Shown here: one piece after another, positions 1 through 64,000 of the stretch
How positions within the stretch are numbered: the stretch's first letter is position 1
How the letters are laid out: every line of letters starts with the position of its first letter
Assembly (NCBI RefSeq): GCF_030013595.1
Contig: NZ_CP122768.1
DNA from: Escherichia coli
GTDB lineage: Bacteria > Pseudomonadota > Gammaproteobacteria > Enterobacterales > Enterobacteriaceae
Reading direction: 5' to 3' (one strand)
DNA: 64,000 nucleotides
The notes under the pieces: generated by a model
Seen by the model: only the letters and a program-made list of their open reading frames with translations
Told to the model about the DNA's origin: nothing
The model's database searches: none
Made by a program: the position numbers and the translations under genes

Positions 1-42
1 GGTGCGCCGTGGTTTGTCTGGTTGCTTGTGAGAATGCGATAA

Positions 43-810
43 ATGACTTTACGAACTGAAAATCTGACGGTCAGTTACGGGACAGACAAGGTACTTAACG
101 ACGTTTCACTCTCACTGCCAACGGGGAAGATCACCGCCCTGATCGGTCCTAACGGTTGCGGGAAATCGACGCTGTTAAACTGTTTTTCGCGGCTTTTAAT
201 GCCGCAGTCTGGCACCGTATTTCTCGGCGATAATCCCATAAATATGCTCTCATCGCGCCAGTTGGCCCGCAGGCTTTCGCTGCTGCCTCAGCACCATTTA
301 ACGCCAGAGGGGATCACAGTCCAGGAGCTGGTTTCGTATGGTCGTAATCCCTGGCTGTCACTCTGGGGGCATCTCTCCGCTGAAGACAATGCACGAGTTA
401 ATGTCGCCATGAACCAGACCCGGATTAATCATCTTGCCGTTCGTCGGTTAACCGAGCTTTCCGGCGGTCAGCGCCAGCGCGCATTTCTGGCGATGGTCCT
501 GGCCCAGAATACGCCCGTTGTATTACTTGATGAACCAACCACCTATCTTGATATCAATCACCAGGTGGACCTGATGCGGTTGATGGGCGAACTCCGGACT
601 CAGGGGAAAACGGTGGTCGCTGTGCTGCACGACCTTAATCAGGCTAGCCGGTACTGCGATCAACTGGTGGTAATGGCAAACGGGCATGTTATGGCGCAAG
701 GCACACCAGAAGAGGTGATGACCCCAGGATTGCTGAGAACAGTATTCAGCGTGGAAGCGGAAATACACCCCGAGCCGGTATCTGGCAGGCCGATGTGCCT
801 AATGAGGTAG
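43..810 (+). CDS. fecE: Ferric citrate ABC transporter ATP-binding protein FecE (last gene of fecABCDE)
   Basis: 255-aa ORF with Walker A GPNGCGKST, ABC signature LSGGQRQR and Walker B VVLLDEP; full-length agreement with E. coli FecE as recalled. Confidence 0.92.
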   Translation: MTLRTENLTVSYGTDKVLNDVSLSLPTGKITALIGPNGCGKSTLLNCFSRLLMPQSGTVFLGDNPINMLSSRQLARRLSLLPQHHLTPEGITVQELVSYGRNPWLSLWGHLSAEDNARVNVAMNQTRINHLAVRRLTELSGGQRQRAFLAMVLAQNTPVVLLDEPTTYLDINHQVDLMRLMGELRTQGKTVVAVLHDLNQASRYCDQLVVMANGHVMAQGTPEEVMTPGLLRTVFSVEAEIHPEPVSGRPMCLMR

Positions 811-1347
811 ATTGCACAGGCCGTAAGAACCAAACCACGACTGAATGAAACTGGACTGGCGCCAGCAAGCCAGTTCAGACTGGGGCTGAACTTTTCCGGA
901 CTCTGAAAGATTACCAATACTCATCGTCCATCCGCTTGCTTTAGGCTGACAGGTTCATAATCAACGCAAACCAGAGCTGTACAGGCTTGGGCGCGGCTTT
1001 CAAACCAGTCGTGATCACGGCAATCAATTTTGAACTCTGCTTAACGGACATTTCTGTATAACCCTTACGGCAACGAAAAACGCGAAGTTAAAATTTTAGA
1101 AACCCAAAAACGTGACATGACTAAGTTTAGATTTCAGGGGGGAGATCAAAAAATTTCGCTCTGTGCCAGAGCGGACATTCATGGAGCTGGTTCATTACCA
1201 ATGAGGTTGGGCTTTTGAGGATAAATCAATGATCAGACGCCAACGTAAATCAAAAGCAACCCTGGAACGGAATTGCTAATCCAGTTTCTGACCATCGATT
1301 TTTCTAAAAAGTGTGCGTTTGCTACTACTTAGGTAGGTGCAGCTTTC

Positions 1348-1839
1348 TTAATCACCGGCAGCCACGCTGGTCTGTTTACTGTCGTACTTACTGGTGTCCT
1401 GCTGGCTGCTTATCAGCAGGTCGTGGCCCACATCGGCGATAATCCTGTTGCCGTTGACCTGAGCACCGTTCAGTACCGTATCCCGACCACTGTTGATGGT
1501 GACGGTTTTACCGCTGTCTGTTGTGGTTTCAGTCCACTCAGTACCGTTACCTTTCTCGCTGCCTTTTGCCGCATTAACGCTGGCAAAGACGCTGATACCG
1601 GCACCGTTACCACCGGCACCGATACTGACACCCACGCCACCGCCAGCCCCGGTTATCAATGGTGCTGAGGTAGTCACTCCATGAATACGTGTAATCCACC
1701 AGGGTATAGCCATACGGCAGACTGACACCGGCGGCAAAATTCCTCGCATCATGTGACACCGAAAAGTCACTGCTCCGTCCCCCGCTGACAAACCAGTTGT
1801 CAGCCAGCCCCAGAGGATTATTAAAGGAAAGGACACCAT
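1348..1839 (-). pseudogene. Hemagglutinin/CdiA-like repeat fragment (TpsA remnant) in a different frame from the TpsB fragment
   Basis: Gly-rich stretch followed by ...[39 protein letters not shown]..., resembling filamentous hemagglutinin/CdiA repeats; frame overlaps the end of the TpsB fragment, suggesting a deletion/frameshift fusion. Confidence 0.4.
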
Positions 1840-2662
1840 TTAACTGCCCCGTACCGGTATTCTTCTGCCCGCTGTTGTCGATGCCCACGCTCCCTGTGAC
1901 TGGCCATTCCGGCAATGCCGTCAGTGTCACCACCGACCATCCCTCACGGTCACCGGGCGATATTTCAATCTGTACCGGTTCCGTACGCAGACGATTAATC
2001 TGCTCCATCCCCTGCTCAATATCCCGCAGGTTCAGAACCTTCCCCTCCATTCCCGGGAAAACCATCTTCAGGGTGCGGGCAGGAAGGTCAGCGCCTTCCG
2101 CCCGGATTTGCTGCAGCCTGCCTTCCATGACCGTTATGTGCAGTACGCCCCCTGAAAGGTCCTGCTCTGTCAGAAAGGCCCGGCTGGTGATATATCCCCG
2201 GCGTATATAGCCGTCCGTCACGGCATCCGTGACCGCAGTCAGGCCGGTGATATTCAGACACTGATTCACCCACGGTGCCACCAGTCTGTCGGTTTCTGCA
2301 GACGTCAGTCGGGTGGCCCCACTGACAACAATGCGTGACACCGTAAAGCAGGGGCCTTCAGTACCGGCAGACGTTTCCGGAGACGGCGTGATAGTCAGCG
2401 GCGCACTGCGCTCCAGCGCATCACGCTGATGCTGGTTTTCATCCAGCAACTGCTGCTGTTGCTGCTGAATTGCACTGCGGTCACCCGGAGACAGCATGGC
2501 TGCCGGAGACGAAAATGCGGGGATAAAAAAACCAGAAAAAACGGAGAGGGAGAGATAGCATATCCACGGAGAGCCACGCCGGAACATATCACAACAGGGG
2601 ACAGACAACGCACGGGATAAAAGGGACGTTTTCGTCAGAATGTTGTTCTGCCGGCGCTGCAT
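1607..2662 (-). pseudogene. Two-partner secretion transporter (ShlB/FhaC/CdiB family, TpsB) N-terminal fragment, about 351 codons of an expected 550-590
   Basis: Signal-peptide-like N-terminus, glutamine-rich linker, POTRA-like segment and start of the beta-barrel, then premature stop; family assignment by motif recall. Confidence 0.55.
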
Positions 2663-3177
2663 GTTCTCCCCGTATTCTGGCCTGTGTGATGCCAGTGTAA
2701 ATTCATGTCAAAAAGTGTCAGCGAGAAAATTTACACCTGAAAAAGTCTGTCATGAAACAGTTTTATGACAAGACATCAAAAAAATGTCAAAAACGTGATC
2801 TTTCTTCAGCTTTTCAGAATATTGAGTACCAGGAAGTCAATATCAATTCTGGGACACATATGCATTTACCATTAAAACCGGGCACAACAAGCTGTTCAGT
2901 CTCAATCCATACCCCGTGTTTTATCAATATCAGAATAAGAATATCTGCGGATAAATAAAAAAGGAATGTCGAGGGAGCTTACCGCAGAGGGCTCTCCACC
3001 TCACAAACCATTTACAAAAATGATACCGGCATATCTTTGGTCCCTGTCACAACCAGACATTGACAATCCAATATAACCCCAAATATATTTCGGGTAAGAA
3101 GTCTGGGATTTATACAGATATACTGTCTGTTATTACTATTTAATTATATAATTGTATTGCATACATAAGAGGCACTA

Positions 3178-3567
3178 ATGAAACGTTATATAAAATGGTT
3201 TGCCATCACAATTTTTATCAGTATGTTGAGTGCCTGTGCCCGTACGGCCCCAGTGCAACAGATAAGCACCACTGTCAGTGTGGGTCATACTCAGGAGCAG
3301 GTTAAAAATGCCATTTTGAAAGCAGGTGCGCAGCGCAAGTGGATTATGACGCAAGTGTCCCCTGGAGTTATTAAAGCTCGCTATCAAACACGAAATCACG
3401 TTGCAGAGGTTCGTATTACATATACAGCTACCTACTATAACATCAAATATGACAGTAGCCTGAATCTGCAGGCTTCTGATGGAAAAATTCATAAAAACTA
3501 TAACCGCTGGGTGCGTAACCTAGATAAAGATATACAGGTTAACTTATCTACAGGAGCAACGTTATAG
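3178..3567 (+). CDS. Small predicted lipoprotein, first gene of the lipid-biosynthesis cluster region
   Basis: 129-aa ORF with signal peptide and lipobox (ISMLSAC); lies in visibly AT-rich DNA immediately upstream of the cluster methyltransferase. Confidence 0.6.
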   Translation: MKRYIKWFAITIFISMLSACARTAPVQQISTTVSVGHTQEQVKNAILKAGAQRKWIMTQVSPGVIKARYQTRNHVAEVRITYTATYYNIKYDSSLNLQASDGKIHKNYNRWVRNLDKDIQVNLSTGATL

Positions 3568-3631
3568 TGATGCTGATATCGGGCTGGAATGGCCCGATAG
3601 TATTTAACTTTCTCTATAAGAATGGTTATAT

Positions 3632-4690
3632 ATGTACGAACAGGACACGCTCAGCGCACTGGATGCCATCACCGAAGCACAGCGGATTGCCTTTGCTCCT
3701 ATGCTTTTCCAGGCAGCTTTGTGCCTGCGCAATGCAGGAATATTAGATTATTTGGATCAACAGGGTAAACAGGGAGCTCCCCTTAATGCGATTACTGAGC
3801 ACACAGTCCTGAATGAATATGCCGTGGGTGTGTTACTGGATATGGGCTTAAGCGGGCGAATTATTACCTGTAAAGAGGGAATTTATTACCTGGCGAAAAT
3901 CGGTCATTACCTCCTGCATGACACTATGACTCGCGTGAATATGGATTTCACCCAGGATGTCTGTTACCAGGGGCTCTTCTTCCTTGCCGATTCACTCAAT
4001 GAAGGAAAACCTTCCGGGTTAAAAGTATTTGGCGACTGGCCGACGATATATCCGGCACTTTCGCAATTACCAGACGCCGCACGTGATAGCTGGTTTGCGT
4101 TTGATCATTACTATTCAGATGGCGCATTTAACGCCGCACTGCCTTATGTATTCGCCAACAACCCCACAACCTTGTACGATGTGGGTGGCAATACGGGTAA
4201 GTGGGCTTTGCGCTGCTGCAAATTCAATGAAAACATCGCCGTTACGTTATTAGATCTGCCACAACAAATCGTACTGGCGAAAGAAAATATCGCGAATGCA
4301 GGTTTTTCTGATCGCATAGATTTCCATGCGGTGGATATGCTAAGCGATGCCCCATTACCAGGCGAGGCTGATATCTGGTGGATGAGCCAATTTTTAGACT
4401 GTTTTTCACCCGAACAAATAATTAGCATACTCAGCAAAATTGCCAGCGTAATGAAGCCTGGCGCAAAACTTTGCATCATGGAGTTGTTCTGGGATGCACA
4501 GCGGTTTGAAGCGACATCGTTTAGCCTGAATGCATCCTCACTTTATTTTACCTGCATGGCAAACGGTAACAGCCGTTTCTATAGTGCAGAGAAATTTTAC
4601 GACTATCTGAATAAAGCAGGATTCCAGGTAGCAGAGTGTCACGATAATTTAGGCGTTGGGCATACACTTTTGATATGCCAAAAGAAATAA
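3632..4690 (+). CDS. SAM-dependent methyltransferase (APE-cluster methyltransferase-like)
   Basis: 352-aa ORF with SAM-binding motif LYDVGGNTGKWA; position matches the methyltransferase of aryl-polyene clusters. Confidence 0.75.
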   Translation: MYEQDTLSALDAITEAQRIAFAPMLFQAALCLRNAGILDYLDQQGKQGAPLNAITEHTVLNEYAVGVLLDMGLSGRIITCKEGIYYLAKIGHYLLHDTMTRVNMDFTQDVCYQGLFFLADSLNEGKPSGLKVFGDWPTIYPALSQLPDAARDSWFAFDHYYSDGAFNAALPYVFANNPTTLYDVGGNTGKWALRCCKFNENIAVTLLDLPQQIVLAKENIANAGFSDRIDFHAVDMLSDAPLPGEADIWWMSQFLDCFSPEQIISILSKIASVMKPGAKLCIMELFWDAQRFEATSFSLNASSLYFTCMANGNSRFYSAEKFYDYLNKAGFQVAECHDNLGVGHTLLICQKK

Positions 4691-4730
4691 TCGTCACTTA
4701 ATAATTTTGGTTTACCGCGGGCGCGCGTTG

Positions 4731-5453
4731 ATGAAATTTGCATTAAATATTACCAACTGGCAGGCACTGGCGCCTGGACTTAGCGATGTGCAGCAATGGC
4801 AAGCATGGTCGCGCCAGCCGTGGGCGATTGACCCTGCCGCGCCGTTGGCAAAATTAAGTGAACTGCCAATGATGACCGCTCGTCGTCTCAGTTCAGGCAG
4901 CAAACTGGCTGTTGAATGCGGTCTGACAATGCTACGCCGCCATCAGCCAGACGCTGTTTTGTATACCAGTCGTCATGGCGAACTGGAGCGCAATTACCGC
5001 ATTGTTCATGCACTGGCAACCGAACAGGCGCTTTCTCCGACGGACTTCGCGCTTTCCGTACACAACTCTTCCGTGGGTAACCTGACCATTGTGGCCAAAC
5101 AGCCGATCGTTTCGTCATCGCTTTCGGCTGGTCGCGACAGTTTCCAGCAAGGTTTGTGTGAAGTGCTTAGCCTGCTACAAGCGGGATACCAGCGCGTGTT
5201 GATGGTCGATTTTGATGGCTTTCTACCTGAGTTTTATCACCCGCAACTGCCCGCAGAAATGCCTACCTGGCCGTACGCCGTCGCGCTGGTGATTGAAGCT
5301 GGCGATGACTGGCAATGTGAAACGCAGCCAGCCATTGCGGTAAATGAAACAACACTGCCGCAAAGCATCTTGTTTTTACAGCACTATTTACAAAATGCAG
5401 ATGCTTTTTCACTGCCTGGCGAGCGCGTGCAATGGCGCTGGAGCCGCAGATGA
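4731..5453 (+). CDS. Beta-ketoacyl-synthase-like protein (short KS-like, possible chain-length-factor partner)
   Basis: ORF track starts at TTG 4707; ATG at 4731 (MKFALNITNW) is more plausible. About 240 aa, shorter than a catalytic KS. Confidence 0.6.
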   Translation: MKFALNITNWQALAPGLSDVQQWQAWSRQPWAIDPAAPLAKLSELPMMTARRLSSGSKLAVECGLTMLRRHQPDAVLYTSRHGELERNYRIVHALATEQALSPTDFALSVHNSSVGNLTIVAKQPIVSSSLSAGRDSFQQGLCEVLSLLQAGYQRVLMVDFDGFLPEFYHPQLPAEMPTWPYAVALVIEAGDDWQCETQPAIAVNETTLPQSILFLQHYLQNADAFSLPGERVQWRWSRR

Positions 5454-6271
5454 GTAAGCTGATGTCGCGCCTGGGATGGGCATGGCGACTGGTCATGACC
5501 GGGTTATGTTTTGTCCTGTTTGGTCTCGGCGGCCTGCTGCTTTCAGTCGTGTGGTTTAACATATTGTTAGTTTTGGTGTGGGATACTTCCCGCCGCCGTC
5601 GTTTGGCACGTCGCAGCATTGCCGCCAGTTTTCGCCTGTTTTTAACTGTCGCGAAAGGGCTTGGCGTGCTGGATTATCGTATTGATGGCGCTGAAATTTT
5701 ACGTCAGGAACGCGGTTGCCTCGTCGTAGCCAATCATCCCACGCTGATCGATTACGTGCTGCTGGCATCAGTCATGCCAGAAACTGACTGCCTGGTGAAA
5801 AGCGCGCTGTTAAAAAATCCTTTTCTTGGCGGCGTCGTGCGAGCGGCAGATTATTTAATCAACAGCGAAGCAGAAACCCTGTTACCCCGCTGCCAACAGC
5901 GACTGGCACAGGGTGACACTATCCTGATTTTCCCCGAAGGCACACGAACGAAGCCCGGTGAAAAAATGACGTTACAGCGCGGTGCAGCGAATATTGCCGT
6001 GCGCTGCACCAGCGATTTACGCATCGTGACGATCGGCTGTAGCGAGCATCTGCTGGATAAACAAAGTAAGTGGTATGACGTCCCGCCTGCCAGGCCGTTT
6101 TTTACGGTTGAAGTCCGTGGGCGGGTAGAAATCAATAAATTTTACGATGCAACTTCACAAGAGCCGACGCTGGCTGCAAGACAGTTAAACCGGCATCTTT
6201 TGCTTCAATTACAGCAAGGTTGTTTACCTCTATCAGGAATAAATAATGCAAGCGCTTTATCTGGAAATTAA
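5450..6271 (+). CDS. Lysophospholipid/1-acyl-glycerol-3-phosphate acyltransferase family protein
   Basis: N-terminal membrane helix, acyltransferase motifs NHPTLIDYV (HX4D) and FPEGTR; ATG at 5450 overlaps the upstream stop (ATGA); the ORF track's alternative start is 5432. Confidence 0.8.
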   Translation: MSKLMSRLGWAWRLVMTGLCFVLFGLGGLLLSVVWFNILLVLVWDTSRRRRLARRSIAASFRLFLTVAKGLGVLDYRIDGAEILRQERGCLVVANHPTLIDYVLLASVMPETDCLVKSALLKNPFLGGVVRAADYLINSEAETLLPRCQQRLAQGDTILIFPEGTRTKPGEKMTLQRGAANIAVRCTSDLRIVTIGCSEHLLDKQSKWYDVPPARPFFTVEVRGRVEINKFYDATSQEPTLAARQLNRHLLLQLQQGCLPLSGINNASALSGN

Positions 6272-6503
6272 AAACCTCATCATCAGCACCCTCAATCTGG
6301 ACGACTTGACTCCTGATGATATTGATATCAATGCGCCACTGTTTGGCGACGGTTTAGGGCTGGACTCTATCGATGCACTGGAACTGGGACTGGCAGTAAA
6401 AAATGAGTACGGCATCGTGCTCTCTGCGGAAAGCGAAGAAATGCGTCAGCACTTTTTCTCCGTCGCCACTCTGGCCTCTTTCATTGCTGCGCAACGTGCC
6501 TGA
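6246..6503 (+). CDS. Acyl carrier protein (first of tandem pair)
   Basis: 85-aa acidic ORF with phosphopantetheine attachment motif GLDSID. Confidence 0.85.
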   Translation: MQALYLEIKNLIISTLNLDDLTPDDIDINAPLFGDGLGLDSIDALELGLAVKNEYGIVLSAESEEMRQHFFSVATLASFIAAQRA

Positions 6504-6514
6504 GGAAAACCATC

Positions 6515-6766
6515 ATGACAGACCAACAAACCATTTATCAGGAAGTCTCAGCCCTGCTGGTTAAGCTGTTTGAAATCGATCCGCAGGACATCAAACCTGA
6601 AGCGCGACTGTACGAAGATCTGGAACTGGACAGCATCGACGCCGTTGACATGATTGTGCACCTGCAAAAGAAAACCGGTAAGAAAATCAAGCCGGAAGAG
6701 TTTAAAGCAGTGCGTACAGTCCAGGATGTTGTCGAGGCTGTAGAACGCCTGCTACAAGAAGGCTAA
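6515..6766 (+). CDS. Acyl carrier protein (second of tandem pair)
   Basis: 83-aa acidic ORF with LELDSIDAV motif. Confidence 0.85.
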   Translation: MTDQQTIYQEVSALLVKLFEIDPQDIKPEARLYEDLELDSIDAVDMIVHLQKKTGKKIKPEEFKAVRTVQDVVEAVERLLQEG

Positions 6767-6767
6767 T

Positions 6768-7352
6768 TTGATGTCGGGCATTCGCTCGCTACCGATGATT
6801 AAGTTGCTGACCGGATTATTGCTGCTCGTCTGGCCTTTTTTAATCTGGCTAGGTTTGGTGCATAACAGCCTGCACTGGCTGTTGCCGCTGATGGCGCTGT
6901 TGCTTTTATTGCGCCTGCGCCAGCCCCGTCGCCAGACGGGGCCGCTCCAGGTCGTCACAAAAATCGTTGCTGTTGTGGGCATTGTATTGTGTGTCTCCAG
7001 TTTTCTGTTGAAAACGTACCAGTTACTGCTGTTTTACCCGGTAGTGGTTAACGCAGTCATGCTGGCGGTTTTTGGCGGTTCGCTGCGGTCGACAATGCCG
7101 ATAGTTGAGCGGCTGGCACGTTTGCAGGAGCCAGACCTCCCGGAAAAGGCCGTGCGATATACCCGCCGCGTAACGCAGGTCTGGTGCCTGTTTTTTATTT
7201 TCAATGGCAGTATTGCGTTATTTACCACCTTGTATGGCAACATGCCCTTGTGGACAGCCTGGAACGGTATCATTGCTTACCTTCTGATAGGTTTCCTGAC
7301 TGCAGGGGAATGGCTGATACGTCGTAAGATGATCAAACGGAAAACACCATGA
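6768..7352 (+). CDS. Small integral membrane protein of the cluster
   Basis: 194-aa ORF with several hydrophobic helices; no catalytic motif recognised. Confidence 0.6.
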   Translation: MMSGIRSLPMIKLLTGLLLLVWPFLIWLGLVHNSLHWLLPLMALLLLLRLRQPRRQTGPLQVVTKIVAVVGIVLCVSSFLLKTYQLLLFYPVVVNAVMLAVFGGSLRSTMPIVERLARLQEPDLPEKAVRYTRRVTQVWCLFFIFNGSIALFTTLYGNMPLWTAWNGIIAYLLIGFLTAGEWLIRRKMIKRKTP

Positions 7353-8707
7353 ATCAGACTCTCTCACTTTCACAGTGGTTGACAGCCTCTCGCCCTGTAA
7401 CAACTCCTGTTGCCTGGCTTGGGGAATATACCTGGACACTGGGGCATCTGCGGCATGATGTAGCGCTTTTGATCGACCATTTACGCGACCAGCCAGGCAA
7501 TCGCTGGGCACTTTGTTTTGAAAACAGCTATCTTTTTATTGTAGCGTTGTTGGCCACGCTACACTCAGGTAAAATCCCGGTAATCCCGGGCCATAATCGC
7601 GCCGCTTTGTTAAATGTACAACGCTCTTTGTTTGATTGCGTCCTGAGTGATAAAAGGCTGGGCTGGAACGGTCCACAGTTTGTTGTAAGCACATCTCACC
7701 AGATGACGACCAGCACGATAGCCTTTGATGATATTGCTTCTGACGCGTTTATTGAACTTTTCACATCGGGTTCAACCGGACAACCAAAACAAATTGCAAA
7801 ACCTGTTATCAGCCTTGATCAAGAAGCAAACATGCTGGCAACTCACTTTGCAGACCGACTACTGGGCTGTCGTTTTGTAGCATCCGTGATGCCTCAGCAC
7901 CTGTATGGGCTAACTTTCCGTATTTTTTTACCCATGGCACTTGGCCTGCCATTGCATGCCGCAATGCTCTGGTATTCTGAGCAACTTGCCGCATTAAGCC
8001 ATACCTACCGCTATGCCTTTGTCAGCAGCCCGGCGTTCCTTAAGCGACTCGACCTTCATCTGACGCCTCCCCCAGTGGAAATGATTCTCTCTGCCGGCGG
8101 TATGCTACCATGGCAGGATGTAGAGAAAACTTCCACCTGGCTGAATATATGGCCCGATGAAATCTATGGTAGTACCGAAACAGGTATTCTCGCATGGCGT
8201 TACCGTCAACAGGATAATATCCCCTGGTTTACTTTTTCTGATGTTCATCTTTCACAGGAAAGTGAGGGGGTTCGTGTCTTTTCGCCACTAATCCCTGCTG
8301 AAGGATTGGTGCTTGACGATATGTTGCAATTCAATGAAAACGGTCAGTTCCACCTGATCGGACGACGTGGTCGAGTGGTAAAAATAGAGGAGAAGCGGAT
8401 ATCACTGGTTGAAATCGAACAACGACTTCTGGCACTTGACGGTATTATGGATGTCGCTGCAATACCATTAATACGCAATGGCCGCCAGGCTATCGGTGTC
8501 GTGGTTGTACCAAATAAAGAGGCCCGTCAAATATGGCAATGCTCCGGAGGGAAAACTCTGGAGTTGTCCTGGCGCAAAGCACTATTACCATGGCTTGAAC
8601 CTGTTGCAGTACCTCGTTACTGGCGCATTATTGATGAAATACCAGTAAACAGTATGAACAAGCGTGTCTATGCGCAATTACAGGAGTTATTTCATGATAC
8701 GCCATGA
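7349..8707 (+). CDS. AMP-dependent synthetase/ligase (adenylating enzyme, probable starter-acid:ACP ligase)
   Basis: 452-aa ORF with AMP-binding motif TSGSTGQPKQ; ATGA overlap with upstream gene. Confidence 0.8.
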   Translation: MNQTLSLSQWLTASRPVTTPVAWLGEYTWTLGHLRHDVALLIDHLRDQPGNRWALCFENSYLFIVALLATLHSGKIPVIPGHNRAALLNVQRSLFDCVLSDKRLGWNGPQFVVSTSHQMTTSTIAFDDIASDAFIELFTSGSTGQPKQIAKPVISLDQEANMLATHFADRLLGCRFVASVMPQHLYGLTFRIFLPMALGLPLHAAMLWYSEQLAALSHTYRYAFVSSPAFLKRLDLHLTPPPVEMILSAGGMLPWQDVEKTSTWLNIWPDEIYGSTETGILAWRYRQQDNIPWFTFSDVHLSQESEGVRVFSPLIPAEGLVLDDMLQFNENGQFHLIGRRGRVVKIEEKRISLVEIEQRLLALDGIMDVAAIPLIRNGRQAIGVVVVPNKEARQIWQCSGGKTLELSWRKALLPWLEPVAVPRYWRIIDEIPVNSMNKRVYAQLQELFHDTP

Positions 8708-9047
8708 AATTGAGCGCCATCTGGTTCAACCGCAGGAGATGGAAATCGTTCTATACCTTGACCCGATGCTCTACTGGTTTAATGGTCATTTTGCCGTACA
8801 GCCTCTGTTACCAGGCGTGGCCCAGTTGGACTGGGTAATGCATTATGCTACCACGCTGCTTGCTCCGGGCTGGCGTTTTCGTAGTATCCAGAATGTTAAA
8901 TTTCTGGCGCCACTTATACCTGAGACGACTGTTACCCTGCAATTAACATGGCAGGAAACAAGTCAGGTACTCACTTTCTGCTATCAGCGTCACGACGGTG
9001 ACGCCCGCCACACCGCCAGTAGCGGGAAGATCCGTCTATGTCGGTAA
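8664..9047 (+). CDS. Hot-dog fold dehydratase/thioesterase-like protein
   Basis: About 120-aa ORF in the position of the small dehydratase of APE clusters; start may be the ATG at 8694. Confidence 0.55.
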   Translation: MSMRNYRSYFMIRHEIERHLVQPQEMEIVLYLDPMLYWFNGHFAVQPLLPGVAQLDWVMHYATTLLAPGWRFRSIQNVKFLAPLIPETTVTLQLTWQETSQVLTFCYQRHDGDARHTASSGKIRLCR

Positions 9048-10714
9048 ACTTTTCTCCCTGCGTGTTGATCCCCTGCTACAACCACGGCGCGATGATGCCG
9101 GGCGTGCTGGCGCGTCTTAAGCCATTTAATCTGCCCTGTATTGTGGTGGATGACGGCAGCGATGCCGCCACGCAACAGCAACTGGATAATCTGGTTAGCG
9201 AACAGCCTGGCGTGACCTTAATTCGCCTGGCAGAAAACGCAGGTAAAGGCGCAGCGGTGATGCGTGGCTTGCAGGCAGCGGCAGACGCAGGGTTCAGCCA
9301 TGCGGTGCAGGTGGATGCTGACGGTCAACATGCGATTGAAGATATCCCCAAACTGCTGGCACTCGCTGAACAACACCCTGTGGCGCTGATCTCCGGTCAG
9401 CCAATTTACGATGACTCCATTCCCCGCTCACGGCTGTACGGGCGCTGGGTCACCCACGTCTGGGTATGGATCGAAACGCTCTCCCTGCAACTGAAAGACA
9501 GCATGTGCGGTTTTCGCGTTTATCCGGTTGCGCCGACGCTGCAACTGGCAAAACGCGCCACCATCGGCAAGCGGATGGATTTCGACACCGAAGTGATGGT
9601 GCGCCTCTACTGGCAGGGAAATACCAGCTATTTCGTGCCGACCCGCGTCACCTATCCACTGGACGGGCTTTCGCATTTTGATGCCCTGAAAGATAACGTC
9701 CGCATCTCGCTCATGCACACGCGTCTGTTTTTCGGCATGTTGCCGCGTATTCCTTCACTGCTGATGTGCCACTCTTCCAGCCACTGGGCGCGGCAGAGTG
9801 AAGTTAAAGGGTTATGGGGAATGCGCCTGATGCTGCTGGTCTGGCGTCTGCTGGGAAGAACGGCGTTTACCGCGCTGCTTTACCCGGTGGTTGGCGTCTA
9901 CTGGCTCACCGCTGCTCGTGCGCGTAAAGCGTCGCAAGACTGGCTCGCCCGTGTGCGCCAACAACAACCACAGGCAGCAAAAATCAACAGCTATCAGCAC
10001 TTTCTACGTTTCGGCAACGCCATGCTCGACAAAATCGCCAGCTGGCGCGGCGAGCTGCAACTCGGGCGTGATGTGCTGTTTGCGCCAGGCGCAGAAGCGG
10101 CGCTTGACGTCCGCGATCCGCGCGGCAAATTGCTGCTGGCCTCACATCTTGGCGATGTGGAAGTGTGCCGGGCGCTGGCAAAAATTGAGGGCTACAAAAC
10201 CATTAACGCGCTGGTGTTTAGCGAAAACGCCCAACGCTTTAAACAGATAATGCAGGAGATGGCTCCCCAGGCAGGCATTAACCTGATGCCGGTAACAGAT
10301 ATCGGCCCGGAAACCGCCATCCTGCTGAAAGAGAAGCTGGATAACGGCGAATGGGTGGCGATTGTCGGTGACCGCATCGCCGTCACCCCGCAACGCGGCG
10401 GCGACTGGCGCGTCTGCTGGAGTCCGTTTATGGGCCAGCCTGCGCCCTTCCCACAGGGGCCGTTTATTCTCGCCTCTATTTTGCGCTGCCCGGTGAATCT
10501 GATTTTCGCCCTACGCCAGCACGGCAAGCTGCATATTCACTGCGAAACCTTTGCCGACCCGCTGCTGTTGCCGCGTGGCGAACGCCAACAGGCGCTGCAA
10601 AACGCTATCGACCACTACGCCGCGCGTCTGGAACATTACGCGCTCCAGTCGCCCCTCGACTGGTTTAATTTTTTCGATTTCTGGCAACTGCCGGAAATTC
10701 AGGACAAGGAGTAA
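9038..10714 (+). CDS. Fusion protein: family-2 glycosyltransferase N-terminal domain plus lipid-A-type (LpxL/HtrB-like) acyltransferase C-terminal domain
   Basis: N-terminus CVLIPCYNH...VVDDGSDAAT...VQVDADGQH (GT2 DxD-type motifs); C-terminal about 330 aa with membrane anchor and acyltransferase-like region. Confidence 0.7.
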   Translation: MSVNFSPCVLIPCYNHGAMMPGVLARLKPFNLPCIVVDDGSDAATQQQLDNLVSEQPGVTLIRLAENAGKGAAVMRGLQAAADAGFSHAVQVDADGQHAIEDIPKLLALAEQHPVALISGQPIYDDSIPRSRLYGRWVTHVWVWIETLSLQLKDSMCGFRVYPVAPTLQLAKRATIGKRMDFDTEVMVRLYWQGNTSYFVPTRVTYPLDGLSHFDALKDNVRISLMHTRLFFGMLPRIPSLLMCHSSSHWARQSEVKGLWGMRLMLLVWRLLGRTAFTALLYPVVGVYWLTAARARKASQDWLARVRQQQPQAAKINSYQHFLRFGNAMLDKIASWRGELQLGRDVLFAPGAEAALDVRDPRGKLLLASHLGDVEVCRALAKIEGYKTINALVFSENAQRFKQIMQEMAPQAGINLMPVTDIGPETAILLKEKLDNGEWVAIVGDRIAVTPQRGGDWRVCWSPFMGQPAPFPQGPFILASILRCPVNLIFALRQHGKLHIHCETFADPLLLPRGERQQALQNAIDHYAARLEHYALQSPLDWFNFFDFWQLPEIQDKE

Positions 10715-10717
10715 AGG

Positions 10718-11140
10718 GTGCTTAACGATCCCCGATTTACCGCTGAAGTCGAGCTGACCATTCCCTTTCACGACGTCGATATGATGGGCGTGGCCTGGCA
10801 CGGTAACTATTTTCGCTACTTTGAAGTGGCCCGCGAGGCGCTGCTCAACCAGTTCAATTACGGCTATCGGCAGATGAAAGAGTCCGGTTATTTGTGGCCA
10901 GTGGTCGATGCGCGGGTGAAATATCGCCACGCCCTCACCTTTGAGCAACGCATCCGCGTGCGTGCGCATATCGAAGAGTTCGAAAACCGTCTGCGGATTG
11001 GCTATCAGATTTTCGATGCCGAAACGGGCAAACGCGCCACCACCGGATACACCATTCAGGTCGCAGTCGACGAGCAAAGCCGCGAACTGTGCTTTGTCAG
11101 CCCCGATATTCTGTTTGAACGCATGGGAGTCAAACCATGA
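10718..11140 (+). CDS. 4HBT-type acyl-CoA/ACP thioesterase (hot-dog fold)
   Basis: 140-aa ORF with GTG start; resembles YbgC/4-hydroxybenzoyl-CoA thioesterase family. Confidence 0.7.
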   Translation: MLNDPRFTAEVELTIPFHDVDMMGVAWHGNYFRYFEVAREALLNQFNYGYRQMKESGYLWPVVDARVKYRHALTFEQRIRVRAHIEEFENRLRIGYQIFDAETGKRATTGYTIQVAVDEQSRELCFVSPDILFERMGVKP

Positions 11141-11742
11141 AATTTTTACCGCTGCTGGCGCTGCTGATTAGCCCGTTTGTGAGCGCCCTGACCCGGGACG
11201 ATCTTCAGCAACGCTTTACCGAACAACCGGTGATCCGCGCCCATTTCGATCAAACCCGGACGATTAAAGATCTGCCGCAGCCGCTGCGATCTCAGGGTCA
11301 GATGTTGATCGCCCGCGACCAGGGGTTATTGTGGGATCAAACCTCACCGTTCCCCATGCAACTATTACTGGACGATAAACGCATGGTGCAGGTGATCAAC
11401 GGTCAGCCGCCGCAAATCATCACGGCAGAAAACAACCCACAGATGTTCCAGTTTAACCACCTGCTGCGCGCGCTGTTCCAGGCCGATCGCAAAGTGCTGG
11501 AACAAAACTTCCGCGTCGAATTTGCCGACAAAGGCGAAGGCCGCTGGACGCTGCGCCTGACGCCGACCACCACGCCGCTGGACAAAATTTTCAACACCAT
11601 CGATCTCGCCGGGCAAACCTATCTGGAGAGCATTCAGCTTAATGATAAACAGGGCGATCGCACCGATATCGCTCTTACCCAACATCAACTGACACCAGCG
11701 CAACTGACCGATGACGAACGCCAACGCTTTGCCACCCAGTAA
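11137..11742 (+). CDS. LolA-like outer-membrane lipoprotein carrier protein
   Basis: 201-aa ORF with signal peptide; LolA-like by recall of family features and position beside the MMPL exporter. Confidence 0.65.
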   Translation: MKFLPLLALLISPFVSALTRDDLQQRFTEQPVIRAHFDQTRTIKDLPQPLRSQGQMLIARDQGLLWDQTSPFPMQLLLDDKRMVQVINGQPPQIITAENNPQMFQFNHLLRALFQADRKVLEQNFRVEFADKGEGRWTLRLTPTTTPLDKIFNTIDLAGQTYLESIQLNDKQGDRTDIALTQHQLTPAQLTDDERQRFATQ

Positions 11743-14029
11743 ACGCCCCGCGCTGTTATGGGGGCTAGTCTGCCTGGTCATGGCGGCGGCGTTGCTGATC
11801 CTGCTGCCACAATCACGACTGAACAGTAGCGTGCTGGCTATGTTACCCAAACAGGCGATGGGCGATATTCCTCCGGCGCTGAATGACGGCTTTATGCAGC
11901 GTCTGGACCGCCAACTGGTGTGGCTGGTCAGCCCCGGTAAAGAGGCTAATCCCAGGGTGGCTCAGGAGTGGCTGACGCTGCTGCAAAAATCCGCTGCGCT
12001 CGGCGACATTAAAGGGCCAATGGATGCCGCCAGCCAGCAGGCGTGGGGAGCGTTTTTCTGGCAGCACCGCAACGGCCTGATTGACCCCGACACCCGCGCC
12101 CGCCTGCAAAATGGCGGCGAAGCGCAGGCGAAGTGGATCCTCTCCCAGCTTTATTCTGCGTTCTCCGGGGTAAGCGGCAAGGAGCTGCAAAACGATCCGC
12201 TGATGTTAATGCGCGGCTCGCAGCTGGCGATGGCGAAAAATGGCCAGCGTTTACGACTAATGGACGGCTGGCTGGTGACGCAGGATCCCCAGGGCAATTA
12301 CTGGTATCTGCTGCACGGCGAACTGGCGGGATCGTCGTTTGATATGCAGCAAACCCACCAGCTCATCACGACCCTGAATACGCTGGAAAAGGCTCTGAAA
12401 ACGCGTTACCCGCAGGCGCAGTTGCTCTCACGCGGCACGGTGTTTTACAGCGATTACGCCAGCCAACAGGCGAAGCAGGATATCTCCACCCTGGGCGTGG
12501 CAACGCTGCTGGGGGTGATATTGCTGATTGTGGCGGTGTTCCGCTCTTTGCGCCCGTTGCTGCTTTGCGTGATTTCCATCGGCATCGGCGCGCTGGCGGG
12601 AACGGCCGCCACATTGTTGATTTTCGGTGAATTACACCTGATGACGCTGGTGATGAGCATGAGCGTTATCGGCATTTCCGCTGACTACACGCTCTATTAT
12701 CTCACCGAGCGGATGGTGCACGGCAACGACGTTTCGCCGTGGCAAAGCCTGGCGAAAGTACGCAATGCCCTGCTGCTGGCGCTGCTCACAACCGTGGCGG
12801 CATATCTGATTATGATGCTCGCCCCCTTCCCCGGCATTCGCCAGATGGCGATTTTTGCCGCCGTCGGGTTGAGCGCCTCTTGTCTGACCGTCCTGTTCTG
12901 GCATCCGTGGCTGTGCCGTGGTCTGCCGGTGCGCCCGGTTCCGGCGATGGCGCTGATGCTACGCTGGCTGGCAGCGTGGCGGCGCAATAAAAAACTGTCG
13001 CGGGGTCTGCCCGTTGCGCTGGCGCTGTTTTCGCTGGCGGGGATGTCAATGCTGCGCGTCGATGACGATATCTCGCAGTTACAGGCGCTGCCGCAGCACA
13101 TTCTGGCGCAGGAGAAAGCCATTACCGCCCTGACCGGACAAAGCGTCGATCAAAAATGGTTTGTAGTTTACGGCGACTCCCCACAGCAAACATTGCGGCG
13201 ACTGGAGAAATATACCGCCTCACTTGAGTATGCGAAAAAAGAGGGGCTTATCAGCAACTACCGCACTATTCCGCTGAACTCCCTGGCGCGGCAGGAGGAA
13301 GACTTAGACCTGCTGAAAACGGCTGCCCCGACGGTAACAAAAGCACTGCAAAATGCAGGGCTGACGGCGGTGAAACCAGATCTCAACGCCATGCCGGTGA
13401 AGGTCGATGAATGGCTGGCAAGCCCCGCCAGTGAAGGCTGGCGTCTGCTGTGGCTGACGCTGGAAAACGGCGAAAGCGGTGTACTGGTGCCGGTTGAAGG
13501 GGTTAAAAGTAGCGCATTGTTGCAGGAAATCGCCAGCTATTACCCTTGCGGCATTGCCTGGGTTGATCGCAAAAGCTCCTTTGATGAATTGTTCGCACTT
13601 TACCGCTACGTCTTAACCGGCTTGTTGCTGGTGGCGCTGGCAGTGATTGCCTGCGGCGCAGTGGCCCGTCTCGGCTGGCGCAAAGGGCTTATCAGCCTGG
13701 TGCCTTCGGTGCTTTCGCTGGGCTGTGGTCTGGCGGTGCTGGCGATGAGCGGGCAGGCGGTGAATCTCTTTTCGCTGCTGGCGCTGGTGCTGGTGCTTGG
13801 CATCGGTATCAACTACACGCTGTTTTTCAGTAATCCGCGCGGTACACCGTTAACTTCGCTACTGGCGATCGCGCTGGCAATGCTCACCACCTTGCTGACG
13901 CTGGGAATGCTGGTATTCAGCGCCACCCAGGCCATCAGCAGTTTTGGCATTGTGCTGGTGAGCGGTATTTTCACCGCCTTCCTGCTTTCGCCGCTGGCTA
14001 TGCCCGATAAAAAGAGAACAAAAAAATGA
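11711..14029 (+). CDS. MMPL/RND-superfamily membrane exporter
   Basis: About 770-aa ORF with two blocks of transmembrane helices separated by soluble domains; exact start codon uncertain. Confidence 0.8.
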   Translation: MTNANALPPSKRPALLWGLVCLVMAAALLILLPQSRLNSSVLAMLPKQAMGDIPPALNDGFMQRLDRQLVWLVSPGKEANPRVAQEWLTLLQKSAALGDIKGPMDAASQQAWGAFFWQHRNGLIDPDTRARLQNGGEAQAKWILSQLYSAFSGVSGKELQNDPLMLMRGSQLAMAKNGQRLRLMDGWLVTQDPQGNYWYLLHGELAGSSFDMQQTHQLITTLNTLEKALKTRYPQAQLLSRGTVFYSDYASQQAKQDISTLGVATLLGVILLIVAVFRSLRPLLLCVISIGIGALAGTAATLLIFGELHLMTLVMSMSVIGISADYTLYYLTERMVHGNDVSPWQSLAKVRNALLLALLTTVAAYLIMMLAPFPGIRQMAIFAAVGLSASCLTVLFWHPWLCRGLPVRPVPAMALMLRWLAAWRRNKKLSRGLPVALALFSLAGMSMLRVDDDISQLQALPQHILAQEKAITALTGQSVDQKWFVVYGDSPQQTLRRLEKYTASLEYAKKEGLISNYRTIPLNSLARQEEDLDLLKTAAPTVTKALQNAGLTAVKPDLNAMPVKVDEWLASPASEGWRLLWLTLENGESGVLVPVEGVKSSALLQEIASYYPCGIAWVDRKSSFDELFALYRYVLTGLLLVALAVIACGAVARLGWRKGLISLVPSVLSLGCGLAVLAMSGQAVNLFSLLALVLVLGIGINYTLFFSNPRGTPLTSLLAIALAMLTTLLTLGMLVFSATQAISSFGIVLVSGIFTAFLLSPLAMPDKKRTKK

Positions 14030-14610
14030 TCAAATCCACATTCTGGCGAGCGTTCGCCCTGACCGCTACGCTTATCCTCACCGGCTGTAGCCACTCGCAA
14101 CCAGAACAGGAAGGCCGCCCGCAGGCGTGGCTGCAACCTGGCACGCGCATCACGCTGCCGGCACCAGGGATTTCACCCGCAGTCAATTCGCAGCAACTGT
14201 TGACCGGCAGCTTCAACGGCAAAACCCAGTCGCTGTTAGTGATGCTTAACGCCGACGATCAGAAAATCACCCTTGCCGGGCTGTCGTCGGTCGGCATTCG
14301 CCTGTTTCTGGTGACCTACGATGCGCAAGGGCTACGCGCCGAGCAATCCATCGTCGTCCCACAGTTACCGCCCGCAAGTCAGGTACTGGCTGACGTGATG
14401 CTCAGCCACTGGCCGATTAGCGCCTGGGAGGCGCAACTTCCCGCAGGATGGACACTTCGCGACAACGGTGACAAACGCGAGCTGCGTAACGCCAGCGGCA
14501 AACTGGTCACGGAAATCACCTATCTGAATCGCCAGGGAAAACGCGTGCCAATCAGAATTGAGCAGCATGTCTTTAAATACCACATCACCATTCAATACTT
14601 AGGTGAATGA
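14026..14610 (+). CDS. Lipoprotein of unknown function
   Basis: 194-aa ORF with lipobox LTGC; ATGA overlap with upstream exporter gene. Confidence 0.65.
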   Translation: MIKSTFWRAFALTATLILTGCSHSQPEQEGRPQAWLQPGTRITLPAPGISPAVNSQQLLTGSFNGKTQSLLVMLNADDQKITLAGLSSVGIRLFLVTYDAQGLRAEQSIVVPQLPPASQVLADVMLSHWPISAWEAQLPAGWTLRDNGDKRELRNASGKLVTEITYLNRQGKRVPIRIEQHVFKYHITIQYLGE

Positions 14611-14611
14611 T

Positions 14612-15781
14612 ATGATTTATATTTCCGCCGTCGGCATGATCAACGCCCTGGGAAATAACCTTGACGAAATCGCAGCCAACCTGGCTCGCGGTGTCGCCCC
14701 CGGCATGCGCCCACGCGCAGGCTGGTTGCAGGGGCATCCGCAGGCGGTCCTGGCTGGCGTGGATGGCGAGCTTCCGCTTATCCCGGAAAAATTCGCTGCG
14801 CATCGCTCGCGCAACAATCAGATCCTGCTGGCGGCGCTGGCGCAGCTCCAGCCGCAGGTTGATGACGCTATCGCGAAATATGGCTGCGAGCGCATCGCGA
14901 TTGTGCTTGGCACCAGCACCTCCGGCCTGCATGAAGGCGACACGCACGTTAACCTGCACACCCACGGGCAGCCGAGCACCACGTGGCACTATGCACAACA
15001 AGAACTCGGCGATCCGTCGCGTTTTCTCAGCCACTGGCTGGCGCTCGACGGCCCGGCTTATACCCTTTCAACCGCCTGCTCCTCCAGTGCCAGAGCAATG
15101 ATCAGCGGGCGCAGGCTTATCGAAGCGGGGCTGGTCGATGCCGCCATTGTGGGTGGCGCAGACACCCTGAGCCGAATGCCGATTAACGGTTTTCACAGCC
15201 TCGAATCGCTCTCGCCAACCTTATGTCAGCCGTTTAGTCGTGACCGCGCAGGTATCACCATTGGTGAAGGGGCGGGGCTAATGCTGCTGACCCGGGAACC
15301 GCAGCCCATCGCGTTGCTGGGCGTTGGTGAATCGAGCGACGCTTACCATATTTCAGCCCCGCATCCGCAGGGCGAAGGAGCGATCCGCGCTATTAATCAG
15401 GCGCTGACCGATGCGCAGCTTACGCCGGATGACGTCGGCTATATCAACCTGCACGGCACCGCCACACAGCTCAACGACCAGATTGAATCAATGGTGGTTA
15501 ACGCCCTGTTTGGCGAACGCGTACCGTGCAGCTCCACCAAACATTTGACCGGACACACGCTCGGCGCGGCTGGCATTACCGAGGCGGCAATTAGTATGTT
15601 GATTTTACAGCGTGATTTACCGCTGCCCGCTCAGGACTTCAGCCTGTCGCCGCGCGATCCCACGCTGCCACCGTGTGGCATTATCGAAAAACCGCAGCCG
15701 CTGGCACGTCCGGTGATCCTGTCCAATTCCTTCGCCTTTGGCGGCAATAACGCCAGCATTCTGCTCGGGAGGGTTTCGTGA
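14612..15781 (+). CDS. Beta-ketoacyl-ACP synthase (FabF/FabB-like KS)
   Basis: About 390-aa ORF with KS catalytic-region motifs (active-site Cys context STACSS, HGTAT, GHTLGAAG); ATG at 14612 preceded by AGGTGA. Confidence 0.85.
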   Translation: MIYISAVGMINALGNNLDEIAANLARGVAPGMRPRAGWLQGHPQAVLAGVDGELPLIPEKFAAHRSRNNQILLAALAQLQPQVDDAIAKYGCERIAIVLGTSTSGLHEGDTHVNLHTHGQPSTTWHYAQQELGDPSRFLSHWLALDGPAYTLSTACSSSARAMISGRRLIEAGLVDAAIVGGADTLSRMPINGFHSLESLSPTLCQPFSRDRAGITIGEGAGLMLLTREPQPIALLGVGESSDAYHISAPHPQGEGAIRAINQALTDAQLTPDDVGYINLHGTATQLNDQIESMVVNALFGERVPCSSTKHLTGHTLGAAGITEAAISMLILQRDLPLPAQDFSLSPRDPTLPPCGIIEKPQPLARPVILSNSFAFGGNNASILLGRVS

Positions 15782-16242
15782 GCCACTATTTATCCCCCGG
15801 CGCTTATCTGCCCCACGACGCGCCCATGTTACTGCTGGAAGACGTGGTGAGCGTCAGCGATGACAGCGCGGTGTGCCGCGTGACGGTTTCGCCCAGTGGC
15901 GTACTGGCACCGTTTCTCGACCCGGACGGCAATCTCCCTGGCTGGTTTGCCCTTGAACTGATGGCGCAAACCGTCGGCGTCTGGTCTGGCTGGCATCGCC
16001 ACCAGCAGGGCAAAAACAGTATTGAGTTAGGGATGATACTGGGCGCGCGTGAATTGCTTTGCACCACTGGCATTCTGCCCGCAGGCCAGACGCTGACCAT
16101 TACCGTCAAACTGCTGATGCAGGACGATCGCTTCGGCAGCTTTGAGTGCAGCATCAACGACGGCGAGGCGACGGGCCGCATTAACACCTTCCAGCCGACC
16201 GCGGAAGAACTTACCACCCTGTTTCAACAAGGAGCGTCCTGA
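15778..16242 (+). CDS. FabA/FabZ-like 3-hydroxyacyl-ACP dehydratase (hot-dog fold)
   Basis: 154-aa ORF, GTG start overlapping upstream stop. Confidence 0.7.
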   Translation: MSHYLSPGAYLPHDAPMLLLEDVVSVSDDSAVCRVTVSPSGVLAPFLDPDGNLPGWFALELMAQTVGVWSGWHRHQQGKNSIELGMILGARELLCTTGILPAGQTLTITVKLLMQDDRFGSFECSINDGEATGRINTFQPTAEELTTLFQQGAS

Positions 16243-16973
16243 TGAGTCGTTCAGTTCTGGTTACTGGTGCCAGCAAAGGCATTGGTCGCGCCATCGCCTG
16301 CAAGCTTGCGGCAGACGGCTTTAACATTGGCGTTCACTATCACCGTGACGCCACAGGCGCTCAGGAAACGCTGAATGCCATTGTCGCCAACGGGGGTAAC
16401 GGGCGTTTGCTCAGTTTCGACGTCGCAAACCGCGAACAGTGTCGGGAAGTGCTGGAGCATGAGATCGCGCAACACGGTGCCTGGTACGGCGTGGTCAGTA
16501 ACGCCGGGATCGCCCGCGATGCCGCTTTTCCGGCTTTAAGCGATGACGACTGGGATGCGGTGATCCACACCAACCTCGACAGTTTCTACAACGTCATTCA
16601 GCCGTGCATTATGCCAATGATCGGCGCGCGCCAGGGTGGGCGCATCATCACGCTGTCCTCGGTTTCCGGCGTAATGGGCAATCGCGGCCAGGTGAATTAC
16701 AGCGCAGCCAAAGCCGGAATTATCGGCGCAACAAAAGCACTGGCTATCGAACTCGCAAAGCGCAAAATCACCGTCAATTGCATCGCGCCAGGGCTTATTG
16801 ATACCGGGATGATCGAAATGGAAGAAAGCGCTCTGAAAGAGGCAATGTCGATGATCCCCATGAAACGTATGGGCCAGGCGGAAGAAGTTGCCGGGCTTGC
16901 CAGTTATTTAATGTCTGATATTGCGGGTTACGTCACCCGCCAGGTTATTTCCATCAACGGAGGGATGTTATGA
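16242..16973 (+). CDS. 3-oxoacyl-ACP reductase (FabG-like short-chain dehydrogenase)
   Basis: 243-aa ORF with NAD(P)-binding TGASKGIGRA and SDR catalytic YSAAK motif. Confidence 0.9.
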   Translation: MSRSVLVTGASKGIGRAIACKLAADGFNIGVHYHRDATGAQETLNAIVANGGNGRLLSFDVANREQCREVLEHEIAQHGAWYGVVSNAGIARDAAFPALSDDDWDAVIHTNLDSFYNVIQPCIMPMIGARQGGRIITLSSVSGVMGNRGQVNYSAAKAGIIGATKALAIELAKRKITVNCIAPGLIDTGMIEMEESALKEAMSMIPMKRMGQAEEVAGLASYLMSDIAGYVTRQVISINGGML

Positions 16974-18199
16974 CACGTCGCGTAGTGATTACAGGAATGG
17001 GCGGCGTGACTGCCTTTGGTGAAAACTGGCAGGACGTTTCTGCACGCTTACTGGCGTATGAAAATGCGGTGCGCAAAATGCCGGAGTGGCAGGTCTACGA
17101 TGGGCTGCACACCCTGCTTGGCGCGCCTGTTGATGATTTCACGCTACCGGAGCACTACACCCGCAAGCGTATCCGTGCGATGGGCCGCGTGTCGCAAATG
17201 TCGACCCGTGCCAGCGAGCTGGCGTTAGAGCAGGCAGGGTTGATTGGCGATCCGATATTAACCAGCGGCGAAACGGGCATTGCGTACGGTTCATCGACCG
17301 GCAGTACCGGTCCGGTGAGCGAATTTGCCACCATGCTGACTGAAAAGCACACGAACAACATCACTGGCACCACCTATGTGCAGATGATGCCGCACACCAC
17401 CGCTGTTAATACTGGCCTCTTTTTCGGCCTGCGCGGGCGGGTGATCCCAACCTCCAGCGCCTGTACCTCCGGCAGCCAGGCGATCGGTTATGCGTGGGAA
17501 GCCATTCGCCACGGTTATCAAACGGTGATGGTTGCCGGTGGTGCCGAAGAGTTATGCCCTTCAGAAGCAGCAGTGTTTGATACCCTTTTTGCCACCAGCC
17601 AGCACAATGATGCGCCGAAAACCACACCTTCACCGTTCGATGAAAACCGCGACGGACTGGTGATTGGTGAAGGCGCAGGTACGCTCATTCTCGAAGAACT
17701 GGAGCATGCCAAAGCGCGCGGCGCGACCATTTACGGTGAAATCGTCGGCTTTGCGACGAACTGCGACGCGGCACATATTACCCAGCCGCAGCGCGAAACC
17801 ATGCAGTATTGTATGGAGCAATCGCTGAAAATCGCAGGGTTAAGCGCACAAGATATCGGCTATATTTCAGCGCATGGTACGGCGACCGATCGCGGTGATA
17901 TGGCAGAAAGTCTGGCGACAGCAACCATTTACGGTGATAATGTGCCGCTCTCCTCGCTGAAAAGTTATTTTGGTCATACGCTTGGTGCCTGTGGCGCGCT
18001 CGAAGCCTGGATGAGTCTGCAAATGATGCGCGAAGGTTGGTTTGCGCCTACGCTAAACCTGAATAAACCAGACCCGAATTGTGGCGCGCTGGATTACATC
18101 ATGCATGAAGCCCGCAGGGTTGATTGTGAGTTTTTGCAGAGTAACAACTTTGCCTTTGGCGGCATTAATACATCCATCATTATTAAGCGCTGGCCCTGA
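16970..18199 (+). CDS. Beta-ketoacyl-ACP synthase (FabB/FabF-like KS)
   Basis: 409-aa ORF with KS motifs (SSACTSG, HGTAT, GHTLGACG); ATGA overlap with reductase gene. Confidence 0.9.
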   Translation: MTRRVVITGMGGVTAFGENWQDVSARLLAYENAVRKMPEWQVYDGLHTLLGAPVDDFTLPEHYTRKRIRAMGRVSQMSTRASELALEQAGLIGDPILTSGETGIAYGSSTGSTGPVSEFATMLTEKHTNNITGTTYVQMMPHTTAVNTGLFFGLRGRVIPTSSACTSGSQAIGYAWEAIRHGYQTVMVAGGAEELCPSEAAVFDTLFATSQHNDAPKTTPSPFDENRDGLVIGEGAGTLILEELEHAKARGATIYGEIVGFATNCDAAHITQPQRETMQYCMEQSLKIAGLSAQDIGYISAHGTATDRGDMAESLATATIYGDNVPLSSLKSYFGHTLGACGALEAWMSLQMMREGWFAPTLNLNKPDPNCGALDYIMHEARRVDCEFLQSNNFAFGGINTSIIIKRWP

Positions 18200-18206
18200 G
18201 TTATAC

Positions 18207-18229
18207 AACCACATGGACATCCCATGTGG
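18207..18229 (+). terminator. Hairpin immediately after the last cluster gene (weak terminator candidate)
   Basis: accacatgg / ccatgtggt inverted repeat with 5-nt loop; no strong T-run, so low confidence. Confidence 0.3.
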
Positions 18230-19038
18230 TGATTCTTCAAAAAATCTGAATCAATGAATATGAACCTCAAATTCTCTTACGCATACTGAAGAGCATTCCG
18301 TATAACGATTCAGCAGACAAAACTTTATCAGTCCACACGAATCAACGGATGCACAGATGACACGCCCGGTTATCACCGGGCAATGGTTGCCATAACGGGT
18401 AACATAAGGGACTGAACAGTTGTCTTTAGCGCAACGAACTGATCTAACGTACCTGAACGGACAACCTGAAAACAGTCTTTCACCCTGCATTGTCCGCCAG
18501 TGCTTATTACCAACCACGTCTGTTGCAGTAAAGTAATCAGTTGCGAACATTATTTATCAATCGTGACGCTGGCTCGCGCATGGCAGAAAAGGTCCTGACT
18601 GAGCAACAACAGGCATCGTACTGTTGCTGCTCCATGTTGTTTATATGAACGCATCCCGTTTGCAAGGCTTCCGTGTTTTTGACGTTGACGGTAGATTGCT
18701 GCTCTATATCCTTATTGCAGCCGGTGCTGCGGGCCTCAATGAGATTCGCTGACTCTCGCCTTATTCACGCAACGAGCTTTAAGCTCAGAAAAACATCCAA
18801 GTTTGGTGAGTCACAGTCTTACCTGTCGTTGTCATCAATATAGGAATGGATAATCTGGAGAGCGATACTGCAGGCTGATATTGCGGTTTTGCGACAAGTT
18901 TTTAGCATCCGCTTCTACGCCAAATACCTGAAGTAGGAATGGATGCGTTAGCAGCATACATCCGGAACTGCGCGGGGAATAGCCGGAAACGGCTATCCCT
19001 ACCACAATAGCTAACTTTGTAATAGCGCTCTTTTAGGC

Positions 19039-20070
19039 TCATGTACTCTGACGTAATTCTATCTGGTAGTTGAATTGCACGATACGCGACTCTTCTGATT
19101 CATCATGATTATTATTCAATAGTCCAATCAGTAACTTACCTGTCTCTATCCCCATTTTTTTGTAGTCAATACGGATGGATGTCAAAGTTGGGTGTGTTTG
19201 ATCGCAATTGTCTGAACCGTCAAGACAAGCTACAGCGATATTTCCAGGGATTTTTAACAAACGCCGCTGGCACTCAAACATTATACCCAGCGCAATCTCT
19301 TCGTGGCTGCAAATCACAGCATCCAGCTCTGGTTGTCGCAGTAATATCTCGTTTAATGCGTAACGCCCCAATTGCAGACTTGCGGCATCCGGCATGGTGA
19401 TAACAAGATCAGTGTTCTGGTAATGGCTCAGCATTGCTTTATGCCAGCCGTTCAGTTGCTGACGTTGCAGGCGGTTGTCCATATGCGCACCGATAAATCC
19501 GATATTCTTATAACCCTGCTCCAGCAGATGTTCGGTCAGTTTATGTGATGCTTCAAAAAATGCTGTTTCGATGGTAATTTGAGCCGGACTGAAAGGGGAA
19601 CCGATAACGTTAATGGTAGGTATATTTGTTTTCTCGAGTATCTGGTGAGTTTTATCAGCCAACTGAGAACCAAAAATAACTAACGCCGCCGGGTTGCCTT
19701 GAAGAAGCGTCATCAGAATTTCAGCTTCTTTGAGCTGATTATACTCATGACACCCAAGCAGTAGCTGGAATTCATTTTTATTAAGCACCTGCTGTAATGA
19801 CTGCATAAAGCGGGAGCTGGCTTTATCTGTCAGGGAAGGAACCAGTACGGCGACTGTATGACTGTGACCAGATGCAAGGGCGCCAGCAGTTCTGTTGGGA
19901 ATATAACCCAACTCTTCTACGGCCTGTTCTATCTTTTCCCTCAGCTTGTCAGAAACCTGTTCCGGTGTTCTCAGCGCGCGGGAAACGGTCATAGTTCCGA
20001 CACCTGCAAAGTTAGCGACCTCCTGCAGCGTCACCCGTCCGGTACCACGGCGCTTACGTGTTTTTTCCAT
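19039..20070 (-). CDS. LacI/GalR-family transcriptional regulator
   Basis: 343-aa ORF with N-terminal HTH (VTLQEVANFAGVGTMTVSRAL) and periplasmic-binding-protein-like sugar-binding domain. Confidence 0.9.
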   Translation of the reverse strand: MEKTRKRRGTGRVTLQEVANFAGVGTMTVSRALRTPEQVSDKLREKIEQAVEELGYIPNRTAGALASGHSHTVAVLVPSLTDKASSRFMQSLQQVLNKNEFQLLLGCHEYNQLKEAEILMTLLQGNPAALVIFGSQLADKTHQILEKTNIPTINVIGSPFSPAQITIETAFFEASHKLTEHLLEQGYKNIGFIGAHMDNRLQRQQLNGWHKAMLSHYQNTDLVITMPDAASLQLGRYALNEILLRQPELDAVICSHEEIALGIMFECQRRLLKIPGNIAVACLDGSDNCDQTHPTLTSIRIDYKKMGIETGKLLIGLLNNNHDESEESRIVQFNYQIELRQST

Positions 20071-20215
20071 TTCGACTCCATGGATAATTACAACCAGCTG
20101 TTTTCATTACTTTTATTTCACCATTACTCTTTCCAGTTTTTGCCCACGGTAGCAAATATCCTGTTGCATTGTATATGCAGGAACCGAATATAGCCAAAGC
20201 ATGGCGGCAGAGAAA

Positions 20216-20263
20216 TGATAGCGCTATCACAAAGATTGGTAGCGTTATCAGATAGCGCTATCA
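20216..20263. promoter_or_regulatory. Two copies of a 14-bp palindrome (TGATAGCGCTATCA and AGATAGCGCTATCA), candidate LacI-family operators
   Basis: Perfect and near-perfect palindromes at 20216-20229 and 20250-20263, in the divergent intergenic region between the regulator and the PTS operon. Confidence 0.55.
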
Positions 20264-20340
20264 AATGCGACAATCATCACATTAATTAATGCGTAAAATA
20301 TCTACTCTCCTGTTAATTATCATCGGGAGTTATCAGTAGC

Positions 20341-20784
20341 ATGTTAAAAAATCTATTAAATACAGAGGTCGTTCAGGTCGTGGAACAGGTCAAAGACTGG
20401 CGGGAAGCCGTGGCGATTTCATGCCGACCGTTGATTGAAAACGGCTCTATCGAACCGCGTTATGTTGATGCGATCTATCACTCGCACGACACTATCGGTC
20501 CGTACTATGTGGTTGGCCCTGGTATTGCGATGCCTCATGCGCGCCCGGAAGAGGGGGCTAACAAGCTGTCATTAGCACTGACCCTGATCCCTTCAGGTGT
20601 GAATTTTGATGCCGATGAAAACGATCCAGTGAAATTACTGATTGTGCTGGCTGCAACCGACAGTACCAGCCACATTGAAGCGATTTCTCAACTCGCCAAG
20701 TTATTCGATAACGAAAAAGACATACAGGCCATTTTGACGGCCAAAACGACGCAGGACATTTTGTCTGTTATTGCGCGCTATTAA
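20341..20784 (+). CDS. PTS EIIA component (mannitol/fructose/ascorbate-type EIIA)
   Basis: 147-aa ORF with active-site His context (GIAMPHAR). Confidence 0.85.
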   Translation: MLKNLLNTEVVQVVEQVKDWREAVAISCRPLIENGSIEPRYVDAIYHSHDTIGPYYVVGPGIAMPHARPEEGANKLSLALTLIPSGVNFDADENDPVKLLIVLAATDSTSHIEAISQLAKLFDNEKDIQAILTAKTTQDILSVIARY

Positions 20785-20799
20785 TCCAGAGGAACATTT

Positions 20800-21087
20800 A
20801 TGAAAATTACAGTGGTTTGCGGTAACGGCTTAGGCACCAGCCTGATGATGGAAATGAGCATTAAAAGCATTTTGAAGGATTTGTCCGTCAGCGCTGATGT
20901 TGATCACGTCGACCTGGGCTCCGCGAAAGGGACGCCGAGTGATATCTATGTCGGCACCAAAGACATTGCCGAGCAGTTAGCCGCGCAGTCTGTCGCAGGC
21001 AAAATCGTCGCACTGGAAAATATGATTGATAAGAAAGCCATGAGAGAACGTTTGTCCGTGGTATTAACCGAATTAGGCGCACTGTAA
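20800..21087 (+). CDS. PTS EIIB component (ascorbate/galactitol-type)
   Basis: 95-aa ORF with N-terminal phospho-Cys motif VVCGNGLGTS. Confidence 0.85.
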   Translation: MKITVVCGNGLGTSLMMEMSIKSILKDLSVSADVDHVDLGSAKGTPSDIYVGTKDIAEQLAAQSVAGKIVALENMIDKKAMRERLSVVLTELGAL

Positions 21088-21099
21088 GCTGGGGGCGAT

Positions 21100-22356
21100 A
21101 TGGATTTCTTTCGTTTTTTGATGAGCGATGTACTTTCCGAACCCGCAGTGCTGGTCGGTTTAATCGCCCTGATTGGCCTGATTGCACAGAAAAAACCGGT
21201 AACCGAATGCATTAAAGGTACCGTCAAGACCATTATGGGGTTTGTGATTTTAGGCGCAGGGGCGGGTTTAGTTGTGTCGTCACTGGGTGACTTCGCAAAC
21301 ATTTTCCAGCATGCCTTTGGTATTCAGGGTGTAGTGCCGAACAATGAAGCCATTGTTTCCGTAGCGCAGAAAAGCTTCGGGAAAGAAATGGCGATGATTA
21401 TGTTCTTTGCGATGGTTATCAACATTATGATTGCCCGTTTCACACCGTGGAAATTTATCTTCCTGACCGGTCATCACACGTTGTTTATGTCGATGATGGT
21501 AGCGGTAATTCTGGCAACAGCAGGCATGACCGGCATTACGCTTATAGCCGTTGGCTCTTTGGTTGTTGGCGTGGCAATGGTCTTTTTCCCGGCTATTGCG
21601 CATCCGTACATGAAGAAAGTGACCGGTTCTGATGACGTTGCCATCGGCCACTTCTCAACATTATCTTATGTATTGGCCGGTTTCATCGGCAGCAAGTTTG
21701 GTAATAAAGAGCACTCGACTGAAGACATGAATGTGCCGAAAAGTCTGCTGTTCTTGCGCGACACGCCGGTTGCTATCTCTTTTACCATGAGCATAATTTT
21801 CCTGGTGACGTGCCTGTTTGCGGGTGCAGATGCGGTGAAAGAGCTTAGCGGTGGTAAAAACTGGTTCATGTTCTCTATCATGCAATCCATTACCTTCGCA
21901 GCTGGCGTGTACATCATTCTGCAGGGTGTGCGCATGGTGATTGCGGAGATTGTCCCGGCATTCAAAGGTATTTCAGACAAGCTGGTTCCGAATGCCAGAC
22001 CTGCTCTCGATTGCCCGGTCGTCTTCCCTTACGCACCTAACGCTGTACTGGTTGGTTTCCTGAGTAGCTTTGCTGCAGGTTTAATCGGTATGTTCACGTT
22101 GTATCTGCTGAACATGATCGTGATTATTCCTGGTGTGGTGCCGCACTTCTTCGTAGGTGCAGCTGCAGGGGTATTCGGTAATGCAACGGGTGGACGTCGT
22201 GGTGCGATTTTGGGTGCCTTCGCTCAGGGCTTGCTTATTACCTTCCTGCCAGTATTCTTATTGCCGGTGCTGGGTGATATTGGTTTTGCTAACACCACCT
22301 TCAGTGATGCTGACTTTGGCGCACTGGGTATTTTGTTAGGGATTATCGTTCGCTAA
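21100..22356 (+). CDS. PTS EIIC permease (UlaA/SgaT family)
   Basis: 418-aa polytopic membrane ORF following IIA and IIB. Confidence 0.85.
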   Translation: MDFFRFLMSDVLSEPAVLVGLIALIGLIAQKKPVTECIKGTVKTIMGFVILGAGAGLVVSSLGDFANIFQHAFGIQGVVPNNEAIVSVAQKSFGKEMAMIMFFAMVINIMIARFTPWKFIFLTGHHTLFMSMMVAVILATAGMTGITLIAVGSLVVGVAMVFFPAIAHPYMKKVTGSDDVAIGHFSTLSYVLAGFIGSKFGNKEHSTEDMNVPKSLLFLRDTPVAISFTMSIIFLVTCLFAGADAVKELSGGKNWFMFSIMQSITFAAGVYIILQGVRMVIAEIVPAFKGISDKLVPNARPALDCPVVFPYAPNAVLVGFLSSFAAGLIGMFTLYLLNMIVIIPGVVPHFFVGAAAGVFGNATGGRRGAILGAFAQGLLITFLPVFLLPVLGDIGFANTTFSDADFGALGILLGIIVR

Positions 22357-22369
22357 TATTTTGATGACA

Positions 22370-22425
22370 TTAATATCCTCCAGGATTTCAGGAACGTGGA
22401 GGATATTAATTCCTCTTATTTTCTC
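22370..22425 (+). terminator. Rho-independent terminator after the PTS EIIC gene
   Basis: Perfect 13-bp inverted repeat ttaatatcctcca / tggaggatattaa (22370-22382, 22397-22409) followed by T-rich tract. Confidence 0.6.
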
Positions 22426-22571
22426 CATTTTTCTTTCTTCCAGTCAGGACTGCATCCGATTAATCGTAAGCGCTCCGAGAAGTACGTAGCGTAAGGATTA
22501 TTTTACAGCTGAGAAGTTTCAGTGCAGCAGTTCATGCACACGGTTCGACGGCTAGTCATTGATCTTCATAA

Positions 22572-22856
22572 TTACCTCGCGTAAAAAACGGGGTAAGGCC
22601 GCTCATCCAGCGTCATCTCCACAGGTAATAATTCAACGCCAATGCCAGAAGAGTTCGTTACCGGAAGACGCCGTGATATACGCCCTTTGATCAGCGAGAG
22701 CCTGAGCCATTTGAACAGAAGATTATCATTGATATCATGCTCCCGGGCAATACGGGCAACAGAACCCCTTGGTTGTAAAGCCAGTTTAACCATTTGAAGT
22801 TTAAACTCATTTGAAAATGACCTGCGGGGTTCAACTGATAATGTTTTTTGTTCCAT
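22572..22856 (-). mobile_element. IS3-family transposase OrfA-like remnant (degraded)
   Basis: 94-aa ORF with the helix-turn-helix region typical of IS3-family OrfA (FSNEFKLQMVKLA...SVARIAREHDINDNLLFKWLR); no intact second transposase ORF or terminal repeats seen. Confidence 0.5.
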
Positions 22857-23277
22857 AACAGGTGTCCACTAGTTGAAAAGGTGGGTACCTATGTTACCAA
22901 TACTGGCTTAATGGCTACATACAGCAGTCGGTTTACGCATACACTTTTATAGTGCACTCCGGCCTCATGAATATAACGGTGGATTACCGCCGAACGAATC
23001 GGAAAATAGATACTGGAAAAAAACTGAAATTGTGACCAGTTTTTGTTGACCACTACAAATAAATAAAAGAGTTGCAGTGCTTGCTCGGTAAGAAAACAAT
23101 GGAGGTTAAGCTCCTCAAAGAAGCTGTGGAGTACACCACTCTACAGTAGTTGCGCAAATTTGGAGTGGACGATAATGTGATCGTCTATAAGGGCAACGCT
23201 ATCATAGTCTTGTCCTGGCGGGTAAAAAAACGCGCTTACCTTAACGATAAGCGCGCCGCTGTTCAGGCCTTGAGTGG

Positions 23278-24291
23278 TTATTCAATTCCTGTGGTGACTG
23301 TAAAAGTGCGCGTTTGCTGCGGTGCAACCTGAATCAGCGTGCCATTACGTTGCGCGGCAAGATACCCCTCAGGCCGACAGGTTGCAGGTAATGCAAAGGC
23401 GGCTACCTGTTGCTCTCCGTTATAAAGGATCCAGCGTGTCACATAATTTAGTTCAGCACTGTAGAAACGAGTAACAAACGTAGTGCCATCGGGAGAGATC
23501 ATGCGAAACTCTGGCTGATCTGTATAAGCGTCCAGTTTGTCTGCAAAGAAGACAATTTCTGGATCATAAAATTCCGGTTGACTCAGCGTCGACAGAGAGG
23601 CTTCTCCCTGCATAATCCGTTGATTAAACGCCAGCCACTGAGCGGTGGGATTAACATGCGAAGGCACTGATTCACGCAATCTTAATATTTCGTCCGGGAT
23701 ATTCTGGCTGAATGTAGCATTTGGTATATATGCATAATTCATGTGGCACATATATTGTAGTGGCATATCTACAGAAGCCAGATTGGTTACGGCCATCTTA
23801 ATATCGAACAGTGTAGAGGATTTGTGAAGGACCACTGTTGGCTGAGCCAGATAATGATGACCGAAACCCATTACATACTCGTAACGCCCGTTAAGGCGTA
23901 ACATATCTCCGTCTAATTCCAGCCATGCTTCATCCATCGCGGCACAGGCCATTTCACCGTGTAGCAGATGAGTATCTTCCACAGATGGGCAGCCATTAGC
24001 CAGCAAACCTGAATGAAAAGCAAAACAGCCATAGGTCTCTATCACCTCTGTCGCCGGTTTAGGCTGGCGAAACATATTGCACATGGTGAGGCCGTGTCCA
24101 TCAAATTGCGCATCCCAAATCATCTGCCCCATCCAGGGAAGAATAATCAAATGTCCACGACTGTTTGCAATTTTAAGCCCCTCGACACCGCTGTCATATC
24201 GAAAAGACGTGACAGTAAAATCACTATTTTCCAGCAAGATACGAGGTTTCTCGCCAAAAAGCGCCCGCCACAAATTAATACGCGTACTCAT
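23278..24291 (-). CDS. deoX: DeoX-like protein of the deoxyribose operon (function unknown, possibly mutarotase-like)
   Basis: 337-aa ORF downstream of the kinase and permease in the same orientation; assignment by operon synteny with Salmonella/pathogenic E. coli deoK-deoP-deoX as recalled. Confidence 0.55.
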   Translation of the reverse strand: MSTRINLWRALFGEKPRILLENSDFTVTSFRYDSGVEGLKIANSRGHLIILPWMGQMIWDAQFDGHGLTMCNMFRQPKPATEVIETYGCFAFHSGLLANGCPSVEDTHLLHGEMACAAMDEAWLELDGDMLRLNGRYEYVMGFGHHYLAQPTVVLHKSSTLFDIKMAVTNLASVDMPLQYMCHMNYAYIPNATFSQNIPDEILRLRESVPSHVNPTAQWLAFNQRIMQGEASLSTLSQPEFYDPEIVFFADKLDAYTDQPEFRMISPDGTTFVTRFYSAELNYVTRWILYNGEQQVAAFALPATCRPEGYLAAQRNGTLIQVAPQQTRTFTVTTGIE

Positions 24292-24302
24292 AACGATTCT
24301 CC

Positions 24303-25619
24303 TCAGGACGCTGTGACTTCAGCCAGTGCGGTACGTACTTTGCTTTCACGCCAGAAGTAGACTCCGACATAGACAAAGCAGAGCATAGAAACCAGGAATG
24401 AAAGCTGTAGTGAGTGGAACATATCTGCAATATATCCCTGAATTGCCGGAACCACCGCGGCACCGACAATAGCCATAACAATGACTGCTCCTGCCATTTC
24501 TGTATGTTCGTTATCAACTGTATCCAGTGTTCCTGCATAGATCGTCGCCCAGCAAGGGCCAAACAAAACACTTACCAGGACGGCGACATAGACCGCGCTG
24601 AAACTTGGAGCCAGTGCAACATATGCCAGGAACAGCGCCCCTATAACGGAATAGAGAATCAATACTTTTTCCGGATTAAAACGCGTCATAAGGATATTGG
24701 CTATAAACTTGCCAATAAAGAAGCAGGCAAAGCTATAGACCATGAAGTTTGAAGCATCACGTTCGTTGATATCGCCCAACTCCAGCGCCAGACGGATGGT
24801 AAATGACCATACTGCGACCTGCATACCCACATAAAGGAACTGCGCCACAATACCGCGACGAAAGCGCGGATTTCTAGCCAGATAGCGCAGCGTATCCATT
24901 GCTGACGGGCGTTTATGGTGACTTGTCTGTGCCACTTTACAGGTTGGGAAGCGGGTTAAAAGGAACAACACCATGACCACAACCAGAATCATAATCATAT
25001 ACTTATACGGTTCAAGGGTGTTCTCTAACATCAGCACCTTAAAGTTGTGAATTTGCTCGGCGTTCATTCCTGACATCTGCTTTTCAAGGCTTTCCCCCTC
25101 GGAGAAAACCAGATATTTGCCCAATAAAATACCAGACGCAGCACCAATCGGATAAAAGGTCTGGCTGATATTGAGCCGCAATGTGGCATAGGCTTTTGGA
25201 CCGATCATTGAACTGTATGTGTTCGCTGCAGTTTCAAGGAAACTCAGGCCAATCGCAATCGCAAAAATAGCTGCAAGGAACATAGTGTAGGTTGCCATAT
25301 GCGAGGCAGGGAAAAAAAGTGTACAACCACCAATATACAGCGTCAGGCCAATTAAAATTGCCACCTTATAACTGGTCTTTTTAATCACAAGGGATGCTGG
25401 TATTGCAATTAAAAAATAACCTCCATAAAATGCGCTCTGCACCAATGCTGAAGCAAAGTTACTTAGCGAAAATACACTTTTGAATTGAGTGATTAATATG
25501 TCATTTAATGCAGCTGCGCATCCCCATAGCGGGAATAAACACGATAACAAAATAAACTGGAACAAGGGAGTCTTATTCAGATACCCATCAGGCATCTGAA
25601 TGATGTTTTTATCGTTCAT
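24303..25619 (-). CDS. deoP: MFS sugar permease, FucP family (DeoP-like deoxyribose permease)
   Basis: 438-aa 12-helix MFS ORF; FucP-like N-terminus. Confidence 0.7.
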   Translation of the reverse strand: MNDKNIIQMPDGYLNKTPLFQFILLSCLFPLWGCAAALNDILITQFKSVFSLSNFASALVQSAFYGGYFLIAIPASLVIKKTSYKVAILIGLTLYIGGCTLFFPASHMATYTMFLAAIFAIAIGLSFLETAANTYSSMIGPKAYATLRLNISQTFYPIGAASGILLGKYLVFSEGESLEKQMSGMNAEQIHNFKVLMLENTLEPYKYMIMILVVVMVLFLLTRFPTCKVAQTSHHKRPSAMDTLRYLARNPRFRRGIVAQFLYVGMQVAVWSFTIRLALELGDINERDASNFMVYSFACFFIGKFIANILMTRFNPEKVLILYSVIGALFLAYVALAPSFSAVYVAVLVSVLFGPCWATIYAGTLDTVDNEHTEMAGAVIVMAIVGAAVVPAIQGYIADMFHSLQLSFLVSMLCFVYVGVYFWRESKVRTALAEVTAS

Positions 25620-25646
25620 AGTGCTACCTTTAACTGTGCAGGATGA

Positions 25647-26557
25647 TTATTCGTTTAAGGTTAAAAATTCATTAAATTGTTCAATACTCGGATAAGATGA
25701 TTGCGTACCTTTCCCTGTGACGCTGAAAGCGGCAAAGAGAGCGGCTTTTTTCAAAGCGGCTTCAACATCACCGCTTTGAACATAATAATGGGAAAAGCAA
25801 CCAATAAATGCGTCACCAGCGCCACTAGTATCAACAGCATTTACTTTGAATGCAGGAACATGGACTTCCTGATCGCGGGTCATCCATAATGCGCCTTTTT
25901 CGCTCATGGTAACAATAATATTGTTCAGCCCTTTATCAACTAACGAACGTGCGGCCAAACGAATATGATCATAAGTATCAACCGACATACCGGTTAATAT
26001 TTCCAGTTCTGTTTCATTCGGGATAAAGAAATCACATTTGCAGGCATAAGACATATCTAACTCACGCAATGCCGGAGCCGGATTTAATAACACTTCAATA
26101 CCATTTTTCTTACCAAACTCAATCGCGTGGTAAACTGTTTCCAGTTGAACTTCCAGTTGTAAAACGATCAATTTGCATTTTTTCAGATCTTCTGCAGCTC
26201 GATCGATATCTTCCGGGGAAAGAAATTTATTCGCTCCCTTAATTATTAATATACTATTGCTCGAGTTGGCATTAACAAAGATCGGTGCAACACCACTGCT
26301 GGTACAGGGGACTTTCTCAACATAAGTGGTATTAATTCCCCATGATTCGAGATTACGAATAGTATTATCCGCAAAAATATCATCACCTACTTTAGTCAGC
26401 ATCAGGACTTTTGAATTCAATTTAGCCGCCGCCACCGCTTGATTAGCACCTTTCCCACCACATCCGATTTTGAAGGCAGGTGCTTCCAGAGTTTCTCCTT
26501 CTTTAGGCATCTGATTAGTGTAAGTAATGAGATCCACCATATTGGAACCAATAACTG
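25647..26557 (-). pseudogene. deoK: Ribokinase-family sugar kinase (DeoK-like deoxyribokinase), 5' end removed by IS1
   Basis: PfkB/ribokinase motifs (GGKGANQAVAAA, DTSGAGDAF); reading frame runs upstream (VIGSNMVDL...) straight into the IS1 end at 26558 with no start codon or promoter. Confidence 0.7.
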
Positions 26558-26572
26558 GGTAATGACTCCAAC

Positions 26573-27076
26573 TTACTGATAGTGTTTTATGTTCAGATAA
26601 TGCCCGATGACCTTGTCATGCAGCTCCACCGATTTTGAGAACGACAGTGACTTCCGTCCCAGCCTTGCCAGATGTTGTCTCAGATTCAGGTTATGCCGCT
26701 CAATGCGCTGAGTATAACGCTTGCTGATAACGTGCAGCTTTCCCTTCAGGCGTGATTCATACAGCGGCCAGCCATCCGTCATCCATACCACGACCTCAAA
26801 GGCCGACAGCAGGCTCAGAAGACGCTCCAGTGTGGCCAGAGTGCGTTCACCGAAGACGTGCGCCACAACCGTCCTCCGCATCCTGTCATACGCGTAAAAC
26901 AGCCAGCGCTGACGTGATTTAGCACCGACGTAGCCCCACTGTTCGTCCATTTCAGCGCAGACAATCACATCACTGCCCGGTTGTATGCGCGAGGTTACCG
27001 ACTGCGGCCTGAGTTTTTTAAGTGGCGGAAAATCGTGTTGAGGCCAACGCCAATAATGCGTGCACTGGCGCGACAT
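26573..27076 (-). CDS. insB: IS1 transposase InsB reading frame
   Basis: 167-aa ORF matching IS1 InsB with a few substitutions relative to the K-12 copy as recalled. Confidence 0.9.
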
Positions 27077-27270
27077 CCGACGCCATTCATGGCCATATCA
27101 ATGATTTTCTGGTGCGTACCGGGCTGAGAGGCGGCGTAAGTGAACTGTAGTTGCCATGTTTTACGGCAGTGAGAGCAGAGATAGCGCTGATGTCCGGCGG
27201 TGCTTTTGCCGTTACGCACCACCCCGTCAGTAGCTGAACAGGAGGGACAGCTGATAGAAACAGAAGCCAC
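26995..27270 (-). CDS. insA: IS1 InsA
   Basis: 91-aa [19 protein letters not shown]...; start codon here is GTG. Confidence 0.9.
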
Positions 27271-27325
27271 TGGAGCACCTCAAAAACACCATCATACACT
27301 AAATCAGTAAGTTGGCAGCATCACC

Positions 27326-28027
27326 GACAATGCAGATGGTTCAACCATGCTGGATAAACGTTATGTCATCACTAACGGTAATCAGCTGGCGATTCAAAAT
27401 GATTTACTGGAGAGTTTATCAAAAGCGTTAAACCAACCGTGGCCACAACGAATGCAGGAGATGCTCCAGCAAATTTTGCCTCATCGTGGTGCGTTATTAA
27501 CTAATTTTTATCAGGCACATGATTATTTACTGCATGGCGATGATAAATCATTGAACCGTGCCAGTGAATTATTAGGTGAGATTGTTCAATCATCCCCAGA
27601 ATTTACCTACGCGAGAGCAGAAAAAGCATTAGTTGATATCGTGCGCCATTCTCAACATCCTTTAGATGAAAAACAATTAGCAGCACTGAACACAGACATA
27701 GATAACATTGTTACACTACCGGAATTGAATAACCTGTCCATTATATATCAAATAAAAGCGGTCAGTGCTCTGGTAAAAGGTAAAACAGATGAGTCTTACC
27801 AGGCGATAAATACTGGCATTGATCTTGAAATGTCCTGGCTAAATTATGTGTTGCTTGGCAAGGTTTATGAAATGAAGGGGATGAACCGGGAAGCAGCTGA
27901 TGCATATCTCACCGCCTTTAATTTACGCCCAGGGGCAAACACCCTTTACTGGATTGAAAATGGTATATTCCAGACTTCTGTTCCTTATGTTGTACCTTAT
28001 CTCGACAAATTTCTCGCTTCAGAATAA
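27326..28027 (+). pseudogene. cadC: cadC 3' fragment (C-terminal about 233 codons of the ToxR-like activator); 5' half replaced by IS1
   Basis: ORF ends about 365 bp upstream of cadB in the position and orientation of cadC; begins abruptly at the IS1 end. Confidence 0.8.
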
Positions 28028-28392
28028 GTAACTCCCGGGTTGATTTATGCTCGGCAAGATTTGTTGTTGAGTTTTTGTATGTTTCTGTTGGTATAATATG
28101 TTGCGGCAATTTATTTGCCGCATAATTTTTATTACATAAATTTAACCAGAAAATGTCCCACAATCCATTGTAAATATTGAATGTTTATCTTTTCATGATA
28201 TCAACTTGCGATCCTGATGTGTTAATAAAAAACCTCAAGTTCTCACTTACAGAAACTTTTGTGTTATTTCACCTAATCTTTAGGATTAATCCTTTTTTCG
28301 TGAGTATTCTTAGCGCCAGTTTGGTCTGGTCAGGAAATAGTTATACATCATGACCCGGACTCCAAATTCAAAAATGAAATTAGGAGAAGAGC
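28028..28392 (+). promoter_or_regulatory. cadBA promoter/regulatory region (Pcad)
   Basis: Conserved intergenic region between cadC and cadB; individual CadC sites not mapped. Confidence 0.5.
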
Positions 28393-29727
28393 ATGAGTTC
28401 TGCCAAGAAGATCGGGCTATTTGCCTGTACCGGTGTTGTTGCCGGTAATATGATGGGGAGCGGTATTGCATTATTACCTGCGAACCTAGCAAGTATCGGT
28501 GGTATTGCTATCTGGGGTTGGATTATCTCTATTATTGGTGCAATGTCGCTGGCGTATGTATATGCCCGACTGGCAACAAAAAACCCGCAACAAGGTGGCC
28601 CAATTGCTTATGCCGGAGAAATTTCCCCTGCATTTGGTTTTCAGACAGGTGTTCTTTATTACCATGCTAACTGGATTGGTAACCTGGCGATTGGTATTAC
28701 CGCTGTATCTTATCTTTCCACCTTCTTCCCAGTATTAAATGATCCTGTTCCGGCGGGTATCGCCTGTATTGCTATCGTCTGGGTATTTACCTTTGTAAAT
28801 ATGCTCGGCGGTACCTGGGTAAGCCGTTTAACCACTATTGGTCTGGTGCTGGTTCTTATTCCTGTGGTAATGACAGCTATTGTTGGCTGGCATTGGTTTG
28901 ATGCTGCGACTTATGCTGCTAACTGGAATACTGCGGATACCACCGATGGTCATGCGATCATTAAAAGTATTCTGCTCTGCCTGTGGGCCTTCGTGGGTGT
29001 TGAATCCGCAGCTGTAAGTACTGGTATGGTTAAAAACCCGAAACGTACCGTTCCGCTGGCAACCATGCTGGGTACTGGTTTAGCAGGTATTGTTTATATC
29101 GCTGCGACTCAGGTGCTTTCCGGTATGTATCCGTCTTCTGTAATGGCAGCTTCCGGTGCTCCGTTTGCAATCAGTGCTTCAACTATCCTCGGTAACTGGG
29201 CTGCGCCGCTGGTTTCTGCATTCACCGCCTTTGCGTGCCTGACCTCTCTGGGCTCCTGGATGATGTTGGTAGGCCAGGCAGGTGTACGTGCCGCTAACGA
29301 CGGTAACTTCCCGAAAGTTTATGGTGAAGTCGACAGCAACGGTATTCCGAAAAAAGGTCTGCTGCTGGCTGCAGTGAAAATGACTGCCCTGATGATCCTC
29401 ATCACTCTGATGAACTCTGCCGGTGGTAAAGCATCTGACCTGTTCGGTGAACTGACCGGTATCGCAGTACTGCTGACTATGCTGCCGTACTTCTACTCTT
29501 GCGTTGACCTGATTCGTTTTGAAGGCGTTAACATCCGCAACTTTGTCAGCCTGATCTGCTCTGTACTGGGTTGCGTGTTCTGCTTCATCGCGCTGATGGG
29601 CGCAAGCTCCTTCGAGCTGGCAGGTACCTTCATCGTCAGCCTGATTATCCTGATGTTCTACGCTCGCAAAATGCACGAGCGCCAGAGCCACTCAATGGAT
29701 AACCACACAGCGTCTAACGCACATTAA
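28393..29727 (+). CDS. cadB: Lysine:cadaverine antiporter
   Basis: 444-aa APC-family transporter upstream of cadA. Confidence 0.95.
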   Translation: MSSAKKIGLFACTGVVAGNMMGSGIALLPANLASIGGIAIWGWIISIIGAMSLAYVYARLATKNPQQGGPIAYAGEISPAFGFQTGVLYYHANWIGNLAIGITAVSYLSTFFPVLNDPVPAGIACIAIVWVFTFVNMLGGTWVSRLTTIGLVLVLIPVVMTAIVGWHWFDAATYAANWNTADTTDGHAIIKSILLCLWAFVGVESAAVSTGMVKNPKRTVPLATMLGTGLAGIVYIAATQVLSGMYPSSVMAASGAPFAISASTILGNWAAPLVSAFTAFACLTSLGSWMMLVGQAGVRAANDGNFPKVYGEVDSNGIPKKGLLLAAVKMTALMILITLMNSAGGKASDLFGELTGIAVLLTMLPYFYSCVDLIRFEGVNIRNFVSLICSVLGCVFCFIALMGASSFELAGTFIVSLIILMFYARKMHERQSHSMDNHTASNAH

Positions 29728-29806
29728 TTAAAAGTATTTTCCGAGGCTCCTCCTTTCATTTTGTCCCATGTGTTGGGAGGGGCCTTTTTTACCTGGAGAT
29801 ATGACT

Positions 29807-31954
29807 ATGAACGTTATTGCAATATTGAATCACATGGGGGTTTATTTTAAAGAAGAACCCATCCGTGAACTTCATCGCGCGCTTGAACGTCTGAACTTCC
29901 AGATTGTTTACCCGAACGACCGTGACGACTTATTAAAACTGATCGAAAACAATGCGCGTCTGTGCGGCGTTATTTTTGACTGGGATAAATATAATCTCGA
30001 GCTGTGCGAAGAAATTAGCAAAATGAACGAGAACCTGCCGTTGTACGCGTTCGCTAATACGTATTCCACTCTCGATGTAAGCCTGAATGACCTGCGTTTA
30101 CAGATTAGCTTCTTTGAATATGCGCTGGGTGCTGCTGAAGATATTGCTAACAAGATCAAGCAGACCACTGACGAATATATCAACACTATTCTGCCTCCGC
30201 TGACCAAAGCACTGTTTAAATATGTTCGTGAAGGTAAATATACTTTCTGTACTCCTGGTCACATGGGCGGTACTGCATTCCAGAAAAGCCCGGTAGGTAG
30301 CCTGTTCTATGATTTCTTTGGTCCGAACACCATGAAATCTGATATTTCCATTTCAGTATCTGAACTGGGTTCTCTGCTGGATCACAGTGGTCCACACAAA
30401 GAAGCAGAACAGTATATCGCTCGCGTCTTTAACGCAGACCGCAGCTACATGGTGACCAACGGTACTTCCACTGCGAACAAAATTGTTGGTATGTACTCTG
30501 CTCCAGCAGGCAGCACCATTCTGATTGACCGTAACTGCCACAAATCGCTGACCCACCTGATGATGATGAGCGATGTTACGCCAATCTATTTCCGCCCGAC
30601 CCGTAACGCTTACGGTATTCTTGGTGGTATCCCACAGAGTGAATTCCAGCACGCTACCATTGCTAAGCGCGTGAAAGAAACACCAAACGCAACCTGGCCG
30701 GTACATGCTGTAATTACTAACTCTACCTATGATGGTCTGCTGTACAACACCGACTTCATCAAGAAAACACTGGATGTGAAATCCATCCACTTTGACTCCG
30801 CGTGGGTGCCTTACACCAACTTCTCACCGATTTACGAAGGTAAATGCGGTATGAGCGGTGGCCGTGTAGAAGGGAAAGTGATTTACGAAACCCAGTCTAC
30901 TCACAAACTGCTGGCGGCGTTCTCTCAGGCTTCCATGATCCACGTTAAAGGTGACGTAAACGAAGAAACCTTTAACGAAGCCTACATGATGCACACCACC
31001 ACTTCTCCGCACTACGGTATCGTGGCGTCCACTGAAACCGCTGCGGCGATGATGAAAGGCAATGCAGGTAAGCGTCTGATCAACGGTTCCATTGAACGTG
31101 CGATCAAATTCCGTAAAGAGATCAAACGTCTGAGAACGGAATCTGATGGCTGGTTCTTTGATGTATGGCAGCCGGATCATATCGATACGACTGAATGCTG
31201 GCCGCTGCGTTCTGACAGCACCTGGCACGGCTTCAAAAACATCGATAACGAGCACATGTATCTTGACCCGATCAAAGTCACCCTGCTGACTCCGGGGATG
31301 GAAAAAGACGGCACCATGAGCGACTTTGGTATTCCGGCCAGCATCGTGGCGAAATACCTCGACGAACATGGCATCGTTGTTGAGAAAACCGGTCCGTATA
31401 ACCTGCTGTTCCTGTTCAGCATCGGTATCGATAAGACCAAAGCACTGAGCCTGCTGCGTGCTCTGACAGACTTCAAACGTGCGTTCGATCTGAACCTGCG
31501 TGTGAAAAACATGCTGCCGTCTCTGTATCGTGAAGATCCTGAATTCTATGAAAACATGCGTATTCAGGAACTGGCTCAGAATATCCACAAACTGATTGTT
31601 CACCACAATCTGCCGGATCTGATGTATCGCGCATTTGAAGTTCTGCCGACCATGGTAATGACTCCGTATGCTGCGTTCCAGAAAGAGCTGCACGGTATGA
31701 CCGAAGAAGTTTACCTCGACGAAATGGTAGGTCGTATTAACGCCAATATGATCCTTCCGTATCCGCCGGGAGTTCCTCTGGTAATGCCGGGTGAAATGAT
31801 CACCGAAGAAAGCCGTCCGGTTCTGGAGTTCCTGCAGATGCTGTGTGAAATCGGCGCTCACTATCCGGGCTTTGAAACCGATATTCACGGTGCATACCGT
31901 CAGGCTGATGGCCGCTATACCGTTAAGGTATTGAAAGAAGAAAGCAAAAAATAA
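29807..31954 (+). CDS. cadA: Inducible lysine decarboxylase
   Basis: 715 aa from MNVIAILNHMGVYF...; full-length agreement with E. coli CadA as recalled. ORF track start at 29768 is an upstream in-frame extension. Confidence 0.95.
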   Translation: MNVIAILNHMGVYFKEEPIRELHRALERLNFQIVYPNDRDDLLKLIENNARLCGVIFDWDKYNLELCEEISKMNENLPLYAFANTYSTLDVSLNDLRLQISFFEYALGAAEDIANKIKQTTDEYINTILPPLTKALFKYVREGKYTFCTPGHMGGTAFQKSPVGSLFYDFFGPNTMKSDISISVSELGSLLDHSGPHKEAEQYIARVFNADRSYMVTNGTSTANKIVGMYSAPAGSTILIDRNCHKSLTHLMMMSDVTPIYFRPTRNAYGILGGIPQSEFQHATIAKRVKETPNATWPVHAVITNSTYDGLLYNTDFIKKTLDVKSIHFDSAWVPYTNFSPIYEGKCGMSGGRVEGKVIYETQSTHKLLAAFSQASMIHVKGDVNEETFNEAYMMHTTTSPHYGIVASTETAAAMMKGNAGKRLINGSIERAIKFRKEIKRLRTESDGWFFDVWQPDHIDTTECWPLRSDSTWHGFKNIDNEHMYLDPIKVTLLTPGMEKDGTMSDFGIPASIVAKYLDEHGIVVEKTGPYNLLFLFSIGIDKTKALSLLRALTDFKRAFDLNLRVKNMLPSLYREDPEFYENMRIQELAQNIHKLIVHHNLPDLMYRAFEVLPTMVMTPYAAFQKELHGMTEEVYLDEMVGRINANMILPYPPGVPLVMPGEMITEESRPVLEFLQMLCEIGAHYPGFETDIHGAYRQADGRYTVKVLKEESKK

Positions 31955-31967
31955 TTAGCTCGTACAA

Positions 31968-31996
31968 GGGAAGTGGCTTGCCACTTCCCTTTTTTG
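31968..31996 (+). terminator. Rho-independent terminator after cadA
   Basis: gggaagtgg-cttg-ccacttccc hairpin followed by TTTTTTG. Confidence 0.8.
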
Positions 31997-32012
31997 CTCA
32001 TAAGGAGAACAC

Positions 32013-33470
32013 ATGAAAACACCCTCACAGCCGCGCGCGATATACTATATCGTGGCGATCCAAATCTGGGAGTACTTCAGTTTTTACGGCATGCGTGCCT
32101 TACTCATTCTCTATCTCACCCATCAGCTTGGTTTTGATGATAACCATGCCATCAGCCTGTTCAGCGCATATGCTTCTCTGGTTTACGTTACCCCTATTCT
32201 CGGCGGCTGGCTTGCCGACCGCCTGCTCGGCAACCGCACTGCAGTGATTGCCGGCGCGCTGTTAATGACCCTTGGCCATGTGGTGCTGGGCATTGATACA
32301 AATTCAACCTTTAGCCTGTATCTGGCGCTGGCAATCATTATTTGTGGCTACGGTTTATTCAAATCAAACATCAGCTGTTTGCTTGGCGAGCTCTACGACG
32401 AGAACGATCATCGACGTGATGGCGGTTTTTCGCTGCTGTATGCTGCAGGCAATATCGGTTCTATCGCCGCCCCCATCGCCTGCGGCCTGGCTGCTCAGTG
32501 GTATGGATGGCATGTTGGCTTTGCCCTTGCGGGTGGCGGCATGTTTATCGGTTTGTTGATTTTCTTAAGCGGTCATCGTCATTTCCAGTCCACGCGTAGT
32601 ATGGATAAGAAAGCGCTCACTAGCGTCAAATTTGCCTTACCAGTATGGAGCTGGTTAGTGGTGATGCTCTGTTTAGCCCCAGTATTTTTTACCCTGCTGC
32701 TGGAGAACGACTGGTCCGGATATTTGCTGGCGATCGTTTGCCTCATTGCAGCACAAATCATTGCCCGCATGATGATCAAATTCCCCGAACACCGCCGTGC
32801 TCTTTGGCAAATTGTATTGTTGATGTTTGTCGGGACGTTGTTCTGGGTACTGGCACAACAGGGCGGCAGTACCATCAGCTTGTTTATCGATCGCTTTGTG
32901 AATCGTCAGGCATTCAATATTGAAGTACCTACAGCACTATTCCAGTCGGTGAATGCCATTGCGGTGATGCTCGCTGGGGTTGTTCTGGCCTGGCTGGCGT
33001 CGCCAGAAAGCCGCGGCAATTCAGCATTGCGCGTCTGGCTGAAGTTTGCCTTTGGCTTACTGCTGATGGCTTGTGGCTTTATGTTGCTGGCATTTGATGC
33101 CCGACATGCAGCGGCTGGCGGTCAAGCGTCAATGGGCGTGATGGTATCCGGGCTGGCGCTAATGGGCTTTGCTGAACTCTTTATTGACCCGGTGGCGATT
33201 GCGCAAATCACGCGTCTGAAAATGTCTGGCGTATTAACCGGTATTTATATGCTGGCAACAGGCGCGGTCGCCAACTGGCTGGCAGGCGTCGTGGCACAGC
33301 AGACGACAGAGTCGCAAATTAGCGGTATGGCAATTGCCGCTTACCAGCGATTCTTTTCTCAGATGGGAGAGTGGACGTTGGCTTGTGTCGCGATCATCGT
33401 GGTATTGGCCTTTGCTACCCGTTTTCTGTTTAGCACGCCGACGAATATGATACAGGAGAGCAACGATTAA
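32013..33470 (+). CDS. dtpC: Dipeptide/tripeptide:H+ permease (POT family)
   Basis: 485-aa POT-family ORF in the conserved position between cadA and lysU. Confidence 0.9.
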
Positions 33471-33706
33471 CTGTCGTAAAAACAATTGGTTATGAATAAA
33501 TTAACTTTCAGTTTATCACACTAGCAAATCGAGATTAATAAGTCATTTAAACCATTTTTATGGTTATTTATTAGTGATATCAACTTGAGGTAAGCGTTAG
33601 TTTCGATAAGATAAACTGAGTTATTAATAGTCGAGGCAGATAATACAGTGTACCGATCTGTCTCTTTATCTACGCTAAATTGAAAGCTGGATTTAGAGGA
33701 ACCAAA

Positions 33707-35224
33707 ATGTCTGAACGAGAAACACGGGGAGCCAATGAGGCTATTGATTTTAACGATGAACTGAGAAATCGCCGCGAAAAACTGGCGGCACTACGTCAGC
33801 AAGGTGTGGCGTTTCCCAATGATTTTCGCCGCGACCATACCTCTGACCAGTTGCACGAAGAGTTTGATGCGAAGGATAACCAGGAACTGGAATCCTTAAA
33901 CATTGAAGTCTCGGTTGCTGGCCGAATGATGACCCGTCGTATCATGGGGAAAGCCTCCTTTGTAACGTTGCAGGATGTCGGTGGCCGTATTCAACTGTAC
34001 GTTGCAAGAGATAGCCTGCCAGAAGGTGTTTATAACGATCAGTTTAAAAAATGGGATCTGGGTGACATTATCGGTGCCCGCGGTACGCTGTTTAAGACGC
34101 AAACGGGTGAGCTTTCCATTCACTGTACTGAGCTGCGCCTGCTGACTAAAGCACTACGTCCTTTACCAGATAAATTCCATGGTCTGCAGGATCAGGAAGT
34201 CCGTTATCGTCAACGTTATCTGGACCTCATCGCTAACGATAAATCCCGTCAAACGTTTGTTGTCCGTTCAAAAATTCTGGCCGCTATCCGTCAGTTCATG
34301 GTCGCGCGCGGCTTTATGGAAGTAGAAACCCCGATGATGCAGGTAATTCCAGGTGGGGCATCTGCTCGCCCGTTTATTACCCATCATAACGCTCTGGATT
34401 TAGATATGTACCTGCGTATCGCGCCAGAGCTGTATCTGAAACGTCTGGTTGTAGGCGGTTTTGAACGGGTATTCGAAATCAACCGTAACTTCCGTAATGA
34501 AGGTATTTCTGTTCGCCATAATCCTGAGTTCACAATGATGGAACTCTACATGGCGTATGCGGATTACCACGATTTGATTGAACTGACAGAGTCACTGTTC
34601 CGCACCCTGGCACAAGAGGTTCTGGGTACCACTAAAGTCACTTATGGCGAGCATGTGTTTGATTTCGGCAAACCGTTTGAAAAACTCACCATGCGCGAAG
34701 CAATCAAAAAATATCGTCCAGAAACCGATATGGCCGACCTGGATAATTTTGATGCCGCTAAAGCATTAGCTGAATCTATTGGTATTACGGTAGAGAAAAG
34801 CTGGGGGCTGGGACGTATTGTCACGGAGATCTTTGATGAAGTGGCAGAAGCACATCTGATTCAGCCAACCTTTATTACGGAATATCCCGCAGAAGTGTCA
34901 CCGCTGGCGCGCCGTAATGATGTTAACCCGGAAATCACCGACCGATTTGAATTCTTCATCGGTGGTCGTGAAATCGGTAATGGTTTTAGCGAATTAAACG
35001 ACGCAGAAGATCAGGCTGAACGTTTCCAGGAACAGGTTAACGCTAAAGCTGCAGGTGACGACGAAGCCATGTTCTATGACGAAGATTACGTGACTGCGCT
35101 GGAATATGGTTTGCCACCAACCGCTGGTCTGGGTATTGGTATCGACCGAATGATTATGCTGTTTACAAACAGTCATACTATTCGCGACGTTATTCTCTTC
35201 CCGGCGATGCGCCCACAGAAATAA
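33707..35224 (+). CDS. lysU: Lysyl-tRNA synthetase, inducible isoform
   Basis: 505 aa from MSERETRG...; class II aaRS motifs; identification as lysU (not lysS) by genomic context. Confidence 0.92.
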
Positions 35225-35235
35225 TTTTCACTTTA

Positions 35236-35269
35236 ATGAACGAAGCAGTCAGGCGACTGCTTCGTTCAT
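35236..35269 (+). terminator. Hairpin after lysU
   Basis: atgaacgaagcagtc-aggc-gactgcttcgttcat inverted repeat. Confidence 0.55.
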
Positions 35270-35343
35270 CATTCCGCAAATCCAGTTTTGAGGAGAGACG
35301 CTTCGTTTCACGATAACCAGCGGGTCCACTCAACTACAGCTCC

Positions 35344-35516
35344 TAAAAGAGAGAAAAAAGTAATGCCACAGGCAGACTCATTGGCCAGGTTATTCCTACC
35401 AGGAATGCACTAAGTAAACGAATATGTGTTTTCTCATGTGAGATAAACCAGATAATGACAAAGGATATGTTCACACCAATCACATAAAAAATTAATATTT
35501 TAGAGAATAGTGCCAT
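35344..35516 (-). pseudogene. ghoT: ghoT (type V toxin) with apparent 1-bp deletion causing frameshift after codon 18
   Basis: ATG at 35516 gives MALFSKILIFYVIGVNIS then shifts; the +1 frame continues VIIWFISHEKTHIRLLSAFLVGITWPMSLPVALLFSLF-stop, which restores the recalled 57-aa GhoT. Deletion is in an A-run near 35459-35461. Confidence 0.6.
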
Positions 35517-35543
35517 TTTTTATGTTCTTCTTATCCTTCCTGG

Positions 35544-35840
35544 CTACTTGTAAAACTGACGGAAATAGTCATCAACGGTCATAATGTTGAGGTCAAAGTC
35601 AATATCCGGTAAGTCTAAGCATTTAAGCCTGATTAAATCTTCGATTTCACTTGCGGCTAACGATGTCGTTATTGCGAAGGAGTTTTCATTCAATTGTCGT
35701 GGTATCCCATATTCATCAGCCACGATAGAGGAGAAATTCATATCATACATCAATGATCTTAACCTTAAGAACACTGAGGAATAAGATGATGGATAATCAA
35801 AAGAAACAACATAAGTATTGAACTTGTTTTTACCTTCCAT
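35544..35840 (-). CDS. ghoS: GhoS antitoxin (endoribonuclease) of the GhoT/GhoS type V toxin-antitoxin system
   Basis: 98-aa ORF upstream of ghoT in the same orientation. Confidence 0.85.
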   Translation of the reverse strand: MEGKNKFNTYVVSFDYPSSYSSVFLRLRSLMYDMNFSSIVADEYGIPRQLNENSFAITTSLAASEIEDLIRLKCLDLPDIDFDLNIMTVDDYFRQFYK

Positions 35841-36066
35841 AATATGACTCCTATCAATATTGAACGCTCTGGGGACGCAAAACTTATTAACCCCGATTGA
35901 TGATTCTCATATAGGAGATATTCTTTTTTTTGCTCAGTAAAGGGGATGACTTGGGACAAAAAAACGCGCTCTCTGCCCATTCTTTGTGCATCCCCCTACC
36001 CTTCAGATGCTCACCTGCATCACACCGCGGAGAGCATGAAAAATATTGTGACTCTGTACTCTCCCA

Positions 36067-36339
36067 TCAACTGCGAATATCATCATACTCCCGCGTTTTA
36101 TCAAATTCGTGTTTCGCAAATGGGCATAGTGGGATAATTTTTCGTTTTTCCCGACGCATTTTTTCCACGACTTTCGCAACCAGCTGTTTACCAATCCCCT
36201 GCCCTTTCAGGCTTTCATCGACATCGGTATGTTCGATAATCGCTAAATTCTCTCCGGTCGGCACAAAGACAATTTCAGCGATTTGCTTGCCCTGTTCGTC
36301 ATTAATGTAAAATTTATTGTGGCCTTCGCGTATTTCCAT
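36067..36339 (-). CDS. yjdJ: GNAT-family acetyltransferase-like small protein
   Basis: 90-aa ORF in conserved position next to yjdI. Confidence 0.8.
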
Positions 36340-36350
36340 TTTACCCTCGC

Positions 36351-36581
36351 TTATTTATGACGGTATTTCAGCGCGCCGCTCGGGCACGTATCAATCACTT
36401 TAACCACAGTGGCAACGTCGACTTCATCCGGCATGATCCACGGCTTTCGTTTGAGATTAAATAACTTGCCGTTGCCACGTACGCAATTGCCAGAATGCTG
36501 ACATATCGCAGTATTGAAATAGACATCGATCTTTTCGCCGGTATAACAGCGATAACCCCCGTCCAGTAGCGCCCGATCCAT
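36351..36581 (-). CDS. yjdI: Small conserved protein YjdI
   Basis: 76-aa Cys-containing ORF in conserved position, divergent from dcuS. Confidence 0.75.
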
Positions 36582-36761
36582 GACCTTCCCTCTCTCATCA
36601 GTATGATTATCGCTATAAGCATAGCCCCGGAATCTTCATACAGCACTGGCAGTTTCCGTTGCCAGAATCTCTTCCCCTATATAGCCAATCATTCTTACTC
36701 CCTTTGAATTACCCGCCTCATCAGAGATAATGCTTAAGAAATTTGTCACACAAGGAAGCTG

Positions 36762-38393
36762 ATGAGACATTCATTGCCCTACCGTATGTTACGCAAACGT
36801 CCGATGAAATTGAGTACCACTGTGATCTTAATGGTCAGCGCGGTACTGTTCTCGGTGCTATTGGTGGTGCATCTGATTTACTTCTCGCAAATCAGTGATA
36901 TGACGCGAGACGGGCTAGCCAACAAGGCGCTGGCAGTGGCGCGTACCCTCGCCGACTCGCCGGAAATCCGTCAGGGCTTGCAGAAAAAACCTCAGGAGAG
37001 CGGCATCCAGGCCATCGCGGAAGCCGTGCGCAAACGCAACGATCTGCTATTTATTGTCGTTACCGATATGCAAAGTCTTCGCTACTCGCATCCTGAAGCC
37101 CAGCGTATTGGTCAGCCATTTAAAGGTGATGACATCCTTAAAGCGCTGAATGGCGAAGAAAATGTCGCTATCAATCGCGGTTTTCTGGCGCAGGCTTTAC
37201 GCGTATTTACCCCCATCTACGATGAAAATCATAAACAAATTGGCGTGGTGGCGATCGGCCTTGAGTTAAGTCGCGTGACCCAACAGATCAATGACAGTCG
37301 CTGGAGCATTATCTGGTCGGTATTATTTGGCATGCTGGTCGGACTGATCGGCACCTGCATTCTGGTTAACGTACTGAAAAAAATCCTTTTTGGCCTGGAA
37401 CCCTACGAAATCTCCACGCTGTTTGAGCAGCGCCAGGCCATGTTGCAGTCTATCAAAGAAGGCGTCGTTGCCGTGGACGATCGCGGTGAAGTCACGCTGA
37501 TCAACGATGCCGCACAAGAATTGCTGAATTACCGTAAGTCGCAGGACGATGAGAAACTGTCGACGCTAAGCCACTCGTGGTCACAGGTGGTAGATGTCTC
37601 GGAAGTGTTACGCGACGGTACCCCGCGGCGCGACGAAGAGATTACGATTAAAGACCGGCTATTACTGATCAACACCGTTCCGGTGCGCAGTAATGGCGTT
37701 ATCATCGGTGCCATTTCAACCTTCAGGGACAAAACTGAAGTACGTAAACTGATGCAGCGACTCGATGGTCTGGTCAACTATGCTGACGCACTTCGTGAAC
37801 GATCCCACGAATTTATGAATAAATTGCACGTGATTCTCGGATTATTGCATCTGAAGAGTTATAAGCAGTTGGAAGATTACATTCTCAAAACAGCCAATAA
37901 CTATCAGGAAGAGATTGGCTCTCTGCTGGGTAAGATCAAATCTCCGGTTATCGCTGGTTTTTTAATCAGCAAGATTAACCGCGCGACCGATTTAGGCCAT
38001 ACGCTGATTTTAAACAGTGAAAGCCAGCTGCCAGACAGCGGCAGTGAAGACCAGGTCGCGACGCTGATTACCACGTTGGGAAATCTGATAGAAAACGCGC
38101 TGGAAGCATTAGGGCCGGAACCCGGAGGCGAAATTAGCGTAACATTGCACTACCGTCACGGCTGGCTGCACTGTGAAGTTAATGATGATGGACCGGGGAT
38201 CGCACCCGATAAAATCGATCACATTTTTGACAAAGGTGTCTCGACAAAAGGAAGCGAGCGAGGCGTCGGTTTAGCACTTGTCAAACAACAGGTAGAAAAT
38301 CTCGGCGGCAGCATCGCCGTGGAATCGGAACCCGGGATTTTCACACAATTTTTTGTCCAGATACCCTGGGACGGGGAGAGGTCGAACAGATGA
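36762..38393 (+). CDS. dcuS: C4-dicarboxylate sensor histidine kinase
   Basis: 543-aa ORF with two TM helices, periplasmic sensing domain, PAS and HATPase domains. Confidence 0.95.
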   Translation: MRHSLPYRMLRKRPMKLSTTVILMVSAVLFSVLLVVHLIYFSQISDMTRDGLANKALAVARTLADSPEIRQGLQKKPQESGIQAIAEAVRKRNDLLFIVVTDMQSLRYSHPEAQRIGQPFKGDDILKALNGEENVAINRGFLAQALRVFTPIYDENHKQIGVVAIGLELSRVTQQINDSRWSIIWSVLFGMLVGLIGTCILVNVLKKILFGLEPYEISTLFEQRQAMLQSIKEGVVAVDDRGEVTLINDAAQELLNYRKSQDDEKLSTLSHSWSQVVDVSEVLRDGTPRRDEEITIKDRLLLINTVPVRSNGVIIGAISTFRDKTEVRKLMQRLDGLVNYADALRERSHEFMNKLHVILGLLHLKSYKQLEDYILKTANNYQEEIGSLLGKIKSPVIAGFLISKINRATDLGHTLILNSESQLPDSGSEDQVATLITTLGNLIENALEALGPEPGGEISVTLHYRHGWLHCEVNDDGPGIAPDKIDHIFDKGVSTKGSERGVGLALVKQQVENLGGSIAVESEPGIFTQFFVQIPWDGERSNR

Positions 38394-39109
38394 TCAATGT
38401 ATTAATTATCGATGACGACGCAATGGTCGCGGAGCTGAATCGCCGATACGTAGCACAAATCCCAAGCTTTCAATGCTGTGGAACAGCCTCGACGCTGGAG
38501 AAAGCCAAAGAGATTATCTTCAATAGCGATACGCCTATCGACCTGATATTGCTCGATATCTATATGCAAAAAGAGAACGGGCTCGATTTACTGCCTGTCC
38601 TGCATAACGCGCGTTGCAAAAGTGATGTGATTGTCATCTCCTCCGCAGCCGATGCGGCAACCATTAAAGATTCGCTGCATTACGGTGTCGTGGATTACCT
38701 GATCAAACCCTTCCAGGCTTCCCGCTTTGAAGAGGCGCTCACCGGCTGGCGGCAAAAGAAAATGGCGCTGGAAAAACATCAGTATTATGACCAGGCCGAG
38801 CTTGATCAGCTAATCCACGGCAGCAGCTCCAACGAGCAGGATCCTCGTCGCTTGCCAAAAGGCTTAACGCCGCAGACGTTACGCACGCTGTGCCAGTGGA
38901 TTGACGCGCATCAGGACTATGAGTTTTCAACCGACGAGCTGGCTAACGAGGTTAACATTTCGCGTGTTTCCTGCCGTAAATACCTCATCTGGCTGGTCAA
39001 CTGCCACATCTTGTTCACCAGTATCCATTATGGCGTCACGGGGCGTCCGGTTTACCGTTACCGTATTCAGGCAGAACACTACTCACTGCTGAAACAATAT
39101 TGCCAATAA
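38390..39109 (+). CDS. dcuR: C4-dicarboxylate response regulator
   Basis: 239-aa response regulator; ATGA overlap with dcuS. Confidence 0.95.
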   Translation: MINVLIIDDDAMVAELNRRYVAQIPSFQCCGTASTLEKAKEIIFNSDTPIDLILLDIYMQKENGLDLLPVLHNARCKSDVIVISSAADAATIKDSLHYGVVDYLIKPFQASRFEEALTGWRQKKMALEKHQYYDQAELDQLIHGSSSNEQDPRRLPKGLTPQTLRTLCQWIDAHQDYEFSTDELANEVNISRVSCRKYLIWLVNCHILFTSIHYGVTGRPVYRYRIQAEHYSLLKQYCQ

Positions 39110-39679
39110 CGGATCGCTGGTTATCTGTAAGTAATAATTATTACCGTAATGCAAAATATTCCTGGCACAAGTTACATTCTTCATCAGTAAAACTTGTGCC
39201 AGATCAAATATAATTATCCCTCCATCATCGTTAAAAATTAATATCTCTTCAGATGAACGGTGTTTTTAATTTCAAAACGCTAACAAAAGTTAATTAACTA
39301 TTATGTCACCCGCATTATGTGTATTTTTACCCACAAATGGGTAGATCAGATTAATCTATAAACCTAATGATATCTGCCCTGAGAACAAAAAATAGACCGA
39401 TAAATATCAATAAGATAACAGCAAACAAAACATTAACATCTGCGCAGTACAAACTATAAACCCATCGCCAGAGAGTCATTCTCTCTGAAAAAGCCGCTTA
39501 TCACAGTGCATAAATTTGCCGCTGCTTTAATCAGCCAATATTCACTGTGAGGTATTTGCTAAAGCCGGTAACGACCAAACGGATATTTAGTCAGGCTCTG
39601 AAAACAGTTCATACAAAACAGAACGTGACTGTGATCTATTCAGCAAAAATTTAAATAGGATTATCGCGAGGGTTCACAC
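39110..39679 (+). promoter_or_regulatory. Long AT-rich dcuB upstream control region
   Basis: 570-bp non-coding AT-rich interval ahead of dcuB; sites not individually mapped. Confidence 0.4.
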
Positions 39680-41020
39680 ATGTTATTTACTATCCAACTT
39701 ATCATAATACTGATATGTCTGTTTTATGGTGCCAGAAAGGGTGGTATCGCGCTGGGTTTATTAGGCGGTATCGGTCTGGTCATTCTGGTCTTCGTCTTCC
39801 ACCTTCAGCCAGGTAAACCACCGGTTGATGTCATGCTGGTTATCATTGCGGTGGTGGCGGCATCGGCGACCTTGCAAGCTTCGGGCGGTCTTGATGTCAT
39901 GCTGCAAATTGCCGAGAAGCTGCTGCGCCGCAACCCGAAATATGTCTCAATTGTCGCGCCGTTTGTGACCTGTACGCTGACCATTCTTTGCGGTACGGGT
40001 CATGTGGTTTACACCATTCTGCCGATCATCTACGACGTCGCTATTAAGAACAACATCCGTCCGGAACGCCCGATGGCGGCAAGTTCTATCGGTGCACAGA
40101 TGGGGATTATCGCCAGTCCGGTGTCGGTTGCAGTCGTGTCTCTGGTTGCGATGCTGGGTAATGTCACCTTTGATGGTCGCCATCTTGAGTTCCTCGACCT
40201 GCTAGCAATCACCATTCCATCGACGTTAATCGGTATCCTGGCGATCGGTATCTTCAGCTGGTTCCGCGGTAAAGATCTGGATAAAGACGAAGAGTTCCAG
40301 AAATTCATCTCCGTACCGGAAAACCGTGAGTATGTTTACGGTGATACCGCGACGCTGCTGGATAAAAAACTGCCGAAAAGCAACTGGCTTGCAATGTGGA
40401 TCTTCCTCGGGGCAATCGCTGTAGTCGCCCTTCTTGGTGCTGATTCGGACCTGCGTCCATCCTTCGGCGGCAAACCGCTGTCGATGGTACTGGTTATTCA
40501 GATGTTTATGCTGCTGACCGGGGCGCTGATTATTATCCTGACCAAAACCAATCCCGCGTCTATCTCAAAAAACGAAGTCTTCCGTTCCGGTATGATCGCC
40601 ATCGTGGCGGTGTACGGTATCGCATGGATGGCAGAAACCATGTTCGGTGCGCATATGTCTGAAATTCAGGGCGTACTGGGTGAAATGGTGAAAGAGTATC
40701 CGTGGGCCTATGCCATTGTTCTGCTGCTGGTTTCCAAGTTTGTAAACTCTCAGGCTGCGGCGCTGGCGGCGATTGTTCCGGTCGCGCTGGCGATCGGCGT
40801 TGATCCGGCATACATCGTGGCTTCAGCACCGGCTTGCTACGGTTATTACATCCTGCCGACTTATCCGAGCGATCTGGCAGCGATTCAGTTTGACCGTTCC
40901 GGCACCACCCACATCGGTCGCTTCGTCATCAACCACAGCTTTATTCTGCCGGGGTTGATTGGTGTGAGCGTATCGTGCGTCTTCGGCTGGATCTTCGCCG
41001 CGATGTACGGGTTCTTATAA
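39680..41020 (+). CDS. dcuB: Anaerobic C4-dicarboxylate antiporter
   Basis: 446-aa polytopic membrane ORF. Confidence 0.95.
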
Positions 41021-41029
41021 ATGCACTTT

Positions 41030-41065
41030 GCGTGCCGCCCGTGACTACGCGGCACGCCATTTTCG
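41030..41065 (+). terminator. Hairpin with T-tract after dcuB
   Basis: gcgtgccgc ... gcggcacgc followed by CATTTTCG. Confidence 0.55.
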
Positions 41066-41097
41066 AATAACAAATACAGAGTTACAGGCTGGAAGCT

Positions 41098-42744
41098 ATG
41101 TCAAACAAACCCTTTATCTACCAGGCACCTTTCCCGATGGGGAAAGACAATACCGAATACTATCTACTCACTTCCGATTACGTTAGCGTTGCCGACTTCG
41201 ACGGCGAAACCATTCTGAAAGTGGAACCAGAAGCCCTGACCCTGCTGGCGCAGCAAGCCTTTCACGACGCTTCTTTCATGCTCCGTCCGGCACACCAGAA
41301 ACAGGTTGCGGCTATTCTTCACGATCCAGAAGCCAGCGAAAACGACAAGTACGTGGCGCTGCAATTCTTAAGAAACTCCGAAATCGCCGCCAAAGGCGTG
41401 CTGCCGACCTGCCAGGATACCGGCACCGCAATCATCGTCGGTAAAAAAGGTCAGCGCGTGTGGACCGGCGGCGGTGATGAAGAAGCACTGTCGAAAGGCG
41501 TGTACAACACCTATATCGAAGATAACCTGCGCTACTCGCAAAACGCGGCGCTGGACATGTACAAAGAGGTCAACACCGGCACTAACCTGCCTGCGCAAAT
41601 CGACCTGTACGCGGTAGATGGCGATGAGTACAAATTCCTCTGTGTCGCTAAAGGCGGCGGCTCTGCCAACAAAACCTATCTCTACCAGGAAACCAAAGCC
41701 CTGCTGACTCCCGGCAAACTGAAAAACTTCCTCGTTGAGAAAATGCGTACCCTCGGTACTGCAGCCTGCCCGCCGTACCATATCGCGTTTGTGATTGGCG
41801 GTACGTCTGCGGAAACCAACCTGAAAACCGTCAAGTTAGCAAGCGCTCACTATTATGATGAACTGCCGACGGAAGGGAACGAACATGGTCAGGCGTTCCG
41901 CGATGTCCAACTGGAACAGGAACTGCTGGAAGAGGCCCAGAAACTCGGTCTTGGCGCGCAGTTTGGCGGTAAATACTTCGCGCACGACATTCGCGTTATC
42001 CGTCTGCCACGTCACGGCGCATCCTTCCCGGTAGGCATGGGAGTCTCCTGCTCCGCTGACCGTAACATTAAAGCGAAAATCAACCGCGAAGGTATCTGGA
42101 TCGAAAAACTGGAACACAATCCAGGCCAGTACATTCCACAAGAACTGCGTCAGGCCGGTGAAGGCGAAGCGGTGAAAGTCGACCTTAACCGCCCGATGAA
42201 AGAGATCCTCGCCCAGCTTTCGCAATATCCGGTTTCCACTCGTTTGTCGCTCACCGGCACCATTATTGTGGGTCGAGATATTGCACACGCCAAGCTGAAA
42301 GAGCTGATTGACTCCGGTAAAGAACTTCCGCAGTACATCAAAGATCACCCGATCTACTACGCGGGTCCGGCGAAAACGCCTGCCGGTTATCCATCAGGTT
42401 CACTTGGCCCAACCACCGCAGGTCGTATGGACTCCTACGTGGATCTGCTGCAATCCCACGGCGGCAGCATGATCATGCTGGCGAAAGGTAACCGCAGTCA
42501 GCAGGTTACCGACGCGTGTCATAAACATGGCGGCTTCTACCTCGGTAGTATCGGCGGTCCGGCGGCGGTACTGGCGCAGCAGAGCATCAAGCATCTGGAA
42601 TGCGTCGCTTATCCGGAGCTGGGTATGGAAGCTATCTGGAAAATCGAAGTAGAAGATTTCCCGGCGTTTATCCTGGTCGATGACAAAGGCAACGACTTCT
42701 TCCAGCAAATCGTCAACAAACAGTGCGCGAACTGCACTAAGTAA
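41098..42744 (+). CDS. fumB: Class I (Fe-S) fumarate hydratase, anaerobic isozyme
   Basis: 548-aa ORF downstream of dcuB. Confidence 0.93.
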
Positions 42745-42866
42745 CCTCTTCGGCCCAGCGCCTGGCAGCATGCTGCCAGGTGATCCCCCTGGGCCACCTC
42801 TTTTGCGATTGTAATTTCACGCTTGCTGGTGAATAGTCAGTATTTTCCCTGACTTGCGAACTCACC

Positions 42867-43496
42867 ATGACCCGCACACTCAAGCCGTTAATTCTTAACA
42901 CCGGCGCACTGGCGCTAACGTTAATCCTGATTTATACCGGCATTTCGGCCAATGACAAACTCACCTGGCTGATGGAAGTGACACCGGTGATTATTGTCGT
43001 GCCGCTACTGCTTGCCACCGCTAAACGTTATCCGTTAACGCCGCTGCTCTATACGCTCATTTTCTTTCACGCCATCATCCTGATGGTCGGCGGACAATAC
43101 ACCTACGCGAAAGTCCCCGTTGGTTTTGAGGTGCAGGAATGGCTGGGGTTGAGTCGTAATCCGTATGACAAACTGGGGCATTTTTTCCAAGGGCTGGTGC
43201 CTGCACTGGTGGCACGAGAGATCCTTGTGCGCGGGATGTACGTTCGCGGACATAAGATGGTGGCGTTTCTGGTCTGCTGCGTGGCGCTGGCGATAAGCGC
43301 GATGTATGAATTAATCGAGTGGTGGGCGGCGCTGGCAATGGGTCAGGGAGCGGATGATTTTCTCGGCACCCAGGGCGACCAGTGGGACACGCAATCCGAT
43401 ATGTTCTGCGCGCTGCTTGGCGCATTAACGACGGTGATATTCCTCGCTCGCTTTCATTGCCGCCAGCTACGGCGCTTTGGCTTGATAACCGGATAA
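42867..43496 (+). CDS. yjdF: Inner membrane protein YjdF
   Basis: 209-aa membrane ORF in conserved position. Confidence 0.85.
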   Translation: MTRTLKPLILNTGALALTLILIYTGISANDKLTWLMEVTPVIIVVPLLLATAKRYPLTPLLYTLIFFHAIILMVGGQYTYAKVPVGFEVQEWLGLSRNPYDKLGHFFQGLVPALVAREILVRGMYVRGHKMVAFLVCCVALAISAMYELIEWWAALAMGQGADDFLGTQGDQWDTQSDMFCALLGALTTVIFLARFHCRQLRRFGLITG

Positions 43497-43515
43497 CAAC
43501 GTGCGCTTTGTTGAC

Positions 43516-43549
43516 GCCGGATGCGGCGTGAATTCCTTATCCGGTCTAC
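43516..43549. repeat. REP (repetitive extragenic palindromic) element
   Basis: gccggatgcggcgtgaattccttatccggtctac, classic REP sequence. Confidence 0.8.
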
Positions 43550-44083
43550 AAAATTTGCAAATCCAAAGCATTACATTAAGACATGGCCTGATAAACATAT
43601 CGCATCAGGCCATTTTCGTTAGCTATTGTCCACGTCAGGCTTTCACATCACTCACTGCACCGACCGGAATATCAGCATGAACAGGCTCGGGCGGTACTTT
43701 GCGATATTTATCCAGCAGATGGATCTGGATCCTGCGCAGCGTGCACCATTGAGGCGATAGAAACGGAAGTAGAGAATCAGCGTTACCATGAAAAACAGAG
43801 TCGGTAGAGCAATCATAATAAACTGCATACCTAATAGGGCTTGCGTAGACTGTTCAACATTCGGTACATAGCCAATCATCCCTAACACAACCGCAATGAA
43901 AAAAGCCGCAAAGGCTGAACCGCCCTTCACCACCATAGTCTGCACGGAGTAAGCGATGCTTTCACAGCGTACGTGCAGTTTATATTCACCGTAATCAACG
44001 GTATCTGCCACCATGATGACCTGTAATACCCAGAAAAGCGCCGTTCCCACATTCAGCAAGATACCCGCAATCACAATGAGGAC

Positions 44084-44092
44084 GACGTTGTG
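44084..44092. repeat. Target-site duplication (gacgttgtg), left copy
   Basis: Identical 9 bp directly flank both ends of IS1 copy 2. Confidence 0.9.
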
Positions 44093-44107
44093 GGTAATGA
44101 CTCCAAC

Positions 44108-44611
44108 TTACTGATAGTGTTTTATGTTCAGATAATGCCCGATGACCTTGTCATGCAGCTCCACCGATTTTGAGAACGACAGTGACTTCCGTCCCAGCCT
44201 TGCCAGATGTTGTCTCAGATTCAGGTTATGCCGCTCAATGCGCTGAGTATAACGCTTGCTGATAACGTGCAGCTTTCCCTTCAGGCGTGATTCATACAGC
44301 GGCCAGCCATCCGTCATCCATACCACGACCTCAAAGGCCGACAGCAGGCTCAGAAGACGCTCCAGTGTGGCCAGAGTGCGTTCACCGAAGACGTGCGCCA
44401 CAACCGTCCTCCGCATCCTGTCATACGCGTAAAACAGCCAGCGCTGACGTGATTTAGCACCGACGTAGCCCCACTGTTCGTCCATTTCAGCGCAGACAAT
44501 CACATCACTGCCCGGTTGTATGCGCGAGGTTACCGACTGCGGCCTGAGTTTTTTAAGTGGCGGAAAATCGTGTTGAGGCCAACGCCAATAATGCGTGCAC
44601 TGGCGCGACAT
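44108..44611 (-). CDS. insB: IS1 transposase InsB reading frame
   Basis: Identical translation to copy 1. Confidence 0.9.
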
Positions 44612-44805
44612 CCGACGCCATTCATGGCCATATCAATGATTTTCTGGTGCGTACCGGGCTGAGAGGCGGCGTAAGTGAACTGTAGTTGCCATGTTTTACG
44701 GCAGTGAGAGCAGAGATAGCGCTGATGTCCGGCGGTGCTTTTGCCGTTACGCACCACCCCGTCAGTAGCTGAACAGGAGGGACAGCTGATAGAAACAGAA
44801 GCCAC
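44530..44805 (-). CDS. insA: IS1 InsA
   Basis: Identical translation to copy 1. Confidence 0.9.
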
Positions 44806-44860
44806 TGGAGCACCTCAAAAACACCATCATACACTAAATCAGTAAGTTGGCAGCATCACC

Positions 44861-44869
44861 GACGTTGTG
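44861..44869. repeat. Target-site duplication (gacgttgtg), right copy
   Basis: See left copy. Confidence 0.9.
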
Positions 44870-45934
44870 ATAGCTCATTAATGCCATTAACAGGAGAACA
44901 CCACAGCTTAACACCGGAAGAATAGATGCTCCGGCCCATAAAATGCGTCGGGATAATGATTTAACTAAGCGTGGGAAGAATACTAACGTCACCAGATTAG
45001 CAGCTCCCGCATACGACAGATAATAGGGGAACAAATCCGCATCACCGATAACATATGAGAAATAATAGATAGCAAAGCCGGTAATAATATTGCTGGCTAC
45101 ATTATAAGCAAGAGCCATACCCAAGAGGCATGAAAGCTGATCGTTTTTATAAATTAGCGCAACGATGGCTTTAAGTGTCAGATGGCTTCCTTCAGCAGAC
45201 GGTTGATTGTCTGACGAAAAGACTTCATGCACATTGCGCAGAGTGATGATGGTTGAAACAATAAAAAAGGCGATCAGTACCAGAGTGAACATCTGAAAGC
45301 CAAATCCCCGATCGCCACCGCCGACATAATTAACAAATGGTAGCGTCACACCTGCCGTAACAAAGCCTGCCAGACTGGCAAAAAAACGCGGATAAGGAAC
45401 CAGTTGTTCGCGCTCACGTTTATCGAGCGTTATGGTTGGAACCAGCGACCAGAAGGGAATATCCATAATGGTGTAAGTCATGCCCCAGAGGATGTAGGTC
45501 ACGCAAACAAAGACAATCTGAGTAGTACCTTCAAACAGATGCGCACTAAAGAGGAGAAATAAGATTACAGAGTTTGCCAACGTACCGATCAGGATCCAGG
45601 GTTTGAACTTACCCCATCGCGATCGCGTAGCATTTACAATCCATCCCATAATCGGATCGTTAATAGCATCCCAGATCCTCGCCACCAGAAACAAAGTACC
45701 GACCAAACCCACAGACAGCCCGACGACATCGGTGTAGTAATACATGAGGTACATATACACAATGCCGATCGCAAAATCCTTCCCGAACGCTCCAAATCCA
45801 TAACTGAGTTTTGTAGTCATTGAAATGCTCATAGGGTATCGGGTCGTTGTTACCAACGCCCGCCTTCTGTTATTGGTATCGTCAGAGGTGTGCGCCGGAA
45901 TAAATCCCCCGGCGCAGTAGCGTTTAGTCGCGTT

Positions 45935-47290
45935 TTAACGGTGCAACCAGCCTGGCAGCCAGTCGCCGTGGGCGGCAATCAGGTCGTCAACAAGAGCATA
46001 TATTTCGTCAATGCCCAGCACGGCGGCAGTATGCGGGTCCATCATCGCGGCGTGGTAAACACGGTCGCGGTTTTCCGTAAGAATGGCTTCGGTCAGCAGC
46101 GTCTGTACGTTGATGTTGGTTTGCATCAGAGCGGCCAGATGCGAAGGTAGCGTACCGACTTTGGTCGGCTGAATGCCATTAGCATCAACCAGACAGGCTA
46201 CTTCCACGCAACATCCTTGTGGCAGGTTATCAATCAAATCATCGTTACGGACGTTGCCGTAAATCACACTCGGCTCGCCAGTCCAGATAGCGTTCATGAT
46301 TGTGCTGGCATATTCCCGTGACGGTTTAATATCAATCCGGGAGGCGTTTTTATACTCCTCCAGCTCTTTATGCCAGTTCGCCAGCTGCTCGACGCAGCGT
46401 TTCGGGTACTCATCCAGCGGTACTTTATAACGCTCAATCAAATCCTCACGACCTGGCTTAATAAACCACGGTGTGTACTCAGCAAAATGTTCTGACGATT
46501 CCGTGACGAAGTAGCCCAGCTTTTTGAACATTTCGTAGCGCACAATATTCTGGCAGCGAGTATTGCCATGAATATTCGGCTTCGGTGCCTGCCCTGCTTC
46601 ATAAGCCGCCAGCAGTTCCGGGTAGAGATTCACGTAACTGCCGTCGGCGGTTTTGCGCTCCAGTTCCAGGTAAAACGCCATATGGTTGATACCTGCACAA
46701 CGGTAACGCAGCGTAGACGGGTCGATATTGAGGTCACGCGCCAGCTCTTCCGCCGTTCCCTGCACCGAATGGCACAGCCCTACCTGTTTGATATGCGGAT
46801 AGCGGGCATACATCGCCCAGGTATTCATCGCCATTGGGTTAACATAGTTGAGCATGGTGGCATCGGGGCAGACTTCCGTCATGTCCTCGCAAATTTGCCA
46901 CAGATGCGGAATGGTACGTAGCGCGCGCATAATACCGCCCGGCCCCAACGTATCGGCAATGGTTTGTTCCAGACCATGCCGCTTACAGACCTCGAAATCA
47001 GTCACCGTGCAAGGTTCATAACCGCCAATCTGAAATGCCACCACGACAAAATCAGCATCCTGTAAGGCTTCTTTCTGTTGGGTGTGGCAGGTGATTTTGC
47101 CGCTGGCCCCTGCTGAATCCATCAGCTTACGCACCACAATGTGCGACTCTTCCAGGCGGGTGGGATCAATGTCCATCAGGGCAATATGCGCCGTTTTCAG
47201 CGCCTCGCGATGGAACACATCACCAAGAATATTTTTAACGAAAATCGTCGAACCAGCGCCGATAAATGTAATTTTGGGTGCAGACATCAT
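45935..47290 (-). CDS. melA: Alpha-galactosidase (NAD/Mn-dependent, GH4)
   Basis: 451-aa ORF with N-terminal Rossmann motif; upstream of melB in the same orientation. Confidence 0.95.
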   Translation of the reverse strand: MMSAPKITFIGAGSTIFVKNILGDVFHREALKTAHIALMDIDPTRLEESHIVVRKLMDSAGASGKITCHTQQKEALQDADFVVVAFQIGGYEPCTVTDFEVCKRHGLEQTIADTLGPGGIMRALRTIPHLWQICEDMTEVCPDATMLNYVNPMAMNTWAMYARYPHIKQVGLCHSVQGTAEELARDLNIDPSTLRYRCAGINHMAFYLELERKTADGSYVNLYPELLAAYEAGQAPKPNIHGNTRCQNIVRYEMFKKLGYFVTESSEHFAEYTPWFIKPGREDLIERYKVPLDEYPKRCVEQLANWHKELEEYKNASRIDIKPSREYASTIMNAIWTGEPSVIYGNVRNDDLIDNLPQGCCVEVACLVDANGIQPTKVGTLPSHLAALMQTNINVQTLLTEAILTENRDRVYHAAMMDPHTAAVLGIDEIYALVDDLIAAHGDWLPGWLHR

Positions 47291-47572
47291 GCAGATCTCC
47301 TAGCTTGCTTGAATAACTTCATCATGGCAGGCGAATCTGCAGAAAACCTCCGGCTTCCAGGTTGAGCATTCCCATAAACTCAGATCCTACGTGAAGCAGC
47401 AGTAAATCTGAGTTTATGGGAATAAATTACCTGAAAAGCAGAGTTTTCGGCCTCAGAATGCTCGGACGGTCCCCTCGCCTCTCTGGGAAGAGAGTGAAAA
47501 CCGTGCTCCCACTCGCAGTCATCCTCCCTCACTCCTGCCATAATTCTGATATTCCAGGAAAGAGAGCCATCC
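47291..47572. promoter_or_regulatory. melR-melAB divergent control region
   Basis: Intergenic region between divergent melA and melR; sites not individually mapped. Confidence 0.5.
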
Positions 47573-48481
47573 ATGAATAAAGATACGTTTATGTGCAGTA
47601 GCGACGAAAAACAGACCCGCAGCCCGCTATCGCTGTATTCGGAATACCAGCGGATGGAGATTGAGTTTCGCGCACCGCATATCATGCCCACCAGCCACTG
47701 GCATGGTCAGGTCGAAGTGAATGTGCCTTTCGATGGCGATGTGGAATACCTGATCAACAATGAAAAAGTGAATATCAATCAGGGTCATATCACGCTGTTC
47801 TGGGCCTGTACACCGCACCAACTAACAGATACCGGAACCTGTCAGAGCATGGCGATTTTTAATCTGCCGATGCATCTGTTTCTCTCCTGGCCGCTGGATA
47901 AAGACCTGATTAACCACGTCACTCACGGTATGGTGATCAAATCACTGGCGACACAGCAACTTAGCCCGTTTGAAGTGCGCCGCTGGCAGCAGGAATTGAA
48001 CAGTCCGAACGAGCAAATTCGCCAGCTCGCCATTGATGAAATTGGCCTGATGCTCAAGCGATTTAGCCTCTCTGGCTGGGAACCGATTCTGGTCAATAAA
48101 ACCTCGCGCACACACAAAAACAGCGTCTCGCGCCATGCGCAATTTTATGTCAGCCAGATGCTGGGCTTTATTGCCGAAAACTATGATCAGGCGCTGACCA
48201 TCAACGATGTGGCTGAGCACGTCAAACTTAACGCCAACTATGCAATGGGGATATTCCAGCGGGTCATGCAATTGACGATGAAACAGTACATTACCGCGAT
48301 GCGCATCAACCACGTTCGCGCGTTACTGAGCGATACCGATAAAAGTATTCTCGATATTGCCCTGACGGCAGGCTTTCGTTCAAGTAGTCGTTTTTACAGC
48401 ACGTTCGGCAAATATGTCGGCATGTCGCCGCAACAATACCGCAAACTTAGCCAACAGCGCCGCCAGACGTTTCCCGGCTAA
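47573..48481 (+). CDS. melR: AraC-family melibiose operon activator
   Basis: 302-aa ORF with C-terminal AraC-type HTH. Confidence 0.93.
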   Translation: MNKDTFMCSSDEKQTRSPLSLYSEYQRMEIEFRAPHIMPTSHWHGQVEVNVPFDGDVEYLINNEKVNINQGHITLFWACTPHQLTDTGTCQSMAIFNLPMHLFLSWPLDKDLINHVTHGMVIKSLATQQLSPFEVRRWQQELNSPNEQIRQLAIDEIGLMLKRFSLSGWEPILVNKTSRTHKNSVSRHAQFYVSQMLGFIAENYDQALTINDVAEHVKLNANYAMGIFQRVMQLTMKQYITAMRINHVRALLSDTDKSILDIALTAGFRSSSRFYSTFGKYVGMSPQQYRKLSQQRRQTFPG

Positions 48482-48679
48482 AGACGATATCAGTATCAGC
48501 CAAAAAAATAGTTTAGCCGTCGATAATAAGCAGTGAAAATAATTTAAAATAATCACATAACATATTGTTTATAAAAACAAATATTTCAAAAATGTTTGTT
48601 TTTCACGCGCTTTACAGCCCGAAAAGGCCGGAAGATACTTGCCCGCACCGAAGATTCCTTCATAACCGGGTAAGCAATG

Positions 48680-50947
48680 ATGAAAGTATTAATTGTTGAA
48701 AGCGAGTTTCTCCATCAAGACACCTGGGTCGGTAACGCCGTTGAGCGTCTGGCAGATGCTTTAAGCCAGCAAAATGTTACCGTGATTAAATCCACCTCCT
48801 TTGATGATGGTTTTGCCATTCTCTCTTCAAACGAAGCCATTGACTGCCTGATGTTCAGCTATCAAATGGAACATCCGGACGAACATCAAAACGTCAGACA
48901 ATTGATCGGTAAGCTTCATGAGCGCCAACAAAACGTGCCGGTCTTCCTGTTGGGCGATCGGGAAAAAGCCCTCGCCGCAATGGATCGCGACCTGCTGGAG
49001 CTTGTCGATGAATTCGCCTGGATTCTGGAAGATACCGCCGACTTTATCGCCGGACGCGCCGTTGCCGCGATGACCCGCTACCGCCAGCAACTGTTGCCGC
49101 CACTGTTCAGCGCGCTGATGAAATATAGCGACATCCATGAATATTCCTGGGCAGCACCAGGCCACCAGGGTGGCGTTGGTTTTACCAAAACACCCGCCGG
49201 ACGTTTCTACCATGACTACTATGGTGAAAACCTGTTCCGCACCGACATGGGCATCGAACGAACTTCCCTCGGTTCTTTGCTTGACCATACTGGCGCATTT
49301 GGCGAAAGCGAAAAATATGCTGCACGCGTATTTGGTGCCGATCGCTCCTGGTCGGTAGTCGTCGGTACTTCCGGCTCTAACCGCACCATCATGCAGGCTT
49401 GCATGACCGATAACGATGTCGTGGTCGTTGACCGTAACTGCCATAAATCCATCGAACAAGGCTTGATGCTGACAGGCGCGAAACCGGTCTACATGGTGCC
49501 AAGCCGCAACCGCTACGGCATTATCGGGCCAATCTATCCGCAGGAAATGCAACCTGAAACCTTGCAGAAGAAAATCAGTGAAAGCCCGCTGAATAAAGAC
49601 AAAGCCGGGCAAAAACCGTCTTACTGCGTGGTGACCAACTGCACCTATGACGGCGTGTGTTATAACGCTAAAGAAGCGCAGGATCTGCTGGAAAAAACCT
49701 CCGATCGTCTGCACTTTGACGAAGCCTGGTACGGCTATGCACGTTTCAACCCGATCTATGCCGATCACTATGCCATGCGCGGCGAACCTGGCGATCACAA
49801 CGGTCCTACCGTTTTCGCCACCCACTCCACCCACAAACTGCTGAATGCGCTGTCACAGGCCTCTTATATTCATGTACGTGAAGGTCGTGGGGCGATTAAC
49901 TTCTCCCGCTTCAACCAGGCCTACATGATGCATGCCACCACCTCCCCGCTGTATGCCATCTGCGCATCCAACGACGTGGCGGTGTCGATGATGGACGGCA
50001 ACAGCGGCCTGTCACTGACCCAGGAAGTGATCGACGAAGCGGTTGATTTCCGTCAGGCGATGGCGCGGCTGTATAAAGAGTTCACCGCTGACGGTAGCTG
50101 GTTCTTCAAACCGTGGAACAAAGAAGTCGTCACCGACCCACAAACCGGCAAAACCTATGACTTTGCTGACGCACCAACCAAACTGCTGACCACCGTTCAG
50201 GACTGCTGGGTCATGCATCCGGGCGAAAGCTGGCACGGCTTCAAAGATATTCCGGATAACTGGAGTATGCTCGACCCGATTAAAGTCAGCATCCTTGCTC
50301 CGGGAATGGGTGAAGATGGTGAACTGGAAGAAACCGGTGTTCCGGCGGCGCTGGTCACTGCCTGGCTTGGTCGCCACGGCATTGTGCCTACCCGCACCAC
50401 TGACTTCCAAATTATGTTCCTGTTCTCTATGGGCGTAACCCGTGGGAAATGGGGGACTCTGGTTAACACCCTTTGCTCCTTCAAACGCCACTATGACGCC
50501 AACACACCGCTGGCGCAGGTGATGCCGGAACTTGTTGAACAATATCCTGACACTTACGCGAACATGGGGATTCACGATCTGGGTGACACCATGTTTGCCT
50601 GGCTGAAAGAAAACAACCCTGGCGCACGGTTGAACGAAGCCTATTCCGGCCTGCCGGTGGCGGAAATCACCCCGCGTGAAGCGTACAACGCGATTGTCGA
50701 CAACAATGTCGAACTGGTATCCATTGAAAATCTGCCAGGACGCATCGCGGCAAACTCAGTTATCCCGTATCCGCCAGGAATCCCGATGCTGCTGTCTGGT
50801 GAAAACTTCGGCGATAAAAACAGTCCGCAAGTAAGTTATTTACGCTCGCTGCAATCCTGGGACCATCATTTCCCTGGATTTGAACACGAAACAGAAGGGA
50901 CAGAAATTATTGACGGTATTTACCACGTTATGTGTGTGAAAGCGTAA
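48680..50947 (+). CDS. adiA: Biodegradative (acid-inducible) arginine decarboxylase
   Basis: 755-aa PLP-dependent decarboxylase paralogous to CadA; ORF track starts one Met codon earlier (48677). Confidence 0.95.
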   Translation: MKVLIVESEFLHQDTWVGNAVERLADALSQQNVTVIKSTSFDDGFAILSSNEAIDCLMFSYQMEHPDEHQNVRQLIGKLHERQQNVPVFLLGDREKALAAMDRDLLELVDEFAWILEDTADFIAGRAVAAMTRYRQQLLPPLFSALMKYSDIHEYSWAAPGHQGGVGFTKTPAGRFYHDYYGENLFRTDMGIERTSLGSLLDHTGAFGESEKYAARVFGADRSWSVVVGTSGSNRTIMQACMTDNDVVVVDRNCHKSIEQGLMLTGAKPVYMVPSRNRYGIIGPIYPQEMQPETLQKKISESPLNKDKAGQKPSYCVVTNCTYDGVCYNAKEAQDLLEKTSDRLHFDEAWYGYARFNPIYADHYAMRGEPGDHNGPTVFATHSTHKLLNALSQASYIHVREGRGAINFSRFNQAYMMHATTSPLYAICASNDVAVSMMDGNSGLSLTQEVIDEAVDFRQAMARLYKEFTADGSWFFKPWNKEVVTDPQTGKTYDFADAPTKLLTTVQDCWVMHPGESWHGFKDIPDNWSMLDPIKVSILAPGMGEDGELEETGVPAALVTAWLGRHGIVPTRTTDFQIMFLFSMGVTRGKWGTLVNTLCSFKRHYDANTPLAQVMPELVEQYPDTYANMGIHDLGDTMFAWLKENNPGARLNEAYSGLPVAEITPREAYNAIVDNNVELVSIENLPGRIAANSVIPYPPGIPMLLSGENFGDKNSPQVSYLRSLQSWDHHFPGFEHETEGTEIIDGIYHVMCVKA

Positions 50948-51064
50948 CCACTATTCCGCTGAAGGCGTAATTGTTAAATAACATTACGCCGCCTGGCTTG
51001 AGGCCTTTTAAGTATGGCAACGTTTTCATAAAAATTGCTGCAAACAAAAAATGTCATGCTTTTT

Positions 51065-51091
51065 GCGCGGTCCCACCCCGCGCTTTTTTTT
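51065..51091 (+). terminator. Rho-independent terminator after adiA
   Basis: gcgcgg-tcccacc-ccgcgc hairpin followed by T8. Confidence 0.8.
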
Positions 51092-51282
51092 GCCTGTTAT
51101 TTATCCTTTTTTTAGCCTGTAAAAAAATATGTACATGAGAAATTACTATAAAAATTTGTAATATTAGTAAAACTCGTTATTTTTATGCATGTTTATATTC
51201 ATCATACAATTATATAACCATTTCCCGGTATCGCTTTGCTTTAGCGAGAACTGGTCTTTTATTCGCACTCAGGAGTACATGT

Positions 51283-52044
51283 ATGAGGATTTGCAGCGAC
51301 CAACCTTGTATTGTTTTATTGACTGAAAAAGATGTCTGGATAAGGGTGAATGGGAAAGAACCTATTAGCCTTAAAGCTAACCATATGGCGTTATTAAATT
51401 GTGAAAATAATATTATCGACGTCTCCTCTCTTAATAACACTTTGGTTGCTCATATTAGTCACGACATCATCAAAGATTACCTCCGGTTTCTGAATAAAGA
51501 TCTCTCGCAAATACCAGTATGGCAACGTAGCGCTACGCCCATCCTCACTCTGCCATGCCTGACGCCAGACGTCTTTCGCGTTGCCGCGCAACACAGCATG
51601 ATGCCCGCTGAAACTGAGTCAGAAAAGGAACGAACACGTGCATTATTATTCACTGTGCTATCCCGTTTTCTCGACAGTAAAAAATTCCTTTCACTAATGA
51701 TGTATATGTTACGTAATTGTGTAAGTGACAGCGTTTATCAAATTATTGAAAGCGATATCCACAAAGACTGGAATCTTAGTATGGTAGCCAGTTGTTTATG
51801 TCTTAGCCCGAGTCTGTTAAAGAAAAAGCTGAAAAGCGAAAACACCAGTTATAGCCAAATAATCACCACCTGCCGCATGCGTTATGCCGTAAATGAATTA
51901 ATGATGGACGGTAAAAATATCTCTCAGGTATCACAGTCCTGCGGCTACAACAGTACGTCGTACTTTATTTCTGTCTTTAAAGACTTCTACGGTATGACGC
52001 CTCTGCATTATGTTAGTCAGCACAGAGAACGCACTGTCGCCTGA
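51283..52044 (+). CDS. adiY: AraC-family regulator of the adi system
   Basis: 253-aa ORF with C-terminal AraC HTH, between adiA and adiC. Confidence 0.9.
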   Translation: MRICSDQPCIVLLTEKDVWIRVNGKEPISLKANHMALLNCENNIIDVSSLNNTLVAHISHDIIKDYLRFLNKDLSQIPVWQRSATPILTLPCLTPDVFRVAAQHSMMPAETESEKERTRALLFTVLSRFLDSKKFLSLMMYMLRNCVSDSVYQIIESDIHKDWNLSMVASCLCLSPSLLKKKLKSENTSYSQIITTCRMRYAVNELMMDGKNISQVSQSCGYNSTSYFISVFKDFYGMTPLHYVSQHRERTVA

Positions 52045-52180
52045 TTTTTAACCTTAACGAAGAGCTATATTAATAACGGCATCAGCGATAACCTGGTCGA
52101 TAATAATTCAACTATCGAATGCAGGCGTATGATATGACGTAATTTATTGTCACGAAGCTCGCCTTCGCAGGAGTTTAATT

Positions 52181-53518
52181 ATGTCTTCGGATGCTGATGC
52201 TCACAAAGTGGGCTTAATCCCCGTCACCCTGATGGTGTCGGGGAATATTATGGGGTCAGGTGTTTTTCTGTTACCTGCAAACCTGGCCTCCACTGGCGGG
52301 ATTGCCATTTATGGATGGTTGGTGACGATTATCGGTGCGCTGGGGCTCTCGATGGTATACGCCAAAATGTCGTTCCTCGACCCAAGTCCTGGTGGTTCTT
52401 ACGCTTACGCCCGCCGCTGCTTTGGCCCGTTTCTCGGTTATCAAACCAACGTCCTCTATTGGCTGGCCTGCTGGATCGGCAATATCGCCATGGTGGTCAT
52501 TGGCGTAGGTTATTTAAGTTACTTCTTCCCGATTCTGAAAGATCCATTGGTATTAACCATCACCTGCGTCGTGGTGCTGTGGATCTTCGTCCTGCTGAAT
52601 ATTGTCGGTCCGAAAATGATCACCCGCGTGCAGGCCGTTGCCACCGTGCTGGCGCTGATCCCCATCGTCGGGATTGCCGTATTTGGCTGGTTCTGGTTCC
52701 GTGGTGAAACCTATATGGCGGCATGGAACGTCAGCGGCCTGGGCACCTTCGGCGCGATTCAAAGTACCCTTAACGTTACGCTGTGGTCGTTCATCGGTGT
52801 GGAAAGTGCCTCCGTTGCCGCAGGTGTGGTGAAAAACCCGAAACGCAACGTCCCTATCGCCACCATTGGTGGGGTATTGATTGCCGCCGTTTGCTATGTG
52901 CTCTCCACCACCGCGATTATGGGGATGATCCCTAATGCCGCACTGCGCGTTTCTGCCTCGCCATTCGGTGATGCCGCACGGATGGCGTTGGGTGACACCG
53001 CCGGGGCCATTGTTTCCTTCTGCGCAGCTGCGGGCTGCTTAGGTTCACTGGGCGGCTGGACATTGCTGGCGGGTCAAACGGCGAAAGCCGCTGCCGATGA
53101 CGGACTGTTCCCACCAATTTTTGCCCGTGTTAATAAAGCGGGTACACCAGTGGCGGGGCTGATTATCGTCGGTATTTTGATGACCATCTTCCAGCTCAGC
53201 AGCATTTCACCAAACGCGACCAAAGAGTTCGGTCTGGTTTCTTCCGTCTCGGTCATCTTTACACTGGTGCCATATCTTTACACCTGTGCGGCGTTACTGC
53301 TGCTCGGCCACGGTCACTTTGGTAAAGCACGCCCGGCATATCTGGCAGTTACTACCATTGCCTTCCTCTACTGCATCTGGGCCGTGGTGGGGTCCGGGGC
53401 GAAAGAGGTTATGTGGTCATTTGTCACCCTGATGGTCATCACCGCCATGTATGCGCTGAATTACAACCGGCTGCATAAAAACCCGTATCCCTTAGATGCA
53501 CCAATAAGCAAAGATTAA
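52181..53518 (+). CDS. adiC: Arginine:agmatine antiporter
   Basis: 445-aa APC-family transporter, paralogous to CadB. Confidence 0.95.
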
Positions 53519-53544
53519 TTCCCCTTAATCCAGCAAACATAAAA

Positions 53545-53580
53545 GCCAACCTTAAGAACTTAAGGTTGGCTTAATTTTGC
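53545..53580 (+). terminator. Rho-independent terminator after adiC
   Basis: gccaaccttaag ... cttaaggttggc hairpin followed by TTAATTTTGC. Confidence 0.7.
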
Positions 53581-53621
53581 TTTGCGAGCATATGCGCACT
53601 TTGTTCGATGGAAACACCGTG

Positions 53622-55265
53622 ATGTTGAAGCGCCTACTAAAAAGACCCTCTTTGAATTTACTCGCCTGGCTATTGTTGGCCGCTTTTTATATCTCTATCT
53701 GCCTGAATATTGCCTTTTTTAAACAGGTGTTACAGGCGCTGCCGCTGGACTCGCTGCATAACGTACTGGTTTTCTTGTCGATGCCGGTCGTCGCTTTCAG
53801 CGTGATTAATATTGTCCTGACACTAAGCTCTTTCTTATGGCTTAATCGACCGCTGGCCTGCCTGTTTATTCTGGTCGGCGCGGCTGCACAATATTTCATA
53901 ATGACTTACGGCATCGTCATCGACCGCTCGATGATTGCCAATATTATTGATACCACTCCGGCAGAAAGTTATGCGTTGATGACGCCACAAATGTTATTAA
54001 CGCTGGGATTCAGCGGCGTGCTTGCTGCGCTGATTGCCTGCTGGATTAAAATCAAACCTGCCGCCTCGCGCCTGCGCAGTGTTCTTTTCCGTGGAGCCAA
54101 TATTCTGGTTTCTGTACTGCTGATTTTGCTGGTCGCCGCACTGTTTTATAAAGACTACGCCTCATTGTTCCGCAACAACAAAGAGCTGGTGAAGTCCTTA
54201 AGCCCCTCTAATAGCATTGTTGCCAGCTGGTCATGGTACTCCCATCAGCGACTGGCAAATCTGCCGCTGGTGCGAATTGGAGAAGACGCGCACCGCAACC
54301 CATTAATGCAGAACGAGACACGTAAAAATTTGACCATCCTGATTGTCGGCGAAACCTCGCGGGCGGAGAACTTCTCCCTCAACGGCTACCCGCGTGAAAC
54401 TAACCCGCGGTTGGCGAAAGATAACGTGGTCTATTTCCCTAATACCGCATCTTGCGGCACGGCAACGGCAGTTTCAGTACCGTGCATGTTCTCGGATATG
54501 CCGCGTGAGCACTACAAAGAAGAGCTGGCACAGCACCAGGAAGGCGTGCTGGATATCATTCAGCGAGCGGGCATCAACGTGCTGTGGAATGACAACGATG
54601 GCGGCTGTAAAGGTGCCTGCGACCGCGTGCCTCACCAGAACGTCACCGCGCTGAATCTGCCTGGTCAGTGCATCAACGGCGAATGCTATGACGAAGTGCT
54701 GTTTCACGGGCTGGAAGAGTACATCAATAACCTGCAGGGTGATGGCGTGATTGTCTTACACACCATCGGCAGCCACGGTCCGACCTATTACAACCGCTAT
54801 CCGCCGCAGTTCAGGAAATTTACCCCTACCTGCGACACTAACGAGATCCAGACCTGTACCAAAGAGCAACTGGTGAACACTTACGACAACACGTTGGTTT
54901 ACGTCGACTATATTGTTGATAAAGCGATTAATCTGCTGAAAGAACATCAGGATAAATTCACCACCAGCCTGGTTTATCTTTCTGACCACGGTGAGTCGTT
55001 AGGTGAAAATGGCATCTATCTGCACGGTCTGCCTTATGCCATCGCCCCGGATAGCCAAAAACAGGTACCAATGCTGCTGTGGCTGTCGGAGGATTATCAA
55101 AAACGGTATCAGGTTGACCAGAACTGCCTGCAAAAACAGGCGCAAACGCAACACTATTCACAAGATAATTTATTCTCCACGCTATTGGGATTAACTGGCG
55201 TTGAGACGAAGTATTACCAGGCTGCGGATGATATTCTGCAAACTTGCAGGAGAGTGAGTGAATGA
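53622..55265 (+). CDS. eptA: Lipid A phosphoethanolamine transferase
   Basis: 547 aa from [10 protein letters not shown]...; N-terminal TM helices plus sulfatase-like domain; ORF track start 53577 is an upstream extension into the adiC terminator. Confidence 0.92.
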
Positions 55266-55930
55266 AAATTCTGATTGTTGAAGACGATACGCTGTTATTG
55301 CAGGGATTGATTCTGGCGGCGCAAACCGAAGGCTACGCGTGCGATGGCGTGACAACCGCGCGGATGGCGGAACAAAGCCTTGAGGCCGGTCATTACAGCC
55401 TGGTGGTACTGGATTTAGGGTTACCCGACGAAGATGGACTGCATTTTCTCGCCCGTATCCGGCAGAAAAAATACACCCTGCCGGTACTGATCCTCACCGC
55501 TCGCGATACGCTGACCGACAAAATCGCCGGGCTGGATGTCGGTGCCGATGACTATCTGGTGAAGCCTTTTGCGCTGGAAGAGTTACACGCCCGTATCCGC
55601 GCCCTGCTACGACGCCATAATAATCAGGGCGAAAGTGAGCTGATTGTTGGCAATCTGACGCTGAATATGGGTCGCCGTCAGGTATGGATGGGCGGTGAAG
55701 AGTTGATTCTGACGCCCAAAGAATATGCTCTGCTGTCACGGTTAATGCTCAAAGCAGGCAGTCCGGTGCATCGGGAAATTCTCTACAACGACATCTATAA
55801 CTGGGACAATGAACCCTCGACTAACACCCTGGAAGTGCATATCCACAATCTGCGCGACAAAGTGGGCAAAGCCCGTATCCGCACCGTGCGCGGATTTGGC
55901 TATATGCTGGTCGCGAATGAGGAAAACTAA
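55262..55930 (+). CDS. basR: Two-component response regulator BasR/PmrA
   Basis: 222-aa OmpR-family regulator; ATGA overlap with eptA. Confidence 0.95.
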
Positions 55931-55939
55931 TTGAATCTG

Positions 55940-57031
55940 ATGCGTTTTCTGCGCCGACCAATATCGCTGCGCCAACGGCTGATATTGACCATTGGGGCCA
56001 TTTTGTTGGTGTTTGAGCTGATCAGCGTCTTCTGGCTATGGCATGAAAGTACCGAGCAGATTCAGCTGTTTGAGCAGGCGCTACGCGACAATCGCAACAA
56101 CGATCGCCACATCATGCGTGAGATCCGCGAGGCGGTCGCCAGCCTGATCGTCCCCGGCGTCTTTATGGTCAGCCTGACGCTATTTATCTGCTATCAGGCG
56201 GTACGCCGCATCACCCGCCCGCTGGCGGAGCTGCAAAAAGAGCTGGAAGCGCGCACCGCCGACAACTTAACGCCCATTGCCATTCACAGCGCCACCCTCG
56301 AAATCGAAGCGGTGGTTTCGGCGTTAAACGATCTGGTCAGTCGCCTGACCAACACGCTGGATAACGAAAGGTTGTTTACCGCTGACGTCGCGCACGAACT
56401 GCGAACGCCACTGGCGGGGGGGCGTTTGCATCTGGAACTGCTGGCGAAAACGCATCACATTGATGTAGCACCGTTAGTGGCACGGCTTGATCAGATGATG
56501 GAGAGCGTCTCCCAGCTGCTGCAACTGGCGCGTGCCGGACAGTCATTTTCTTCCGGTAATTATCAACATGTAAAACTGCTGGAAGATGTCATTCTCCCCT
56601 CGTATGACGAACTCAGTACCATGCTCGACCAGCGACAGCAAACCCTGCTATTGCCAGAGAGCGCCGCCGACATCACCGTTCAGGGTGATGCAACCCTGCT
56701 GCGGATGTTATTGCGAAACCTGGTAGAAAACGCCCATCGTTACAGCCCGCAAGGCAGCAACATTATGATTAAGCTGCAAGAAGATGGCGGAGCGGTCATG
56801 GCTGTTGAAGATGAAGGACCGGGTATTGATGAGAGTAAATGCGGGGAGTTGAGTAAAGCATTTGTACGTATGGACAGCCGTTATGGCGGGATTGGTCTGG
56901 GGTTAAGTATTGTCAGCCGCATTACACAGTTGCATCACGGGCAGTTTTTCCTGCAAAACCAGCAAGAGACTTCCGGCACGCGGGCCTGGGTACGGCTGAA
57001 GAAAGATCAGTACGTGGCAAACCAGATATAA
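55940..57031 (+). CDS. basS: Sensor histidine kinase BasS/PmrB
   Basis: 363 aa from ATG at 55940 (MRFLRRPISL...); HAMP and H-box (ADVAHELRTPL) and HATPase domains. Confidence 0.93.
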   Translation: MRFLRRPISLRQRLILTIGAILLVFELISVFWLWHESTEQIQLFEQALRDNRNNDRHIMREIREAVASLIVPGVFMVSLTLFICYQAVRRITRPLAELQKELEARTADNLTPIAIHSATLEIEAVVSALNDLVSRLTNTLDNERLFTADVAHELRTPLAGGRLHLELLAKTHHIDVAPLVARLDQMMESVSQLLQLARAGQSFSSGNYQHVKLLEDVILPSYDELSTMLDQRQQTLLLPESAADITVQGDATLLRMLLRNLVENAHRYSPQGSNIMIKLQEDGGAVMAVEDEGPGIDESKCGELSKAFVRMDSRYGGIGLGLSIVSRITQLHHGQFFLQNQQETSGTRAWVRLKKDQYVANQI

Positions 57032-57096
57032 AGAAAGCTGCTGACCACCAGCACGCTGAACACGGTAGTTAAACTTTCATAAACACGGTTTTTCAT
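57007..57096 (-). CDS. pmrR: 29-aa membrane peptide PmrR, convergent with and overlapping the basS 3' end
   Basis: Translates to MKNRVYESLTTVFSVLVVSSFLYIWFATY; below the ORF-track size cutoff; overlaps basS by 25 nt. Confidence 0.8.
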   Translation of the reverse strand: MKNRVYESLTTVFSVLVVSSFLYIWFATY

Positions 57097-57165
57097 TGCA
57101 CTCTCCTCCGTTAACCTGGAGGAGAGTATGCGCGTCAGAGATTAAGTGAACCTTAAGACTTCAAT

Positions 57166-57194
57166 TGGCCTGATAAGACAGCGTCACATCAGGC
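57166..57194. repeat. REP-like palindromic element between pmrR and proP
   Basis: ggcctgataagacagcgtcacatcaggcc palindrome. Confidence 0.6.
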
Positions 57195-57207
57195 CATCCG
57201 TTTCAGC

Positions 57208-58710
57208 TTATTCATCAATTCGCGGATGTTGCTGCACCAGGCGGGTACGTTTCGCCTGCAAATCGGCAATCTCGTGGTCAATATCATCGATTTTCTGCTC
57301 GATATTATCGTAATGCTCGACGAGAATTTCCTTCGCTTCCTGTATATCTGACGCCGCCGGTGTCGCACCTTTCAACGGACGATTTGCCGTCTCTTTCATG
57401 GTTACGCCGGTGATTAAACCAACCACCGCCACTACCATCAGGTAATAGGCAGGCATCATCAGATTCTGCGAGCTTTCGACCAGCCAGGCCGCCAGTGTTG
57501 GCGTCAGACCGGCAACCAGCACCGAAATATTAAATGCCGCCGCCAGCGCGCTGTATCGGATATGCGTCGGGAACATCGCTGGCAAGGTAGAAGCCATAAC
57601 GCCCGTAAAGCAGTTAAGGATCACCGCCAGCATCAGTAACCCGGCAAAAATCAGGCCGATGACGTTACTGTTAATCAGAATAAACGCCGGGATCGCCAAC
57701 ACAAACAGTGCAACACTACCAAGAAGCACAAACGGACGACGGCCAAAACGGTCACTCAGCAAGCCCATCACCGGTTGAACAAACAGCATACCGATCATAA
57801 TAGCGATAATAATCAGCACCCCGTGGTCTTCGGAGTAATGCAGGTTATGCGACAAATAACTCGGCATATAGGTCAGCAACATGTAGTAAGTCACGTTGGT
57901 AGCAATTACCAGACCAATACATGTCAACAGGCTGCGCCAGTGTTTGGTGGCAATCTCTTTAAACGAGACTTTCGGGCCATCCTGCAAACCTTCGCGGTCG
58001 CCCTGTTCCAGTTTATCAACATGCTGCTGGAACGCCGGAGTCTCTTCCAGCGCATGGCGCAGGTAAAGCCCGATAATCCCTAACGGCAGAGCAATAAAGA
58101 ACGGAATACGCCAGCCCCAGTCGAGGAAGTTCGCTTCGCCGACAATGGTCGAAATTAACACCACCACGCCCGCACCCAGCACAAACCCGGCAATAGAACC
58201 GAAGTCCAGCCAGCTGCCCATAAATCCACGTTTACGGTCAGGGGAGTATTCCGCAACAAATATCGACGCCCCGGTATATTCACCGCCGACCGAGAAACCT
58301 TGTGCCATCTTACAGATCAACAGCAGAATCGGTGCCCAAATACCAATCGTGTCGTAGGACGGTATTAAGCCAATACAGAAGGTACTGATCGACATAATCA
58401 CAATAGTGATAGCGAGGATCTTCTGGCGACCATATTTATCGCCCAACATACCAAAGAAGAGTCCACCAAGCGGTCGAATCAGAAAGGGAACGGAGAAAGT
58501 GGCAAGTGCAGCAACCATCTGCACGCTGGGGTCAGCCCCCGGGAAAAAAACTTTACCTAATGCGTAAGCAACAAAACCATAAACACCAAAATCAAACCAT
58601 TCCATTGCATTACCCAGTGATGCTGCGGTAATGGCTTTACGCAGTTTACCGTCATCAATAATGGTGACATCACGAAGGGTAATTGGTTTTACTTTTTTCC
58701 TTTTCAGCAT
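57208..58710 (-). CDS. proP: Proline/glycine betaine:H+ symporter (osmosensing MFS transporter)
   Basis: 500 aa from MLKRKKVKPITL...; MFS with C-terminal coiled-coil tail; ORF track start 58743 is an upstream extension. Confidence 0.95.
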   Translation of the reverse strand: MLKRKKVKPITLRDVTIIDDGKLRKAITAASLGNAMEWFDFGVYGFVAYALGKVFFPGADPSVQMVAALATFSVPFLIRPLGGLFFGMLGDKYGRQKILAITIVIMSISTFCIGLIPSYDTIGIWAPILLLICKMAQGFSVGGEYTGASIFVAEYSPDRKRGFMGSWLDFGSIAGFVLGAGVVVLISTIVGEANFLDWGWRIPFFIALPLGIIGLYLRHALEETPAFQQHVDKLEQGDREGLQDGPKVSFKEIATKHWRSLLTCIGLVIATNVTYYMLLTYMPSYLSHNLHYSEDHGVLIIIAIMIGMLFVQPVMGLLSDRFGRRPFVLLGSVALFVLAIPAFILINSNVIGLIFAGLLMLAVILNCFTGVMASTLPAMFPTHIRYSALAAAFNISVLVAGLTPTLAAWLVESSQNLMMPAYYLMVVAVVGLITGVTMKETANRPLKGATPAASDIQEAKEILVEHYDNIEQKIDDIDHEIADLQAKRTRLVQQHPRIDE

Positions 58711-58973
58711 AGCTTTCCTCGCAGAGTTGGCCCATTTCCGCAAACGCCAGAAAAATCAGCGCGACGGCCGCAAAAGGGGAGCGGGAATTGCAGGATGCAA
58801 TCTCTGTAACAAGCGTAGCGGGTTTGCTTACACCCTCCGGTTAAGGAATGTACAATCAAACCAGTTGACGCCTGAATTGGGCAGTTAATGACCTTTTTAC
58901 CCTACCAGTGTTTAAATTTGTGATCAACTTCACACATGTATTTCGTTTAGGACTCATTGGTGTAACTGATTAT

Positions 58974-59852
58974 TTACACCAGATTTACAGAGAAGATTTC
59001 CTCGACCATTGCCCCCGCCAGACGCTGCGCTGAACAGAGTCGTGGCATCCCCAGTGCGACAGTTCGCCAGCGTTGGGTCACTGACCAGCAAACGGGTTGT
59101 TTATCTGCCGTGGTCCACTTTCCCAGCCAACTTAAAAAATCAGCATGATCCCCGCCCGTCGGAATGGTCGAAGAGGCAAACCACTGATGGTAATAGTGAC
59201 GCGTGGTCGGTGCCGCATTGATACTCTCTGCCAGATGTTGTGTCGCTTTCTCGCGCAAATCACCCAGCAACAACGCCACCGCTTGCGGGCTTCCCAGACG
59301 GCAGGCATCGCCAAATGCCCCCCAGCGCAACTCCTCCAGAACGATAAAACAGCGCCCAGGCAACGACCAGGCGTTATACGCCCCAGCACGCCAGCGGGTA
59401 AAAATTTGCTCGCTCTGTTCACCCGCCTGCACCAGTAGGCCTCGTTGCGTTAACGCCTTTTCCTTCCAGCGACAACGGGCTGAAAACCACTCATACAAGG
59501 CGGCAATTTGCTGGGGGAGCTCAGGGAAAGCAGAGTGCTGGCGGTGATCCATTTTTTGCAGCAGCGCCAGATGCTGCGCGATCTGCGTCAGCGCCAGATG
59601 ACCGGGATCCAGCATCGACGCCAGTTTTTCCACCAATGTCAGACGCAGGCTAAGCGGCGCATTTAACATCCCGCCGTTCGTCCATGCCTGAAGCTGCACA
59701 CGCGCAAGAAGTTCCTGCATCAGTCGTTCACGAAACTGCTGCTGATGGGCTTGTGGATGGCGGGCATCATCGCCCTGCGCCAGATCCACTAAAAAGCGCG
59801 GATGAACCGACTCCAGCACGCGACCGGGGCCGTCCAGTAACGTCTTGGTCAA
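58974..59852 (-). CDS. yjcZ: Conserved protein YjcZ
   Basis: 292-aa ORF immediately downstream of crfC in the same orientation. Confidence 0.8.
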   Translation of the reverse strand: MTKTLLDGPGRVLESVHPRFLVDLAQGDDARHPQAHQQQFRERLMQELLARVQLQAWTNGGMLNAPLSLRLTLVEKLASMLDPGHLALTQIAQHLALLQKMDHRQHSAFPELPQQIAALYEWFSARCRWKEKALTQRGLLVQAGEQSEQIFTRWRAGAYNAWSLPGRCFIVLEELRWGAFGDACRLGSPQAVALLLGDLREKATQHLAESINAAPTTRHYYHQWFASSTIPTGGDHADFLSWLGKWTTADKQPVCWSVTQRWRTVALGMPRLCSAQRLAGAMVEEIFSVNLV

Positions 59853-62077
59853 TATCGTTCTGCCGTGAAAAGTGTTTGAATATCATCGCGTAACAGCTGA
59901 GCGTCGGTGTAAATCCAGCTGTGAGTCATCACAGCCTGCTGCAATTGCTGCTGCATCAGCCTGACCACCGATTCATTTTGTTGACGCAGAGCCAGGCTTT
60001 CGCGTAAACGCGTCTGTAATTCCGTCAAACATGAAGCGAACTCAGCGAAAAAAGTATTCATGCCTGCCGTAACAGATTCATCGACCTGCTCTGCCAGAAC
60101 TTTAGCCATTTGTTGGCAATAAAGATCGACTTCTGCGCTTAATGCTCGTTGCAACACACTGTAATCAACCGTCTCTGTCGGGGATTTCTCATTTCCCCGT
60201 CCCCAGTCGGGCTGATTCAACCAGCGCGAAAAAGTCTCACGCACAACGCCTAAACGCGTGCTCTGCTCGTCCGTTGCTTCCTGGCGCGAAATGACTTCAC
60301 TGAACAGCTGGCGAGTGTTGAAGTGGGGAACTACGCCGTGAAAAACAGGAAAATGAAACCCAGGACGAAACCCTGACTCGCTCAATTCCATTTTGATTTG
60401 TTGCTCAATGGGGCGAATAACATCGGTTAACACCCGGCAAAGGGTGGATTCCAGCTCGGCAAAACGCAGCGTAAAGTCGCGACTGATGGTGTTCTGCGCC
60501 GTCTGTAACAGTGTCTCACAGCGGGTACGAATCTCGCTTAACGGCTCCGAATCATCCTGAAACAAGGCGGCAAACTGCGCATTCAGCGCATCTTGCTGTT
60601 GACGCAGAAAGTGGTTGGCGGAGGTCAGGGCCAGCTCGATTTCATGTTTAATCTCGCCGCTCACCTGCGCCTGATTGAGTTGCAATAGCTGCAAACTTTC
60701 TTCGACCTGATGGATATTTTGCCGCAATTGTTCACAAGCGACGTTTAACCCGTGCGCACGAAAATCCAGGTATTCCCGCGCCTGCTGCGCGTAATTCAAC
60801 AGTTTATGCGCGGCAGATCGCAGAGCATACAACGAGGCGTTAGCGTAAGCGGCATGAAGCAACGCCTGAATTGGCTGGGCGAACAGCGAATCTTCCCACA
60901 ACTGATCGGCAGCATGACGAATATGTTCGAGGTCCGCCAGATCGGCATGACGCCAGCGCCTGCCGAGCGCGGCATGGGCAAAATCTTCCACCCAGCGTTG
61001 TTGCTCTGGCGGTGGTAACTTACCGTTGTTGGCTAACTCATGGCGCGCCCGATTCGCCAGGTAGCCCCACATCGACGACACCGGAAATATCTGCTGTGGC
61101 GTAATACAGCCTTTCATCAGCGTCCCGGAAATCAGTGCCCGCACCTGGTCGGCGTCGTCACTGTTACGATCCTGTTGATCGAACTTATTGACCAGCACAT
61201 ACAGCGGCACCGATTGCCCCACCGCCAAAATCGCCTCACGGACCTCTTCATCGGAGATCGATTTCAGTTGCGTATAATCCAGCACCGCCAGTACCGCCGA
61301 GGCGCGAGCCAGCTGCTGGTTAAGCATTTTTTGCAGATGCGGTTGCCCGGCTTCATTTGGCCCGGGGGTATCCAGTAACGTCAACTGACCGGGATAACTC
61401 TCCAGCCCCGCCAGATGGACAAACTCCACTTCAATCACGGGAATATGCTCAATGGCGGCGTAAGCAGAAAAAGGAAAATCGACGTCCAGCGCCTTCGCCA
61501 GTCGCACCAAATCATTCAAACTTTTCAGACAATGAAAAATAGGCTGGGCACCCAGATAATATTTTTCGAAAGCGACGCCATTTTCGATCCGCTGCATAAG
61601 CGCACGCATATCTTTATCTATTTCCAGCACATCGGTCAGATGCTTAATATCGCAATCACGCAGGCGCTGTTGTAATTTTTGAATTAAACAATCGATTGGC
61701 GCGACATGTGAAAAATGCAGTACCGGTTCCTTTTGCCCGGGCGTATGGCGAATAAGCGTCGGCAGCGCAGTCATTGGGCGATTACGATTAGGCAGAACCT
61801 CCGTACCAACAATGGCATTAATGGTGGTTGATTTCCCTGCTTTCATGGTACCGACAATCGCCAGCACCATTTCCAGTCGGGAAATTTTACGCAACTCATT
61901 ATTCAGCATCGCGTGACGTTCGGCGATATTAGGCTGACTCCAGGGTAAAGCCAGTTGTGGCGCATCGTCTCCGGGGACAGAGAGAGGCATTTTTTCCAGT
62001 AACTGCAACTGTTGGCGAGAAAGCTGTAACAGGCGTTCAGCCTCCTGACTTAACTCATACAGGGTCTGTGTGTACAT
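59849..62077 (-). CDS. crfC: Dynamin-like GTPase CrfC (YjdA)
   Basis: 742-aa ORF with N-terminal GTPase P-loop (GTMKAGKST) and long coiled-coil regions. Confidence 0.88.
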   Translation of the reverse strand: MYTQTLYELSQEAERLLQLSRQQLQLLEKMPLSVPGDDAPQLALPWSQPNIAERHAMLNNELRKISRLEMVLAIVGTMKAGKSTTINAIVGTEVLPNRNRPMTALPTLIRHTPGQKEPVLHFSHVAPIDCLIQKLQQRLRDCDIKHLTDVLEIDKDMRALMQRIENGVAFEKYYLGAQPIFHCLKSLNDLVRLAKALDVDFPFSAYAAIEHIPVIEVEFVHLAGLESYPGQLTLLDTPGPNEAGQPHLQKMLNQQLARASAVLAVLDYTQLKSISDEEVREAILAVGQSVPLYVLVNKFDQQDRNSDDADQVRALISGTLMKGCITPQQIFPVSSMWGYLANRARHELANNGKLPPPEQQRWVEDFAHAALGRRWRHADLADLEHIRHAADQLWEDSLFAQPIQALLHAAYANASLYALRSAAHKLLNYAQQAREYLDFRAHGLNVACEQLRQNIHQVEESLQLLQLNQAQVSGEIKHEIELALTSANHFLRQQQDALNAQFAALFQDDSEPLSEIRTRCETLLQTAQNTISRDFTLRFAELESTLCRVLTDVIRPIEQQIKMELSESGFRPGFHFPVFHGVVPHFNTRQLFSEVISRQEATDEQSTRLGVVRETFSRWLNQPDWGRGNEKSPTETVDYSVLQRALSAEVDLYCQQMAKVLAEQVDESVTAGMNTFFAEFASCLTELQTRLRESLALRQQNESVVRLMQQQLQQAVMTHSWIYTDAQLLRDDIQTLFTAERY

Positions 62078-62478
62078 AGAAAATTCTTCCTTAAAGCAAA
62101 TTTTGTTACTTTTATTTAGCCAGATTGTTTTTGAGTTCTGTTTTCGGCTTTTATAATTACTGCAAGAAATAATTTTATATTTAGAGTGTTGTTTTTTATT
62201 AGAATAAATAACGTCTTCCGATACGTTTAAAACGTCAGAAAGATAAAAATATCATTTGAATTAAAAAAAGAACAAGTAGAGCATTAACCTTATCTTAAAT
62301 AATAAATGGAGGCAAAAAGATTATTTTCTTTTTGCGTTTCCTTTCAAATGAAAACGATCGTCGTCTAAAATCAGCAGTACCCCCGACAAACTCAGGGATT
62401 TTGTGTATAATTGCGGCCTTTTTCGGCAATCTGCCGTTTTTTGGCGCTTTTGCCCTGCTGACTTTTGAGGAAATCCAC

Positions 62479-62814
62479 ATGTCATTACCACACTGCCCAA
62501 AATGCAACTCCGAATACACCTACGAAGATAACGGCATGTACATCTGCCCGGAATGTGCCTACGAATGGAACGACGCAGAACCTGCACAGGAAAGCGACGA
62601 GCTGATCGTTAAAGATGCTAACGGCAATCTGCTGGCTGACGGCGACAGCGTTACCATCATTAAAGATCTGAAGGTGAAAGGTAGCTCTTCGATGCTGAAA
62701 ATTGGCACCAAAGTGAAAAACATCCGCCTGGTTGAAGGCGACCATAACATCGATTGCAAAATCGACGGTTTTGGTCCGATGAAACTGAAATCTGAGTTTG
62801 TGAAAAAGAACTGA
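62479..62814 (+). CDS. phnA: Zinc-ribbon protein PhnA/YjdM
   Basis: 111 aa from [30 protein letters not shown] (two CxxC pairs); ORF track start 62332 is an upstream extension. Confidence 0.9.
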
Positions 62815-62828
62815 TTGTATTGTGATCG

Positions 62829-62908
62829 GTAAGCCGGATAAGGCGCTCGCGCCGCATCCGGCAACGATGCCGACAGCCTGATGCGACGCTGACCGCGTCT
62901 TATCAGGC
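62829..62908. repeat. Two adjacent REP elements
   Basis: gtaagccggataaggcgctcgcgccgcatccggca and gcctgatgcgacgctgaccgcgtcttatcaggc. Confidence 0.8.
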
Positions 62909-62973
62909 TTCCCTCTCATCTGTATAAATTTCGAACTACACTTAACTGGCTTCTCTTAACTGAGGTCACCATC

Positions 62974-63417
62974 ATGCCGTTAAGTCCCTACCTCTCTTTT
63001 GCCGGTAACTGTGCCGACGCAATTGCTTATTATCAACGTACGTTGGGCGCTGAACTGCTCTATAAAATCAGCTTCGGCGAAATGCCAAAATCAGCGCAGG
63101 ACAGCGCCGAGAACTGCCCTTCCGGAATGCAATTTCCCGATACCGCCATCGCCCACGCCAATGTGCGCATTGCCGGAAGCGATATCATGATGAGCGATGC
63201 TATACCGTCAGGAAAAGCCAGCTACTCCGGCTTTACGCTGGTGCTCGATTCGCAACAGGTCGAAGAAGGAAAACGCTGGTTTGACAACCTTGCCGCTAAC
63301 GGAAAAATCGAAATGGCCTGGCAGGAAACTTTCTGGGCGCATGGCTTCGGCAAAGTCACCGATAAATTTGGCGTACCGTGGATGATTAATGTCGTCAAAC
63401 AACAACCAACGCACTAA
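62974..63417 (+). CDS. yjdN: Glyoxalase/VOC-family protein YjdN (PhnB)
   Basis: 147-aa ORF in conserved position between phnA and phnC. Confidence 0.85.
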   Translation: MPLSPYLSFAGNCADAIAYYQRTLGAELLYKISFGEMPKSAQDSAENCPSGMQFPDTAIAHANVRIAGSDIMMSDAIPSGKASYSGFTLVLDSQQVEEGKRWFDNLAANGKIEMAWQETFWAHGFGKVTDKFGVPWMINVVKQQPTH

Positions 63418-63548
63418 CCCGCCGGGAGGGCCGCCCTCCCGCACTGTCATCGAAATCTCGTTAACTCTTCATCCGTTAGTCACTTTTAGTTAACAAAATC
63501 GTCACAATAATCCGCCACGATGGAGCCACTTTTTTAGGGAGGCTGCAT

Positions 63549-64000
63549 CATGCAAACGATTATCCGTGTCGAGAAGCTCGCCAAAACCTTCAATCAGCAT
63601 CAGGCGCTGCACGCGGTTGATCTGAACATTCATCACGGTGAAATGGTGGCTCTGCTTGGGCCGTCGGGTTCCGGCAAATCCACCCTTTTACGTCACTTAA
63701 GCGGTTTGATTACCGGCGATAAATCTGCCGGTAGCCATATCGAGCTGCTGGGTCGCACAGTCCAGCGCGAAGGCCGCCTGGCCCGCGATATCCGCAAAAG
63801 CCGCGCCAACACCGGCTACATCTTCCAACAATTCAACCTGGTGAATCGCCTGAGCGTACTGGAGAACGTGCTGATTGGCGCGCTCGGCAGCACGCCATTC
63901 TGGCGCACCTGTTTTAGCTACTTCACCCGCGAGCAGAAACAGCGCGCGTTACAGGCGCTGACCCGCGTTGGCATGGTGCACTTTGCCCATCAGCGCGTTT
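63549..64000 (+). CDS. phnC: Phosphonate ABC transporter ATP-binding protein, 5' portion (runs off the window)
   Basis: MQTIIRVEKLAKTF... with Walker A GPSGSGKST; no ORF-track entry because the ORF is open at the window edge. Confidence 0.88.

Follow-up and report, generated by a model that had tools for sequence, protein, structure and literature searches.

In Shigella, cadA has reportedly been lost through a 'black hole' or antivirulence process, described in work attributed to Maurelli in 1998 and Day in 2001 and summarised in PMC3739510. In EIEC, inactivation of cadC with an intact cadBA is a documented convergent route to the cadaverine-negative state (PMC5723341, PMC4156367). Casalino et al. 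2003, as far as summarised in passages of these two articles, described HN280, 4608 and 53638 as cadC-silenced examples; the same passages mention an IS1 in cadC of EIEC strain 6.81 and name IS elements among the causes of EIEC silencing (PMC5723341, PMC4156367). In EIEC strains whose sole cad defect lies in cadC, plasmid-borne cadC brought cadaverine production back (PMC4156367). A comparable lesion was reported for STEC O117:K1:H7, where a large fragment with aerobactin genes is inserted in cadC together with a 90-bp 5' deletion (PMC3739510). Here we analysed a 64-kb stretch of E. coli DNA, referred to as the window, and aligned its cad and adi genes one by one to E. coli K-12 MG1655 (blastn for cadC; translations). 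Taken as a whole, the locus is probably best explained by a recent IS1-associated deletion running into cadC, which should leave cadBA silent and leaves adi unaffected. The cadC event is a new instance of a well-known phenomenon and involves no new mechanism.

The initial annotation stated that the lysine system lacks its activator, and this was borne out. By blastn against K-12 cadC only nt 838-1539 are left (27326-28027, plus strand), corresponding to aa 280-512, the periplasmic sensor part only. The promoter, the wHTH DNA-binding domain, the linker and the transmembrane helix are deleted, and alignment to K-12 MG1655 revealed no cadC 5' sequence anywhere in the 64-kb window. The surviving ORF of 226 aa carries CadC_C1 (PF18500) alone, whereas intact CadC has Trans_reg_C (PF00486) as well; with PF00486 absent, the combination of wHTH, transmembrane helix and periplasmic sensor that marks the CadC of a Cad module is not present. 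The remnant begins at the first base past an intact IS1 of 768 bp (26558-27325, minus strand), which has insA/insB on the minus strand and terminal inverted repeats that can be read directly. Its flanks, AATAACTG and GACAATGCA, are not a duplication, so that the element lacks a target-site duplication. On the left it adjoins rbsK, a ribokinase-like gene in the pheU island (25647-26557, minus strand) that is without its first 10 nt, start codon included: the match to the island of O141:H4 P13-6 ends at window position 26557 and rbsK of that strain is 10 nt longer. Up to this point (1-26557) the window and the P13-6 island differ by 2 mismatches in 26.5 kb. In P13-6 the order continues from the island and rbsK over deoR, Ag43 and CP4-like genes to an int remnant and cadC, and relative to this collinear genome about 21.2 kb are absent from the window. 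The IS1 at the joint is whole, a target duplication is lacking and the missing segment can be read from a collinear genome, which together are the marks of an IS1-mediated adjacent deletion. A simple-insertion intermediate of the cadC IS1 was looked for and not found. We propose that a recent IS1-associated deletion extended from the start of the pheU-island ribokinase gene to cadC nt 837, with a single IS1 remaining where the two ends met.

The structural genes of the lysine system are unharmed. The lysine:cadaverine antiporter gene cadB (28393-29727, plus strand, 444 aa) and the inducible lysine decarboxylase gene cadA (29807-31954, plus strand, 715 aa) are both intact, as expected of a Cad module, and show no amino acid differences from K-12; the 13 nucleotide differences found in each of them are synonymous throughout, and the PLP-binding lysine of the S-T-H-K motif in CadA is at position 367. 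The near-clonal relative HCP5S3_I2, which has an intact cadC and an intact melB, differs at only 7 positions in the 16,418 nt that lie on the right side of the first IS1. Its cadC is identical to the remnant over 702 of 702 nt. Its cadBA is identical over 3562 of 3562 nt, and the cadC lesion is therefore very recent. The word 'decay', which had been applied to the lysine system, is accordingly too strong, as cadC alone was damaged, by one very recent event, and cadBA is pristine. The Pcad region comprises 365 nt compared with 364 in K-12, with 11 differences. Within it, the 17-mer core of the CadC operator Cad1 (28171-28187, plus strand; sequence and position, -144 to -128, after PMC5430869) reads TAAATATTGAATGTTTA instead of K-12 TAAACATTAAATGTTTA; of these two changes, C>T at 28175 is clone-specific when compared with K-12 and HCP5S3_I2.

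The arginine system begins 16.7 kb further on (distance between the stop codon of cadA and the start of adiA), which matches the 17 kb given before. Exact alignment agreed with the earlier description of adiA-adiY-adiC as intact together with both terminators, and the inactivating adiA or adiC mutations named as its refutation were absent: in ungapped alignments to K-12 none of the three genes has internal stops, frameshifts or indels, and starts and stops are normal. The arginine decarboxylase gene adiA (48680-50947, plus strand) encodes T305N, which is lineage-specific, and V663I, a common polymorphism, relative to K-12; the PLP-binding lysine of its S-T-H-K motif is at position 386, and exactly this protein was found in 61 contigs. 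The AraC-type activator gene adiY (51283-52044, plus strand) carries the common allele V136L, and the product of the arginine:agmatine antiporter gene adiC (52181-53518, plus strand) equals that of K-12. The adiA terminator hairpin GCGCGG-N7-CCGCGC (51065-51083, followed by T8 to 51091, plus strand) is conserved relative to K-12, with an 11-bp insertion on its 3' side that is common to the lineage. Between adiC and eptA lies a bidirectional terminator-like hairpin with a 13-bp stem (53543-53572) in a spacer identical to K-12. The adi promoter region has 4 SNPs relative to K-12, identical in the relatives. Thus, the genes are full-length and their regulatory regions and terminators are kept. 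The Gad system, ldcC, lysP, hns, cysB and rpoS lie outside the 64-kb window, so that the contrast drawn earlier with a general erosion of acid resistance covers cad and adi only.

From the gene content we would expect the following phenotype. Since the CadC remnant is only part of the periplasmic sensor, no CadC able to bind the Cad1/Cad2 operator sites should be made, so that the intact cadBA would stay silent, H-NS-repressed and uninducible. The cell would be lysine-decarboxylase negative, form no cadaverine and lose lysine-dependent acid tolerance. Arginine-dependent acid resistance should work because the lesion has touched neither the adi genes nor their promoter regions and terminators. 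Similar results were described for a cadC::Tn10 mutant, in which lysine-dependent survival was 0.001% compared with 7.64%, while arginine-dependent survival was kept (24.24% compared with 24.50%), also without H-NS (PMC2984483). Adi expression may even rise, because CadC dampens it: with extra CadC the fluorescence of AdiC:mCherry fell four-fold, and the activation of Cad and that of Adi exclude each other (PMC8989999). Interference of CadC with Adi in Shigella and EIEC is likewise attributed to Casalino 2010 in a passage of PMC4156367.

What brought the deletion about is a separate question. A neutral origin, to which we give nearly even chances, would be a burst of IS1 activity after the gain of an IS-bearing island, in which an adjacent deletion happened to run into cadC, the first core gene beside the pheU site; adi would have been spared only for want of any insertion there. 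Island DNA makes up about 21 kb of the deleted stretch, and cadC just 837 nt. Moreover, a second IS1 (44093-44860, minus strand) is inserted in melB, 17 kb from the first, in the same orientation and identical to it in 768 of 768 positions. This is a simple insertion with the 9-bp duplication GACGTTGTG (44084-44092 and 44861-44869), which separates a 5' fragment (44861-45832, minus strand; aligned to K-12) from a 3' fragment (43635-44092, minus strand). The latter carries a 1-nt deletion at melB nt 1313 (about window position 43743), a frameshift, so that melB is disrupted twice. Relative to the nearest relative, three disruptive events (cadC, the melB IS1 and the melB frameshift) thus stand beside only 7 SNPs, and cadBA shows no sign of drift. 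In a survey of 5,426 complete E. coli genomes partial truncations were commoner in cadC (53) than in cadA (8), as expected for a gene at an island edge. However, neutrality leaves unexplained the 216 genomes in which cadA is entirely missing, at least 45 of which retain some cadC, as well as the excess of cad over adi loss in the species and the convergent silencing of cad that is on record for invasive lineages.

These latter observations speak for pathoadaptive (antivirulence) selection, which we regard as possible but rather doubtful for this clone. The clone would gain from making no cadaverine, as do Shigella, EIEC and some STEC, and the loss of cadC would have been favoured for silencing cadBA while it spares or even boosts arginine-dependent resistance. 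With gross loss defined as no match of >=80% coverage, 224 of the surveyed genomes lacked cadC and 224 cadA, compared with 25 for adiY and 20 for adiA; gross cad loss is therefore about ten-fold commoner than adi loss (odds ratios about 9-12), in counts that ignore kinship and are not phylogenetically independent. Some cadC persists in at least 45 genomes without any cadA match, so that the locus was lost in several ways. EH2252 (12 bp from the present junction), CD09 and Evo1 carry independent insertions of IS1 in cadC; independent convergent cad lesions, the pattern expected of pathoadaptive loss, are thus found both among cadC::IS1 alleles and in the 5,426-genome counts without phylogenetic correction. 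Furthermore, cadC is the usual target of convergent silencing in EIEC (PMC5723341), and STEC O117:H7 shows the same (PMC3739510). The clone-specific SNP in the Cad1 core points in this direction as well, the chance for 1 of 7 SNPs to fall in the 17-mer being about 0.7% in a post-hoc calculation, and the junction is common to several isolates, so that the clone persists.

Against selection, no virulence genes or pathotype determinants are visible in the 64-kb window. The relatives are porcine or faecal, the closest one being from pigs, and the first IS1 has 100% identity with an IS1 variant seen mainly in porcine E. coli. With two disrupted genes (cadC and melB) among about 29 to the right of the first IS1, the chance of at least one cad hit and no adi hit is about 0.18; the asymmetry of cad and adi is not beyond chance in this single genome but is real species-wide. 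In addition, melB took two hits over the same brief period of evolution without such a rationale, and cad may just be more dispensable than adi. The earlier proposal of a targeted removal of cadaverine production therefore holds in part: the documented EIEC route and the species-wide asymmetry fit it, but selection is not deducible from one genome. 'Targeted' is overstated, because the lesion is part of an approximately 21-kb deletion from the adjacent pheU island and is accompanied by a second IS1 in melB. General IS1 activity beside an integration hot spot explains the lesion equally well as selection does.

A further, improbable reading is a Shigella-like, IS1-driven burst of gene loss in a non-invasive, probably pig-associated clone. 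The cad circuit would have been hit twice, in cadC and in the Cad1 core, the silencing would be adaptive and coupled to a stronger expression of Adi once CadC no longer interferes, and the direct IS1 pair would be poised to excise cadBA, a 'black hole' in formation.

It is very unlikely that cadBA is expressed without CadC and the strain lysine-decarboxylase positive, either by read-through from IS1 or because an altered Cad1 region weakens H-NS silencing. Although neither cadBA nor the cadB-cadA spacer is damaged, and Pcad is mostly intact and carries the clone-specific SNP, the IS1 transposase promoter is directed away from cadC and our scan found no plus-strand promoter-like site leaving the first IS1. 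A terminator-like hairpin 3' of the cadC remnant (28102-28122, plus strand), detected in the scan between the remnant and Pcad, would block read-through to cadB. The Cad1 SNP raises the AT content of the site and should thereby help H-NS to bind rather than hinder it, and lysine-dependent resistance is abolished by cadC::Tn10 also when hns is mutated (PMC2984483).

Instead of a deletion, an inversion between IS1 copies could have placed the 5' half of cadC elsewhere in the genome; within 64 kb the two are indistinguishable, and cadC would be split all the same. The junction itself is clonal: at contig ends of five independent assemblies or samples the IS1-cadC' junction matches base for base, with 27-56 nt of IS1 followed by exactly cadC nt 838, and is therefore no assembly artefact of the window. 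A misassembly hiding an intact cadC is thus hardly credible, despite the classic misjoin setting of a repeated, identical IS1 inside the window, as the truncated ribokinase product (296 aa) also lies at a contig end of the separate assembly GCA_048156045.1 and the window is devoid of any cadC 5' sequence.

The recent IS1-associated deletion that we favour has consequences for typing. Isolates of the clone should be lysine-decarboxylase negative and, because melB is doubly inactivated, maybe melibiose negative. They could be misread as Shigella/EIEC in biochemical or cadA-based schemes, because cadA is present yet should be silent. For evolution, the locus is a dated snapshot of the first cad-silencing step, with a relative carrying an intact cadC only 7 SNPs away in 16 kb. 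The clone and this near-identical relative form a clean natural pair for the effect of cadC loss on Adi expression or fitness.

Compared with known systems, the locus resembles Shigella in that an IS-driven cad rearrangement is predicted to end cadaverine production while neither the arginine system nor the remainder of the region is the target. In Shigella, however, the lesion is in cadA itself, by deletion, frameshift or IS disruption and often together with large flanking deletions, whereas cadA and cadB are pristine here. The two direct IS1 copies flanking cadC'-...-melB' could yield a Shigella-type deletion later, which is so far absent. EH2252 (LEE-positive), CD09 and Evo1 also have an IS1 in cadC and keep cadBA, but these are simple insertions with both cadC halves present. 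In EH2252 the element is flanked by the target duplication GGTTCAACC; these IS1 variants differ from the present one, the EH2252 joint being just 95% identical. Like STEC O117:K1:H7, our clone combines a cadC lesion with a retained cadA and a (here predicted) lysine-decarboxylase-negative state outside the EIEC/Shigella group, though clone and mechanism are different. In cadC-silenced EIEC the defect is a simple insertion or a promoter defect, unlike the present IS1-associated deletion of about 21 kb, by which cadC nt 838 was joined to a gene of the pheU island; also unlike EIEC, the relatives and the IS1 variant of the present clone are porcine, and enteroinvasiveness is not seen in the window genes. 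Nevertheless, the locus shares with cadC-silenced EIEC a lysine-decarboxylase-negative state, predicted here, that arises solely via CadC loss, with the region collinear with K-12 and with an intact cadBA, which in EIEC is functional on complementation with cadC.

All K-12 MG1655 genes of the region were extracted and aligned to the window. This gene-by-gene comparison showed the initial annotation and its coordinates to be accurate, and it bore out that the lysine system lacks its activator: the 5' half of cadC is absent and only nt 838-1539 are kept, at 27326-28027. The base at 27326 directly follows an intact 768-bp IS1 (26558-27325) whose terminal repeats are legible in the sequence. The remnant codes for aa 280-512, a portion of the periplasmic sensor, and a 226-aa ORF inside it contains Pfam CadC_C1 only, whereas intact CadC has the Trans_reg_C DNA-binding domain too. 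No target-site duplication was found in the flanks of this IS1, and it is bordered on the left by a ribokinase-like gene without the first 10 nt. In the O141:H4 reference P13-6 the island is collinear with that of the window, but beyond rbsK come deoR, an Ag43 adhesin gene and CP4-type toxin-antitoxin genes before an integrase remnant and an intact cadC close the stretch. Thus, ~21.2 kb are missing from the window and a single IS1 lies at the joint, as is characteristic of adjacent deletions mediated by IS1. Judged from 64 kb, an inversion between two IS1 copies may have occurred in place of a deletion, with cadC split in both cases. No record was found of CadC aa 1-282 with IS1 read-through, the predicted product of a simple insertion; this search is uninformative, since truncated products at contig ends are seldom called. 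We consider the mechanism clear, namely removal of the cadC 5' half by an IS1-associated deletion.

The left part of the window (1-26557) belongs to a genomic island inserted at tRNA-Phe (pheU), of which it is the right portion; it carries fecE, an aryl-polyene-like lipid cluster and a cluster for sugar utilisation with LacI, PTS, epimerase, fucP and rbsK genes. It is followed by cadC'-cadBA, dtpC, lysU, ghoST, dcuSR, dcuB, fumB, yjdF and melBA/melR and then, further rightwards, by adiA-adiY-adiC, eptA-basRS, proP and crfC. The island segment differs from that of the porcine P13-6 by 2 mismatches in 26.5 kb (99.99% identity), whereas the backbone right of IS1 reaches only ~99.0-99.3%, and the pheU site of the nearest backbone relative is empty. 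This indicates that the island was gained recently by horizontal transfer and that the border of the two histories is the IS1.

In the closest complete genome, HCP5S3_I2 from pig faeces, cadC and melB are both intact and the pheU site is empty. Right of IS1, this genome and the window are distinguished by only 7 of 16,418 positions, none of them in the 3' part of cadC (702 nt) or in cadBA (3562 nt), so the truncation of cadC is very young and decay of cadBA has not begun. Neither exact IS1 junction occurs in any of the 5,426 complete RefSeq E. coli genomes; the matches come from draft assemblies only. Five independent assemblies terminate in 27-56 nt of IS1 joined to exactly cadC nt 838, and in a further one the truncated ribokinase lies at the end of a contig. 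Therefore, the junction is real and marks a small clone.

The second IS1 (44093-44860) lies in melB (43635-45832), is identical to the first in 768/768 positions and in orientation, and is flanked by a 9-bp duplication, GACGTTGTG. As melB also carries a separate 1-nt deletion at nt 1313 (~43743), it is inactivated twice; melA and melR are intact, and melibiose transport is predicted to be defective. One sister contig (34.8 kb) has sufficient length to continue past this site, suggesting that melB was hit by its IS1 later than cadC was truncated. Three disruptions fall within only 7 SNPs of divergence, so IS1 activity and the loss of genes in this region are not limited to cad. Moreover, the direct, 100% identical IS1 pair flanks 16.8 kb (cadC'-cadBA-dtpC-lysU-ghoST-yjdIJ-dcuSR-dcuB-fumB-yjdF-melB'), a segment that shows the layout of a putative composite transposon. 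Recombination between the two copies would delete cadBA outright, as in the 'black hole' of Shigella.

Both cadB (28393-29727) and cadA (29807-31954) are full length and encode the K-12 proteins, with 13 nucleotide differences each, all synonymous. One of the seven clone-specific SNPs, 28175 C>T, sits in the 17-bp quasi-palindromic core of the CadC-binding site Cad1 as defined in PMC5430869 (28171-28187; TAAATATTGAATGTTTA in the window, TAAACATTAAATGTTTA in K-12). All sister contigs carry it and the near-clonal relative whose cadC is intact does not, so that it may represent early drift or a second hit to the cad circuit; the chance of a clone-specific SNP landing in this core is ~0.7%, for an observation made post hoc. 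In one sister isolate with the same truncation (contig of SRR30668404), the sole difference in 3.5 kb of cadBA is the non-synonymous cadA V334A, equivalent to window position 30807, which is anecdotal, yet what relaxed selection would look like.

CadC without its DNA-binding and membrane parts would not activate Pcad. A scan of the window sequence found no promoter-like site reading from IS1 toward cadB, and a hairpin is located between the two. With cadC::Tn10, acid survival that depends on lysine was abolished and that on arginine was kept, even when hns was mutated as well (PMC2984483), and EIEC strains with cadC as the only defect regained cadaverine synthesis once cadC was supplied (PMC4156367). 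The strain is therefore predicted to be lysine-decarboxylase negative, to form no cadaverine and to retain Adi, possibly at an enhanced level. CadC has been described to dampen Adi, as an AdiC reporter was four-fold lower with extra CadC and activation of Cad and Adi was mutually exclusive (PMC8989999); for Shigella and EIEC, PMC4156367 cites Casalino 2010 for such interference.

The arginine system (48680-53518) is fully intact, as had been proposed. adiA (T305N, V663I), adiY (V136L) and adiC (no changes) align to K-12 without gaps and with normal starts and stops, and the exact alignment revealed no inactivating mutation in adiA or adiC. Of these substitutions, V663I and V136L occur commonly; T305N is specific to the lineage and falls in a polar stretch (SESPL-N-KDKAGQ) at a large sequence distance from the PLP lysine, K386. 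Both terminators are present as terminator-like hairpins, 3' of adiA (51065-51083 plus T8) and 3' of adiC (53543-53572). Just downstream of the former, ~170 nt upstream of adiY, an 11-bp insertion relative to K-12 and E21 (CCTTTTTTTAG, 51105-51115) is common to all relatives with the same adi allele.

The initial annotation had read this asymmetry as targeted removal of cadaverine production, which is partly supported: a bias against cad is seen across the species, and several points count against taking this case for a targeted one. Counting as gross loss a megablast coverage <80%, by which IS insertions, nonsense mutations and frameshifts escape and for which genomes are not phylogenetically independent, cadC is mostly missing in 224 of 5,426 complete genomes (171 no hit, 53 partial) and cadA likewise in 224 (216 no hit, 8 partial), versus 25 for adiY and 20 for adiA. 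In at least 45 genomes cadA is gone and some cadC is left. However, within this genome the pattern of cad hit and adi spared has p ~0.18, and cadC, into which the deletion extended out of the island, is the first core gene next to an integration hot spot. The ratio of partial truncations, 53:8 for cadC and cadA, is as this location predicts. Besides, melB took two hits without a comparable rationale, and the IS1 variant and the relatives are porcine. That conservation is lower on the cad side than on the adi side is partly explained by variable DNA inserted downstream of cad: in some genomes sharing the DtpC allele of the window (L013 and L017, 14542-21458), Peptidase_S6 serine-protease autotransporter genes and an AraC-type regulator replace the yjdI-dcuS side.

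A Shigella origin, suspected from the damaged cad locus and the presence of IS1, was dropped since exact matches to AdiA, YjdF, the truncated ribokinase and the CadC fragment all belong to E. coli records, and STEC O117:H7 was ruled out as source lineage by its different cadC lesion with an aerobactin-bearing insert. LEE-positive EH2252 (L004, 11368-12105) has an independent cadC IS1 insertion 12 bp from window position 27326; this distance, its own target duplication (GGTTCAACC) and a different IS1 variant exclude the same event, and the proximity may reflect that IS1 prefers this part of cadC as a target. In E. coli GCA_949767205.1 (L021, 4478-6016) cadC is broken into two ORFs (124 aa and 326 aa) with cadBA kept; as no IS is involved, this is one more independent cadC lesion, by point or frameshift mutation. 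Independent cadC::IS1 alleles are known in other E. coli, and convergent silencing of cad, with cadC as the usual target, has been described (PMC5723341, PMC4156367, PMC3739510), both in favour of a bias against cad. The cadC lesion of the window is a new allele within this well-known class of event.

Follow-up and report, generated by a model that had tools for sequence, protein, structure and literature searches.

An IS1 insertion and a single-nucleotide deletion in the melibiose carrier gene melB of an Escherichia coli chromosome related to pig isolates

Organization of the melibiose locus

The window analysed here, 64,000 nucleotides of an Escherichia coli chromosome (contig NZ_CP122768.1), begins with a genomic island, and its right two thirds are collinear with K-12 in the order cadC'-cadBA-dtpC-lysU...dcuSR-dcuB-fumB-yjdF-melB-melA-melR-adiA-adiY-adiC-eptA-basRS-proP. 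The interrupted gene between yjdF and melA is the orthologue of melB: the order melR-melA-melB-yjdF is that of K-12, and the Pfam domain MFS_2 is recognizable on both of its fragments (Table 1). The single uninterrupted reading frame of 12 helices plus tail that characterizes MelB is absent, being broken by an IS1 element after codon 324 and by a frameshift at codon 438. As it stands, melB is a pseudogene, without functional membership in the GPH family or among the Pfam MFS_2 transporters, and the appropriate annotation is a pseudogene with two lesions over the whole of the remnant. An earlier note on this DNA, made from the sequence alone, had placed the damaged gene at 43652-45832; the right end of that span stands, whereas its left end is where the shifted frame stops, short of the native stop codon.

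The same note held melA and melR to be intact, and both are indeed full length and encode products identical to those of the nearest relative with an intact melB, pig isolate HCP5S3_I2; relative to K-12, MelA has four amino acid differences and MelR has one. Downstream genes should escape any polar effect, since melB stands at the end of melAB and faces yjdF in convergent orientation.

The closest complete genomes are those of two UK pig faecal isolates, HCP5S3_I2 and LCP30S3_I5, with 99.9% identity over 18 kb (next best, 99.3%). The melB gene of HCP5S3_I2 is annotated as intact (473 aa, WP_000028114.1), and its sequence differs from positions 39000-49000 of the window, once IS1 is left aside (~9.2 kb), at only four places: single-nucleotide polymorphisms (SNPs) at 42026 (fumB), 43190 (yjdF) and 47302, and the deletion in melB. 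Since so close a relative retains an intact gene, both lesions must be recent and specific to the strain or its sublineage. A third lesion, whether within melB itself or in the control region of melAB, was considered and rejected, as no more differences from HCP5S3_I2 lie inside melB. The SNP at 47302 is seen in the window alone. On the melA strand it is a C>T change, 12 nt before the ATG, that turns gcCAGGAG into gcTAGGAG; the altered base directly precedes the Shine-Dalgarno sequence of melA, whose AGGAG is preserved. The adiA gene of HCP5S3_I2 (3133-5392 of the retrieved locus) has an 8-bp gap and is annotated 'frameshifted', whereas adiA of the window is intact.

Table 1. Features of the disrupted melB gene and its neighbours
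Feature	Position	Strand	Description
melB remnant	43635-45832	-	native stop codon 43635-43637
melB 3' fragment	43635-44092	-	native codons 322-473, one target-duplication copy; carries the 1-nt deletion
Premature stop, shifted frame	43652-43654	-	after 30-residue tail
1-nt deletion site	43743-43744	-	A of GAC (D438, CDS nt 1313) absent; native GGTGACACG, here GGTGCACG
Target-site duplication, copy 1	44084-44092		GACGTTGTG; on melB strand CACAACGTC, codons H322 N323 V324
IS1	44093-44860	-	768 bp, complete; transposase genes co-directional with melB
IS1 imperfect terminal inverted repeats	44093-44115 and 44838-44860
insB' frame	44108-44611	-	167-aa ORF; Pfam DDE_Tnp_IS1 positions 1-131/131
insA	44530-44805	-	91 aa; Pfam Zn_ribbon_InsA and HTH_Tnp_IS1, both full length
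Target-site duplication, copy 2	44861-44869		GACGTTGTG
melB 5' fragment	44861-45832	-	codons 1-324, helices I-IX; Pfam MFS_2 positions 1-309/427
melA (alpha-galactosidase)	45935-47290	-	451 aa, intact; upstream of melB in melAB operon
melR (AraC-type activator)	47573-48481	+	302 aa, intact

Anatomy of the IS1 insertion

The event that split melB is a simple IS1 transposition with a perfect 9-bp target duplication. The ends of the element (GGTAATGACTCCAACTTACTGAT and GGTGATGCTGCCAACTTACTGAT) match at 18 of 23 positions, as expected of the ~23-bp terminal repeats of the IS1 family, and the 9-bp duplication typical of the family is present without mismatch on both sides; the target corresponds to nt 964-972 of the melB coding sequence (codons H322-N323-V324). 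When IS1 and one copy of the repeat are taken out, by joining 43600-44092 to 44870-45900, the product is collinear with K-12 melB, from which it differs by eight substitutions and a single 1-nt gap at CDS nt 1313, in codon 438. This exact restoration of melB means that chance resemblance is not an issue, and it bears out what had been proposed from the sequence: an insertion after ...SYHNV with a perfect duplication, simple in kind. The 5' fragment reads from ...SYHNV through eight codons of IS1 (GDAANLLI*) to a stop at 44834-44836, and the 3' fragment aligns with K-12 melB nt 964-1422 with the one gap, matching MFS_2 positions 321-426/427.

The element itself is intact and probably active, to judge from its reading frames, its ends and the existence of two identical copies. 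The slippery A6C motif (AAAAAAC) occupies IS1 nt 307-313 (44548-44554 of the window); a -1 shift there yields a reconstructed InsAB' transposase of 232 aa, the length of the IS1 coding sequences that PGAP annotates with a 'programmed frameshift' in relatives, and PF03811, PF12759 and PF03400 are all matched over their full length (E-values 3e-21 to 1e-74). The copy in melB is 100% identical to, and in the same orientation as, a second copy in the window (26558-27325). This variant of IS1 is an uncommon one: of the 9,595 records that match it, just 150 do so at 99% identity or better, and the 100% identical copies among the matches listed are nearly all from porcine E. coli (UMNF18, O139:H1 and O141:H4 strains, swine plasmids), a distribution that fits a pig-associated origin of the strain.

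In its 768-bp length, ~23-bp inverted repeats, insA/insB' arrangement with A6C motif, 9-bp duplication and disruption of a gene, the insertion conforms to classical IS1 insertional inactivation; it differs in no point of mechanism, and what is specific here is the target (melB codons 322-324) and the sequence variant of IS1. The two identical direct copies (26558-27325 and 44093-44860) were considered as the ends of a composite transposon; this was rejected, as the copy in melB has a target-site duplication of its own and the outer flanks differ.

A probable second lesion: deletion of one nucleotide in codon 438

The small indel that the sequence alone had suggested near 43741-43745 is a deletion of one nucleotide within that 5-bp interval, 340 bp downstream of the IS1 lesion in the direction of melB transcription. 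It turns GGT GAC ACG into GGT GCA CG and is the sole gap in melB relative to K-12, HCP5S3_I2 and strain 7/2. The translation is altered from D438A onward, and the native last 36 residues are replaced by 30 unrelated ones (ARCAG...RSVQ), such that the 3' fragment ends ...RLNGARCAG...SVQ* in a frame that alignment of both fragments with K-12 melB confirms to be non-native. Up to residue 437 the repaired MelB is identical to WP_000028114.1, and I352T is its only difference from K-12 MelB.

Comparison with near-identical relatives favours reading the deletion as a real mutation. It is the sole indel of the window in the ~61 kb that can be aligned to close relatives (27326-44092 and 44860-64000 against HCP5S3_I2, 1-26557 against porcine O141:H4 strain P13-6); the one other gap is the 8-bp defect in adiA of HCP5S3_I2. 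A single indel in ~61 kb indicates an assembly free of indel noise, and an error placed at random would land in melB only ~2% of the time, whereas a dead gene tolerates frameshifts. That the IS1 insertion alone is real and the deletion is a sequencing or assembly error is improbable, even though 1-base indels are the commonest consensus error of long-read assemblies, deposited genomes do carry such defects (the 'frameshifted' adiA of HCP5S3_I2 is one), and the allele is unique across the collections searched. Neither the deletion allele nor the exact locus occurs among 5,426 RefSeq complete E. coli genomes searched by megablast, where the best match reaches 99.8%, a difference equal to the gap; the frameshift allele is likewise absent from exact-protein look-ups of 17 possible products, including a hypothetical MelB with the frameshift only, and from an exact 35-mer scan of JGI metagenomes. 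Against an error stand the sequence of the site (GGTG[A]CACG), which is no homopolymer, the lack of any second window indel in the comparison above, and the location of the deletion in the one gene of the region already without selection, a co-occurrence to be expected, by a rough estimate, ~10 times more often of a real mutation than of an error placed at random.

Consequences for MelB and for melibiose utilization

In MelB, helix X comprises residues 325-351 and ends with D351/D354, and helix XI contributes K377 to the lining of the sugar site (PMC10942615, PMC4026327). [quoted passage not shown] Insertion of IS1 would part helices I-IX from helices X-XII, with D351, D354 and K377 among the residues cut off. 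The first start codon of the C-terminal reading frame is a GTG at V328, inside helix X, and it lacks a Shine-Dalgarno sequence within reach: the closest GGAG stands 26 nt upstream, in the end of IS1. As read from the DNA, the C-terminal piece has neither a promoter nor a ribosome-binding site of its own, and the IS1 lesion alone should abolish MelB; we infer that MelB function is lost. Bibi and Kaback (1990, in the reference list of PMC4308713) reportedly found that split halves of LacY complement each other in vivo, and on that precedent the two melB fragments, if co-expressed, might form a working split permease; the chance of this is close to nil here, given a C-terminal frame that opens within helix X without a usable Shine-Dalgarno sequence, for which no promoter is known and which is frameshifted as well.

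The frameshift is a different matter. By itself it would keep all 12 transmembrane helices and replace the tail helix, and it might or might not inactivate the permease. The earlier note was correct in regarding the two lesions as separate mutations; the frameshift follows the last transmembrane helix. The tail mutants at D438, R441 and I445 (Kuroda et al. 1992, cited in PMC10942615) have in common with this allele the residue at which the frameshift starts, D438. As the citing paper describes them, they are missense mutants that retain a working permease with altered regulation by EIIA-Glc, whereas the present strain has the whole tail replaced and the gene also split by IS1. A search of a literature library for published data on C-terminal truncation of the melibiose carrier returned none.

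Loss of MelB need not entail loss of melibiose utilization. Melibiose is also transported by LacY (PMC4308713), for which reason MelB is assayed in hosts that are melA+ delta-melB delta-lacZY (PMC4026327). The strain resembles one such host, DW2, in being melA+ melB-, with the enzyme present and the carrier absent (PMC4026327, PMC4308713); DW2 differs in that lacY is absent too, and is hence transport-negative. If lacY, which lies outside the window, is functional and induced, the strain may still take up and ferment melibiose. Since LacY carries the sugar, a melibiose-negative phenotype is not assured and fermentation cannot be predicted from melB alone; the phenotype first proposed for this DNA, retention of enzyme and regulator with loss of melibiose transport, holds in its first part and is overstated in its second.

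Proposed history of the two lesions

Very probably, two unrelated mutations have left melB a pseudogene in this E. coli chromosome, which is most closely related to those of pig isolates. In the sequence of events proposed here, an intact IS1 would have transposed into codons 322-324, duplicating 9 bp and costing the cell MelB; a deletion of one nucleotide in codon D438 would have exchanged the cytoplasmic C-terminal tail; and melibiose would now enter, and induce MelR, only via another carrier such as LacY. The simplest reading of the order is IS1 first, at a favoured site, with the deletion then accumulating neutrally in a dead gene. The opposite order, in which the frameshift came first as a functional change (inactivating MelB, or removing inducer exclusion by EIIA-Glc) and IS1 followed, appears doubtful, if less so than a sequencing error: the deletion strikes D438 itself, on the face implicated in EIIA-Glc binding and in a helix that stabilises the inner barrier (PMC10942615), and the frameshift-only protein would still span the membrane with all its helices; yet no melB with the frameshift only occurs in the collections searched, insertion of IS1 at this target is evidently frequent, which makes its precedence the simpler assumption, and the sequence gives no date for either event. 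A search for a genome of this lineage with a single lesion found no such intermediate.

Recurrent insertion of IS1 at the same nine nucleotides

The target of the insertion is shared with other E. coli. In strain H489 these nine base pairs hold an IS1 that points the other way and is flanked by the same perfect target-site duplication. Strain 24AR0357 has an identical C-side junction formed by an IS1B-like variant (48 mismatches), the other junction being at melB nt 761; EC291 has an identical N-side junction, and melB from nt 973 to just past the stop codon is gone. The same N-side junction is found in draft GCA_004103985.1, on a K-12-like backbone that has diverged ~1% from the window; this draft, of a different strain, is the only source of the exact 332-aa N-terminal product. 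Four more assemblies or metagenome contigs, of three haplotypes, have the C-side junction in common with the window. Elsewhere in melB, IS1 is inserted at nt 953-961 (12 genomes), 976, ~811, ~753-761 (3 genomes), 741-748, ~690 (29 genomes) and ~1230. The junction searches join pieces on one strand only, and orientation bias lies outside what they measure; a search of JGI metagenomes for the IS1/melB junction found none.

Were insertion uniform, ~12 events in a gene of 1.4 kb would be expected to yield ~0.05 coincident pairs. The single 9-mer at nt 964-972 has received at least three clearly independent insertions, and probably at least five, which is strongly non-random. The competing account, that a single ancestral insertion gave rise to the common junction and was passed on by descent or recombination, is very improbable. 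It can appeal to the homogenization of IS1 copies within a genome, exemplified by the two identical copies of the window, by which differences between IS1 variants are no proof of independence; but H489 has the opposite orientation and its own target-site duplication at the identical 9 bp, the flanks of the carriers differ by 0.3-2%, the haplotype of the window parts from the others at a distance of 24 bp (melB nt 996) on one side of the junction and of 127 bp on the other, and the closest relative of the window is without the insertion.

We consider it reasonably likely that nt 964-972 (CACAACGTC) strongly attracts IS1 as a natural hot spot, in either orientation and for different IS1 variants, in at least three, probably at least five, independent E. 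coli lineages, with more IS1 sites clustered within ~250 bp (among them nt 953-961, 976 and ~741-761). The repeated losses of melB, many of them in livestock-associated strains, could be due to target preference by itself or to selection acting on MelB loss. The frameshift at D438, a separate matter, might at one time have yielded a permease freed from EIIA-Glc. Resemblance of the hot spot to the ends of IS1 was examined as an explanation and rejected: the best local alignment scores 9, a value attained by 28% of other melB windows. The AT content at the hot spot is unremarkable (0.50-0.55). A literature search on melB, IS1 and melibiose found no paper describing this allele or this hot spot.

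Interruption of melB by IS1 is already annotated by PGAP, as pseudogenes, in 24AR0357, EC291, N32, the SLK172 group and the group of ~29 genomes with IS1 near nt 690. Among these, 24AR0357 and EC291 have one junction of the exact target seen here; each keeps that one junction only, with the adjacent part of melB lost, whereas the window has both junctions and an intact target-site duplication, in a different haplotype and with an extra 1-nt deletion that is absent from the others. As biology this is routine gene decay driven by an insertion sequence, a known process, and it is unusual only in the repeated use of the same nine bases. The gain is modest: an IS1 hot spot in a chromosomal gene, mapped to the base, that recurs in natural isolates and could be used as a natural target for the study of IS1 site selection, together with a caution that identical insertion-sequence junctions in different strains need not mean common descent.

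Some of the related alleles have features of their own. The IS1 of 24AR0357 (3104-3871 of the retrieved locus) joins nt 761, itself an IS1 site in three other genomes, which points to one of two origins: two IS1 copies recombined, or IS1 mediated a deletion of adjacent sequence. In EC291 the element occupies 3334-4101 of the retrieved locus. A metagenome scaffold in ENA (~440-470) has a melB allele with a 13-bp deletion (...GGCATTA/ACGTCGTCC..., ATGAGCTATCACA missing); the deleted segment lies exactly between two neighbouring IS1 target sites, and the deletion may be the footprint of an imprecise loss of IS1.

The second IS1 copy, the cad locus and the adjoining island

IS1 copy 1 (26558-27325) is without a target duplication, its flanks being ...AATAACTGG and GACAATGCA.... 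It joins a ribokinase-like gene of the pheU island (25647-26540), cut ~10 bp inside its 5' end, to cadC from nt 838 onward. The cadC remnant (27326-28027) has lost its first ~837 nt, which encode the DNA-binding and membrane parts, and the rest of the island is gone as well; the truncation looks like an IS1-mediated deletion. With cadBA intact but its activator lost, the strain is predicted to be lysine-decarboxylase negative.

The island that adjoins the cad locus (1-26557) is 100% identical to that of porcine O141:H4 strain P13-6; at the same place HCP5S3_I2 has only tRNA-Phe and an integrase remnant. Its genes include a cluster, presumably of the aryl-polyene type, for an MMPL transporter, a glycosyltransferase, an acyl-CoA synthetase and several ketoacyl-ACP synthases, and also sugar genes (PTS, fucP-like and epimerase). 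The two identical direct IS1 copies lie 17.5 kb apart and bracket cadC'-cadBA-dtpC-lysU-dcuSR-dcuB-fumB-yjdF-'melB, which makes the bracketed segment a ready substrate for deletion by homologous recombination.

Follow-up and report, generated by a model that had tools for sequence, protein, structure and literature searches.

A covarying hairpin joining the promoter and ribosome-binding site of pmrR: a candidate insulator for a known small gene convergent with basS

At the 3′ end of the sensor-kinase gene basS (pmrB), a short reading frame on the opposite strand runs into the kinase coding sequence. The locus raises the question of whether this frame is a gene and, if so, what sets its expression between its upstream neighbor proP and the convergent basS. 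It was analyzed within a 64,000-nt stretch of an Escherichia coli genome (contig NZ_CP122768.1, assembly GCF_030013595.1), hereafter the window, to which all positions refer unless stated otherwise. The two coding features are:

57007..57096, minus strand: pmrR coding sequence, 29 aa plus stop, from sequence and translation, NCBIfam match and RefSeq annotation.
55931..57031, plus strand: basS/pmrB sensor kinase, with a TTG start at 55931 and the K-12-equivalent ATG at 55940.

The original prediction placed a 29-aa minus-strand ORF at 57007..57096 and named it pmrR, a gene known from K-12 that overlaps the end of basS. The frame is indeed there, opening with ATG and translating as MKNRVYESLTTVFSVLVVSSFLYIWFATY before the stop codon, and the proposed alignment to annotated pmrR bears out the name: the peptide is identical to K-12 b4703, and RefSeq annotates 'LpxT activity modulator PmrR' at the same position. 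This annotation is found at this position in 5,408 of 5,426 E. coli genomes. The locus thus corresponds to PmrR of Salmonella enterica and E. coli (NF033224; UniProt PMRR_ECOLI), sharing with K-12 the peptide, a location flanked by proP and basS, the 25-nt convergent overlap and a PmrA-box promoter. The pmrR locus itself carries no difference from K-12; around it, single bases are changed at 57159, close to the PmrA box on its upstream side, and at 56961, within basS. PmrB differs from its K-12 counterpart by H2R, S138N, V161G, D283G and R341Q, the V161G call (position 56421) being provisional. As had also been stated, the gene is missing from the supplied ORF track, the cause being the track's length cut-off. 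The finding as submitted recovers a known gene and is no discovery; it is a reminder that ORFs of fewer than 30 aa need a separate track.

Two readings would deny the frame its status as a protein-coding gene. Short ORFs of 20–40 aa are common, with 89 ORFs of 20 aa or more in or across the surrounding 6 kb, so that the size of a 29-aa frame is by itself within chance. What raises pmrR above chance is its Shine-Dalgarno (SD) sequence, a perfect PmrA box, a full-length NCBIfam match and purifying selection. PmrR matches the equivalog model NF033224 at 74.2 bits (cut-off 30), with residues 1–29 aligned to profile positions 1–29, while a Pfam search with PmrR returned no meaningful match. The peptide consists of a short polar N-terminus, one hydrophobic helix with a core of about 20 residues as read from the sequence, and an aromatic C-terminus, IWFATY. 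The original prediction would have been undermined by a frame that is not conserved or by a lack of translation signal; the frame is kept in relatives with a pN/pS of 0.18–0.33 in four clades (0.21 in Escherichia plus C. amalonaticus), indicating purifying selection, and Ribo-RET start-site profiling shows translation (PMC11429745). Given this conservation, the family match and the literature evidence, a chance ORF without a product is already refuted, its probability being practically negligible. The other reading takes the locus for a non-coding sRNA in which the ORF is incidental, since Rfam RF02052, 'Enterobacterial sRNA STnc630', matches 57000..57165 on the minus strand with 181.4 bits against a gathering threshold of 55, over model positions 1–166 of 166. 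This model spans the PmrA box, SD, ATG and stop of pmrR, and therefore describes a promoter and an mRNA, whereas Rfam files it under type 'Gene; sRNA'. The region contains a complete pmrR ORF with its SD, the frame is under purifying selection, and the product has been demonstrated by Ribo-RET, by a His-tagged membrane peptide and by the loss of complementation upon an ATG-to-TAA change (PMC11429745). The published start-codon mutant has already gone most of the way to refuting the sRNA reading, which we regard as very improbable. RF02052 recognizes only the Escherichia/C. amalonaticus type and not Klebsiella-type loci; a literature search on STnc630 found no paper. We are highly confident in identifying the ORF as pmrR, a genuine gene that has been characterized before, and in its published function.

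The primary paper on PmrR is reportedly that of Kato et al. 2012, to which later papers attribute the biochemical LpxT evidence in Salmonella. According to the literature, phosphorylated PmrA (BasR) binds the box at 57141–57157 and activates pmrR transcription, and PmrR is an inner-membrane peptide that inhibits LpxT, the enzyme adding a second phosphate at lipid A position 1. This inhibition frees position 1 for EptA-dependent phosphoethanolamine, raising polymyxin resistance and lowering bile-salt resistance; PmrR thus sets position 1 between diphosphate (bile resistance) and phosphoethanolamine (polymyxin resistance). In E. coli, deletion of the PmrA box abolishes PmrR function genetically, and epistasis with lpxT has been shown (PMC8129183). 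PmrR is translated and membrane-associated, as seen from the Ribo-RET start signal and from PmrR-6xHis in the membrane fraction, and complementation by pmrR depends on its start codon (PMC11429745). The same study found growth phenotypes that are partly LpxT-independent, so PmrR function may exceed LpxT inhibition, and reported no significant induction of a pmrR-proximal transcriptional reporter in low Mg2+ (PMC11429745). Translation, membrane location, PmrA-box promoter, phenotypes and the 25-nt overlap are all already published. PmrR resembles MgrB and MgtS of the PhoQ/PmrB network in having fewer than 50 aa and one transmembrane helix, in belonging to the same stress network and in binding a larger membrane protein (PMC11429745); the targets differ, being PhoQ and MgtA for MgrB and MgtS and LpxT for PmrR, and the likeness implies no sequence relationship.

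The region upstream of the start codon contains the following elements, in order from proP towards pmrR:

57167..57195, minus strand: REP-like palindrome GGCCTGAT..ATCAGGCC, a putative REP element, between the proP stop (57208–57210) and the PmrA box.
57141..57157, minus strand: PmrA (BasR) box CTTAAGGTTCACTTAAT, a perfect match.
57125..57130, minus strand: −10-like hexamer CATACT, a putative promoter element that follows the PmrA box at exactly 10 nt.
57099..57128, minus strand: conserved hairpin, with a 5′ arm (57118–57128) overlapping the −10, a loop (57110–57117) and a 3′ arm (57099–57109) that holds the SD.
57117..57118 (MG1655 4332094–4332095), minus strand: predicted PmrA-dependent transcription start, from −10 geometry.
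57103..57109, minus strand: SD sequence GGAGGAG, 6 nt before the ATG.
57092..57100, minus strand: mapped 3′ end of RNAs that come in from proP, coinciding with the pmrR start codon and the base of the hairpin.

The PmrA box lies 44 nt upstream of the pmrR ATG. The 64-kb window holds two matches to the box against 0.08 expected, the other being the eptA promoter, and among related loci a box was found 58–63 nt before the ATG in 54 of 54. A hexamer with A2 and T6 follows the box at exactly 10 nt in 50 of 51 distinct promoters, and this spacing predicts that transcription starts at the end of the 5′ arm of the hairpin, on its last base or on the first base of the loop. The predicted +1 leaves, on average, 91% of the 5′-arm nucleotides on its upstream side, and at −1/+1 a pyrimidine is usually followed by a purine. 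The placement of the start inside the hairpin is a prediction from promoter geometry. The eptA promoter has the same arrangement (box, 10 nt, then GAGCAT) with no obvious SD-pairing inverted repeat by eye, and an SD-pairing hairpin does not look general to PmrA promoters.

The hairpin is supported by both folding and comparative evidence. In the minimum-energy fold its stem, at −19.4 kcal/mol, comprises ten Watson-Crick pairs and one G·U pair covering GGAGGAGAGT. Across 50 distinct sequences, the covariation score was 0.263, compared with 0.142 in shuffled alignments, of which none in 500 reached 0.263, and with 0.05–0.12 when the pairing partners were slid. The eight core pairs amount to 333 Watson-Crick, 33 G·U, 8 A·C and 26 mismatched cells. 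RNAalifold, run independently, also finds the core helix, and the same helix is present in the consensus of Rfam RF02052. Among 55 aligned loci, the GAGG core of the SD shows no or almost no variation. Folding energies average −14.2 kcal/mol in the pmrR sense versus −13.2 kcal/mol on the opposite strand; together with the G·U count of 33 against 8 A·C, these energies lean towards action of the hairpin on the pmrR-sense strand, although not decisively, since the G·U excess could merely reflect constraint on the SD arm. Pseudocitrobacter and Pantoea sp. A4 have weak versions of the hairpin, at −5 to −9 kcal/mol. The SD region has a predicted unpaired fraction of 0.14 in long transcripts versus 0.44 in short ones, and in 53 of 54 loci it is more open when the transcript is short; in the short E. 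coli transcript it is predicted to be only 24% unpaired. In the literature on pmrR we found no description of a role for this hairpin.

According to published maps of RNA 3′ ends, transcripts from upstream end at the base of this hairpin. A Term-seq 3′ end lies at MG1655 4332116 (+), equivalent to window position 57096 (PMC7815308, Suppl. files 1 and 3), and a TRS peak spans 4332112–4332120 with its dominant position at 4332117, equivalent to 57095 (PMC10687069, Suppl. Data 2). The window is identical to K-12 at the mapped ends, and in both datasets the RNA ends 3–4 nt past the stem. The published maps list no other 3′ end between proP and pmrR, including at the REP-like palindrome. There is no U-tract past the stem on either strand, and among the Rho-dependent regions listed by Adams et al. 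(Suppl. file 2) none lies beyond the hairpin, which is only an absence of evidence. PMC10687069 mentions that the upstream gene terminates within pmrR; a terminator-like site within the ORF (57053..57039, minus strand) was considered as the terminator of the upstream gene and rejected, because the mapped 3′ ends coincide with the start codon. We attribute this site to coincidence in the T-rich codons of the transmembrane segment, the chance expectation being 0.7 sites.

A co-directional gene lies upstream of pmrR in every locus examined, proP or, in other genera, uvrB. We propose that the hairpin insulates pmrR from this neighbor, using the gene's own −10/discriminator as its 5′ arm and the SD as its 3′ arm. 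Read-in transcripts from proP (or uvrB) would contain both arms and would either end at the hairpin foot or, on read-through, carry a closed ribosome-binding site. PmrA-driven transcripts, in contrast, would begin where the 5′ arm ends, be unable to form the hairpin and be translated from a leader of about 21 nt. We consider the chances of this model about even. If correct, it would offer a simple account of how PmrR production depends on active PmrA despite an expressed neighbor directly upstream, and it may also explain why colistin resistance was found to hinge on the 'pmrB 3′-downstream region'.

The same logic is known from the transposase genes of IS10 and IS50, in which an inverted repeat hides the ribosome-binding site in RNA started upstream, while the element's own start inside the repeat yields an open mRNA. 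This fold-back inhibition reportedly protects the elements from read-through transcripts, as Davis, Simons and Kleckner are said to have described in 1985 and Schulz and Reznikoff in 1991. In pmrR, too, the repeat pairs with the ribosome-binding site, as seen from the pairing and covariation. Unlike in IS10 and IS50, the 5′ arm is the −10/discriminator of an activator-dependent promoter, the start is a predicted one, and the structure coincides with the mapped 3′ end of an upstream gene. The likeness would be a resemblance of mechanism and carries no family membership.

The same observations might be accounted for if the hairpin were only a 3′-end determinant of the upstream gene, and possibly of basS too, acting as a terminator or exonuclease block, with its overlap of the SD and −10 reflecting compaction. 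Such a role fits the agreement of two independent maps on an RNA end 3–4 nt past the stem, the lack of any other listed end between proP and pmrR, and a stem that folds on both strands. It also fits the large effects on pmrB mRNA seen between constructs in which the hairpin is truncated (+86) and those in which it is complete (+103 or +126) (Xu et al., PMC8004244). The absence of a U-tract on both strands and of a listed Rho-dependent region argues against it, as does the fact that the hairpin stays with pmrR whether proP or uvrB lies upstream. In K. pneumoniae, a canonical uvrB terminator precedes the PmrA box, which would make insulation by the hairpin largely redundant there; the hairpin nevertheless persists with this terminator immediately upstream, which is also unexpected for a structure that serves solely to form the 3′ end of the upstream gene. 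Moreover, the 3′ arm is always the SD, and the G·U pairs favor the pmrR-sense strand. A role confined to 3′-end formation seems somewhat unlikely to us.

A further possibility, raised by the original prediction, is that the overlap with basS couples pmrR expression to read-through or interference from the kinase transcript. Here the overlapping RNA extends well beyond the coding sequences:

56907..57006, minus strand: pmrR 3′ UTR, antisense throughout to the end of the basS coding sequence, with the primary 3′ terminus at 56907.

This terminus corresponds to 4332305, giving a 3′ UTR of 101 nt (PMC10687069, Suppl. Data 4). No terminator-like site was detected in the region, which folds at −34.9 kcal/mol (z = −2.0). 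Under an excludon or antisense scheme, collisions between RNA polymerases or duplex cleavage by RNase III would let pmrR transcription feed back on basS mRNA, or the reverse. The pmrR mRNA does continue into basS for about 100 nt beyond its stop codon, so that a duplex of at least 125 nt could form, and pmrR–basS is listed among the convergent excludons of E. coli MG1655 and in the E. coli core 'excludome', present in at least 50% of 58 RNA-seq samples (PMC12288877). In about 15 genera, represented by 54 loci, pmrR and pmrB retain their tight tail-to-tail order, and the length of DNA 3′ of pmrB strongly alters the level of plasmid pmrB mRNA (PMC8004244). The 25 nt of shared coding sequence (57007..57031, convergent), on the other hand, encode the non-conserved PmrB tail ..DQYVANQI, and the coding overlap varies from −8 to +57 nt in 54 related loci. 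Past the conserved RAWVxF motif this tail measures 5–26 aa, while the pmrR stop always lies 20–40 nt past the last conserved PmrB motif. Judged from these sequences, the 25-nt coding overlap looks incidental, a probable by-product of a basS stop codon whose position shifts in the non-conserved tail. PmrA boxes drive both genes, which are thus expected to be induced together rather than exclusively (PMC8129183), the opposite of the mutual exclusion that defines an excludon. Constructs that include the pmrR promoter (+126) yielded about 315-fold more pmrB mRNA than +86 constructs, with equal half-life (Xu et al., PMC8004244), so the one published deletion series gives no sign of antagonism. The pair therefore shares with convergent excludons the overlapping transcripts and a 3′ UTR inside the partner gene, and differs in its common activator, its expected co-induction and the lack of antagonism in the relevant data. 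The claim of coupling is partly supported, in that the transcripts do overlap; coupling itself is unproven and weakened by the present evidence, and we consider it unlikely.

Related loci were gathered by anchoring on PmrB, with exact E. coli PmrB peptides as the scan patterns; this yielded 80 loci, among which Salmonella does not appear because the patterns were exact. PmrR-like peptides in Klebsiella, Kluyvera, Kosakonia and their relatives are homologous to PmrR and unnamed in public records; that of K. pneumoniae is a 30-aa ORF, MQKINFREYLAVATALVIIVAFFHQWVLTF. The insulation model extends to these relatives as a joint proposal: a promoter-embedded anti-SD hairpin, covarying across Enterobacteriaceae, would stop or silence upstream RNAs so that only PmrA-initiated RNAs make the peptide, and the PmrR family would include unannotated members in Klebsiella, Raoultella, Kluyvera, Kosakonia, Enterobacter and Phytobacter. 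We advance this combined claim tentatively, at slightly less than an even chance. If it is true, K. pneumoniae has a PmrA-controlled LpxT modulator that is absent from current models of colistin resistance.

The minus strand of the window encodes a 29-aa peptide at 57007..57096 (ATG AAA AAC ... TAC TGA, translated as MKNRVYESLTTVFSVLVVSSFLYIWFATY); this ATG ORF appears in the window ORF list and lies tail to tail with basS/pmrB (55931..57031, plus strand), with which it shares 57007..57031, i.e., 25 nt. A 29-codon ORF is unremarkable by itself: 89 ORFs of 20 aa or more overlap the 6 kb around it. The 401-base pmrR region was detected by megablast in 5,408 of 5,426 complete E. coli genomes, and among the matches listed the feature is annotated as 'pmrR: LpxT activity modulator PmrR', with proP and pmrB on its sides. 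Alignment to the annotated K-12 MG1655 gene (b4703, 4332116..4332205) revealed an identical peptide and likewise a 25-nt overlap with basS (4332181..4333272). The DNA from 57158 to 56962 is also identical to K-12, so K-12 experimental coordinates carry over directly to the window. NCBIfam NF033224 (PmrR, equivalog) matches the full-length peptide with 74.2 bits (curated cut-off, 30); a Pfam search of the peptide gave no meaningful match. Four of the 5,410 places matching the 401-base query in E. coli genomes are on records labelled as plasmids, and in one genome (strain PI7, H12) the match covers just the proP–pmrR part of the query, which suggests a disrupted or rearranged pmrB.

The eptA-pmrAB-pmrR locus has been drawn with an overlapping pmrR and its PmrA-box promoter, and deletion of this PmrA box in a PmrA-constitutive strain yields polymyxin sensitivity and deoxycholate resistance in an lpxT-dependent manner (PMC8129183). 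Ribo-RET reads at the PmrR start site increase five-fold in low Mg2+, PmrR-6xHis is found in the membrane fraction, deletion of pmrR causes a growth defect whose complementation needs an intact start codon, overexpression is toxic, and the phenotype is in part LpxT-independent (PMC11429745). The peptide frame is conserved, with pN/pS of 0.18-0.33 in four clades. The original prediction, which described the minus-strand peptide, its antisense overlap with the basS 3' end and its presence in K-12, is correct, and neither of the results that would have spoken against it, a missing translation signal or an unconserved frame, was obtained. The literature already covers the gene, the fact that it is translated and its overlap with basS.

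Between proP and pmrR, the window sequence contains the following elements:

57210-57208, minus strand, proP stop codon
57195-57167, minus strand, palindrome between the proP stop and the PmrA box, which we take to be REP-like
57157-57141, minus strand, PmrA box CTTAAGGTTCACTTAAT
between 57141 and 57130, minus strand, 10-nt spacer from the PmrA box to CATACT
57130-57125, minus strand, CATACT, a -10-like hexamer
57127-57118 and 57109-57100, minus strand, perfect inverted repeat ACTCTCCTCC / GGAGGAGAGT with an 8-nt loop between the arms
57096, minus strand, pmrR ATG, preceded by GCA

The PmrA-box pattern has two matches in 64 kb versus 0.08 expected, the second being upstream of eptA. The 3' arm of the inverted repeat is the Shine-Dalgarno sequence of pmrR, and the stem dominates the predicted fold (-19.4 kcal/mol). 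At the eptA PmrA box (53559-53575, plus strand), a hexamer whose second base is A and sixth base is T (A2/T6), GAGCAT (53586-53591), follows at the same 10-nt spacing; inspection of this promoter by eye alone found no obvious repeat pairing with the Shine-Dalgarno sequence. Within the pmrR ORF, a small TGCTG..CAGCA stem with a T-rich tract (57053-57039, minus strand), which is also in the Rfam consensus, was rejected as a 3'-end site, as none of the mapped 3' ends (Term-seq, TRS) coincides with it; it probably arises incidentally from the T-rich codons of the transmembrane segment.

To compare this arrangement across genera, PmrB was scanned in one genome per species, giving 80 loci. A 28-33-codon ORF convergent to pmrB was found in 54 of them, in Escherichia, Klebsiella, Raoultella, Kluyvera, Kosakonia, Enterobacter, Phytobacter, Trabulsiella, Yokenella, Pseudocitrobacter and others, as well as in Citrobacter amalonaticus and one Pantoea sp. 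The related loci keep the hairpin and a PmrA box that is close to perfect and lies 58-63 nt upstream of the ATG. They also keep an A2/T6 hexamer, which follows the box at a distance of exactly 10 nt in all but one of 51 distinct promoters (50 of 51). The coding overlap amounts to 25 nt in Escherichia, 4 in C. amalonaticus, 22 in Klebsiella, 57 in Pseudocitrobacter and 42 in some Kosakonia, and is 0 or negative (lowest -8) in many other genera. Alignment of PmrB C-termini places the end of the conserved domain at ..RAWVxF and the pmrR stop always 20-40 nt past that W codon; the overlap varies in length because the PmrB tail beyond this motif consists of 5-26 residues of unrelated sequence. Although real, the overlap is probably incidental, following from stop-codon drift in a dispensable PmrB tail, and is probably not maintained. 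At six PmrB-anchored loci from other genomes (L009, L012, L013, L032, L035 and L081), a convergent uvrB 3' end directly follows pmrB with no PmrR-like ORF between them, and these look like natural variants of the module that lack pmrR; loci lacking the ORF belong to Pseudescherichia vulneris, Escherichia sp. ESNIH1, Superficieibacter and some metagenome-assembled genomes.

It had also been proposed that the overlap could couple pmrR expression to the basS transcript through read-through or interference. The transcripts do overlap, as the primary 3' terminus of pmrR lies at 4332305 (window 56907), 100 nt beyond the stop, and the pmrR-basS pair is named in the E. coli 'excludome'. A regulatory role of the coding overlap, however, fits poorly with its genus-dependent length, with the co-activation of both genes by PmrA and with plasmid data, in which antagonism is not shown; a functional antisense effect between pmrR and basS is thus unlikely.

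In the plasmid deletion series of Xu et al. downstream of pmrB, '+N' endpoints count from the pmrB stop, and the 176-bp intergenic distance to proP (57032-57207) is their +176. Mapped onto the window, assuming that the BL21 sequence equals the window sequence here, +86 (57117) retains the ORF, Shine-Dalgarno sequence and loop and lacks the 5' arm and the -10, +103 (57134) adds the -10 and the full hairpin, and +126 (57157) ends exactly at the first base of the PmrA box. The effect on colistin MIC and lipid A modification was nil at +86, intermediate at +103 and full at +126, and the construct with only the ORF had more pmrB mRNA than any other, yet gave no resistance (PMC8004244). Resistance therefore appears to follow the pmrR promoter elements and not pmrB mRNA, although chromosomal pmrR in the host keeps this short of proof.

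The hairpin was assessed by aligning 55 sequences, of which 50 are distinct. Its 13-pair helix gave a covariation score of 0.263, compared with 0.142 for column shuffles (0 of 500 reached the observed value) and 0.05-0.12 for slid partners. Both-sided changes occur at seven pairs; pair 15-36 is AU in 17 sequences, CG in 15, GC in 6 and GU in 6. The core helix was independently recovered by RNAalifold, and by this comparative evidence the hairpin is a real structure. Its eight core pairs comprise 333 Watson-Crick, 33 G.U, 8 A.C and 26 other cells, and the G.U excess favours action in pmrR-sense RNA. This strand of action is probable and not certain, because constraint on the Shine-Dalgarno arm could partly explain this excess and both strands fold with nearly equal energy (-14.2 kcal/mol for pmrR-sense versus -13.2 for the opposite strand).

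Part of the conserved -10 hexamer lies within the 5' arm of the hairpin. Transcription is predicted to start ~7 nt downstream of the -10, at the last 5'-arm base or the first loop base (57118-57117). Averaged over the loci, 91% of the nucleotides in the 5' arm precede this predicted +1, and the -1/+1 bases are usually a pyrimidine, then a purine. The PmrA-initiated mRNA would have a leader of ~21 nt without the anti-Shine-Dalgarno arm, and RNAs from the upstream gene would contain the two arms together. The Shine-Dalgarno window is predicted to be unpaired with a probability of 0.14 in long RNAs versus 0.44 in short ones, the short form being higher in 53 of 54 loci; in E. coli it rises from 0.07 to just 0.24. 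We consider the chances that the promoter operates inside the hairpin in this way, from the predicted start, to be about even. The harm caused by PmrR expressed without stress offers a plausible selective reason for such control. Fold-back inhibition in IS10 and IS50 follows the same logic, which is proposed here for a predicted start site. The hairpin and promoter architecture represents a modest lead and not a discovery.

In K-12, Term-seq maps a 3' end at MG1655 4332116 (+), classed as 'internal, pmrR' (PMC7815308 Suppl. files 1 and 3), and the printed flanking sequence identifies it as the A of the pmrR ATG, 3 nt beyond the last stem pair. A TRS peak covers 4332112-4332120, with 4332117 as the dominant position (PMC10687069 Suppl. 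Data 2), and according to the authors SEnd-seq shows that the upstream gene terminates at this peak (PMC10687069). Published K-12 lists contain no other 3' ends or Rho-dependent regions between proP and pmrR, which indicates that proP RNAs cross the PmrA box and the entire hairpin and end at the hairpin foot. A U-tract after the stem is absent on both strands, so the hairpin is not a canonical intrinsic terminator; the 3' end at its foot may result from trimming back to the stem. The co-directional gene upstream of pmrR in nearly all loci checked is proP (Escherichia, C. amalonaticus) or uvrB (most others), and the hairpin stays with pmrR behind either; in K. pneumoniae it persists even though uvrB has a canonical terminator directly adjoining the PmrA box. 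In K. pneumoniae ATCC 13883 (L021:3703-3721, minus strand), the PmrA box immediately after the uvrB intrinsic terminator hairpin AAGGCCGCGTTGCGGCCTT supplies its T-rich tail, so that terminator and activator site are fused.

The Rfam family RF02052 'STnc630', catalogued as an Enterobacterial sRNA, has a 181-bit match at 57000..57165 (minus strand). Its consensus includes the PmrA box, hairpin, Shine-Dalgarno sequence, ATG and stop codon of pmrR; since it spans promoter elements and the ORF, it models the pmrR promoter plus coding mRNA, and an sRNA gene was rejected. Among 20 loci tested, it recognises only those of Escherichia and C. amalonaticus. NCBIfam PmrR stays below its cut-off on the 30-aa peptides of Klebsiella, Kluyvera, Kosakonia, Enterobacter, Phytobacter and Yokenella, and in public records such PmrR-like peptides are 'hypothetical' or unnamed. 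Profile-profile comparison of both groups gave 96.6% probability (E = 5e-10, 28 of 29 columns) with the invariant F and W aligned, and the groups share position and promoter architecture; by this comparison, the peptides of Klebsiella and relatives are homologous to PmrR. No description of a Klebsiella PmrR was found in the literature searched, and the wider unannotated family is likewise a modest lead, not a discovery. At loci L010-L062 (e.g., L021:3550-3642 in K. pneumoniae ATCC 13883), the 30-aa ORFs are convergent to pmrB and are accompanied by a PmrA box and this hairpin; the loci belong to Klebsiella, Raoultella, Kluyvera, Kosakonia, Enterobacter, Phytobacter and others.

The window sequence encodes BasS V161G (codon 161, 56420-56422), a GTG to GGG change giving a run of seven G. 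This variant has a PointFinder listing as colistin-resistance-associated, but the same paper also describes it as a Velvet assembly artefact. A 33-mer with the V161G allele occurs in 0 of 5,426 complete E. coli genomes, and the K-12 allele in 4,963. Should V161G prove genuine and activating, constitutive expression of pmrR and eptA would follow in this strain. Further differences from K-12 are H2R, S138N, D283G and R341Q in BasS (codons 2, 138, 283 and 341) and S29G in BasR (codon 29).
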